The notes below the pieces were generated by a model. It was not told where the DNA came from. It did not search any database and saw only the letters and a list, made by a program, of their open reading frames with translations. Positions 1 to 29,552 of a DNA stretch of 29,552 bases are shown one piece after another. The DNA comes from Holosporales bacterium (GTDB lineage Bacteria; Pseudomonadota; Alphaproteobacteria; RUG11792). The translations under genes and the position numbers were made by a program. The stretch lies in NCBI GenBank assembly GCA_031279295.1, contig JAITIT010000035.1:1-29552 (forward strand). Direction: 5' to 3'. How positions within the stretch are numbered: position 1 is the first letter of the stretch; each line of letters begins with the position of its first letter.

Positions 1-141
1 CTTGGTCATACTGTATATCATCTCATAGAAACATCTGGGGTTTGATGATGGGTACATGATGGTTTGTGATGCATGGTGATTTGGCAGCAGTGAGTCGACG
101 GTTTGAGTTTAGCCGAGGACTCACCAGATTTCAGTTTCCAA

Positions 142-1005
142 TTACTGCATGTATGCGTACACACATGTCGCAGCTTGAGAAAAGATCTGATAGACCGTAG
201 ACAGGATTCTGTACCGTACTGCTACCGGTTCTTGACGGTCCATCTGCTTTCGGACCGACGTACTCTGTGTCTGATGTACAACTTTTGGAGAGACTCCAGC
301 GAACTTCAGGCCGAATTCCCATGATCTAACGAAGTAGTGATCGATCGGCATCATTATAGGAAGTGATTTTCTGAGAAGCCTACTTGCAGCTCTTCTATTG
401 ATGAGGTAACACCCAGTGTTTCCAACTCTCGTACGAAACCTAACGAGAGAACTGTCTTCGTGGAGATCAAGGGTCTTCATCGGATGTCCATAGTGGAGAT
501 AGTCAAACGTAACTATGTCCCATCTGTCTTTGTGCTTGATGAGCGCATCCACGATCCTCTTCAGATCTCCCGGCACAAAGTCAGCATCGTCTTCAAAGAC
601 AACTGCATACGAACAGTTGGATTCTAGGAATGACTCCCAGACCTTTATGTGACTGAGGTAGCACCCTACCGTTCCATCTCCGATTCTTCCATGCATGAAT
701 CTCAAGTACCTACGTCTGCTCACCAGCCGGTCCTTTTCTTCGAGACTGAGATCCTTCCCGTAAACTCCAGGGATCCTCGTATAGTTTATGCAGAGGGTCT
801 GGAGCTTTGGGGTGATCTCGGCAAGTCTATCCTTTGACTTATCGAGGTTAATGAGGTACGCGTGCACAGATCCGTCCCCTGCTTCAAGATACTTCCTTTC
901 GCAAAATTGTTTAGAATCCTGCAGAACGAAGATATTAGTCCAGGAGATAAATGCTACGACTGCGGTCGTTATCAACGATTTGACCATGTTCCTGATTCTC
1001 ATCAC
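142..1005 (-). CDS. Glycosyltransferase family 25 (LgtB/Lex2B-like) with N-terminal hydrophobic anchor
   Basis: GT25 motifs YLINLDKSKDR, GCYLSHIKVWE, VFEDDA, TGCYLINRRAA and PID. The ATG overlaps the gatA stop codon (ATGA). Confidence 0.88.
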   Translation of the reverse strand: MMRIRNMVKSLITTAVVAFISWTNIFVLQDSKQFCERKYLEAGDGSVHAYLINLDKSKDRLAEITPKLQTLCINYTRIPGVYGKDLSLEEKDRLVSRRRYLRFMHGRIGDGTVGCYLSHIKVWESFLESNCSYAVVFEDDADFVPGDLKRIVDALIKHKDRWDIVTFDYLHYGHPMKTLDLHEDSSLVRFRTRVGNTGCYLINRRAASRLLRKSLPIMMPIDHYFVRSWEFGLKFAGVSPKVVHQTQSTSVRKQMDRQEPVAVRYRILSTVYQIFSQAATCVYAYMQ

Positions 1006-2483
1006 GAGACATTGATAGTCTTTCTGAGTTCTGAGAACGCCGCCGCTTTCTCAATAGCCCCTGCAGCGCTAAACAGCATACCTTCACTGAAGTGCGGTCC
1101 TATGAGCTGTATGCCTATTGGAAGGCCATCATCTGACAGACAGGCAGGCACTGAGATCGCGGGGACACCAGCGATGTTTGCAGAGACCGTGCAGATGTCT
1201 GATAGGTACATCTCGATCGGGGACATGCTATTGGACTCCTCGATTCCAAACGCTGTAGTCGGAGTCGTTGGGGTCAGCAGTAGATCAACATTTGAGAAGG
1301 CGTTATCATGCAGATCGTCCGTAATCATCTTCCTGATCTTCTGAGCTTTGGCATAGTATGCATCGTAGAACCCAGCAGACAGGACGTAAGTTCCCGTCAT
1401 GATCCGCCTCTGTACCTCCTCTCCAAATCCCTCGGATCTGGAGTTTACGTAGAGATCCTCAATATTGTCGGCAGCTTCAGATCTACATGAGTATCTCACC
1501 CCATCATACCTCGCCAGGTTGGATGATGCCTCTGCGGGAGCGATGATGTAATACGTCGGTAAGGCGTATGAAAGAGTTTTTATGGACACCTCAACAACTT
1601 CGCAACCAGCGTCCTTTAGCCACTCCTTTGCTTTCTCGATGGCCGCCAGGAACTCCGGAGTTAACCCATCGATGTATTCCTTAACGACCCCAATCCTCAT
1701 GCCACGTATTGATTTACCGACGTAGTCAGGATAGTTCGGGATTTCAACATTAGCTGACGTTGAGTCATTACAATCGTACCCAGCCATTGCCTTTAGCATT
1801 ATCGCTGCATCCTCAGCTGTCTTGGTCATCGGTCCAGCCTGATCCAGTGATGATGCAAACGCGACCATTCCATACCTTGAGCACAATCCATACGTTGGCT
1901 TAATTCCTACGATCCCGGAGAATGCCGCTGGCTGCCTCACTGATCCTCCTGTATCAGATCCGATGGCAGCAACGCATAAGTTTGAAGCTACTGCAGTTGC
2001 TGATCCTCCGGAAGACCCGCCAGGGACAAGTCGCATGCTACTACCTAACCTCCTCCTATATCTCAAAAAGCATGGTCCAAAATAACTTGTGATGTTCGCA
2101 GATCCCATGGCGAATTCGTCCATATTGGTCTTGCCGATAAATGTCGCACCGTTACGTAGGAGATTGCTTGTGACAGTCGATTCATAGCATGGCACAAACT
2201 CTGATAGAATTTTTGAGCACGCTGTCGTTCTAAGCCCTTTCGTACAAAATAAATCCTTTACTGCAATGGGTACCCCAAGGCAAGGAAGATCTTCCCCATG
2301 GGCAATTCGAGAGTCGGCGTCTCGCGCTGCTCTAATTGCCATCTCATGGTCAATCGTTACGAACGCATTCAGGTCTTGGTGCTTGTTAATCATCCGCATG
2401 TAATGTTCCATCAGCTCAACTGCAGAGAATTCACCGGCCTTCAGTCCTTTCCTGGCATCCGTGATTGTTAAAAAACTATCCAT
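1002..2483 (-). CDS. gatA: Asp-tRNA(Asn)/Glu-tRNA(Gln) amidotransferase subunit A
   Basis: Amidase signature GKTNMDEFAMGS, PGGSSGGSA, GSDTGGSVRQPA and YYIIAPAEASSNLARYDGVRY. ATG 2483 preferred over the TTG at 2498 given by the ORF track. Confidence 0.97.
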   Translation of the reverse strand: MDSFLTITDARKGLKAGEFSAVELMEHYMRMINKHQDLNAFVTIDHEMAIRAARDADSRIAHGEDLPCLGVPIAVKDLFCTKGLRTTACSKILSEFVPCYESTVTSNLLRNGATFIGKTNMDEFAMGSANITSYFGPCFLRYRRRLGSSMRLVPGGSSGGSATAVASNLCVAAIGSDTGGSVRQPAAFSGIVGIKPTYGLCSRYGMVAFASSLDQAGPMTKTAEDAAIMLKAMAGYDCNDSTSANVEIPNYPDYVGKSIRGMRIGVVKEYIDGLTPEFLAAIEKAKEWLKDAGCEVVEVSIKTLSYALPTYYIIAPAEASSNLARYDGVRYSCRSEAADNIEDLYVNSRSEGFGEEVQRRIMTGTYVLSAGFYDAYYAKAQKIRKMITDDLHDNAFSNVDLLLTPTTPTTAFGIEESNSMSPIEMYLSDICTVSANIAGVPAISVPACLSDDGLPIGIQLIGPHFSEGMLFSAAGAIEKAAAFSELRKTINVS

Positions 2484-2522
2484 CAATTTGTGTCCCAAAA
2501 ATGTATCTGACGTGCAGTAAGG

Positions 2523-4001
2523 TTATGAGCCATTATCGCGGTCCGCAAGGGCCTTGTCTACCTCATATATGTGAATGAAGTTCATATGGCCGCGCTCTCT
2601 AAATGGCAGCCCTGCTACTATGATAACCTTTTCACCATCCTTAATGTCAAGGTTTTGTGTGAGAGTCTTTTGAACAATCTGAAGCATCTGTGAGAACCAA
2701 AATATCTCATCAATTACGATAGAGGTTATTCCCCAGCTCATGCACAGTTTCCTTGCGGTACGCTGACTCGTCGTGAGTGCAATGATATTCGTGTTTGGCC
2801 TGGCAGCGGCAATGACATTTGCACTCCTGCCGGACTCTGTAAATACCACGATAGCCCTGATACTGTTCATCTCCGTAATCATCGATACTGCGTTTGCAAC
2901 AGGATCAATTCCCGACGTATCTCTGGTTGAGCGGAAACCTGCCTGATCGCACTCGGTTTGAGTGACAACCTTGGCCATGGTTCTCACGGCCTCAGCTGGG
3001 TACTTACCACTCGCGGTCTCAGCAGACAGCATAACGGCGTCAGCTCCCTCCAGCACTGCATGTGCAACGTCAGAGACCTCAGCCCTAGTAGGCCTATGGC
3101 ATGAGACCATCGACTCCAACATCTGGGTTGCTACAATACAGGGTTTGTTATGTGTACGTGCCGTATCCACCAGCATTTTTTGCACACGTGGGATTGATTC
3201 GAACGGCATCTCAACTCCGAGGTCTCCCCTCGCGACTATGATTGCATCTGCCGCCTTAACGATGGAGTCAATGTTACTGACTGCTGATGGCTTCTCGATC
3301 TTAGCGAGTATGCCGATGTTAGGCCCCACAATATTCCTTGCAAGAACTATATCATCAGCCGTCTGAACGAATGATACCGCAAGCCAATCCGCATCTATCT
3401 CATTCAGGATGCCTGCGTCGATCTGATCCTTGTCCGTAATCGCACTGATTGGTAGTATTACCCCAGGAACGCTTACACCTTTCCTGTTCGACAGAGATCC
3501 ACCATCCATCACGATGGTCTCGACGGAGTTACCATCGTTATCCACCACCTTCAACTTTAGCTTCCCGTCATCCAACAAGATCTCAGAGCCCTGTTCCAAC
3601 GAACCAATGATCTCTGGGTGCGGTAGATAAACCCTGGTGACATTTCCTGGACTTGCATCAAGGTCAAGTCTGAATTTCGCCCCGGGCAGCAGAGTTACGC
3701 TTTTATCAGCAAACGTCCCTATTCTTATTTTTGGACCCTGGAGGTCTACTACAATGGATACATTAGCGCCGAGCCCTTTCTGTATCTCCCTGACTGTATG
3801 AGCGTTCTTCTCGTGAACATCGTGTGTCCCATGTGACATGTTTAGCCGGAACATATCTACACCTGACTCAATGAGTTCTCGGATTATATCCCCGCTACTG
3901 CTCGCTGGGCCCAGCGTAGCAACAATCTTTGTCTTTCGATTTATGTGTATCACCAGTGTTGTGACTACCGTTTCTGAGCGTCCAGACATTCTATCAACCA
4001 C
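2523..4001 (-). CDS. pyk: Pyruvate kinase
   Basis: RKTKIVATLGP, RLNMSHG, DLQGPKIR, AKIEKP, ARGDLGVE, ATQMLESM, DAVMLSAET. True start may be ATG 3989 or GTG 3953. Confidence 0.96.
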   Translation of the reverse strand: MVDRMSGRSETVVTTLVIHINRKTKIVATLGPASSSGDIIRELIESGVDMFRLNMSHGTHDVHEKNAHTVREIQKGLGANVSIVVDLQGPKIRIGTFADKSVTLLPGAKFRLDLDASPGNVTRVYLPHPEIIGSLEQGSEILLDDGKLKLKVVDNDGNSVETIVMDGGSLSNRKGVSVPGVILPISAITDKDQIDAGILNEIDADWLAVSFVQTADDIVLARNIVGPNIGILAKIEKPSAVSNIDSIVKAADAIIVARGDLGVEMPFESIPRVQKMLVDTARTHNKPCIVATQMLESMVSCHRPTRAEVSDVAHAVLEGADAVMLSAETASGKYPAEAVRTMAKVVTQTECDQAGFRSTRDTSGIDPVANAVSMITEMNSIRAIVVFTESGRSANVIAAARPNTNIIALTTSQRTARKLCMSWGITSIVIDEIFWFSQMLQIVQKTLTQNLDIKDGEKVIIVAGLPFRERGHMNFIHIYEVDKALADRDNGS

Positions 4002-4228
4002 TTCTATCTATTTCAACTCAGCTAAGCCAGATCTCTTTACCAAACAATTATCTCAATCTTAGAACATGCCGTAACGATACAGATGCGAGCAACCGCATCG
4101 TAAAACAACAGATCTATAATGATAGCTCTGACCGGCATACTATCAGCTTTATCTTGTGACAACAAACTTTAGGACAGCCATAATTTTTGTTAGACGTTTC
4201 TGACTCCGGGGATATACATGCGGTATTC

Positions 4229-4244
4229 TTAACCAAAAATTAAC
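4229..4244 (+). promoter_or_regulatory. CtrA-type binding site TTAA-CCAAAAA-TTAAC
   Basis: Exact match to the TTAA-N7-TTAAC consensus. Intergenic, 60 nt upstream of the GTG at 4305. Confidence 0.65.
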
Positions 4245-4304
4245 AATATTAAATTATAATAACACTAGCACAGTCTCCAAGAGCGAGTTCAGGGGGATAC
4301 ATCA

Positions 4305-5207
4305 GTGAAGCGAATAGAACCATGCTTATTACTCACCATCATTATCTGCGTTCAGACCGTTAATGCGAGCGACCAGCATGCCGTACCAATCAGCTCAATT
4401 GATGATATATCGACCACAGCCGAGACACAGGATGAGGCGGAACAACCCGCTGTCCCACTCTTACACCCCAACACCAGCACGACACCACCACAAGTGCCGG
4501 ACCTATCAACACCCGTAAACCCACCCGGAGTTGAACCGAATCTGACCGACGGTAGCATGAACAGGCGTACGGCCGGACACACGCGTCAAGAAAAAACATG
4601 CGGAGCTGCTCTGCAGCTAGCACTCAACAAGCGCATACCAATCCTAGATCTCAGCGGAACTGCGGATCTCAATGTCAATGGAATCACAACCGTAAAGGAG
4701 TTTGTCGAGGCGAGACGCGCGTCAAATTCATACGGAACGGGATCCAATAATATCGGCGTCAACCTGGCCGCGACTGGGGCGACCAGCGACACTATTACCA
4801 GAATCCTGGGAGAGCTCACCGAATATAAGGTGGTGCTCAATCTCTCCTGGAACCCACTGGTTAATGACGACGCACTTAACGCGATCATGCAACATGCCAC
4901 CAACGTGGTAGCGCTGAACGTTGCGGGAACACAAGTAACAGACGCTGGAGCATCGATGCTCGCCAGAAACATCCCCGGGAATATGCCAAACCTGAGATCA
5001 GTAAATTTTAGCAGAACCAACGTCACACAGGCTGGAATTAGCGAACTTGGAGCAGCAGTAAACAATGCGCAAACTACTGTGCAGAATGTTACACAGCCCT
5101 CTGAGGATGGAACGACAGACATACCACCCATTGCTCTACCCTCTACTGCTCCAACCTCTATAGGTAGCAGTCACAATACCCGGAGACATCCAATTACAAA
5201 GAGTTAG
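4305..5207 (+). CDS. Secreted hypothetical protein with short leucine-rich-repeat region
   Basis: Signal-peptide-like N-terminus (MKRIEPCLLLTIIICVQTVNA-SD). LRR-like units VLNLSWNPLVNDDAL, VALNVAGTQVTDAGA and RSVNFSRTNVTQAGI. Pro/Thr-rich flanks. Confidence 0.7.
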   Translation: MKRIEPCLLLTIIICVQTVNASDQHAVPISSIDDISTTAETQDEAEQPAVPLLHPNTSTTPPQVPDLSTPVNPPGVEPNLTDGSMNRRTAGHTRQEKTCGAALQLALNKRIPILDLSGTADLNVNGITTVKEFVEARRASNSYGTGSNNIGVNLAATGATSDTITRILGELTEYKVVLNLSWNPLVNDDALNAIMQHATNVVALNVAGTQVTDAGASMLARNIPGNMPNLRSVNFSRTNVTQAGISELGAAVNNAQTTVQNVTQPSEDGTTDIPPIALPSTAPTSIGSSHNTRRHPITKS

Positions 5208-5351
5208 TACAGTGTTGCGGTAAGCACCTTAAACATCGTTGTTACATTACTTGGAAATCTCCATGTCTTTCAAGTCGTCAATTCCGGAATTAGGAAAACT
5301 TGCTTCCGAGTCTTGGCCCATGGTATACTCTCATAAGTCGAGGGGGAAGGT

Positions 5352-6320
5352 GTGCGTGGCCGTATGTCGTTGGGCGACAAGCAGAGTAAAAAATCTAAGC
5401 AAGAGCAGCATGATGGCATGATATCTTCTATGGGGGAAAGCGGGCTCAACGCGGGAGTGGACAGGAAGCTCCTTATCAACTGTGTGCTGAGTGTGGCTGT
5501 CGCGATGGTCGCAACATTCGCTACGATGAAGATCGGGATGAGTTATCATGATGATAAGATACAGGAACTTCTCGAACAATGCTCTGCCCTAGAAAGCAAG
5601 ATAAAGAGTACATCAGAGTCAGTTATAGCAATGTCCGTAGCACTCACAAACATCCAAACAGAGATGAAGGCAGACAAAGAAACCGCAGCTCGTGTGTATA
5701 GCAGTGTGTCATCGCTGCAAGGCGAGATTGAGTCAATTAAAAAGGAGTTACACATCGAGCAAACACACCATCAGGAAGATGCTGTGGTAGAAAAGCATGA
5801 GCATGTTCTGTCACCAAAAGAACGGGAGGTTGAGGAATCACTAGGGCGTATGGTCGATAGCGGTATCCCATTTGCGGACTACGTAGAATCCAAAAAGAAG
5901 GAAGTCGACCTTGCAGGTTGTAGTTCATACAAGAATTTGATGAGGTTCTCAAAGGAGCATGTGAAGTCCGTTACGGATTTGATGAAGGAGTGTACAGCGG
6001 TTGGGGAAGCCGTGTTTTCCATGAATATAAACGAGTCGTTCTGGGAAAAACACAAGAGAATCATCAAGGAGAAGATCGTCGGAGCTATCAAGTTTGGACA
6101 GGAGAGTGCTGATGATGATAAAACTCTCTTCAAAAACGCATGCCAAAAATTGGCGGATGGAGATATAGCTGGAGCACTGGCACTGTTCCAACAGATTAAA
6201 ACAGAGAACGAAGAGCTCAACTCTCTTATTGCAGAGACGAAAAAGAGGGCAGAGCTTAATGATGTCTTTGCAACATTCAAGGAAGAGCTTCATAAGAAGC
6301 ATGAGAGCAATGAGGAATAG
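5352..6320 (+). CDS. Mic60/mitofilin-like (COG4223-type) membrane-anchored coiled-coil protein
   Basis: One N-terminal TM segment, a long coiled coil, and a C-terminal region with VDSGIPFAD and KLADGDIAGALALF resembling the alphaproteobacterial mitofilin domain (pattern recognition). Start may be ATG 5364. Confidence 0.65.
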   Translation: MRGRMSLGDKQSKKSKQEQHDGMISSMGESGLNAGVDRKLLINCVLSVAVAMVATFATMKIGMSYHDDKIQELLEQCSALESKIKSTSESVIAMSVALTNIQTEMKADKETAARVYSSVSSLQGEIESIKKELHIEQTHHQEDAVVEKHEHVLSPKEREVEESLGRMVDSGIPFADYVESKKKEVDLAGCSSYKNLMRFSKEHVKSVTDLMKECTAVGEAVFSMNINESFWEKHKRIIKEKIVGAIKFGQESADDDKTLFKNACQKLADGDIAGALALFQQIKTENEELNSLIAETKKRAELNDVFATFKEELHKKHESNEE

Positions 6321-6322
6321 TA

Positions 6323-6350
6323 CACAGCTCGCACATAAAGTGGAGCTGTG
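6323..6350 (+). terminator. Stem-loop directly after the stop codon; possible terminator or stabiliser
   Basis: CACAGCTC-g-CAC-ataaa-GTG-GAGCTGTG begins 2 nt after the stop. There is no clear U tract, so it is not a classical intrinsic terminator. Confidence 0.4.
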
Positions 6351-6550
6351 GAGGGCTTGTGTAACTTGATGCGCTTAGGCCATCATGTAACTGACATATC
6401 GACCGTGGCATTTTTGCAACTTATCACAGAGTCACTGAAAAATCATCTCAATATACACTAATTGCAGTTCCTCCAAATACGCTAAAATAACAGATAGAGG
6501 GTCGTGCGGACACGTGTGACCGGAGGGTGTAATTTTTTGGGAGTTAAGAA

Positions 6551-6886
6551 ATGAAGAAAGTGTTTTTGTTGGCAACAGTGATAATTGCCGGGCAGTCGCT
6601 AATTAGCGTCGTACAGGCAGAGGAGCCACCGGTACCCACCGATGTGAATACGCCACCGGCAGACAATGCAGCGGCGAATAATGAGGATCCTGATGCGAGT
6701 GGGACCCCAGCTAATGATGCGAGTAGTGATAAAACTGAAAGTATAGGCGCATCCAAGAAGAGGAAGAAAAATAAGGGGACAAAGGGGACAAAGGACAATC
6801 CGGAGAGCCAAGCAATAGTGAGCGAGTTGAATGCCGCTAATTCGCCACCAGTAGCACCAGAGGCAGCAAGGACGGACGGAGATTAA
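6551..6886 (+). CDS. Small secreted low-complexity hypothetical protein
   Basis: Signal peptide MKKVFLLATVIIAGQSLISVVQA-EE, acidic/Pro-rich mature region, basic cluster KKRKKNK, SD-like GGGAG upstream. Confidence 0.75.
   Translation: MKKVFLLATVIIAGQSLISVVQAEEPPVPTDVNTPPADNAAANNEDPDASGTPANDASSDKTESIGASKKRKKNKGTKGTKDNPESQAIVSELNAANSPPVAPEAARTDGD
6773..6797 (+). repeat. Short in-frame 9-bp tandem repeat (AAGGGGACA x2 plus partial copy)
   Basis: aaggggaca aaggggaca aaggaca, encoding KGTKGTKD. Confidence 0.6.
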
Positions 6887-7044
6887 ATAGTAACATGCTG
6901 ATCGGGAGTCGCTGAGTTCATCTGGCAAACGACTCCCTGGGAGGACGATGTACAAAATGGATACGTGGGTGAGTAACCCGGATCTTGATTTTGTGGAAGC
7001 AATGAGTTAGCATGCTCTCCTCAGGAGAGCATGGTCGGTCCACA

Positions 7045-8256
7045 ATGAGAGACCTTGGGTTTTTTAGGTATATGCTCCATGCTGTTCCAGGAACGGTGTG
7101 GGCTGTCGGTATCTCATCTCTCTTAATCAATACTGCAACGTCTGCTTCTTTCATAGGAGTTGCGTTGTATCTGAAGATAACCTGTGGGGTTTCCATAGGA
7201 ATGATCGGTTGCCTAGAAGCCATCGTGGAAGCCATCGCGTATATAACCAGGATGTTCTCCGGCGCTATCAGTGATTATTTCAAGAGACGTAAGCCGTTGA
7301 TGATACTCGGGTTCGCCATGATTATCGTATCGAAACCGCTACTAGCCATGTCGAGGGTATACGCGACGGTTCTAGTTGCAAGGGGAATAGACAGGATCGG
7401 AAATGGCATGCAAGCCAGTCCGAGAGATGCGCTAATCAGCGATTCCGCCCCACACAACGTAAAAGGTGCATGCTTTGGATTACGACAGAGCCTGGCTGTG
7501 ATTGGATCAACACTAGGTGGCATCGGTGGTATCGTTGTTATGAGGATGAGCGACAACAGCTTTACGACTCTGTTCACCTTGTCGACAGTTCCGGCGCTCA
7601 TAGCGGTTGTCACGTTAATCATGTTCGTCAAAGAGGAAAAGAAAACACAGGAACGGGGAGAGCGTCGTAAGATTAGGTTGAGAGACCTCAAGCTCCTTGG
7701 GAAGCATTTTTGGATGCTGATGGTAGTCGTAACTCCATTCATGCTCAGCAGATTTAGTGAGGTTTTCATCTCGCTACACGCATGTGGAAACTTTGGATTA
7801 GACATAGCGTATGGGACATCTATCACAGTGATATACAACCTGATGTCAACTGCGGTTTCATATCCCATCGGGAAACTATCGGACAGAATCGGAAGGGTAC
7901 GGTTGCTTCTACTTGGGTTCATAATCTTGTTATTTGCTCACCTGTTAATTGGCTTTGCCATGAATCTATATATGGTGCTGTTCGGAACTATTCTGTGGGG
8001 GTGTCAGAGGGGGATAGCCGACGGGTTGATTGCTACGATGGTTTCTGACTATGTTCCAAAGGATTTGCGTGGTACTGGGTTTGGGGTGTACTACTTTGTA
8101 GTTTCCTTCACGACTGCGATATCGAGTGCAACAGCCGGAGCTGTATCTCAACTGTATGGAGAAGCGTATGCCTTCATCATGGGTGCCTGCTGCTGTGGAG
8201 TCGCAGGAGCAACACTATATGCATCTAGGAAATTCCTACAAATCACAGAGTCTTAG
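7045..8256 (+). CDS. Major facilitator superfamily transporter
   Basis: About 12 hydrophobic segments and motif A twice (GAISDYFKRRKP, GKLSDRIGRVR). ATG 7045 preferred; the ORF track starts at 7012. Confidence 0.92.
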   Translation: MRDLGFFRYMLHAVPGTVWAVGISSLLINTATSASFIGVALYLKITCGVSIGMIGCLEAIVEAIAYITRMFSGAISDYFKRRKPLMILGFAMIIVSKPLLAMSRVYATVLVARGIDRIGNGMQASPRDALISDSAPHNVKGACFGLRQSLAVIGSTLGGIGGIVVMRMSDNSFTTLFTLSTVPALIAVVTLIMFVKEEKKTQERGERRKIRLRDLKLLGKHFWMLMVVVTPFMLSRFSEVFISLHACGNFGLDIAYGTSITVIYNLMSTAVSYPIGKLSDRIGRVRLLLLGFIILLFAHLLIGFAMNLYMVLFGTILWGCQRGIADGLIATMVSDYVPKDLRGTGFGVYYFVVSFTTAISSATAGAVSQLYGEAYAFIMGACCCGVAGATLYASRKFLQITES

Positions 8257-9083
8257 CTATGGATTTCATCTCCTGTCTCTACATAGTTAGGATTGACCCA
8301 TAAAGCAATCTTCTTGTATGACATCCACTTCTTTCCTTTCTCATCGAAGTAAATCTCATATATCCTGGATTCCTTGCACTTCAGGTTGAATGGAGCAGCT
8401 TCCATATCTTTATTGTAAGAAGGGCCTGTAGTGTCGCTAGCTTTGTTGTTTTTCCCGTTCGGATTACAGTACTCGACTATTATCGCATACTTAAAATTCG
8501 GGAGGATGTTATCCAAAAAGTATTGTATCCTTTCGTTGTTCCAGCAGTCAAATACATCTTTAACTATCAACAAATCACCTTTGTATTTCATGAAGTCATC
8601 GGTGGAGTCAATGCTAACAAAATGTATGTTCTCCTTCTCGTACTTCTGCTTATTAATTTGTATCACGCTATCTACAACGTCCATTCCATAGTACTGAACA
8701 TTTTTCGGGACGACAACATGCTGCATCCACTCGTAGCTCCCGCAGCCAAAATCAAATATGGTTTTCAGATCTGTAGTGTCTATGAATTTCTGTACGTACT
8801 CTATGCACGGCATAGTGTACTTCTTGACCGAACCTAGTCCTGACAAATGCTTTGGCGTACCCCAGAATCTGTGAGTTCTGTATATCTCTGAGAATGTTTT
8901 CTTATCGCTTTGTAGATTGCGAATTTCACCGTCAAAGTATTGATATACTGATCTCACTTTGCGATCAACATACAGCTTTATCCCGATCATCGCCACGACA
9001 ATTGACGTTACTATAACGATCTTCTTTGATGTAGTATGCACAACATTACGTACGACCAATAATACAACGCGGCATTGTACCAT
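8253..9083 (-). CDS. Class I SAM-dependent methyltransferase with N-terminal membrane anchor
   Basis: Motif I (IFDFGCGS), YYGMDVV and LLIVKDV, with an upstream WG...SGLGS segment. Hydrophobic IVIVTSIVVAMIGI. Confidence 0.8.
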   Translation of the reverse strand: MVQCRVVLLVVRNVVHTTSKKIVIVTSIVVAMIGIKLYVDRKVRSVYQYFDGEIRNLQSDKKTFSEIYRTHRFWGTPKHLSGLGSVKKYTMPCIEYVQKFIDTTDLKTIFDFGCGSYEWMQHVVVPKNVQYYGMDVVDSVIQINKQKYEKENIHFVSIDSTDDFMKYKGDLLIVKDVFDCWNNERIQYFLDNILPNFKYAIIVEYCNPNGKNNKASDTTGPSYNKDMEAAPFNLKCKESRIYEIYFDEKGKKWMSYKKIALWVNPNYVETGDEIHS

Positions 9084-9088
9084 ATTAT

Positions 9089-9122
9089 TAGTTCTAAAAC
9101 AAGAGTGCGAATCTTAGAACTA
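9089..9122. repeat. 9-bp perfect inverted repeat TAGTTCTAA-N16-TTAGAACTA
   Basis: Read directly from the sequence. Lies 5 nt upstream of the methyltransferase ATG. Confidence 0.6.
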
Positions 9123-9219
9123 TTCGCCAGGAGGGAATATACCGCCTCAATAAACTTTCGAAATACCATCTGGGATTCTGGCTGACTGTAATGATTTTTA
9201 TCCTGGAAGCCGAAAAAAT

Positions 9220-9235
9220 TTAAGTTGAAGTTAAC
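9220..9235 (+). promoter_or_regulatory. CtrA-type binding site TTAA-GTTGAAG-TTAAC
   Basis: Exact consensus match. Intergenic, 63 nt upstream of the GTG at 9299. Confidence 0.65.
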
Positions 9236-9298
9236 GATTTTTTTACTGGTTATGTTAGAAGCTGTGAATGACTAGAAAGCTGAAGGTATCTGTACGTA

Positions 9299-10390
9299 GT
9301 GATAGTTTGGGGTATGTTCATTCGCAATTTGGATACCTTCATAAGGACTATGGTATTCAACAGCAGCGTGATGTTATGTCATATTAAGGATGGCAGGGTA
9401 CTGCATATCACTGAGTTGTATGACAGGGAGTCTGTATTTGCGTATCTCAGAGAGAATGCTACAACTCCAGTGGAAGTTGTCGTCCACAACGACGCGATGG
9501 TATGTCAGTTAGTTCCTGTCACAAATCTAAAGCGACGTGATATTAAAGCGCTAGCAACGAATCTTCTTGCAGAGAGAGATGAGGCTAACATCTGTTTTTA
9601 TGAAGAGCTAACGCGGGATAACCATGGCAGTATTATGATGTGTAGTATGATGATAAAGGCAGATGCACTGTCATTCCTAGGTGAGCTACTTGTTGCCAGA
9701 AATTTGATACTATCAGTCTCATGTTGGCCACTGTGGATTGCGAGACATTGTTGTAACCTGTACCAATCCGACGTACATAAATTTGCTGCCTTGTTGCTCA
9801 TCGGTGAGCATGACGAATCGTGGGAAATGGTGGTAGTGCGTAATGGAGATTGTGTCTGTTATAGAAACGGGAATATCGATAGTTTCAATCGAACAGCCGA
9901 GATAGAAGATACGCTACGGTACATCAACAATGTGCTGGGAATTAGTCCAAACGATGTGGTGATTTATACGGTCACCAAGGACTCGATCTTTGGAATCACG
10001 AGCGCATCATCCATGCACATGTCAGTTGTATCTAAAGGTACCGAAATCAACGTCGCACGATACTACAGGGTTACGGATACAGTAATTAGGCTCGGTTGCT
10101 ATTTCATGGCACTAATGATGTTCATATGTTCTGTAGTAAATATTTCCGAGGCACTGAATTATCAAAGGAAACTTACTGAGGCACATAAAATTGTAGCGTC
10201 TATCGATCAGAAGATTATTGATGAAGCCCGCTTGTGGGAATCGCTTGGGAATATCCAGTATGGTGATATCGTGGACTTCAAGAAGATTCTGTTGAAACAT
10301 ACGCCAGGCTCGAAGATTCTGCATAACGCCTCAGTGACTATCGGCACGAATGCTGATGACGTCAAGGTTAACATCATCTTAGAAACATGA
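9299..10390 (+). CDS. GspL / PilM-PilN-fusion-like assembly platform protein (putative)
   Basis: Cytoplasmic region with the PilM-like segment LLLIGEHDESWEMVVVRNGDCVCYR followed by EIEDTLRYI, then one TM (IRLGCYFMALMMFICSVV), a coiled coil and a short C-terminal domain. Start may be ATG 9314. Confidence 0.5.
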   Translation: MIVWGMFIRNLDTFIRTMVFNSSVMLCHIKDGRVLHITELYDRESVFAYLRENATTPVEVVVHNDAMVCQLVPVTNLKRRDIKALATNLLAERDEANICFYEELTRDNHGSIMMCSMMIKADALSFLGELLVARNLILSVSCWPLWIARHCCNLYQSDVHKFAALLLIGEHDESWEMVVVRNGDCVCYRNGNIDSFNRTAEIEDTLRYINNVLGISPNDVVIYTVTKDSIFGITSASSMHMSVVSKGTEINVARYYRVTDTVIRLGCYFMALMMFICSVVNISEALNYQRKLTEAHKIVASIDQKIIDEARLWESLGNIQYGDIVDFKKILLKHTPGSKILHNASVTIGTNADDVKVNIILET

Positions 10391-10914
10391 TTCGGTCTCT
10401 ACTACGATTCAGCATCCATACGATGATGCAGTATGCAAAAAGGCATCTACTGGCGATCTGCGTTACTACAATAGTTATGCTGGTGAACTGCCTGACCGCT
10501 ACGTATAGAAACAGTGAAGCTGTGGCATTGGAGGGCATCAAGGATACCTCACTCACAGCTGCCAATCTTGCTATGAACCAGCAGAAATTGCACTTCATAA
10601 CAGATCACTCCTTCTCAGGTAATGGTGAAAGGTTTGAGAGCTTTGTGCATAAGCTAGCCAACGATACCATCGCGAAAATTGGTGTTATTCAGATACTTGA
10701 GGAATCGAAGGTTGGCCTGTTGAACATGCAGAAACTAGACATCACATGCACGTTTTGGCACGAGACATTCATCTTCGAATTTCTGAAGAAGCTGCAGGAG
10801 TTCAAGCCTGGATTCGTTAGGATATCGTTCATCGACATCACGAGATTTGCTGCAGTCTCTGCGGAGAACCCAGCTCTCAAGTTACAGGTAACATGCGAAT
10901 TATATCGAAAATAG
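10387..10914 (+). CDS. GspM / PilO-like bitopic membrane protein (putative)
   Basis: N-terminal TM, helical linker and an alpha/beta C-terminus ending in a beta-strand pattern (LKLQVTCELYRK). ATGA overlap with the upstream gene. Confidence 0.5.
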   Translation: MIRSLLRFSIHTMMQYAKRHLLAICVTTIVMLVNCLTATYRNSEAVALEGIKDTSLTAANLAMNQQKLHFITDHSFSGNGERFESFVHKLANDTIAKIGVIQILEESKVGLLNMQKLDITCTFWHETFIFEFLKKLQEFKPGFVRISFIDITRFAAVSAENPALKLQVTCELYRK

Positions 10915-11234
10915 GCACATTACTAATCGTGGCGCTGAGCTGGTCGTTAGCACTAGCTGAGCCCCTACTGTTTATGAGTGACGAGGAATCGAAACTGGTG
11001 CTTCGCAGCGCTAAGAAACGCAAGGCTGAGTCACACTCAAATGGCACAGTGAAACTTTCAGGAATCTTGTACATCGATGAGGATAACTGGACCGTGTGGA
11101 TAGACGGTATGCCGTACTCCTCAATCGGGCAGAAAGATGAATTCTCTATAGATGAGGTGACAGAAGATAGCGTCTCACTTACGATGCAAGACGGCTCAAC
11201 GATAAATATGTCTGTCAATCATAACGATGCATAA
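10893..11234 (+). CDS. GspB / PilP / GspC-HR-like small exported protein (putative)
   Basis: Signal peptide ending ALA-EP. LSGILYIDEDNWTVWIDG...SIDEVTEDSVSL fits the beta-rich GspB/PilP-type domain pattern. Overlaps the upstream gene. Confidence 0.5.
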   Translation: MRIISKIGTLLIVALSWSLALAEPLLFMSDEESKLVLRSAKKRKAESHSNGTVKLSGILYIDEDNWTVWIDGMPYSSIGQKDEFSIDEVTEDSVSLTMQDGSTINMSVNHNDA

Positions 11235-11310
11235 AATGGTCTAGTAGGACGATGTACTATCCTCCAGCGGAAGTGCTAAAATCGTAAAGTATAATCGTGC
11301 CTTCGGCGGT

Positions 11311-12675
11311 ATGGCGATAGTGCAAATTAATCACGTCAAGAACATAGGGATTTTTGATGTGCTCAGGGTATCCACTCCGATGATCATATCGTCATTTTCG
11401 ACTTCTCTTATGCTGATATTGGATCAGCTCATCCTGGCACACTACTCAATAGACGCAATGACGGGAGCCTCCGCCGCATCAGTGTGGTGCATGATGATGC
11501 AATTCTCATCAATATCTGTAACGATGATAGCAGGGACGATAGTGGGAAACTACAATGGAGCTGGAAGATATGAGCTGTGTGGAGTTTCGGTATGGCAGAT
11601 GATATGGTTTTCAGTTGCCATATTTGCAGTCTCAATTCCTGTTGCAATATTTGGAGGGGAGTACTGTGTGCCCAAAACCCTCCATGAAGGTGGACTCATG
11701 TACTTCAAGTTAATCATGATGTGTTCTCCTCTTGTTGTAATATCCTATACGATATCGGCTTTCTTCGTTTCCACGTGGATGGGAAACATTGTGACGACCT
11801 CAATCCTTATTGCGAATGTCGTGAACTTTGTTGTGGACATATTACTGGTATTTGATCACCTAGGCATAGGATGCTGTACTGGTAGTACGGGAGCAGCCAT
11901 TGGTACCATAACAGCTTGGCTGACGAACATCACGATTCTCTCATTCCACTTTTTCAAGCGCGAGATACGCATCAAGTACGGTACACAAAATTTTCGTCTG
12001 CAACTTACAAAGCTAAGGGAGTACCTCAAGTTGGGCGCTACTGCTGGGATAGGGCACATCATAGAAATGAGCGCATGGGGGGTGCTTTATCATCTACTTG
12101 CGAACACGAATAAGGAGATGGCTGTGATCCAATCCGTGGCCGTGTCGGTAAGTATTTTTTCATCGTTTGTTGTGGCCGGGCTTGAGAAGAGTATCCTAGC
12201 CATGACAGCTAATCTGCTCGGTAAGAAACTACAGAGTAAGGTGAATCAAGTCTTGAGAGGAGGCGTGTGCATACACATTACATACGTCAGCATCATAGCT
12301 GTGATCTTTGTGTTCGCGCCGAATGTCGTTATAGATAGTTTCATCAGATTTGATGTCTCGGCCGACATGCTTCAGAATATCAAATTGATCCTGCGTTTTG
12401 TTTTGGTATATCTCCTATTCGATGGAATCAGCTGGGTTGTAGCCGGCGCGATAGAGGGAGGTGGAGATATCAACTTTACGATGCTGTCATTTGCTACTTG
12501 CATCTGGACCTTTGTTACTATTCCGTCAATCGTGTTATATAATCTAGGCATCCTAGATACTGCTAAAGCATGGACGTTTCTCGATATGGCGGTGGCTGTT
12601 ATTGCATTGATTTTGTACCGTAGGTATAGGTCAGGTAAATGGATACGCGTTAGCGGCATCTGTACCAAGGATTAG
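11311..12675 (+). CDS. MATE family efflux transporter
   Basis: About 12 TM segments; PMIISSFSTSLMLILDQLILA, GNYNGAG, GSTGAAIGT, GAIEGGGD. Confidence 0.9.
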   Translation: MAIVQINHVKNIGIFDVLRVSTPMIISSFSTSLMLILDQLILAHYSIDAMTGASAASVWCMMMQFSSISVTMIAGTIVGNYNGAGRYELCGVSVWQMIWFSVAIFAVSIPVAIFGGEYCVPKTLHEGGLMYFKLIMMCSPLVVISYTISAFFVSTWMGNIVTTSILIANVVNFVVDILLVFDHLGIGCCTGSTGAAIGTITAWLTNITILSFHFFKREIRIKYGTQNFRLQLTKLREYLKLGATAGIGHIIEMSAWGVLYHLLANTNKEMAVIQSVAVSVSIFSSFVVAGLEKSILAMTANLLGKKLQSKVNQVLRGGVCIHITYVSIIAVIFVFAPNVVIDSFIRFDVSADMLQNIKLILRFVLVYLLFDGISWVVAGAIEGGGDINFTMLSFATCIWTFVTIPSIVLYNLGILDTAKAWTFLDMAVAVIALILYRRYRSGKWIRVSGICTKD

Positions 12676-12702
12676 GTTGTCTTTATAAGTCCGAGGATGC
12701 TT

Positions 12703-13428
12703 TCAACATAGCTCCATGTTGTGGAATACCCTCTGCACGTCATCGTTATCATCAAGAGCATCTAAGAGTTTCTCCACAGTTGCGCGTACATTTTCATCGC
12801 ACTGCACACATGACGTCGGAACCCATATCAAACCAGACTCGACAGGATCACCAACCCTTGTGGTAAATGCATTTCGAACCTCAGCAAATTTTTTCGCGGA
12901 TGTTATCACTTCCACCCAGCCTTCATCAGTCTCGCGAATGTCGTCTGCCCCGGAATCTATGGCATACTCGTATGCTGTATCGAACCCACCAGTGATCGAC
13001 TTATACAGCAAACAACCAACTCTATTGAAGATACAGGAGACGCTGCCTGTTTCGCCAAGACGACCTCCAAACTTAGTAAATGCTGATCTTACTTCAGATG
13101 CAGTGCGGTTCCTGTTGTCTGTAAGCGCCTCCACTATTATGGCTACTCCATCAGGCCCACGTCCCTCATATTGTACGTCAAGAAAGTTTGAAGAGTTACT
13201 GTCGCTCGTAGCCTTAGCAATGGCCTTCTCGATATTGTCCTTTGGCATGTTGTTTTCGCGAGCGCCAGCAAGTGCGGTTCTAAGTCTGGGGTTTGCTGTT
13301 GGATCTCTGCCACCCAGTTTCGTTGCCACAGTAATCTCACGCGATAGCTTAGCGAACCTCCTTGCACGCTTCTCATCTTGCGCGCCCTTGCGATACATGA
13401 TGTTGTGAAATTGCGAATGTCCAGCCAT
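12703..13428 (-). CDS. yebC: YebC/PmpR family DNA-binding regulator
   Basis: MAGHSQFHNI, NPRLR, YEGRGPDGVAIIVEALTDNRNRT, DDNDDVQRVFHN. Confidence 0.95.
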   Translation of the reverse strand: MAGHSQFHNIMYRKGAQDEKRARRFAKLSREITVATKLGGRDPTANPRLRTALAGARENNMPKDNIEKAIAKATSDSNSSNFLDVQYEGRGPDGVAIIVEALTDNRNRTASEVRSAFTKFGGRLGETGSVSCIFNRVGCLLYKSITGGFDTAYEYAIDSGADDIRETDEGWVEVITSAKKFAEVRNAFTTRVGDPVESGLIWVPTSCVQCDENVRATVEKLLDALDDNDDVQRVFHNMELC

Positions 13429-13707
13429 ATAAAAATTTATAACTCAGGCACATCCCATCTTACCATTGTACCAAGCAATGACTCTGACAATCCAGCAAAA
13501 CCACCTGACAGCTATAGAGCCAGTTAGTCCCATGTACCTATATTTGGCACAGAACACCAAATGGTATTTAGAATCGTACGTGCTGTGATTACAATGCCTG
13601 TATATCATGGGGGGGTATTATACTGAAGTGTTCACCTAAGGCGAGGATGTTAATTTTTTCCACACTTAGCTACGTAACCTTTTAAGTGACAATGTCAATT
13701 TCCGGTA

Positions 13708-13956
13708 TCACACTACGTCTTTGTTAACTACGGCGAGGCAACTCCTGCCATTCGTGTACACGAATCCATCTGTAATTTTCGTAGACATACGCACACCAGC
13801 ATCCGTTACGTATATGATCTCCTCCGAAATTTTTGCCATATATGGTTGGTGCTGTGGCAATATGGTAACTGGACCATTGCCCGTAATAACATATATCTCC
13901 TTGGCGTAGTTATCAAAGATCCTCTCTTTGTCGCAGATCACCACTAAATTTAACAT
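13708..13956 (-). CDS. atpC: F0F1 ATP synthase epsilon-like protein, N-terminal beta-sandwich only
   Basis: LNLVVI..ERIFDNYAKEIYV..GNGPVTILPQHQP...DGFV fits the epsilon N-domain pattern (G.xGILPxHxP ... GGF). No C-terminal helices. Start is ATG 13956 or GTG 13971. Confidence 0.6.
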   Translation of the reverse strand: MLNLVVICDKERIFDNYAKEIYVITGNGPVTILPQHQPYMAKISEEIIYVTDAGVRMSTKITDGFVYTNGRSCLAVVNKDVV

Positions 13957-13970
13957 GCTTATCATCACCA

Positions 13971-14645
13971 CTAAAAATCTGGATTCGAGTACTCAGGTGA
14001 CGGAAGTACCTGCGGTAGGTTATCGCTTAAGATACTCCTGAATCCTGGCCTTGATTTTATCCTTGCGTACCAGCTCTTTGCAACTTCGTATTTATTCCAT
14101 ACAATGATCCCGAGATAGTCTAGCACTGAAACCAAGGATGCTGCATGTATATCAGCTATTGAAAAATCCCTTCCTGCTAGCCAGTTCCTTCTGTCGATGA
14201 GCCATGACATATAGTCCATGTGTGTAGATAACTTGGAGCATGCTAACCTTACGCTCGCTGGATCTGGGGTCTTACTTATATCATTCGCGAACCTCTTCAA
14301 AATTTTTTCCCTTATCAGTGGGAAGTAGACATCCCTATAAAATACGACGTCGAACCAATCTGCCAATCTACGGGCCTCGGCCCTTTGCACGTGTTCCTTT
14401 CCAATCATTTCAATCTCCGGATATGTTTCATTCAGATACTCCCTGATGGCAGAATTACCAAAAACTGATACACCACTGATGTCGACTAGGACAGGTAACG
14501 TTCCAAACAAATTTTGCTCCAACAACGAGTCAGACGGAGCCCACGGGCTCTCATATATCAGTACGCAATCCAGCCTCTTTTCAGCAAGCAGAAACCTAAC
14601 GGCCCTCGAGAACCCGCACAACGGATAATGGTATAACTTGCGCAT
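13971..14645 (-). CDS. fzlA: Glutathione S-transferase family protein, FtsZ-binding FzlA type
   Basis: MRKLYHYPLCGFSRAVR, RNWLAG, LDYLG, WYARIKSRP, and the FzlA-like C-terminus PSPEYSNPDF. Confidence 0.82.
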   Translation of the reverse strand: MRKLYHYPLCGFSRAVRFLLAEKRLDCVLIYESPWAPSDSLLEQNLFGTLPVLVDISGVSVFGNSAIREYLNETYPEIEMIGKEHVQRAEARRLADWFDVVFYRDVYFPLIREKILKRFANDISKTPDPASVRLACSKLSTHMDYMSWLIDRRNWLAGRDFSIADIHAASLVSVLDYLGIIVWNKYEVAKSWYARIKSRPGFRSILSDNLPQVLPSPEYSNPDF

Positions 14646-14658
14646 CGTATGCTGGAAC

Positions 14659-15219
14659 CTATATCTGCGTTATGTCGTGCTGTTTTACCTGAAGCAGCGC
14701 TTCAATCTTCTTGGAGAACTCATTCGTTAGATCCTGAACATCGTCAGACAGTTTTTTCATTTCATCCTCACCAATCTCATCGTTCTTCTCCATGGCTTTC
14801 ACATGATCCATGGCGTCCCTTCGGATATTCCTAATGGCAACCTTGGTATCTTCAGCGTACTTCCCAGCTAATTTGGAAAGCTCCTGCCTTCTCTCATCTG
14901 AGAGCGGCGGAATCGGTACCCTTATAACTTGCCCCTCCGTGATTGGATTCAGACTCGCTTCACAATCTCTTATTGCTCTCTCAACGTTTTTTACCAAATC
15001 CTTATCCCAGACGTTGACAATGAGGAGCCTAGAGTCTGGAGACGAAACAGTACCAATCTGGTTAATTGGCATTAACGAACCATAGGCGTTCACCTTAATC
15101 GGCTCGAGCAGAGCAGAAGTAGCACGCCCGGCTCTTATTCCGGACAATTCCCTTGTAAACGCATCAACTGATAATTCCATCTTATTTTTAAACTGCTGCA
15201 GCCTTGGATCTAAGCTCAT
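14659..15219 (-). CDS. frr: Ribosome recycling factor
   Basis: IRAGRAT, AYGSLMPINQIG, VPIPPLSDERR, KVAIRNIRRDA. Confidence 0.97.
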   Translation of the reverse strand: MSLDPRLQQFKNKMELSVDAFTRELSGIRAGRATSALLEPIKVNAYGSLMPINQIGTVSSPDSRLLIVNVWDKDLVKNVERAIRDCEASLNPITEGQVIRVPIPPLSDERRQELSKLAGKYAEDTKVAIRNIRRDAMDHVKAMEKNDEIGEDEMKKLSDDVQDLTNEFSKKIEALLQVKQHDITQI

Positions 15220-15428
15220 AATTGGTCCCTCTAAAGAAATTACCGTTCATCTTCACTCAGTGCGAGTTTACCAAAAAAGACATACACAACAAACTAAAAG
15301 ACGTACTTTAGTACAACACAGCCCACTCTAAAACATCCCTCCTGCTTTCAGAACTACCAACATAAGCTTCCTTTTTAGACTAGCCCTTACTATGGATTCC
15401 ATCTCGACCGAAACCGAGGGTACCAAAC

Positions 15429-15492
15429 AATGCTTACAAAGCAGATTAGTAGAATCAGTAACCATGATTGAAAGGAAAGCGCTGTAAGCATT
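15429..15492. repeat. 10-bp perfect inverted repeat AATGCTTACA-N44-TGTAAGCATT
   Basis: Read directly in the divergent frr/xseA intergenic region. Confidence 0.6.
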
Positions 15493-15506
15493 ATGATTAG
15501 AATAGG

Positions 15507-16913
15507 ATGCCTATTGTTAACTCGTCCATCTTCTTGCTATACTCACTACATCGTCATAAGTATCTTGGAATCGGCACCATGTGCTCAATGCCCGCTTTTG
15601 CAAAATCATTACACTTACTAGGCGATGAGGATATCTTCACTGTATCAGAGCTATCGTACGCTGTCAAGGGTATGGTCGAAAAAAATTTCACAGCGATCAA
15701 AGTGCGTGGAGAAGTCTCTAGCCTGAAGCTACATTCATCTGGCCATACGTACCTGTCAATCAAAGACGAGGAGGCAGTCATCGATGCGATTTGCTGGAGG
15801 GGCACGAAGATTACCTCCCAGATGGAGGAGGGGATGGAAGTCATAGTAAAAGGCCGTGTGACGACATACCCAACCAGATCAAAATACCAGCTTATCATAG
15901 AGGAGGCCAGCGTAGCAGGAGAAGGCGCGTTGCTAAAGATTATCAACGAAAGGAAGAAACTGTTTGCTGCCCGTGGATACTTCGATAAGCAACTACCTAT
16001 CCCGAAATTCCCTAGGATCATAGGCATCGTAACCTCTAAGACCGGAGCAGTTATAGAGGATATGAAACATCGGCTACGTGACAGGTATCCTTTTTGTCAC
16101 GCCGTAGTGTGGCCTGTTAACGTACAGGGAGTTGGAGCAGCTGAACAGGTTGCGAACGCTGTTAGAGGATTTAACTTGATGAGCGACAAAAGACCTGACA
16201 TCCTGATAGTTGCTCGTGGAGGCGGAAGCATAGAAGACTTGCTACCATTCAATGAGGAGGTTGTTGTTCGTGCAGTCTTTGATAGTAGGATCCCAGTCAT
16301 ATCGGCCATAGGCCACGAGACGGATACGACACTCATTGACTATGCCTCGGATCTTCGCGCCCCCACTCCCACAGCAGCAATTGAATTTGCAACGCCTGTA
16401 CTTACAGATGTTAGGGGTACATTCTCCAGAAATTGTGCAAGGCTAAATGCTACCACGGTTCGTATCATAGATGAATTACGTTCGTGCCTATCTACGCTAC
16501 ACAAACGCCTGGTGTCTGCGCGGTTTTCTATCACTGCTGTTGGCCAGAAGTTTGATGATAGGATTGATAGACTCACGGCTGCAATGGCCAACTTCATGGG
16601 CAAGGAAATCACCACACTTCGATCAAATAGACTGATCAGCCTCAACAACTACATCGCAATGAAGAAGCAGCACTACGCATCGGGAGCTAGTAGATTTACG
16701 GCGCTGCTGGGAATGTATCTCAGCAGACAACTGGAGAGGTCAGAGGTGCTTTTCAACAGGCTAGATCAGAGCTCGCTCAAGTCAGTCCTGAAAAAGGGAT
16801 TCTGCTTCGTGACTGATAGGCTAGGCAGGACGATAGAGACGAGGGAGATGTTTGAGAGCGAAAGAGCAAACGGTGTCGTCCTACACTTTGTTGATGGGTC
16901 TGTCAGCATCTGA
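15507..16913 (+). CDS. xseA: Exodeoxyribonuclease VII large subunit
   Basis: TVSELS, VRGEVS, SGHTY, ARGGGSIEDL, ISAIGHETD, APTPTAA. True start is probably ATG 15579 or 15588. Confidence 0.95.
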   Translation: MPIVNSSIFLLYSLHRHKYLGIGTMCSMPAFAKSLHLLGDEDIFTVSELSYAVKGMVEKNFTAIKVRGEVSSLKLHSSGHTYLSIKDEEAVIDAICWRGTKITSQMEEGMEVIVKGRVTTYPTRSKYQLIIEEASVAGEGALLKIINERKKLFAARGYFDKQLPIPKFPRIIGIVTSKTGAVIEDMKHRLRDRYPFCHAVVWPVNVQGVGAAEQVANAVRGFNLMSDKRPDILIVARGGGSIEDLLPFNEEVVVRAVFDSRIPVISAIGHETDTTLIDYASDLRAPTPTAAIEFATPVLTDVRGTFSRNCARLNATTVRIIDELRSCLSTLHKRLVSARFSITAVGQKFDDRIDRLTAAMANFMGKEITTLRSNRLISLNNYIAMKKQHYASGASRFTALLGMYLSRQLERSEVLFNRLDQSSLKSVLKKGFCFVTDRLGRTIETREMFESERANGVVLHFVDGSVSI

Positions 16914-16945
16914 TCATTGTACGGCTCTTAATGCTGCTTGCAGCA

Positions 16946-18190
16946 TTAAGAATCCACTACACTAATCTTCGTAAATTTCTTGCGACCAACCGATATGATA
17001 CAATCATCTGTGATGCTAGTCTCGTAATCCTCGATGACTGCTCCATCCACTCTTACTCCGCGTCCGTCTATCAGTCTCTTTGCTGCCGTGAGGCTCGCAG
17101 CCAGTTTCGTTTCATGAAGCACATTACAGATTTTTGTATCACGCTTAAATACGAACGTATCAATCATCTGCGTACAGTCACTACATCCATCTCTAAACAA
17201 GCTACTAGCCGTAGCTTTAATAGACTGCAGATCAGCGGTTGGATGCACGAACGATGTCACAGAATCTGCTAGCAGTATCTTCATATCATTGATAGCTGCA
17301 GTACCGATAAGTCCCTCATACTCGTTAATTTCATCAAGGCTCATATCAGAGAACAGCTTCAGAAATTTCGGGACATCTGCATCATCCACGTTTCTCCAGT
17401 ACTGCCAGAATTCAAATACGGATGTTAAGTTCTCGTCCAACCATACCGCTCCACTCTCTGTCTTCCCCATTTTCAATCCATGGGAATTTGTGAGAAGAGG
17501 AGTAGATACTCCGTACGCTAGCTTGCCAGTTCTCTTTCGTATAAGATCTACTCCGAAGATCATGTTTGCCCATTGATCTGCTCCCCCGAGCTGGACCTTG
17601 CAACCATAGTTTTCGAAGAGGTAGAGGAAGTCGTAGGCCTGTATCAGCATGTAGCTGAATTCCAAAAAACTCAGATGCTGCTGCCTTTCAAGCCTTGCGC
17701 TGATGCTATCGAGTGCGAGCATCTTATTCACAGAAAATGATGGTCCGTATTCTCGAAGGAAATCCATGTAGTTAAGCTTTGAGATCCAGTCGTCATTGTT
17801 TAGGAGGATCGCAGCGTTGCCAGTATCTCCGAATTTAAGGAGTGTATGCAACTTAGATACGACGGCTGATATGTTGCTCTTGATCACCTCAAGCTCTAGC
17901 ATCGCTCTCTGCTGATCCTTCCACGTAGGATCTCCGATCTTACCAGTGGCTCCCCCAATGACTATGATCGGTTTTAGCCCACTCTTCTGCAATTCATTAA
18001 CCAACTTGATCCACAGCAGATGTCCGACGTGAAGACTAGGGGCCGTAGGATCGCACCCTATGTAGAATACGATTTCATGTGCGCTACTGCAGACCAGATT
18101 ATCGAGTGATTCTGCATCGGTAATCTGGTACAGGAATCCACGATCGTTAAGGTTGTTTAGGGTATCTGAGCGAAATCTGCTTCGAGACAT
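16946..18190 (-). CDS. tyrS: Tyrosine--tRNA ligase
   Basis: YIGCDPTAPSLHVGH, GGATGKIGDP, QLGGADQW, KMGKT and a C-terminal S4-like domain. ATG 18190 preferred; the ORF track starts at 18229. Confidence 0.97.
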   Translation of the reverse strand: MSRSRFRSDTLNNLNDRGFLYQITDAESLDNLVCSSAHEIVFYIGCDPTAPSLHVGHLLWIKLVNELQKSGLKPIIVIGGATGKIGDPTWKDQQRAMLELEVIKSNISAVVSKLHTLLKFGDTGNAAILLNNDDWISKLNYMDFLREYGPSFSVNKMLALDSISARLERQQHLSFLEFSYMLIQAYDFLYLFENYGCKVQLGGADQWANMIFGVDLIRKRTGKLAYGVSTPLLTNSHGLKMGKTESGAVWLDENLTSVFEFWQYWRNVDDADVPKFLKLFSDMSLDEINEYEGLIGTAAINDMKILLADSVTSFVHPTADLQSIKATASSLFRDGCSDCTQMIDTFVFKRDTKICNVLHETKLAASLTAAKRLIDGRGVRVDGAVIEDYETSITDDCIISVGRKKFTKISVVDS

Positions 18191-18307
18191 ACCGTACTCA
18201 TGGAATGAACACGCTCCGCATTCTACCATGCGTGTGCATTACGTAGCAAACGATCTGGAGCTAGATATTTTATTATAACACCACCTACCCAAATTCAACA
18301 GCTAATC

Positions 18308-19252
18308 TTAGCGCCTCCCCAGAAACTCCTCGGTACGCTTTGCGGCGAGGGCTCCGTGACCAGCCGCATAGATCGCTTGTTTTAACGACCGACTGACAAC
18401 ATCACCAGCAGCGAAGATCCCCTCGCAGGACGTTGCCGTATCAGTAGCCAGTATGTATTTTTCATCGTCCAGGACGACTAGCTCCTTCACGATCTCTGAC
18501 GTTGGTGTGGTTCCAACGGCTATAAACACTCCATCTACCTTCAGTATTGTCTCATCAGATGTGAGCCTATTCTTAATGTACAGCGTATCGACAGTTGTTT
18601 TCCCGGCAATTACGGACGGCTCTGAGTTCCATATACAACGCACGTTGTCCTTGTTGAATAGTTTCTGCTGCATTACATTATCGGCCCTCAGTGTATCTCT
18701 CCTATGTATCAGCGTAACCTCGCTAGCGAAACTTGAGAGAAAGAGCGCCTCCATCACAGCGGAGTTACCACCGCCAATGACTGCTACCTTTTTACTCTTG
18801 TACATTGGACCATCACATGTTGCGCACCATGATACTCCCCTATTAGTAAACTCGGATTCACCAGGGATATTGAGGTGCCTGTGTCTGGCCCCAGTTGCAA
18901 TTATCATTGCCTGGGCACACACAGGATCAGCTCGTGGTATTGTTATTGTGAACTTACCATTGTTCCCCTGAGGTATCACTGACGTAACATCAATTGACTC
19001 TGCAGCTTCGTAAATAAACCGGGTACCAAGCTCTTTAGCATGTGCCATCATCTTCATCATAAGATCCGTTCCCTTGATGGAACTAAAGCCTGGGAAATTT
19101 TCTATGAGATCGGTGTTTATGAGTTGCCCTCCCGGATTCAAGCCAGTGATGACGAGAGGGTTAAGATCTGATCTAGCGAGGTAGATCGCCGCCGTAAGCC
19201 CCGCTGGCCCAGATCCAATTATCACTACATTTTCAATAGCCTGCTCCTGCAT
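18308..19252 (-). CDS. trxB: Thioredoxin reductase
   Basis: IIGSGPAGLTAA, CATCDG redox motif, IGGGNSA, IHRR, FAAGD. Confidence 0.97.
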   Translation of the reverse strand: MQEQAIENVVIIGSGPAGLTAAIYLARSDLNPLVITGLNPGGQLINTDLIENFPGFSSIKGTDLMMKMMAHAKELGTRFIYEAAESIDVTSVIPQGNNGKFTITIPRADPVCAQAMIIATGARHRHLNIPGESEFTNRGVSWCATCDGPMYKSKKVAVIGGGNSAVMEALFLSSFASEVTLIHRRDTLRADNVMQQKLFNKDNVRCIWNSEPSVIAGKTTVDTLYIKNRLTSDETILKVDGVFIAVGTTPTSEIVKELVVLDDEKYILATDTATSCEGIFAAGDVVSRSLKQAIYAAGHGALAAKRTEEFLGRR

Positions 19253-19285
19253 ACCGTCACACTCAATATCCTGCTGTTACGCCGC

Positions 19286-19540
19286 TCAGTTTACTCCAAC
19301 CTGCAAAAATTCTGAACTACTCTTGATGACGATGTTCCTTATATCAGGAGGATAGATGCCGGTGATTGCGGTCCAGTTTGATGGGATTCGATCAACCGGC
19401 CTGAACTTGTTCGAGTCAGCTTCCTTATCCATATCCTTTTCGCAATCACATCTGATATTCACATCCCCTGGCCAAGGCTGTTCTTCACAAAATACCTGGG
19501 CTTGTATCAGTAATGCTACGAGTAACAATGCTGCTTTCAT
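19286..19540 (-). CDS. Small secreted hypothetical protein (84 aa)
   Basis: Signal peptide MKAALLLVALLIQAQVFC-EE. Co-oriented with trxB and 33 nt from it. Confidence 0.6.
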   Translation of the reverse strand: MKAALLLVALLIQAQVFCEEQPWPGDVNIRCDCEKDMDKEADSNKFRPVDRIPSNWTAITGIYPPDIRNIVIKSSSEFLQVGVN

Positions 19541-19598
19541 CGTGTAGCTCCACGCATCCGTGTTGAAAAATTTCTCAGGTCATGCTACTCGGCAAAGG

Positions 19599-19614
19599 TT
19601 AAAATTCCGTTAAC
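19599..19614 (+). promoter_or_regulatory. CtrA-type binding site TTAA-AATTCCG-TTAAC
   Basis: Exact consensus match. 58 nt upstream of the minus-strand ATG at 19540. Confidence 0.62.
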
Positions 19615-19841
19615 TCTGTTGCATGGTTTTGCGGGGGCTATCATGACATGAGTATCTTATCAACAATTTGCAACCTCCCATATACCACTCTATAGCTGTT
19701 ACACTCCAACGCTACCCATGGAATTGATTAGTTGCTTCAGGATTGTGAATTACTAACCTCCACTAGGCCTTTGATAATTTGGGCTGATCCAGTTGGAAGT
19801 GTGGTAAAATGCTGGGGATGGTAGTCGTGAGACATCACCGA

Positions 19842-21254
19842 ATGGTTAATCTGCCGATAGCGTTTCTCACTGCGATCACCCCTCTGATAGGTGGGCTGTG
19901 CGTGATGTGTATCAGCGATAAGCATATCATAAACATCAAAGCTTCGTCTATCTGGACGTCGTGCTACACACTGTACCTGGCACTTACGACGCTGTGCTCA
20001 TTCGATGCTTCAACTGGAAAGTACGTTGAGGAAATCGGAACATTGGGCGCTACACATGGAAAGTTAACAATTGTGGTAGATGAACTTTCAGCAGTGGTCG
20101 TACCGGTCATCTGTTTCATTTGCTTACTAAGCAGAGTGTGGACCCTTGGTACAGACGTCAGAATGATGAAGGCGCAATTTGTCATGCTCTTTTTCTTCGA
20201 GGCGTTCGCCATACTGGCTTTTTATATGACCGATATATTCCTGTTGTTCATATGCATGGAAGCAACCACGATTCCGATATACACCATAATGTCAACTAGG
20301 GCACCTCCAACTCATGACGCAGTTTTTAGGTTTCTAATATACACAATTGTAGGTGCACTTCTGATACTAGTAGCACTGATAATGATATACCTAGAAACGC
20401 ACACATCGGATCTATATGAGATATACAATGGGGGGGGGGTGAAGGGCCGAGTTGCATTTCTGCTGTTGATATTAGGGATCGCGATCAAAATGCCTATGTG
20501 GCCGTTTTATCATTGGCTTCCTGTTGTACATGTTAAGTCACAGACTACGTGCTCTGTCATCCTCGCCGCCGTTACATTGAAGTTTGCATCGCTGCTGATA
20601 GTACGTTTTGTCGAGCCTCTCTTTCTGAGCGAGCTGATGACCAACAGTGTAATTGTGTCGTGTGTTTCCATAGTCAGCATTGTCTATGCATTGTCACAGC
20701 TCGTGTTTCAGGATGACATCAAACGTATGTTTGCGTACTTCTCTATAATCCATTTGAACATGTACCTGCTTATCCTACTCAGCGGTCTTAGCAAGGGATA
20801 TTTCATCTTCGCGATAATTCAGCATAGCATCACCGTGGCAGCTTTATTTTTCGCAGCAGATGTGGTGAAAAAATCATGTGGCACCAGGCTGATTTCTGAG
20901 CTTAAGAACATCAGCAACATCCCTCCATTCACGAGGAGAATCATGATAGCTGCATTTCTGTTGCTGATATCGGTCCCGTTTTCATGTGGCTTCATATGCG
21001 AGATAATCTCTGTGTATGCAGCTTGGAACATATCAATAGTCCTTACGGTAGCCGTGTTAGCAAGCATTATGATATCGTCGATTTATGCGATCTACGTTTA
21101 TCATATATGCTTCGGCCGGAGAACAGCACAGGAACAGCCAAGTGAGTACGCTAAACACAACGTGGGAGCTGCACAAAAATCAGTACTACTCTCGCTAGTA
21201 GCAGTGGCGCTTCTCTTAGGAATCATGCCAGATCTAGTCCTCAGAATATTCTGA
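19842..21254 (+). CDS. nuoM: NuoM-like (complex I subunit 4 / antiporter-like) membrane subunit, divergent and stand-alone
   Basis: About 14 TM segments; AIKMPMWPFYHWLP, SVILAAVTLK, QDDIKRMFAYFSIIH, GFICE. ATG 19842 preferred; the ORF track starts at 19809. Confidence 0.75.
   Translation: MVNLPIAFLTAITPLIGGLCVMCISDKHIINIKASSIWTSCYTLYLALTTLCSFDASTGKYVEEIGTLGATHGKLTIVVDELSAVVVPVICFICLLSRVWTLGTDVRMMKAQFVMLFFFEAFAILAFYMTDIFLLFICMEATTIPIYTIMSTRAPPTHDAVFRFLIYTIVGALLILVALIMIYLETHTSDLYEIYNGGGVKGRVAFLLLILGIAIKMPMWPFYHWLPVVHVKSQTTCSVILAAVTLKFASLLIVRFVEPLFLSELMTNSVIVSCVSIVSIVYALSQLVFQDDIKRMFAYFSIIHLNMYLLILLSGLSKGYFIFAIIQHSITVAALFFAADVVKKSCGTRLISELKNISNIPPFTRRIMIAAFLLLISVPFSCGFICEIISVYAAWNISIVLTVAVLASIMISSIYAIYVYHICFGRRTAQEQPSEYAKHNVGAAQKSVLLSLVAVALLLGIMPDLVLRIF
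20430..20439 (+). repeat. G10 homopolymer inside the nuoM-like CDS (currently in frame)
   Basis: AAT GGG GGG GGG GTG encodes NGGGV. Confidence 0.85.
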
Positions 21255-21256
21255 TT

Positions 21257-21877
21257 ATGTCACTCAGATTCATAGACTACGGATTGTCAAAATATCCGAT
21301 AGCCTTGCTCGATATGCAGATTGCACATAAAGAAGTGGTAGCTGGTGGTAATGAGTGTGTGCTCATAACTGAACACGAGGCGATGTATTCTGCTGGGAAG
21401 AGTTTCATGGAAAGAGATTTCCTGAAACCTCTGAGCTACCCAGTATACTATCCAAATCGTGGTGGAAGGGTAACTGTGCATGCTGAGGGGCAAATCGTTA
21501 TATATCCCATCATCAATCTCAGGAAGCGGGATATGAGTATCTCGCAGTACGTCAAGACCCTGGAGAACTGGATGATAGATGTTCTGAGGATGTTCCATGT
21601 GAATGCATGTACATCAGATAGAGATATCGGAGTGTGGACACGCAACTCAAAGATAGGCTTCGTCGGAGTACAGGTTAGGAGTGGAGTATCCAGCCACGGC
21701 CTTTGTCTCAATGTATCAAATGACCTGTCAATGTTCGAGGCCATCATTCCATGCGGGATCTCCGGGCTCTCTATCACATCCCTCAGCGAGGTAACATGTG
21801 GAAGAGTTCAGGTGGCTGATGTCAAAGCTGCGTTTATTAAAGCTACTCCGGCTATTCTAGAATGCGCTAACATGTGA
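21257..21877 (+). CDS. lipB: Lipoyl(octanoyl) transferase
   Basis: TEHEAMYSAG, RGGRVTVHAEGQIVIYPI, KIGFVG, SHGLCLN, IIPCGI. Confidence 0.94.
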   Translation: MSLRFIDYGLSKYPIALLDMQIAHKEVVAGGNECVLITEHEAMYSAGKSFMERDFLKPLSYPVYYPNRGGRVTVHAEGQIVIYPIINLRKRDMSISQYVKTLENWMIDVLRMFHVNACTSDRDIGVWTRNSKIGFVGVQVRSGVSSHGLCLNVSNDLSMFEAIIPCGISGLSITSLSEVTCGRVQVADVKAAFIKATPAILECANM

Positions 21878-22289
21878 GGAAGAAGCACATTAAAGGACAA
21901 AGGATGTGCCCTGCCCCTCCTAAAATTGTATCAGAGAGAACGAGGGAGTTGACGTATACTACTGCCATCAATTGGTATATCATGAAGTGGTATGGATTAT
22001 GAAGAAAACGAAGCGCTTGCAAAGTTTTAACGACGCGGTGTTCAGTGCAGCCACGATCAGGGCGAAGGTATGAAACGCTGGCGGCAGGTATGCTAACGCT
22101 TGGGGCAATCTTAGGGTTCTATCTCAGGATCAGAGAACTCCTCTACAACAAAGAAAGAATAATCAGCGACAGAGTTGTGGCAGGCGTAGAGCTGTGCATT
22201 CACCCAATGGTACGCAACAGCACATAAGAATTGATGCAAGAGGGCAGAATGTTGGGCAGGAAGTAAGAGCTTCTATAAAGGAGAAAATA

Positions 22290-22349
22290 GTGCAAAAATC
22301 TAATGGACTCATTCAAGCAATCAATCATGCTGTTGCTCTTGCTGCTTAG
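22290..22349 (+). other. Candidate 19-codon small ORF (MQKSNGLIQAINHAVALAA) with strong SD; C-terminus resembles an ssrA tag
   Basis: AAGGAG at 22278-22283, 6 nt before the GTG. Ends ALAA-TAG. Coding status unproven. Confidence 0.3.
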
Positions 22350-22475
22350 ATAACTCACGCTTTTCAGCTAAAGCCTCTAGCCCCAGTACGGTTGTTTTCT
22401 TTCAGCTCAGGTAACTTTTCTCAAAAGTAGAAGCTCGAGTCTTCCAGAGAGTGCCATTGAGATACAATACAGATC

Positions 22476-23486
22476 TTACTGTTTGTTATATCCGAATCCA
22501 ATTGCGTCTCTTACTTCCGAGACAGTATGAGCTGCTGCCGCTCGTGCCCTCTCGGAACCTTCGCACAGCATGTCTTTGATATCACTATCCTTTACTAACC
22601 CCATTCGCTCTCTTATCGGAGCTAGCAATGTCTGTATCGTGCTGTTCAGGATCGACTTGATGACAGTGTCACCAAGTCCTCCCTTCTGATACCTCGACTT
22701 GAGATCATCGAGTTCGCCCTTATCATCCAGGAATGCATCGAGGTATGCAAAGACTACATTACCCTCTACTCGTCCTGGGTCGGATGCTTTTATGTGGTTT
22801 GGATCTGTGTACATGCTGTTGATTTTCTGTCTAACTACCTCATTCGAATCTGACAGAAAGATTGCATTCCCCAACGACTTACTGGCTTTCGCCTTGCCAT
22901 TGGTTCCCACGAGCCTCCCAACGTTACTAAGGATTGCCTCTGCTTCGACGAGCACGGCCTTACCGTATATCCTGTTGAAGCGTCTTACTATTTCATTCGT
23001 AACCTCTACGAGTGGAAGCTGGTCATCCCCGACTGGAACCAACGTAGCCTTGAATGCAGTGATATCGGCGGCTTGGCTAACAGGATAGCATAAGAACCCG
23101 GCCGTCACCGAATCAGCGAATCTCTTCTGTTGAAGCTCTGATTTAACTGTTGGATTTCTTTCAAGCCTTGCGACAGATACCAAATTTAAAAAATATGATG
23201 TTAACTCAAAGAGCTCAGGGACCATTGATTGTATAAACACAGTGCTCTTCGTAGGATCAATGCCGACAGCCAAGTAGTCTCTACAGACTCCAACTACACT
23301 CTCTGTAATCTTTTTAGGATCGTCAAAATTATCTGACAACGCCTGCGTGTCCGCTATCATCACAAAGCAATCATGGTGTGCTTGAAGTGTAATCCTAGGC
23401 TTAATGGATCCTACATAGTGCCCAAGATGAAGACGCCCAGTAGGTCTGTCTCCAGTTAGCACAATTTGCTTCACGTTACTCCTCAT
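22476..23486 (-). CDS. trpS: Tryptophan--tRNA ligase
   Basis: LTGDRPTGRLHLGHYVG, YPVSQAADI, VPVGDDQ, KASKS (KMSKS variant), MYTDP. Confidence 0.97.
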   Translation of the reverse strand: MRSNVKQIVLTGDRPTGRLHLGHYVGSIKPRITLQAHHDCFVMIADTQALSDNFDDPKKITESVVGVCRDYLAVGIDPTKSTVFIQSMVPELFELTSYFLNLVSVARLERNPTVKSELQQKRFADSVTAGFLCYPVSQAADITAFKATLVPVGDDQLPLVEVTNEIVRRFNRIYGKAVLVEAEAILSNVGRLVGTNGKAKASKSLGNAIFLSDSNEVVRQKINSMYTDPNHIKASDPGRVEGNVVFAYLDAFLDDKGELDDLKSRYQKGGLGDTVIKSILNSTIQTLLAPIRERMGLVKDSDIKDMLCEGSERARAAAAHTVSEVRDAIGFGYNKQ

Positions 23487-23781
23487 CTACAAGCTTCATA
23501 TCATTAATCTCCGTCTTTACCAACAGCTCATTGGAATCTTCGGACAGAGTTGTGTTCTCAGACTCGTCTTCCTCAAACGCGAAATCAGATATGACCAACT
23601 CATCATCCTCGATATCAATAACATCTGTTTCAACAGCCGGCCGGGTGCTTTTCTTCGTGAATAGCTCTACCACCTCGAATGTTTTACCGCAGTTCGGACA
23701 TACAACGGATACCCGCTGCATGTCATAGAAAGGTAATGAACAGGCTGGACAACAAATCTTTTTTCCCCATTCTAATTTCAT
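23476..23781 (-). CDS. TIGR02300 / FYDLN acid-domain protein
   Basis: WGKKICCPACSLPFYDM...CPNCG followed by an acidic tail. ATG 23781 preferred. Confidence 0.88.
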   Translation of the reverse strand: MKLEWGKKICCPACSLPFYDMQRVSVVCPNCGKTFEVVELFTKKSTRPAVETDVIDIEDDELVISDFAFEEDESENTTLSEDSNELLVKTEINDMKLVDEE

Positions 23782-24239
23782 ATCACCACATGCAAATAAT
23801 CTATAGATCACACCGCAGCAATGCTAGCAAGAACAGCGACATGAGTAAAATGAAAAAAGGGAGATGTATCTCACGATCCTCCCAAGCAACAGATGGAAGA
23901 AAGAGGCTCCCCTCTCCAATCTATTCCTCCATTAAATCTACCATCCTCACCAAACTTGAGGTCACTAAGATACTCAAGATACTTATCCTGCACCCCGTAG
24001 GGCTTGAGTATCTCAATGTTTCAGATTCTAAGGATGTATACTCCTTCCGTGTATTGTTGCATATCAGTCGTACGGAGAAAATTTGCCGGCAACCCTTTAG
24101 ACCTTAATATCTTAGTTTATCACCCTACAATTATGAGTATACAACACCGTGGTCATTAGGAGACACACTCTTGAACACAACAAGTACATAACCCGGATAA
24201 TCTCAACAACAATAGGAAAACCGGCAGGTATTAATGGCT

Positions 24240-24737
24240 CTACGCAGCCTGTAAGATAGTTTCCAACTTTCTCCATGCCTCGTCCTCCGCGATTTTTTCA
24301 ATTACCGAAAGCTCACGAGCCAGACGTTCCATTGCCAATTGATAAACCTGTCGTTCACTGAAGGACTGGGTGTTGTTAGTGTTATCTTTATGTAAATCCC
24401 TTATTACCTCTGCTATGGCGTATGGGTCTCCAGAATTTATTTTGATTTCATACTCTTGAGCGCGCCTGCTCCACATGGCCCTCTTTTTTTTCGCTTTTTG
24501 CAACAGTACGCTAAGGGCATTTTTCATATCTTCTTTATCGGTTAAACACCTGAGACCAACCCTCTCTGCCTTCTGTACCGGTAGCCGCAAAACAAGCTTG
24601 CTCTTGGCAACCGAGATTACAAAGAACTCAGTCATCTCTCCGTTAACCACAAATTTTTCAATCGATTCCAGCCTGCCCACTCCGTGGGGAGGATACACAA
24701 CCCAAGACCCAATCTTAAACTTATGAGCGTCGGCCAC
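24240..24737 (-). CDS. carD: CarD family transcriptional regulator
   Basis: FKIGSWVVYPPHGVG, WSRRAQEYEIKINSGD, SFSERQVY. Confidence 0.95.
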   Translation of the reverse strand: MADAHKFKIGSWVVYPPHGVGRLESIEKFVVNGEMTEFFVISVAKSKLVLRLPVQKAERVGLRCLTDKEDMKNALSVLLQKAKKKRAMWSRRAQEYEIKINSGDPYAIAEVIRDLHKDNTNNTQSFSERQVYQLAMERLARELSVIEKIAEDEAWRKLETILQAA

Positions 24738-25018
24738 ACAACACCTCGACCACGTAAATTACCAATTAGTGAAATGCTAGCAAAAAACAAAAAAAAACAC
24801 AACTCTTCCTGTACAATAGGAATTGACAAAAGGCGGCCAAAAGAATGAAAAGCCATGTCTAGAGGGTAACGGATTCTGAGAAGATTGTACACCACAGGGT
24901 GTAAGCTGTATATGATCTTTTAACCAAGGGGAGCTAGGTTATATGGGCACTGGCGCAGTAGCGGAAAGTAGTTGACGCAAGGCCTAACGAGTTAAAAGAC
25001 TATGGGCGTAAATTTTTT

Positions 25019-25056
25019 TTGACAGTACTGTTACGAGTATCTTAACCTGAGATTAG
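25019..25056 (+). promoter_or_regulatory. Putative promoter: TTGACA -35 followed by phased CtrA-like half-sites TTAC-N7-TTAA-N7-TTAG
   Basis: TTGACA at 25019-25024, TTAC 25031, TTAAC 25042, TTAG 25053. Upstream of the 25181 operon. Confidence 0.45.
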
Positions 25057-25180
25057 AGGCGGCCAAATGGGTTGCCCCTGATCTACGTAGAATACCAAAA
25101 CCTGGCCGCGGAGGCCATTCGTTCTCCCCGGCATTATTTATCAACAATCAACACCATAACTTTTGAAAGGAGTTAATCTC

Positions 25181-26674
25181 ATGAAAATACAATTCATATA
25201 TGGCACATACGGGAGCACCGATGAGTGTACCATGAACAACGCACTAAATCTGCACATCATAGAACAAGAGGGGAAAATCCCAAAGGCTACCATTGAGTAT
25301 GACATACAGGATTACGAATACCTCAGACAATTCGACACATGCAGGATAATTCAGGATGGAACCGCATTCTTCAATGGGATCATCACGGCACTTGTAGTGA
25401 ATACGGACACTGTGTCTGTGGAGCTTTCTGCCATCGGAGACGGTTCTCCTCAAAGCAGCAAACAATTATCCGAAGATGACGATGTAATTGACAGATTCAA
25501 AATCGAGAACCCAGACTTATTCGTGTCAATCTTGTCCGGTGAAACTTTAAGAACAGGGGATGTACGCAAATCCAACATGCTAATCCAGCAGTCGGATCGC
25601 ATCCCCTCCCTCGATGGCAAGATCGTAGCAGACTCTCTGAAAATCAGGCGCTTGAAAGACATGCCGATAGGAGAAATGAATCTAGAGATTCTGTGCTCGT
25701 GGATTTCAAAGAGAAACGGTAGCGTTACACTCTCGTCCCAAATCGGTAACAGATTCCGACTCGGGAAAGTCAACACACTAACACCTAAGAAGCTGACCGA
25801 CTCTTGGCCTAGATTCGGAGATCACTTAGCCAGCAACGCAAGGCCCACAAGGTATTTTGTCTCTACATCGAGGCTTGCTAAGAACGATGAATTGCCATTA
25901 CCACCGGTTATAATTGCAGACGATATCCCAAGGCTGACTCTCAAACGCTACTCATTCGATAGCAGGCTTGGGGTCGCATGGGACTACGATCAGTTCATGA
26001 CAGAAATCCTGACGATGACTGTGCTAAACCAGCACGCCCCGAGGGCTAATAAGAAAGCTATGCGGATCAACCTCAAGAACGTGCAGGAGTATGTAGATAA
26101 TGACGATTGCTACAGCTTCTTCCGTTCGAAAAACGGACGTATGATCCTAGACGAAATTCAAAAATCGATCGGAGCCTACATTGCCCTCTCAATGCGAAAC
26201 ATCGAGATCTCATGTGACATTATCGATACCGATAACATGATCAATCTCGATTGCACGAACTGGGTATCCATCGGTGGCATCACTTGCAAGATCACCGGAA
26301 TCGAACGCCAGATTTCTCCGTTTGAGCACCATATCAAGATAATGGCAAGGGGCTTCGAAGATACAATAGCCTCAGATAACCTTATATCTCCAGCACGCCT
26401 TGATGACGCCGAGGTTATTAGCCCACGTATCGAGGATGTAATTCGTGACATAGTAGTCCAGAATGAGAGCGATACCCAATATGAGAAGCTCCTGAGCTAC
26501 ATCGCGGAACAGAGACGCCTCAACAGAATCACAAGCAGAAACTACAGGCGTCTCATCTCAAACTTCCTAAATGAGAATCAGACCAAAATCCAGATTGCCT
26601 TGAAACCACTCAAGACACAGCACTGCGAAAAAAGGACTATCGCACTAGAACCAGTGCATATGTTTCTGCAGTAA
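25181..26674 (+). CDS. Hypothetical protein (497 aa), possibly phage/GTA tail- or baseplate-related
   Basis: Long ORF with SD AAGGAG 8 nt before ATG 25181. No signal peptide or TM and no recognisable enzyme motif. The phage link is inferred only from context. Confidence 0.8.
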   Translation: MKIQFIYGTYGSTDECTMNNALNLHIIEQEGKIPKATIEYDIQDYEYLRQFDTCRIIQDGTAFFNGIITALVVNTDTVSVELSAIGDGSPQSSKQLSEDDDVIDRFKIENPDLFVSILSGETLRTGDVRKSNMLIQQSDRIPSLDGKIVADSLKIRRLKDMPIGEMNLEILCSWISKRNGSVTLSSQIGNRFRLGKVNTLTPKKLTDSWPRFGDHLASNARPTRYFVSTSRLAKNDELPLPPVIIADDIPRLTLKRYSFDSRLGVAWDYDQFMTEILTMTVLNQHAPRANKKAMRINLKNVQEYVDNDDCYSFFRSKNGRMILDEIQKSIGAYIALSMRNIEISCDIIDTDNMINLDCTNWVSIGGITCKITGIERQISPFEHHIKIMARGFEDTIASDNLISPARLDDAEVISPRIEDVIRDIVVQNESDTQYEKLLSYIAEQRRLNRITSRNYRRLISNFLNENQTKIQIALKPLKTQHCEKRTIALEPVHMFLQ

Positions 26675-26697
26675 GTGACTAAGGAGGATACCAAACA

Positions 26698-27510
26698 ATG
26701 ATAAGAACAAATAGACCGAGGACAAGACTCCTTGGAAAGCCATTCGTAGGTGGCTTCACAGACATCGATAGGGATGGGACAAACATAACGATAGGAGATA
26801 GCGAACTACTCGATGACATCTTCCGTGATGACTTCCCGGAATACATTAAGCTTCTGTGTTCAATGTCTGCGTACGCTGAGTTTGCAAACGTCGTAGTTTC
26901 GGCGAGGTATAAAGAGAAGAGCAATAGTAGTGTGAAAACGTTGTCATACCATCTCTATGACGGATCATCAATCAACATGACCGGATTCGTATCGAAGCTC
27001 TCAATAGCGGCTCTCGACATACTCCCAGAGGTTGGAATGCTTGATTCAAGGTGGCAGAGATATATCTCCGAAAATAACATTATATATACCAAGCACTTCC
27101 AGACCCAAGCATCATCCACATGCGTAGAAAACTTCGTGGATCATGACACACAGGAAACCGGGATAATCCATACGAAATCCAGAGCTCACAGCTTTGCGGG
27201 AAGTTATTTCAGTGGCATCAAACTTGCGGACATACAGCCATACCTATTTTATGTAGGTACCGGCTACCAAGCCAAATCATACATAAGCATCATATCAGCT
27301 AGTGACGCATTGAGATTGAGAAAAGTAACCTTAGCCCCCGGAGTTTCAGGGGATTCACTCTCCACTCTAGAAGACGATATCTGCAATGGTAACATCCGGC
27401 TGTCCATTCCCGATTGCCCTATCGCTTACAAATCAATAGCCGCAACAAAGGAAACCCTGACGTCCGACATCTTCCAGATTACATTCAGGAGAGGGCCTAG
27501 AGATGGATAG
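26698..27510 (+). CDS. Hypothetical protein (270 aa)
   Basis: SD AAGGAGG at 26681-26687. Its stop overlaps the next gene's start. No recognised motif. Confidence 0.8.
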   Translation: MIRTNRPRTRLLGKPFVGGFTDIDRDGTNITIGDSELLDDIFRDDFPEYIKLLCSMSAYAEFANVVVSARYKEKSNSSVKTLSYHLYDGSSINMTGFVSKLSIAALDILPEVGMLDSRWQRYISENNIIYTKHFQTQASSTCVENFVDHDTQETGIIHTKSRAHSFAGSYFSGIKLADIQPYLFYVGTGYQAKSYISIISASDALRLRKVTLAPGVSGDSLSTLEDDICNGNIRLSIPDCPIAYKSIAATKETLTSDIFQITFRRGPRDG

Positions 27511-27919
27511 AGACATAGAAATCATGGCGAAAACAATCTACGGGGAAGCACGTGGAGAATACCGTCTCCCAAACGGAGGAACCAACTCACTCATCGCAAT
27601 CGGTAACGTCGTCATGAACCGAGCAAAGAGATCAGGGGAGAGCATCGCAATTGAGTGCCTAAAACCATACCAATTCTCATGCTGGAATAAAAATGACCCG
27701 AATAGAGCAGTCATCAACAACATACCTCTCTCTGATACAGTTTACGAAAAATGCTTTATCACAGCGGGCCAACTACTCTGTGGAGACCTTCAAGATGACA
27801 TTACCAACGGAGCGACACACTATTACAGCGCCCGCATGCGCTCCCCACCGTACTGGACCGTTAACAAACAACCAGTCGCAATGATTGGAAATCATATATT
27901 CTTCAACCTCCTATATTGA
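27503..27919 (+). CDS. Cell wall hydrolase, SleB / Hydrolase_2 family (phage-endolysin-like, no signal peptide)
   Basis: TIYGEARGE (catalytic Glu), VVMNR, YQFSCWN, TNGATHYY, IGNHIFF. Confidence 0.92.
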   Translation: MDRDIEIMAKTIYGEARGEYRLPNGGTNSLIAIGNVVMNRAKRSGESIAIECLKPYQFSCWNKNDPNRAVINNIPLSDTVYEKCFITAGQLLCGDLQDDITNGATHYYSARMRSPPYWTVNKQPVAMIGNHIFFNLLY

Positions 27920-27991
27920 ACTTGCATTACAATCAACATGTGTGTTATTCTAAATAACATGAGGAAGGAACAGCAACCTACAATACAGCAA

Positions 27992-29347
27992 ATGCAAAAA
28001 TTGAGCCGCACCATGGTAAAGGTGCTAGTTGGGATCATGGTACTCCACAGCCAAGCAGACGCGCACGAAGCAGTACGAGATGAATCAGTCAGACTGGCAG
28101 TCAAGAGCTGGCTGGGCCAAGAAGTCGAGCTAACCGCAAAGACAAGCATGCATGCAACAAGCGGTCGAACATACGCCGCGAAAACCCCTAATGGGCAGCA
28201 ATATATAGTACTTGCAAGCGAAGGAATAGTCACAGGCGGCGAGGAGAATCAAGGCCCAAACCCTTTAACACCACATCAGAAAGAACAGCCAATACCAGGG
28301 GCTCTGAATCTGGTACTACCAGGCAAGAAGAGCTACTGGATTATAGACCAGGACGGTAGTCCAACCCCGTGCACATACGAAGAGGCCAAAGGACACCAAA
28401 TGAACCAGCTAGCGCAACAGGAGAGACAGGTAGTAACGATAGAAGTCCAGAGGAGAGCGCCAGGGAAGGATCTACGCAGGATACTGCTGAGCTACCTACA
28501 AGGACGAATCAGCCAGCGCAGAATGCTGCAAATAGCATACCAGCTAGGACGGAGCATAGCACAACTGCACAATCTTGGCTTGATCGAAGGAACAACAGAA
28601 ACAGAAACTGCACACAATGACCTACACGGAGGAAACGTAGTCGTAGGCGAAGTGGAAGGGCAGCCAACCATCACTTTCATCGACATAGACCAGCGGGGGC
28701 ACGCAGATGTCAGGTCCGACCTGTGTGCCATCGCAGCTAACATCGCAGGAGCAATAGCGGAAGCTGGGAAGAAGCATGACTCCCAACAGGTAGCGACACT
28801 GTATGCAGCGATGTGCAAGCTTCACGAAGGGTACAACGAGGAACATAACGGAGAAGAGATACGCTTCGTATCGACGCAAGACCTATTCTGGAGGCTAACA
28901 ACACACGGATGCACAAGCACCATAATGATGCAGGGAACGATGTTTCCAATTGATAAAGACAGAAACAAAAGCCATCCCTACACTAGGCAGGAAGCCTTTG
29001 AGGCGCTGGGTGGCGTAACTACCAAGTGGTACGGAGAACAGGAATACGATATAATAGATCTAATGTACCCATACTGCAGTTTGGCCGAATACAGGAAACT
29101 CTACGGGGATGGCAAGCCAGTCGGGCATACAGTAGCAACTAGCGTAATGGGCGAGATACTCCGAGAGTCAGTCATGAACCATGGATACCCCCTCGACATA
29201 GACACATGGATAGAGGTCGCCAGCGCAGTACAAGAGGCAGCAACCACGATTGGGGAGGGAGTCGGCGAGAGCTACGGTCTGGACTGCAGGCCAGCTATAG
29301 CAAAATTCGAGGAACGGCTAAGAGAGATAATGGGCCGGGACAGCTGA
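27992..29347 (+). CDS. Secreted protein-kinase-like protein (atypical)
   Basis: Signal-like MQKLSRTMVKVLVGIMVLHSQADA-HE; RAPGKDL, IAYQLGRSIAQLHNLG, HNDLHGGN catalytic loop, FIDID, and a later D..SDL. Start uncertain (27938, 27959, 27992 or 28013). Confidence 0.7.
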   Translation: MQKLSRTMVKVLVGIMVLHSQADAHEAVRDESVRLAVKSWLGQEVELTAKTSMHATSGRTYAAKTPNGQQYIVLASEGIVTGGEENQGPNPLTPHQKEQPIPGALNLVLPGKKSYWIIDQDGSPTPCTYEEAKGHQMNQLAQQERQVVTIEVQRRAPGKDLRRILLSYLQGRISQRRMLQIAYQLGRSIAQLHNLGLIEGTTETETAHNDLHGGNVVVGEVEGQPTITFIDIDQRGHADVRSDLCAIAANIAGAIAEAGKKHDSQQVATLYAAMCKLHEGYNEEHNGEEIRFVSTQDLFWRLTTHGCTSTIMMQGTMFPIDKDRNKSHPYTRQEAFEALGGVTTKWYGEQEYDIIDLMYPYCSLAEYRKLYGDGKPVGHTVATSVMGEILRESVMNHGYPLDIDTWIEVASAVQEAATTIGEGVGESYGLDCRPAIAKFEERLREIMGRDS

Positions 29348-29517
29348 ACGAGGTAGGGAGCACCACCGAAGCAGATCTCACGCCGTAGTTGAGTAGCTTC
29401 GAAAGTTCCAGCAGTGAATGTAGCCCAAGGATCAGTTACCTTCCTCCCCCCTCATCACCTTACCAAAACACCATTTCCCTTTGGAACGAAACCCTAACCA
29501 CAATTTACGTAACGTAT

Positions 29518-29552
29518 TGTCAAGGCCTTCAGAGCGATAGCGTGCCTTGACA
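29518..29552. repeat. 9-bp inverted repeat TGTCAAGGC-N17-GCCTTGACA containing back-to-back TTGACA elements
   Basis: Read directly. The right arm ends at the window edge and may extend beyond it. Confidence 0.55.

Follow-up and report, generated by a model that had tools for sequence, protein, structure and literature searches.

TTAA-N7-TTAAC is the textbook CtrA consensus, and the Holosporales, with which this study is concerned, depend as obligate symbionts on protist and animal hosts and are not genetically manipulable. Full CtrA motifs of Caulobacter have their 5' nucleotide near position -35, and that of ctrA P2 has it at -39 (PMC4287350). A single site at -35 is found in most CtrA-activated promoters, and Caulobacter pilA is an example of a multi-site CtrA promoter (PMC11264516). 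In Ehrlichia chaffeensis, CtrA activates genes for stress and transport globally, via TTAA-type sites (PMC9791040, PMC9005958, PMC13515596), and dprA of Rhodobacter capsulatus is regulated by CtrA (Brimacombe 2014, cited in PMC10883770). For Agrobacterium tumefaciens, a predicted CtrA site is listed for type VI secretion system (T6SS) genes (Atu4344 region), together with mild mis-regulation in a pdhS2 mutant (PMC7003649, Table 2). A review of the Holosporales names the nearly universal T6SS as the most credible host-interaction device, contains no experimental data on it and leaves its regulation undiscussed (PMC11909080).

Here we analysed a 29.5-kb window, meaning the whole stretch of DNA under study, and the 734-kb metagenome-assembled genome (MAG) to which it belongs, whose intergenic DNA amounts to ~107 kb (~14%). 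All sequencing runs listed were of DNA, and one of them, from a termite gut metagenome, contains the sequence. From motif, geometry and conservation, we consider it quite probable that three sites in the window are operators of CtrA-dependent promoters and would be part of a programme of secretion, host interaction and DNA uptake.

Three CtrA-type boxes and their promoter grammar

TTAA-N7-TTAAC occurs in the window at 4229-4244, 9220-9235 and 19599-19614, in each case on the plus strand and in intergenic DNA (3/3), just as an earlier note on this DNA had claimed. Site 3 is palindromic (GTTAA-N7-TTAAC) and gives a second match on the minus strand at 19598-19613. The window therefore holds 4 strand matches versus 0.18 expected, and none of 100 shuffles contained 4 or more. 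No further perfect TTAA-N7-TTAA core was found in the window besides these sites, and an Rfam search of the window returned no RNA family. Re-measured from the end of TTAAC to the called start codon, the distances were again 60 nt (site 1), 63 nt (site 2) and 58 nt (site 3), where gene starts are those of a crude longest-ORF caller. The true start of the gene called at 9299 may be the ATG at 9314, which would make the distance at site 2 78 nt. The earlier note had counted these matched distances as support. Their similarity stands; as an independent constraint they do not, since the distance ranges from ~39 to 82 nt over all box-type promoters of the genome, and the similar spacing follows from a fixed box-to-(-10) geometry combined with short 5' UTRs.

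Across the genome, TTAA-N7-TTAA forms 18 intergenic cores, whereas each of the other spacers from N0 to N15 gives 0-4 and Markov-1 simulation of intergenic N7 cores gives a mean of 2.5. Strand matches number 26 genome-wide versus 5 for a reversed control pattern, and 16 of the 19 full sites are intergenic. The genome-wide motif scan that the earlier note had proposed as a check thus yields a ~9-fold intergenic enrichment, seen with the N7 spacer only and accompanied by a strong positional and orientational bias. The sites also share a grammar consisting of the box, 11 nt and a -10 hexamer TAnnnT, found at 11 of 46 oriented sites versus a background of 0.021 (P=2.6e-9). These 11 sites have TAnnnT at offset 15, and 3 more have it at offset 16. 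With the N11 spacing, the box would extend from about -38 to -24 relative to the predicted transcription start site (TSS), so that in an activated promoter it is predicted to overlap the -35 region. Most members of the family show an excess of box plus -10 (95 versus 14 in G004, 88 versus 8 in G013 and 22 versus 1 in G015), where related genomes are non-independent samples, and in some relatives the grammar spans roughly 90 promoters per 1-Mb genome.

Several other candidates were set aside. One-mismatch boxes with a -10 showed no clear N7 enrichment in the genome after removal of an 8-copy repeat. A position weight matrix from 14 promoter-class sites returned, in a genome scan, essentially its training set plus C14:9520, and was discarded as over-fitted. 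A triple half-site at 25031-25056 misfits the grammar of a promoter in both orientations.

Table 1. Positions of the boxes, predicted promoter elements and associated genes in the window.
Feature	Position	Strand	Remark
CtrA box 1, TTAACCAAAAATTAA, then C at 4244	4229..4243	+	predicted at ~-38 to -24 of LRR-gene promoter
-10 hexamer TATAAT	4255..4260	+	11 nt past proximal TTAA, offset-15 class
Predicted TSS, LRR gene	~4266-4268	+	inferred from -10
Secreted leucine-rich-repeat (LRR) protein, 300 aa	4305..5207	+	predicted target of box 1
Perfect box 2, TTAAGTTGAAGTTAA, then C	9220..9234	+	no TAnnnT at class offset
Conserved register TTAAC-N6-TTTA(C)	9231..9245	+	one-mismatch box sharing TTAAC half-site with box 2
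Conserved -10-like hexamer GAAGCT	9258..9263	+	GAnnCT across genera; offset 16 from proximal TTTA
Predicted TSS, GspL-like operon	~9269-9271	+	inferred from -10-like hexamer
Three-gene operon	9299..11234	+	preceded by site 2
Gene 1, GspL / PilM-PilN-fusion-like protein	9299-10390	+	by fold
Gene 2, TM protein	10387-10914	+	by topology only
Gene 3, signal-peptide protein	10893-11234	+	by topology only
84-aa secreted protein gene	19286..19540	-	predicted target of box 3; signal-peptide-like N-terminus
Predicted TSS, 84-aa gene	~19574-19576	-	inferred from -10
-10 hexamer TAGCAT	19582..19587	-	11 nt past proximal TTAA
CtrA box 3, palindromic, minus-strand TTAACGGAATTTTAA, then C	19599..19613	-	

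Conservation of the sites and of the genes downstream

The LRR protein encoded downstream of site 1 matches Pfam LRR_6 (E=1.8e-6) and has a signal-peptide-like N-terminus; homologues sharing 27-40% identity with it occur in 13 of 20 genomes of the family. Perfect boxes precede LRR homologues at 7 of 9 loci (7 other genera), and there the box and the -10 are the only conserved upstream blocks; in the congeners G001 and G003, the LRR promoter block is 91-94% conserved and the coding sequence is not. Conservation upstream of orthologues, another check named in the earlier note, therefore extends across genera for this gene. Homology to the 84-aa protein is clear in G003 and weak in G004, and the box with its -10 is conserved before both homologues. 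The divergently placed pyk and nuoM, which the earlier note had kept as possible targets, drop out because the -10 lies on the opposite side of the box and points toward the LRR and 84-aa genes instead. Judged by this geometry, site 1 is predicted to drive the secreted LRR gene and not pyk, and site 3 the 84-aa secreted gene and not nuoM.

At site 2, conservation concerns two registers. The distal half-site of the perfect box is restricted to genus g1 (G000, G003), and the perfect box is accordingly conserved in that genus only. The register 11 bp downstream of it, listed in Table 1, was seen in 10/10 available orthologous upstream regions; its TTAAC half-site is present in nearly all 10 and reads TTAAT in two. 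Three phased half-sites are present at this site. The alignment suggests that the functional pair is probably the conserved 9231-9245, and that the perfect box 2 is partly a genus-specific addition. The argument for the shifted register is one of conservation, because one-mismatch boxes show no class enrichment.

The first gene behind site 2 gave an AF2 model with a pLDDT of 82, in which a long helix covers residues 256-301 and a beta unit forms the C-terminus. The model thereby shows one TM helix with a small periplasmic domain after it, and the hydrophobic stretch is seen in the sequence. Foldseek identified PilM 5eou (E=4.6e-9), in agreement with a cytoplasmic actin-like (PilM/GspL) domain, and the GspL/EpsL structures 4pht, 1yf5 and 5tkw at TMt 0.46-0.50. 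Searches against Pfam T2SSL, GspL_C, PilM_2 and PilN gave no match even at E<=5. Because the family sequence models do not match, we call the modelled protein GspL/PilMN-like and do not treat it as a family member. A protein atlas provided feature-level leads only. The gene is conserved in 16 of 18 family genomes, and the genome contains one T2SSE ATPase (C11), one secretin (C20) and one T2SSF (C47), all unlinked to the operon. With signal-peptide-like N-termini on the LRR and 84-aa proteins and a PilM/GspL fold in the first operon gene, the label "secretion-associated" that the earlier note had given to the three targets holds reasonably well.

Regulator genes, wider regulon and alternative readings

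The CtrA reading presupposes that the regulator genes are present in the genome. A CtrA protein scores 304 bits on NF045991, ~140 bits ahead of the next family (162); the score is below the curated cut-off of 350 bits of this model, which is Rhodobacterales-built. The proteins most similar to it bear the names CtrA or Holosporales response regulator, and it shares ~55% identity with a Rhodobacterales protein. CckA scores 550 bits on NF046020. For ChpT, Pfam PF10090 gave no match in G000 and one weak match across 21 family genomes. A 192-aa protein that is conserved in 22 of 24 genomes and contains an invariant His has a histidine-kinase-like fold with best TM-scores to Caulobacter ChpT (4fmt and 4fpp, TM 0.58-0.64), and its sequence profiles found no match among PDB sequences; on the structural model, it is a candidate ChpT. 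Thus, ctrA and cckA are present, as the earlier note had asked to be confirmed, together with a fold-level candidate for ChpT. A box before the ChpT-like gene (C37:13061) was rejected, being not conserved in relatives and lacking a -10 at the class offset. CtrA was detected in 17 of 20 relatives (E<=1e-40). In a natural experiment of the kind "no ctrA, no motif", G008, G012 and G034, in which it was not found at this threshold, still carried boxes; the MAGs are incomplete, and the missing matches may reflect assembly gaps.

The same grammar precedes tssB-tssC (T6SS sheath), dprA, a MarR regulator, transporters and several exported proteins without assigned function. The box is conserved before tssB in 20 of 23 genomes and before dprA likewise in 20 of 23. 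A T6SS core is encoded in the genome, with matches to VipA (4e-52), VipB (6e-131), TssF (1e-119) and ImpA_N (2e-21) that cover TssA, TssB, TssC and TssF, and TssB is found in 22 of 24 relatives. These patterns indicate, at the level of sequence, a genuine CtrA-type regulon in uncultured Holosporales with a conserved tie to type VI secretion, and this apparent link is in our view the most interesting part.

It is very hard to believe that the three matches arose by chance in intergenic DNA of high AT content, or that they are copies of a repeat. The window is just 29.5 kb and intergenic DNA is somewhat AT-richer (45% GC), as such a reading would like, but it is already contradicted by spacer specificity, -10 geometry and conservation: shuffles expect only a fraction of a match per window, the enrichment is confined to one spacer length, the -10 stands at a fixed distance and orientation from the box, the flanks of the boxes are unique, and boxes are kept before orthologues whose coding sequences fall to ~30% identity. 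At site 2, the perfect box could be incidental, with only TTAAC-N6-TTTAC being of importance, or the promoter could even be CtrA-independent with the T-run as an UP-like or curvature element. The confinement of the distal TTAA to genus g1, the absence of TAnnnT at the class offset and the missing class-wide enrichment of one-mismatch boxes all speak for this; we nevertheless judge it rather unlikely, given that the TTAAC half-site (TTAAT in two regions) is retained by the orthologues, that half-site, T-run ending in TTTA(C) and GAnnCT keep the geometry of the regulon (offset 15 or 16), and that the arrangement of three half-sites, phased at exactly 11 bp, is like that of Caulobacter pilA and other multi-site CtrA promoters.

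A functional motif might also be bound by another regulator, such as the second OmpR/PhoB-type response regulator, on C68, an HTH-receiver protein on C29 or the MarR protein, with CtrA not in control. Other DNA-binding response regulators do exist in the genome, no box with <=1 mismatch lies within 400 nt upstream of ctrA itself, and three box-bearing relatives lack a CtrA match at the threshold used. However, the sequence is that of the CtrA consensus with correct half-site spacing and a Caulobacter-like promoter position, dprA, which CtrA is known to control in Rhodobacter, is part of the predicted regulon, and the other OmpR-type regulator has its highest score as PhoB/OmpR. Known PhoB/OmpR binding sites differ from TTAA-N7-TTAA. 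Control by such a regulator is improbable in our estimation, and we favour CtrA as the presumptive binding protein, a reading of the earlier note that is supported by the presence of ctrA and cckA, the N7-specific enrichment and the conservation across genera.

With CtrA as the regulator, a reduced-genome Holosporales alphaproteobacterium of the termite gut would retain a CckA-(ChpT)-CtrA phosphorelay, and phosphorylated CtrA, as a dimer, would occupy a pair of TTAA(C) half-sites separated by one helical turn. The box at ~-38 to -24 would replace the -35 hexamer, exactly 11 (sometimes 12) nt before the TAnnnT -10, and CtrA on it would recruit RNA polymerase and activate transcription. The outputs in the window would be the LRR gene (site 1), the GspL/PilMN-like platform operon (site 2) and the 84-aa gene (site 3), and CtrA would appear to coordinate secretion, host interaction and DNA uptake. 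More tentatively, and with confidence just short of even, we suggest that CtrA may be the master switch of a host-interaction programme in this symbiont family, comprising the T6SS sheath, a T2/T4-pilus-like platform, LRR and small effectors, and DNA uptake; if so, secretion would be tied to a cell-cycle or developmental (infectious/transmissive) stage. A conserved CtrA-type promoter before tssBC, dprA, LRR effectors and the platform offers a concrete, testable regulatory model, and the box-N11-(-10) signature could be used for effector prediction, many of the genes behind it encoding exported proteins without known domains.

Comparison with known CtrA systems

A close parallel is provided by CtrA-activated Caulobacter crescentus promoters (such as ctrA P2, fliQ and ccrM), in which TTAA-N7-TTAA lies over the -35 with the same half-site and the same 11-bp phasing. 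As in Caulobacter, the box here is predicted to take the place of the -35 region, with its 5' nucleotide at ~-38, a sigma-70-like -10 follows downstream, and pilus-type machinery is among the predicted targets. In contrast to Caulobacter, the distance to the -10 varies unusually little here (11-12 nt), and the A/T-rich spacer has something of a TTAAC direct repeat. Flagellar, ccrM and ctrA autoregulatory sites were not seen here, and the predicted targets are T6SS, LRR and small secreted proteins and the GspL-like platform instead of Tad pili and flagella.

Ehrlichia chaffeensis, an obligate intracellular member of the Rickettsiales, is likewise an alphaproteobacterium that lives with a host, has a reduced genome and possesses few two-component systems. 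The present bacterium belongs to a different order (Holosporales by homologue annotation), and its predicted targets are secretion machinery and effectors. The known rewiring of CtrA regulons would be extended to another reduced-genome lineage. In R. capsulatus, CtrA controls dprA and competence for the receipt of GTA, and here dprA stands behind a CtrA box too. Agrobacterium tumefaciens, with its large free-living genome and other known T6SS regulators, offers a hint of a link between CtrA and type VI secretion, whereas the box before tssBC described here is conserved across more than 20 genera of a reduced-genome family.

Boxes in the window and across the genome

The three TTAA-N7-TTAAC boxes (sites 1, 2 and 3) reported in the earlier note were recovered by a motif scan, and the ORF map agreed on their intergenic location and on their distances to start codons, as listed in the table. 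The motif gave 4 strand hits in the window versus 0.18 expected, a number reached in 0 of 100 shuffles, and a scan of the whole window revealed no TTAA-N7-TTAA core besides the three sites. At 25018-25056, upstream of a 503-aa gene at 25163, we observed TTGACA followed by the phased half-sites TTAC-N7-TTAA-N7-TTAG; this element falls outside the class described below because no -10 hexamer was present at the class offset in either orientation.

Boxes, promoter elements and associated features (plain numbers are window positions; C numbers are contigs of the same genome)
Feature	Position	Strand	Remark
Box 1, TTAA-N7-TTAAC	4229-4244	+	Intergenic; 60 nt to start codon of LRR gene 4305-5207 (+)
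Site 1 -10, TATAAT	4255-4260		Points to LRR gene, away from pyk
Box 2, TTAA-N7-TTAAC	9220-9235	+	Intergenic; 63 nt to start codon of ORF 9299-10390 (+)
Site 2 conserved register, TTAAC-N6-TTTA(C)	9231-9245		One-mismatch box, +11 register, regulon geometry
Site 2 -10-like hexamer, GAAGCT (GAnnCT)	9258-9263		
Box 3, TTAA-N7-TTAAC	19599-19614	palindromic, minus strand matches too	Intergenic; 58 nt to start codon of 84-aa gene 19286-19540 (-)
Site 3 -10, TAGCAT	19582-19587	-	Points to 84-aa gene; nuoM-like gene 195 nt off
tssB-tssC	C75		Behind box-type promoter
Gene immediately downstream of tssA	C21		Behind box-type promoter
Gene divergent from tssF	C12		Behind box-type promoter
dprA	C3		Behind box-type promoter
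MarR regulator	C9		Behind box-type promoter
MscS-cNMP channel	C7		Behind box-type promoter
SulP	C38		Behind box-type promoter
Solute-binding protein	C61		Behind box-type promoter
Several domainless proteins			Behind box-type promoters; many with signal or lipoprotein signals
Copies of ~33-nt repeat	C7:28, C13:87, C24:11227, C28:7037, C32:4209, C41:4413, C43:3703		

The genome of the window (contig C71) is a 734-kb MAG (76 contigs, 84.7% complete, 47% GC), and the window sequence was found in one public run, a termite gut metagenome. On a gene map of simple longest-ORF calls (684 genes, 86% coding), where gene starts are approximate and that of dprA is clearly over-called, 16 of 19 distinct full sites were intergenic. 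Of the spacer lengths k=0-15, only k=7 stood out in the ~107 kb of intergenic DNA, with 18 occurrences of TTAA-Nk-TTAA; every other length gave 0-4. Markov-1 simulation per segment averaged 2.5 over 300 runs and never exceeded 10. The core is thus above chance across the genome.

Promoter geometry, direction and conservation

We aligned all 23 core sites of the genome in both orientations, giving 46 oriented sites. TAnnnT lay exactly 11 nt past the promoter-proximal TTAA (offset 15) in 11 of them, against a background of 0.021 (binomial P=2.6e-9), and at 12 nt (offset 16) in 3 more, other offsets being unremarkable; read in transcribed orientation, both half-sites were usually TTAAC. If TAnnnT is the -10 element, the box would occupy about -38 to -24, where a canonical -35 hexamer could no longer fit. 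Counted against a reversed control, the box-plus-(-10) pattern was enriched in most of the family, reaching 95 vs 14 in G004 and 88 vs 8 in G013, and not in four AT-rich members; note that these related genomes are not independent of one another, and that the MAG is incomplete.

A direct-repeat form, TTAAC-N6-TTAAC, was very abundant in two relatives, G002 (82 vs 0) and G014 (86 vs 5), and several identical copies lay ~100 nt from contig ends in G014, suggesting that a repeated element bearing the box has spread there. In the genome of the window, a ~33-nt repeat (TTCATACTTCCTTAACC, then TTTCTCCCC, then TACCATA) resembling a one-mismatch box with a -10 occurs at least seven times, with some copies <100 nt from a contig end. 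This repeat may be a mobile-element end or a multi-copy promoter, and may have caused assembly breaks.

The earlier note had left the divergent partners pyk (site 1) and nuoM (site 3) as possible targets. At both sites, a -10 hexamer was found at the class offset on the LRR or 84-aa side and none in the opposite orientation, so that the placement points to the LRR and 84-aa genes, and the partners were not borne out. Proteins homologous to the LRR protein, at 27-40% identity, were present in 13 of 20 family genomes. Of the 9 loci with inspectable upstream DNA, 7 had a perfect core 46-67 nt ahead of the first start codon, together with TAnnnT at offset 15, and an eighth had a one-mismatch box. 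In the box-anchored alignment only TTAAC...TTAA(c) and the -10 were conserved. When window positions 4100-5250 were compared with the congeners G001 and G003, the similar DNA was a 35-45 nt promoter block alone (91-94% identity), again preceding signal-peptide proteins. For the 84-aa protein, G003 has a clear homologue, with TTAACGAAATTTTAAC ahead of it and TAACAT at offset 15; G004 has a weak one, also with box and -10. The check upstream of orthologues envisaged in the earlier note thus spoke for conservation here, as it did for tssB and dprA (below).

Site 2 differed from the other two. A perfect box (9220-9234) does stand upstream of the GspL-like operon, but it lacked TAnnnT at offsets 15 and 16 in both orientations, and its distal TTAA was confined to the genus shared by the MAG and G003. 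Of 18 family genomes, 16 retained the downstream gene; in each of the 10 orthologous upstream regions that offered enough sequence, the conserved element was the +11 register, with GAnnCT 11-12 nt on. The best-conserved part was the shared TTAAC (TTAAT in two genera). Site 2 thus comprises three helically phased half-sites, and its perfect box is in part a recent addition. Since one-mismatch boxes as a class were not enriched in the genome, the shifted register is read from phylogenetic footprinting only.

As for the secretion-associated nature of the three targets, signal-peptide-like N-termini were found in the 300-aa LRR protein (Pfam LRR_6 match) and in the 84-aa protein, which had no family match. 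The 363-aa protein encoded at site 2 was not placed in a family by sequence models, as neither Pfam nor NCBIfam gave a match. In its structural model (pLDDT 82), an actin-like N-terminal domain is followed by a long helix and a small C-terminal unit. The top Foldseek hit was PilM (E=4.6e-9), and cytoplasmic domains of GspL/EpsL matched at TM ~0.5, so that "GspL/PilMN-like" is supported as a resemblance of the model; for the two ORFs further downstream, the assessment drew on topology only. The protein atlas entry begins at residue 6 (ATG at 9314), and the gene may start there, 15 nt downstream of the GTG at 9299. Away from the site 2 operon, the genome carries single genes for a T2SS/T4P ATPase, a secretin and a PilC/GspF protein.

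Candidate CtrA relay and wider regulon

The earlier note had asked for ctrA, cckA and chpT. A 239-aa OmpR-family response regulator had CtrA (NF045991) as its best NCBIfam model at 304 bits and the next-best family at 162 bits; the CtrA model was built on Rhodobacterales, and its cut-off of 350 bits was not reached. The regulator was ~55% identical to a Rhodobacterales protein, and its closest homologues in databases carry the NCBI label "Holosporales bacterium" response regulator and the JGI label "cell cycle response regulator CtrA". Against the CckA model from Brucella, a hybrid kinase reached 550 bits. ChpT was not found by Pfam in this genome; a weak ChpT-like match in the relative G007 led to a 192-aa protein (C37:12437-13015), kept in 22 of 24 family genomes, with an invariant Cys-His in the first helix. 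Its AlphaFold model (pLDDT 88) showed a histidine-kinase DHp plus CA-like fold, with top TM-scores to Caulobacter ChpT (4fmt, 4fpp; 0.58-0.64) and ~0.4-0.5 to true kinases. Judged for ChpT by fold, the CckA-ChpT-CtrA relay is probably complete. Other regulators were NtrY/NtrX and one PhoB-like regulator, and a GcrA-like match was marginal (174-aa ORF L130, C40:301-825; N-terminal GcrA E=0.005); a perfect core lies within its coding region (C40:651-665). A 563-aa gene that immediately precedes cckA, in the same direction, has another perfect box 13 nt from its called start (C3:8134-8148, AGATGT at offset 15), through which CtrA might influence cckA expression.

Among the wider targets, the core of the tssB box was perfect in 20 of 23 family genomes and had one mismatch in 2 more, with a conserved spacer and the -10 at offset 16; ahead of dprA, a perfect core followed by TAnnnT at offset 15 was present in 20 of 23. 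A trypsin-like/PDZ protease gene (L018, C75:4744-5973) directly follows tssC in the tssBC operon. At C29:5144-7902 (L014), a palindromic box (C29:5844-5858; TAGACT at offset 15) precedes a 209-aa protein without Pfam match; 331 nt away and divergent lies an HATPase_c and HTH(XRE)-receiver pair, perhaps one more two-component system, of atypical make-up.

Comparison with known CtrA systems

From the consensus, geometry, regulon content and gene presence, we infer that the binding protein is CtrA, and the genome is predicted to carry a CtrA-type regulon. Independent support comes from dprA, experimentally CtrA-regulated in Rhodobacter capsulatus (Brimacombe 2014, as cited in PMC10883770). In the searchable literature a CtrA regulon in Holosporales is not described, none of the five papers that name both dealing with a regulon; a review of the Holosporales describes their T6SS as almost ubiquitous and its function as unstudied (PMC11909080). 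Precedents are Ehrlichia, a reduced intracellular member of Rickettsiales where CtrA is a global activator, and the Agrobacterium T6SS operon with its predicted CtrA site (PMC7003649). What is noteworthy here is the predicted, conserved wiring of CtrA to T6SS, effector and dprA genes through a very rigid promoter grammar. The predicted box position of about -38 to -24 would match the architecture of CtrA-activated Caulobacter promoters, where the box covers the -35 region: there a full motif has its 5' nucleotide close to -35 (-39 for ctrA P2; PMC4287350), and most of these promoters carry just one site, at -35 (PMC11264516).

Follow-up and report, generated by a model that had tools for sequence, protein, structure and literature searches.

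The gene at 5364..6320 on the forward strand of the window, by which we mean the whole 29,552-nucleotide stretch of DNA that was analysed, encodes with a probability of about 88 % the Mic60 (mitofilin-domain) protein of this endosymbiont, a fast-evolving descendant of alphaproteobacterial mic60. That the gene is also the ortholog of canonical mic60 we consider likely. The original prediction, which took the gene for a diverged relative of Mic60/mitofilin in a reduced lineage and away from the hem genes, finds support in profile-profile comparison, transitive homology, a syntenic bridge and look-alikes in the ESM Atlas. The protein family as such is known; what is new is a cryptic subfamily of Mic60, found in an unusual, non-respiring setting.

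Mic60 organises the cristae of mitochondria and is the sole MICOS subunit that was inherited from the bacterial ancestor of these organelles. Its original function is debated, with the building of bioenergetic membranes on one side and general contact sites of the envelope on the other. Bacteria are not known to have Mic19/CHCH or Mic10 partners, and early surveys, as far as we know, scored Rickettsiales-like lineages as lacking Mic60.

The list of open reading frames of the window holds one forward-strand frame at 5352..6320, with 322 amino acids counted from a GTG. This GTG at 5352 is the mechanical start of the frame. Judged from the sequence, the true start is most likely the ATG at 5364, because the homologs P0003-P0005 begin with MSLxDK and a purine-rich stretch, GAGGGGGAAGG, lies upstream at 5340-5350. 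The coding sequence would then comprise 318 codons and the stop codon (5364..6320) and give a protein of 318 residues (P0001). A scan for promoters and terminators around the gene gave nothing informative. An antisense frame at 5879..6280 on the reverse strand, which appeared to be conserved in relatives, was rejected as a shadow of the coding strand.

All parts of the protein are encoded on the forward strand. The hydrophilic N-terminal tail (residues 1-35, 5364..5468) is weakly conserved in A2, the alignment of 29 family members including the query, and is modelled with a pLDDT below 50; by analogy with the topology of canonical Mic60 it is presumed to be cytoplasmic. It is followed by a single transmembrane anchor, KLLINCVLSVAVAMVATFATMKI (residues 36-58, 5469..5537), which is conserved in alignments A1 and A2, the best 19-residue Kyte-Doolittle window (mean 2.18) having residue 36 as its first. 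Residues 63-128 (5550..5747) form a long helix in the AF2 model (H63-128), a putative coiled coil, which gives weak matches to coiled-coil families and can be aligned with that of the Paracaedibacteraceae Mic60 described below. The mitofilin-like C-terminal domain, which measures ~165 residues, spans residues ~151-311 (5814..6296), as seen by hhalign, AF2 and the ESM Atlas. This succession of an N-terminal transmembrane anchor, a long helix and a C-terminal helical domain is found in all 29 members of A2.

Within the C-terminal domain, SGIPF (residues 166-170) is the counterpart of the G-x-P-F of canonical Mic60. In A2 its G167-I-P169-F170 motif (5862..5873) is conserved to at least 90 %, and the canonical profile has 'sg.pf' at the aligned columns. 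Conservation within the family is highest in the cationic and aromatic ESFWEKHKRIIKEKIV helix (residues 224-239, 6033..6080), which lies in the ESFWEK...IVG stretch (residues 224-241) and is paired by hhalign with the 'W.dR' block of canonical Mic60; the pLDDT of the AF2 domain model is lower there. We infer that this helix is a candidate for membrane binding; a hydrophobic-moment scan of the protein singled out no clear amphipathic lipid-binding helix. The C-terminal helices DDKTLFKNACQKLADGDIAGALALF ... KKRAELNDVFATFKEEL (residues 251-317, 6114..6314), with DDKTLFKNACQKLADGDIAGALALF making up residues 251-275, match canonical Mic60 column by column and are equivalent to its ARAE..L..GDL..AV.EL ... 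W L..A.ARL. The features from which the homology had been proposed, a transmembrane segment followed by a coiled coil, GIPF, FWEK...IVG and a GD-type motif, are all present in the translation, and the parsing of the motifs as GxPF and A..GD(L/I)..A(L/V) falls on the equivalent canonical Mic60 columns in the hhalign alignment.

The assembly that carries the window as its contig 71 (734 kb in 76 contigs, 85 % complete) belongs to a GTDB order with a single family, which we surveyed in 41 genomes of 0.5-1.1 Mb. Among named sequences, the protein is most closely related to one from a 'Holosporales bacterium' metagenome-assembled genome. With the family profile, a single full-length copy of the mic60-like gene was found in 30 of the 41. 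Among the 23 high-quality genomes, 17 carry it and six have no detectable copy by the same profile, so that the gene is not indispensable; it occurs in 20 of the 23 genera of the order. Apart from two close relatives, the members of A2 are 20-44 % identical to the query. Across all 29, E224 and R295 are invariant, while G167, P169, F218, F226, W227, R232, E236, K237, A259, L298, F302, F305 and E308 are conserved to 90 % or more. As these key residues are maintained at such low identity, the motifs are not chance strings, and the frame is a real gene under selection. A JGI label of 'CwlO-like peptidoglycan hydrolase' on the homolog P0005 was found to be unsupported, there being no hydrolase domain among the 25 commonest Pfam matches of the family.

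According to the original prediction, the lack of a profile or structural match to the mitofilin domain would refute it. Pfam Mitofilin (PF09731, gathering threshold 27.4 bits) found no match in the protein at E ≤ 10; taken literally, this result speaks against the prediction, and it would have wrongly discarded a true relative. PF09731 is likewise not among the matches listed for the 29 family members (the 25 commonest Pfam families), and nothing in the source genome or in the 41 genomes of the order lies above its cut-off. Weak PF09731 matches in the order involve coiled-coil or low-complexity stretches of the model; the single match that was inspected (genome G019) is TolA, encoded downstream of TolQ-TolR. 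Scans of the protein with Pfam and NCBIfam gave weak coiled-coil matches or noise only (GH123_cat, COG6_N, SlaB and BamD, with E values of at least 0.002), and HemX families were not among the listed matches at E ≤ 10. A PDB sequence search with the family profile HMM returned coiled coils only. When an HMM of canonical Mic60 was run against all open reading frames of the source genome, coiled-coil proteins ranked at the top and the mic60-like frame reached 9.3 bits. Because of this composition bias, tests of a single sequence against a profile are useless here.

The relationship to Mic60 was recognised when whole alignments were used. The five closest homologs were made into a profile, and a search of 1.84 billion representatives with it, using no word index, returned 27 strong family members and, after these, P0033, P0034, P0036, P0039 and P0041 at library-wide E values of 3e-6 to 5e-4. 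Four of the five (P0033, P0034, P0039 and P0041) reach 58-80 bits with Pfam Mitofilin, and P0036 and P0039 bear the published N-terminal HemD fusion. As a reference, the C-termini of 19 Mic60 proteins, located with PF09731 and taken one from each of 19 alphaproteobacterial families, were aligned (A3). The Pfam tally made in locating them counts one unpublished genome (G080), on which no locus, alignment or conclusion otherwise depends. Comparison of A2 with A3 in hhalign gave a probability of 94.6 % and an E value of 7e-8 over 154 columns (query residues 157-311), in which GxPF, the block of aromatic and basic residues, A..L..GD(L/I)..A and the last helix with its Arg are all in register. The score of 63.9 compares with values of up to 14.9 for 60 column shuffles, up to 25.6 for 60 shuffles of 15-column blocks and 22.7 for the reversed alignment. 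An HMM of the domain free of the coiled coil matched 11 Mic60-type proteins at 11-31 bits, mostly in register over ~150 positions; eight of these are confirmed by Pfam Mitofilin or by the canonical locus, and the best of 3,954 decoy frames from the same genome scored 6.5 bits, below all 11.

Not all conserved columns of canonical Mic60 are shared. The family keeps G-x-P-F, A..L..GD..A and the final Arg (R295), while in the hhalign alignment of A2 and A3 the positions aligned to three A3-invariant residues, G176 (the Gly before the 'V.T' block), R221 (the Arg of 'vRR') and W269 (the Trp of 'W L..A'), are variable, Lys or Leu/Ile.

The family is connected to syntenically defined Mic60 by P0044, a protein of 327 amino acids and a weak match of the five-homolog profile, from a metagenome-assembled genome of 'Candidatus Paracaedibacteraceae bacterium' (DAHVSZ010000090.1; L082:964-1947). 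Its gene sits between hemD (HEM4, 109 bits) and orf52 (HemY_N, 64 bits), in the canonical hemD-mic60-orf52 locus, and the orf52 product next to it has 438 amino acids, two transmembrane segments, TPR repeats and a zinc-ribbon. In hhalign, P0044 matches the family with a probability of 94.5 % (E = 8e-8, 219 columns including the stalk) and the canonical set A3 with 95.4 % (E = 2e-8). It resembles the query family in length and in the C-terminal KR..L..AF..FK..F helix, its last helix (KRRNLEDAFNLFKVRFEAF) being similar to the KKRAELNDVFATFKEEL of the family. Unlike the query, it is still located at hemD-mic60-orf52, its Orf52 has the zinc-ribbon, and it retains the canonical Trp, the W of 'GWLQEAEKR', together with an 'IHIRK' block. 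P0044 is the nearest relative of the query that is validated by synteny.

PF09731 is not among the 25 best Pfam matches of P0044. Similarly, in the 1.7 Mb genome G118, from a different alphaproteobacterial family, a mic60 gene directly upstream of the Orf52 gene encodes a protein of 350 amino acids to which PF09731 gives no match at E ≤ 1, but which is recognised by A3 at 98.9 % and matched by the family profile with a per-genome E value of 2e-5. As the Pfam model is also not among the matches found, within these limits, for the two proteins at orf52 and hemD-orf52 loci, its negative result for the query is explained; PF09731 is insensitive in AT-rich, reduced Alphaproteobacteria.

Structure prediction was limited for the whole protein, with a full-length AF2 model of poor quality (pLDDT 62). 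Modelled separately with the 29-sequence alignment, the C-terminal 174 residues reached a pLDDT of 87.3 and a pTM of 0.80, with eight predicted helices, the last of them 35 residues long, and a helical domain that extends from residue 151 to 317. The redefined Mitofilin domain consists of two four-helix bundles with the last helix across both, and measures ~164 residues in the alphaproteobacterial protein (PMC11092495); the predicted number and layout of the helices in the domain model would fit this description. In Foldseek, neither the full-length nor the domain model found a PDB entry at E ≤ 0.001. The match to mitochondrial Mic60/MICOS (PDB 7PV1) was partial, covering 50 residues, and was tied with many unrelated helical bundles, so that it does not rise above the helical-bundle background. 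In the ESM Atlas, residues 145-318 were closest by language-model features to a cluster with a score of 0.89 (190 of 256 features in common), and by structure to a cluster with a TM-score of 0.71 over 161 residues, within residues 149-318. Both clusters are proteobacterial, and 25 % and 19 % of their members carry PF09731. Since PF09731 is not among the matches listed for the family members, these are not the query's own clusters.

In comparison with the canonical Mic60 of Cereibacter sphaeroides and Rhodopseudomonas palustris (10.1101/2022.06.14.496148, Curr Biol 2023), the protein thus shows the same architecture of transmembrane anchor, coiled coil and mitofilin domain, the aligned G-x-P-F, aromatic/basic and A..L..GD(L/I)..A motifs and a long final helix. 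It differs in being shorter and PF09731-negative, in the loss of the Gly, Arg and Trp columns, and in a Lys/Glu-rich composition, as opposed to the Ala/Arg-rich canonical set; the gene also does not lie beside hemC/hemD or orf52. Gammaproteobacterial HemX, a coiled-coil protein that is encoded in the hem locus and anchored in the membrane, is a distant relative of Mic60 without the mitofilin domain (10.1101/2022.06.14.496148), which the query protein has. Mitofilin-domain proteins of Euglenozoa have likewise been published as cryptic (bioRxiv 10.1101/2025.01.31.635831); in that eukaryotic case, two proteins reportedly replace Mic60, whereas here a single bacterial protein has the standard architecture.

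No hem genes flank the mic60-like gene, and the canonical order hemC-hemD-mic60-orf52 is absent. Upstream lies a gene for an LRR protein with a signal peptide (secreted), and downstream are genes for a secreted protein of 111 amino acids and an MFS transporter. In four other genera, no conserved neighbours were found within 5 kb on either side, except for yebC upstream in two of them. Searches of the source genome (85 % complete) for hemC, hemD and ferrochelatase gave no match, and none of the 41 genomes of the order yielded a hemD. A second Mic60-type gene was not found in the source genome either, nor a canonical copy in any of the 41. The proposal that the gene is a relocated copy did not hold up, as it is the only Mic60-like gene found and the three haem genes were not found; rather, the hem context has been lost, and there is no sign that the gene has moved. 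Heme-copper oxidase and cytochrome bd were also found in none of the 41 genomes. The source genome encodes an ATP/ADP translocase and an F-type ATPase, and the members of the order look like non-respiring energy parasites.

In canonical loci mic60 is followed by orf52, and weak HemY_N matches in the order led to an Orf52-like protein of ~380 amino acids with two transmembrane segments and helical repeats, which is present in 37 of the 41 genomes; in the source genome its gene is located at G000:C10:393-1511. When the alignment of these proteins (A5) was compared in hhalign with 15 alphaproteobacterial Orf52 sequences from downstream of mic60 (A6), a probability of 95.1 % and an E value of 3e-8 were obtained over 327 columns, from the N-terminal transmembrane region on, with a score of 69.2 as opposed to 26.2 or less in the controls. 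The cross-comparisons, Mic60-like with Orf52 and Orf52-like with Mic60, were not significant. Pfam HemY_N remained below its cut-off, with up to 19 bits in relatives of the Orf52-like protein and no match for the copy of the source genome. The hhalign match ends ahead of the zinc-ribbon, at template position 393 of 489, and the CxxC...CxxC of the ribbon, with four Cys invariant in A6, is missing from the A5 consensus. The Orf52-like and mic60-like genes lie on different contigs in the source genome and in the eight other genomes compared. A weak HemY_N match within the source genome was rejected as Orf52; the protein is a TPR lipoprotein, BamD-like by eye. The source genome also encodes two Omp85 proteins, one of which is BamA-sized, so that both an Orf52-type partner and a BamA-sized Omp85 are present as in canonical Mic60 systems.

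The gene could also encode a genuine mitofilin-domain protein that descends from a paralogue of Mic60 and not from the canonical hem-locus gene, perhaps with a different job. The small size of 318 residues and the lack of a hem or orf52 neighbour would fit such an origin, as would the position of the family in a quick IQ-TREE phylogeny (C-terminal 200 residues, 56 rows), where it forms one clade with P0037 (SH-aLRT 99) on a long branch, ~2.3 substitutions per site from all canonical sequences. However, canonical Mic60 can be equally short, as P0044 and the protein of G118 illustrate, and in the same tree the canonical side begins with the branch of the Paracaedibacteraceae pair, so that the syntenic gene is the nearest canonical branch; it also has the distinctive KR..L..AF..FK..F helix in common with the family. 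The tree, which we read cautiously because long branches and compositional heterogeneity were flagged, is compatible with vertical descent and acceleration. As one Mic60-like gene per genome was found and no canonical copy in any of the 41 genomes, and the Orf52 partner has been retained in parallel, we regard a paralogous origin as unlikely.

It is less probable still that the protein is an unrelated, lineage-specific, membrane-anchored helical protein whose likeness to Mic60 results from helical or coiled-coil composition. The signal persists when the coiled coil is left out and stands against the column, block and reversal controls, with ~150 columns in register and matching motifs, and homology is transitive through a Mic60 validated by synteny (P0044). 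Furthermore, the comparison with the Orf52 profile was not significant, and the independent look-alikes from the ESM Atlas are Mitofilin-bearing clusters. The neighbouring genes, which encode an LRR protein with a signal peptide and a small protein that is secreted, together with weak Foldseek rows that include IncA and CagL, could instead suggest a host-directed or surface effector, for example of the inclusion-membrane type or a coiled-coil protein for secretion, in a locus where secreted proteins abound. This we find hardly credible. The protein has no cleavable signal peptide, its anchor being internal and preceded by 35 residues, other genera conserve the gene but not its neighbours, the effector-like Foldseek rows have probabilities of 0.09-0.14, and all specific evidence favours Mic60.

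For the reading as Mic60, what is known of the family suggests how the protein might work. Alphaproteobacterial Mic60 bends membranes, forms a ~250 kDa complex with Orf52 and interacts with BamA, and for species without intracytoplasmic membranes a general role as a tether between inner and outer membrane has been suggested (10.1101/2022.06.14.496148). By analogy, the anchor would sit in the inner membrane, and stalk and domain would project into the periplasm, where the stalk may oligomerise. The mitofilin domain would bind or bend the membrane, the cationic-aromatic ESFWEKHKRIIKEKIV helix, ESFWEKxKRIIKEKI in the family, being the best candidate for lipid binding, and may contact outer-membrane partners such as BamA together with the diverged, unlinked Orf52-like protein. 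Such a module would most likely serve in general to tether the inner to the outer membrane and to organise the envelope, and not to build bioenergetic membranes. The tether role is favoured because oxidases and haem synthesis genes were undetected, and the order being without detectable terminal oxidases argues against a role in bioenergetic membranes. The core job of the protein is thus probably in the cell envelope and not in respiration, while we give the particular envelope function proposed here, which is drawn from canonical Mic60, roughly even odds. That the Mic60-Orf52 pair forms an envelope module independent of respiration, haem and intracytoplasmic membranes, which tethers the inner to the outer membrane with BamA, is a more tentative proposal that we place somewhat below even odds.

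The setting differs from that of canonical Mic60 in a host lineage without detectable haem synthesis genes or terminal oxidases. It also differs from eukaryotes: those that gave up respiration are reported to have lost MICOS (PMC13644384), whereas in this order Mic60 persists although oxidases were undetected. A literature search found no paper that links Mic60 to Holosporales-type endosymbionts, a table entry aside. Surveys that rely on PF09731 give too low a count of Mic60 for AT-rich or reduced Alphaproteobacteria, and since the model has no match at E ≤ 1 in the Mic60 of G118 and is not among the 25 best matches of that of Paracaedibacteraceae, published presence/absence maps of Holosporales- and Rickettsiales-like lineages may need a re-survey with lineage-aware profiles.

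A cryptic Mic60 and an equally cryptic Orf52 across an endosymbiont order of 0.5-1.1 Mb genomes, in which neither hemD nor oxidases were detected, amount to evidence from a natural experiment, and this evidence favours the envelope-contact view proposed in 10.1101/2022.06.14.496148. If the module acts as suggested, it would be a tether important enough to survive reduction to <1 Mb in obligate endosymbionts without terminal oxidases, in contrast to eukaryotes, which drop MICOS on giving up respiration, and the precursor of MICOS would have had envelope tethering as its ancestral core function, and not the biogenesis of cristae or intracytoplasmic membranes.

Mic60 has a HemY_N/TPR partner, Orf52, and a diverged form of this partner was found in 37 of the 41 genomes of the order, including the source genome, where the gene lies outside the window on the plus strand of another contig (G000:C10:393-1511, equivalent to L068:393-1511). 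An hhalign comparison of the Orf52-like proteins with alphaproteobacterial Orf52 gave 95.1 % (E 3e-8, 327 columns); the C-terminal zinc ribbon is missing from the diverged form of the order. The Orf52-like and mic60-like genes are located on separate contigs in the source genome and in all eight other genomes compared.

In the window, the mic60-like gene is preceded by a plus-strand gene (4305-5207) whose 300-aa product has an N-terminus resembling a signal peptide and contains a single Pfam LRR_6 repeat (E 1.8e-6); this gene is not kept beside the mic60-like genes of other genera. In two of these, the gene immediately upstream and in the same orientation belongs to the yebC/TACO1 family (L078:6151-6954, minus strand; L080:4145-4861, plus strand), and no gene of this family occupies that position in the window. 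A 133-aa open reading frame on the minus strand within the mic60-like gene (5879-6280) looks conserved in relatives but is not a gene; it only shadows the conservation of the coding strand.

Two Mic60 genes directly upstream of orf52 illustrate the sensitivity of Pfam PF09731. The Mic60 of G118, a genome of another alphaproteobacterial family (L054:973-2025), has no match to this model at E<=1, and for P0044, encoded downstream of hemD in the Paracaedibacteraceae MAG DAHVSZ010000090.1 (L082:964-1947), the model is not among the best 25 Pfam matches. Because neither protein has a usable match, Mic60 is under-counted by Pfam-based surveys in AT-rich or reduced Alphaproteobacteria. A weak Mitofilin match in G019, a genome of the order (L003:28-2439, E 5e-5), is false; the gene is TolA, downstream of TolQ-TolR, and the match falls on the N-terminal, low-complexity part of the model.

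The metagenomic proteins P0036 and P0039 are HemD-Mic60 fusions, an arrangement already known and published. In both, a Cro/YdaS-like helix-turn-helix segment sits between the two halves.

Heme-copper oxidase, cytochrome bd and HemD were found in none of the 41 genomes of the order, and ferrochelatase was not found in the source genome. An F-type ATPase and a TLC ATP/ADP translocase are encoded there, and the lineage has the appearance of an energy parasite that does not respire.

Follow-up and report, generated by a model that had tools for sequence, protein, structure and literature searches.

Probable tail-tip genes of a GTA-like particle in a reduced Holosporales genome

Three adjacent genes of a Holosporales MAG (0.73 Mb, 85% complete) probably encode the distal tail-tip module of a GTA-like particle with genes dispersed over this reduced genome. 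They encode a 497-aa hub, a 270-aa partner protein (p270) and a 138-aa SleB-type hydrolase. The tail tip of the Holosporales GTA would thereby be recognised for the first time; GTA tails of Holosporaceae had been reported as missing or undetected (George et al., 2022; PMC9254644).

The window, which is the whole stretch of 29,552 nt analyzed here, contains the three genes as intact, tightly packed ORFs on the forward strand, flanked by housekeeping genes (Table 1). The gap between hub and p270 is 23 nt, and the stop of p270 overlaps the start of the hydrolase gene by 8 nt. Each gene is preceded by an SD sequence about 8-10 nt from its ATG, while no SD-like site occurs before the next gene after the hydrolase, at 27938. 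The hub ORF may alternatively start at a TTG at 25163, giving 503 aa. The coordinates, spacing, SD sites and intactness of the ORFs all agree with the initial annotation, which had described three tightly linked genes with clear SD sequences. Its mention of host-type regulatory sites did not hold for the module: a motif scan of positions 24738-25180 detected no CtrA-type box (TTAA-N7-TTAA), and the three such boxes in the whole window are located at 4229, 9220 and 19599. Scanning the region upstream of the module for sigma-70 consensus promoters and terminators gave results no better than shuffled sequence. The remainder of the window is housekeeping, including the genes for TrpRS, an FYDLN protein, CarD, TyrRS, pyruvate kinase and RRF. 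A PF11367 match in the window (E 0.015) was regarded as noise, sitting in a 33-aa frame with a stop.

Table 1. Positions of the module genes and of the region upstream of them
Feature	Position	Strand	SD sequence
Upstream intergenic region, 443 nt, presumed promoter region of the module	24738..25180	+	
Hub gene, 497 aa from ATG	25181..26674	+	AAGGAG at 25168-25173
p270 gene, 270-aa partner protein	26698..27510	+	AAGGAGG
Hydrolase gene, 138 aa, Hydrolase_2 (SleB/CwlJ-type)	27503..27919	+	AGGAGAGG

Neither the hub nor p270 matched any Pfam, PHROGs or NCBIfam family, including Phage_GPD (PF05954) in the case of the hub; the initial annotation had described both as unknown proteins. The hub profile had no match among PDB sequences, and tblastn against the 50,697 phage records of INPHARED gave zero matches with either hub. 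The AF2 model of the hub (pLDDT 86.9) retrieved 48 PDB matches at E<=1e-3 with Foldseek (best E 1.6e-8), and among the matches listed all were tail hubs or spikes. When residues 1-400 were compared by VIA-align with the hubs of T4 (gp27), Mu (gp44), PVC, AFP and pyocin (1k28_D, 1wru, 6j0m_A, 6rbk_C, 6u5h_A), Z scores of 14-15.5 were obtained, with rmsd of 3.7-4.8 over 240-275 aligned residues. The model indicates that the protein adopts the four-domain gp27-type hub fold, which spans about 350-400 residues, and the likeness to tail hubs that had been weakly suggested from its N-terminus was thus substantiated. The predicted fold over residues 1-400 is shared with the gp27, Mu gp44 and P2 gpD hubs and with the eCIS and T6SS spikes Afp8, Pvc8 and VgrG. 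However, sequence identity to these proteins is 5-13%, and instead of a long beta-helix needle the model has a conserved, family-specific C-terminal extension of about 100 aa. The hub family was found in 37 of the 41 genomes of the order.

VgrG was also among the fold matches of the hub (VIA-align Z 11-13), and the own genome encodes a T6SS (TssC, VgrG). The gene order vgrG-adaptor-effector is a classic T6SS layout, and the module could be read as an accessory spike set in which the hub is VgrG-like, p270 an adaptor and the peptidoglycan hydrolase the effector. This is very improbable. A canonical VgrG recognisable by Pfam is encoded by a 682-aa ORF on another contig (C39), whereas Phage_GPD does not match the 497-aa protein, and there is no immunity-like gene after that of the hydrolase. 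The hub of other families is, in 14 of 16 cases, part of a capsid-portal cluster and not of a T6SS cluster. Furthermore, TssC was kept without the hub in two nearly complete genomes, G017 and G004, the latter of which (95% complete) has head genes, p270, SleB and TssC with no hub detected. The spike reading was discarded given the canonical VgrG elsewhere and these T6SS-positive, hub-negative genomes.

The AF2 model of p270 (pLDDT 81) comprises a disordered N-terminus of 42 aa, which carries a conserved PFVNGFTDIE-like motif, followed by a beta-rich globular domain. Foldseek searches of PDB and BFVD with this model retrieved nothing at E<=1e-3, and the ESM Atlas search gave no usable match. 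A likeness to PAS domains, the best match of the wide VIA search (Z 5.1, 84 residues), was treated as a common arrangement. Mean column identity among 31 homologues was 56%. An HMM built from the proteins of about 290 aa that follow the hub at 12 distant loci picked out p270 alone in the own genome (E 7e-6). By this profile match, p270 belongs to the '287' family, which is encoded next after the hub in the GTA clusters of other families.

The 138-aa protein matched Hydrolase_2 (PF07486) with E 1.4e-12 and 48.6 bits, compared with a cut-off of 27, and PHROG 938, annotated as 'endolysin'. It is a single domain with the N-terminus MDRDIEIMAKTIYGEARGE and no hydrophobic leader, in line with the earlier description as a signal-less SleB-type enzyme. 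Both the signal peptide and the N-terminal peptidoglycan-binding domain of full-length SleB are lacking, and the SleB equivalog TIGR02869 scored below threshold (33 bits, cut-off 236.5). Searching PDB sequences with the hydrolase alone gave nothing useful. In 17 orthologues from several families, T11-Y13-G14-E15-A16-R17-G18 and 18 other positions are invariant, and from the SleB structures we take Glu15 of this motif to be the catalytic residue.

Within the same GTA, the enzyme may act as a release endolysin, lysing the producer from within instead of being carried on the particle as an entry lysin. The 'endolysin' annotation of the matched PHROGs families would fit this, as would the missing signal peptide, which is usual for holin-dependent endolysins, and the frequent position of phage lysis genes after tail genes. 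However, no holin-like gene adjoins the hydrolase gene here or in distant clusters, and the overlap of its start with the p270 stop suggests translation coupled with a structural gene. In addition, the genome G009 (genus g7) keeps the hub and p270 while the hydrolase was not found. We consider release from the producer unlikely, though it is the foremost of the alternatives, and favor a tail-tip enzyme.

The order hub-p270-hydrolase was found again in at least eight other genera of the same family; it is therefore not a chance arrangement, and the linkage noted initially holds in relatives. In the 81% identical relative G003, one strand carries hub-p270-SleB-p469-like-portal. A single 10-kb locus of G007 contains TerL, capsid, hub, a p270-like protein and SleB. 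The locus G029/G360 is arranged as S78 protease-capsid-g6-g7-g8-'187'-hub-'287'-CBM5/12-SleB, with an EamA gene on the opposite strand between '187' and hub. The hub of G029 aligned with that of the family studied here (alignment A1) with an hhalign probability of 98.7% (E 3e-16). Among 16 loci, each from a different GTDB family with small genomes, 14 had a portal, protease or capsid gene on the strand of the hub and no more than 10 kb away from it. In these 14, homologues of the three module genes end a cluster of the order portal-protease-capsid-g6-g7-g8-'187'-hub-'287'-CBM5/12-SleB, and hydrolase orthologues terminate the GTA clusters at L029, L030, L037, L039, L041 and L042. Judged by sequence, the genes that end the GTA head-neck clusters of many small-genome Alphaproteobacteria are orthologues of hub, p270 and hydrolase. 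In distant clusters SleB is followed by a gene of about 180 aa, of which contig C25 of the own genome carries a strongly conserved copy (local HMM, E 3e-69); it was read as housekeeping and not as a member of the module.

In the own genome, the head genes are located on other contigs: an HK97 capsid at C57:19731-20696 (E 2.4e-62), the large terminase TerL at C59:2461-3795 (PF03237, E 4e-19) and a gp6-type adaptor on C52. Genome-wide profile searches placed no capsid, portal or terminase on the contig of the module. The isolation from other phage genes pointed out in the initial annotation thus applies to the window and not to the genome. Portal (PF04860) had zero matches in this 85% complete assembly and was found in 35 of the 41 genomes of the order. 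The own portal probably lies just past the end of the module's contig, which ends 205 nt after p469. The only sheath found was that of the T6SS. PF09931, PF09343, PF13550, PF03354 and PF04586 had zero matches, and local HMMs built from distant clusters (g7, g8, protease, '187') found nothing in the own assembly. At the level of the whole system, a chromosomal capsid and TerL are present, and the portal that is missing here is next to the module in G003. The module is not clustered with head genes in the own genome; it is clustered in G007, G029/G360 and the 14 of 16 loci of other families.

Such scattering could also mean that the module was exapted from the capsid and now serves as a stand-alone envelope, wall or host-interaction device without head assembly. 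In the own genome the module is physically apart from the head genes, no tube or tape measure was recognised among the proteins scanned, the protease was not found (S78 protease: 0 of 41 genomes of the order), and in G009 even hub and p270 are on separate contigs. Repurposing was also raised as a possibility by George et al. (2022; PMC9254644). However, G017 (96% complete, TssC kept) has lost hub, p270 and Hydrolase_2 together with capsid, portal and TerL, and linkage of portal or capsid to the module was repeatedly kept within the family (G003, G007, G022, G045). Moreover, we know of no function for the hub fold apart from tail or tube. Exaptation is thus quite unlikely. The module is co-inherited with capsid, portal and terminase and was co-lost in one lineage. 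Of the options named initially, which besides a GTA included a domesticated phage tail, a tailocin fragment and a new device acting on the wall, the cluster ends and the co-loss in G017 point to a GTA, and the others were not adopted. Counting against a GTA are the head genes of G004 without a detected hub, the missing S78 protease, the portal absent from this assembly and the lack of sequence relation between the hub and RcGTA g13.

The module genes are under strong purifying selection. Their dN/dS values (hub 0.11, p270 0.08, hydrolase 0.06) are in the range of the neighbouring housekeeping controls (0.05-0.11). Phage-type genes that stand isolated and in small number in a reduced genome might suggest a prophage remnant that is decaying and no longer functions. 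This is barely credible beside these values and the intact ORFs, with the family present in 37 of 41 genomes. The module keeps its position beside TrpRS/FYDLN in G020, a different genus, and the tblastn search of phage records, as described above, was negative, both of which also argue against a remnant.

The putative tail tip resembles that of RcGTA in several respects. In the clusters of relatives the module occupies the 3' end, after genes for an HK97-type capsid, PF04860 portal, S78 protease and gp6/head-completion/tail-completion proteins. In both systems the hub is followed by a small wall-degrading enzyme, and the genes are chromosomal, vertically inherited and under purifying selection. 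The RcGTA baseplate of Rhodobacter capsulatus consists of the distal tail protein g12, the hub g13, the NlpC/P60 peptidase g14 and the megatron g15. In contrast, the hub here is a single gp27-type polypeptide of 500-650 aa without profile similarity to g13 (PF09931 + PF09356). Alignments A1 and A3 gave hhalign probabilities of 0.1-0.2% against eight canonical g13 proteins, and no sampled genome contained the hub family and g13 together. The hub was therefore rejected as an orthologue of g13, given these results and the absence of PF09931 from the own genome. Further differences are a wall enzyme of the Hydrolase_2 (SleB-type) family instead of NlpC/P60, the absence from the own genome of PF13550, which we take as the marker of g15, and two extra family-specific proteins, p270/'287' and the CBM5/12 protein. 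Unlike in RcGTA, a Pfam scan of cluster ORFs revealed neither a tail tube nor a tape measure. The '187' protein had language-model Dit feature scores of 0.85-0.89; its profile retrieved nothing useful from PDB sequences, and it was rejected as a canonical g12 because hhalign against g12 was not significant.

The T4 gp5 lysozyme and the lysin domains of siphophage Tal proteins are examples of peptidoglycan hydrolases that tailed phages encode together with their hub. The module shares this arrangement, but its hydrolase is a separate, unfused 138-aa SleB/CwlJ protein that would have to attach to the particle. At the tail tip, a trimer of the hub would close the end of a very short tail, built from neck proteins and, where present, the small Dit-like '187'. 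The conserved peptide at the N-terminus of p270 may dock this partner on the hub. Carried on the tip, the SleB-type enzyme would locally cut the peptidoglycan of the recipient at delivery. By analogy, it could fill the part of g14 in RcGTA, which reportedly cuts the wall at delivery.

The reduced GTAs of Holosporaceae and Rickettsiales (PMC9254644) agree with the present system in lineage, head genes, scattering in small genomes and purifying selection. They differ in that the downstream genes are here identified as hub, conserved partner, CBM5/12 protein and SleB-type hydrolase. George et al. (2022; PMC9254644) saw no particles in endosymbionts from related lineages, in a sample of about 850 cells. 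Holosporales-type endosymbionts might build an unseen GTA morphotype in which a Dit-like ring and a gp27-type hub, bearing a SleB-type lysin, cap the head and neck directly. It would have neither tube nor tape measure and, in this order, no maturation protease, and would be functional in over 20 families of obligate symbionts, delivering either DNA or some other cargo. We put this forward tentatively, as a possible but rather doubtful extension. If true, such a stubby particle would account for the selection on 'tailless' symbiont GTAs.

Why very small endosymbiont genomes keep GTA head genes while lacking the tails has been a puzzle. A capsid needs a delivery end to transfer DNA, and repurposing was therefore proposed (George et al., 2022; PMC9254644). 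The hub, its partner and the lysin, a conserved set co-inherited with the heads, would be a plausible delivery end for the particles of symbionts. The hub family and its orphan-fold partner defined here are missed by current Pfam, PHROGs and GTA-detection models, so that surveys based on RcGTA g12-g15 would under-call tails in 46 of the 401 alphaproteobacterial genomes sampled (about 11%). The family also names 'hypothetical' genes worth seeking; its carriers include Ca. Finniella inopinata and Ca. Paracaedimonas acanthamoebae, where the hub homologue is AIL13299.1.

The three-gene module probably encodes a tail tip, that of a putative GTA of the Holosporales type. The initial annotation had described three tightly linked genes with clear Shine-Dalgarno sequences, which is in agreement with the arrangement found. 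The genes of the 497-aa protein (hub) and its 270-aa partner (p270) are separated by a 23-nt gap, those of p270 and the 138-aa hydrolase overlap by 8 nt, and a strong site precedes each (AAGGAG, AAGGAGG and AGGAGAGG, respectively). No Shine-Dalgarno site was found upstream of the next gene, p469.

Locations of the module genes and related features (C, contigs of the window's genome; L, fetched loci; coordinates without prefix refer to the window)
Feature	Location	Strand	Remark
Hub, 497 aa	25181-26674	+	ORF
p270, 270 aa	26698-27510	+	ORF
Hydrolase, 138 aa	27503-27919	+	ORF; PF07486
p469, 469 aa	27938-29347	+	ORF after hydrolase
HK97 capsid, 321 aa	C57:19731-20696 (L010:5732-6697)		solitary, between lptB and murC
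Large terminase	C59		GTA-type head gene
gp6-type adaptor	C52		GTA-type head gene
ORFs of 658 and 779 aa (genome G007)	L014:3724-5700 and 5835-8174		between terminase and hub module
EamA-family transporter	L029:8118-9038; L011:3877-4800	opposite	equivalents in L030, L031, L037, L039-L042
CBM5/12 (in hub or small protein after '287')	L011:2002-3771; L012:3795-5684; L029:12366-12974

The hub was modelled with AlphaFold2 using 29 homologues as input (mean pLDDT 86.9). Foldseek returned 48 PDB matches at E ≤ 1e-3, with eCIS spikes, diffocin, Mu gp44 and T4 gp27 at the top, and the matches listed were tail hubs or spikes. Residues 1-400 gave Z scores of 14-15.5 over 240-275 aligned residues (VIA-align); residues 400-497 lie beyond the hub-fold match, yet include some of the most strongly conserved positions in the family alignment. 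The predicted structure identifies the 497-aa protein as a tail hub, in line with the weak initial inference from its N-terminus. Neither the hub nor p270, both initially listed as unknown proteins, matched Pfam, PHROGs or NCBIfam, and their closest homologues were "hypothetical proteins" in Holosporales MAGs. A role of the hub as T6SS spike was rejected, since this genome has TssC and, on contig C39, a canonical VgrG that Pfam recognises. In genus g7 (G009:C19, G055:C1) the portal gene and tssC, which encodes the T6SS sheath, are 3.4 kb apart; in small genomes this may be due to chance.

The p270 model (pLDDT 81) has a disordered but conserved N-terminus of 42 aa, and no convincing structural neighbour was found in PDB or BFVD. 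The hydrolase consists of a single Hydrolase_2 domain (PF07486, E 1.4e-12) and no signal peptide was found, confirming the signal-less SleB-type protein of the initial annotation. It matched PHROG 938 "endolysin" and scored 33 bits against the spore-SleB equivalog, far below the 236.5-bit cut-off. The TxYGEARG motif was invariant among its orthologues.

A hub profile search of 1.84 billion representatives detected 300 relatives, the distant members of which were 550-650 aa long, some with a CBM5/12 insertion. Named carriers are Ca. Paracaedimonas acanthamoebae, with protein AIL13299.1, and Ca. Finniella inopinata, with WP_130153668.1; each protein is annotated as hypothetical. Of 401 alphaproteobacterial genomes sampled, 46 had a match to the distant-hub profile; almost all of these are 0.6-2.1 Mb in size, and together they represent about 25 GTDB families. 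Regions of 20 kb were compared for 16 of these matches, each from a different family, and 14 of the loci contained portal, S78 protease or capsid genes within 10 kb of the hub on the same strand. The recurrent order was (terminase)-portal-protease-capsid-gp6 connector-head completion-tail completion-'187'-hub-'287'-small CBM5/12 protein-Hydrolase_2. The hub from one compared genome (G029) aligned with the family alignment (hhalign probability 98.7%, E 3e-16), p270 was the sole match in the window's genome to the HMM of '287' proteins (E 7e-6), and the TxYGEARG motif was shared; the window genes are therefore orthologous to the terminal genes of the GTA cluster.

At least eight other genera of the family retain the hub-p270-hydrolase order, so that linkage in relatives, on which the initial annotation depended, was found. 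In genome G007 a single 10-kb locus contains the genes for terminase, capsid, hub, p270-like protein and hydrolase. Two large ORFs in this locus had no Pfam match and no homologue in the window's genome. The portal gene is located 3-4 kb or less from the hub in three genomes (G003, G022 and G045). In G003, an 81%-identical relative, hub, p270, hydrolase, the p469 homologue and then portal are on one strand. No portal was detected in the window's own assembly (0.73 Mb, 85% complete); the window is contig C71, which stops 205 nt past p469 (29348-29552). Judging from the order in G003, the missing portal is probably encoded just beyond the contig end.

The module had been considered isolated from other phage genes. 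This holds for the window, where all genes outside the module are housekeeping genes, but GTA-type head genes are scattered over other contigs (C57, C59 and C52). The capsid is short compared with that of G029 (321 vs 403 aa). All 41 genomes examined from the GTDB order lacked a match to the S78 prohead protease, and capsid maturation here may therefore be protease-free.

Among these 41 genomes, which form a single family, matches were detected for hub in 37, capsid in 36, portal and terminase in 35 each, and TssC in 37, indicating co-inheritance of hub and head genes. TssC is retained in G017 (96% complete), but hub, p270 and Hydrolase_2 are missing together with capsid, portal and terminase, a co-loss in one lineage that we counted as one event. 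G004 (95% complete) retains head genes, p270 and hydrolase, and no hub was detected. Of the origins initially proposed (phage-tail, GTA or tailocin fragment, or a new wall device), cluster-end orthology and the co-loss in G017 favour a GTA tail tip over the others. In such a tip, a hub trimer would close a very short tail, to which p270 would add by docking with its N-terminal peptide, and the hydrolase would be an entry lysin carried on the particle. Alternatively, though less probably, the hydrolase may serve release.

The tip of RcGTA is formed by g12-g15, whereas the module described here is a different one without a recognisable g12-g15 set. Of 101 genomes sampled, 14 had the canonical hub g13 (PF09931); these were larger in every case and none carried the new hub family, and profile-profile comparison with eight canonical g13 proteins detected no similarity. 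For '187' there were only language-model leads (Phage_min_tail and DUF2460, 0.85-0.89), and hhalign against canonical g12 was not significant. Shorter '187'-like ORFs were found in 14 of the 41 order genomes, in genus g9 1-2 kb from the module, and none in the own assembly. George et al. (2022, PMC9254644) reported that GTA head and portal genes are conserved in Holosporaceae and described the tail parts as "missing or undetected"; this was the only paper found on the subject, and a Holosporales review (PMC11909080) treats T6SS and not GTA tails.

Compared with G003 (Nei-Gojobori), dN/dS was 0.11 for hub, 0.08 for p270 and 0.06 for hydrolase, versus 0.05-0.11 for three neighbouring control genes, these values being approximate because dS (0.86-1.45 in the module genes) was near saturation. 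By this codon comparison the module is under purifying selection. With a dN/dS of 0.32, p469 is a fast-evolving, effector-like neighbour outside the conserved module. It shows a weak kinase-like (APH/EcKL) signal, and its G+C and AT skew are above the surroundings. The G003 orthologue, between hydrolase and portal, is about 40% identical.

CBM5/12 domains occur both inserted in distant hubs and in the separate small protein; neither was seen in the module of the window, where the hub did not match CBM5/12 and the hydrolase gene directly follows p270. An EamA transporter gene (three copies compared with Pfam) lies between '187' and hub in most distant loci. Its presence in most distant families examined marks the insertion as old and stable. 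In the very small complete genome G239 (0.63 Mb, single contig; L033), portal, protease, gp6, '187' and hub are consecutive.
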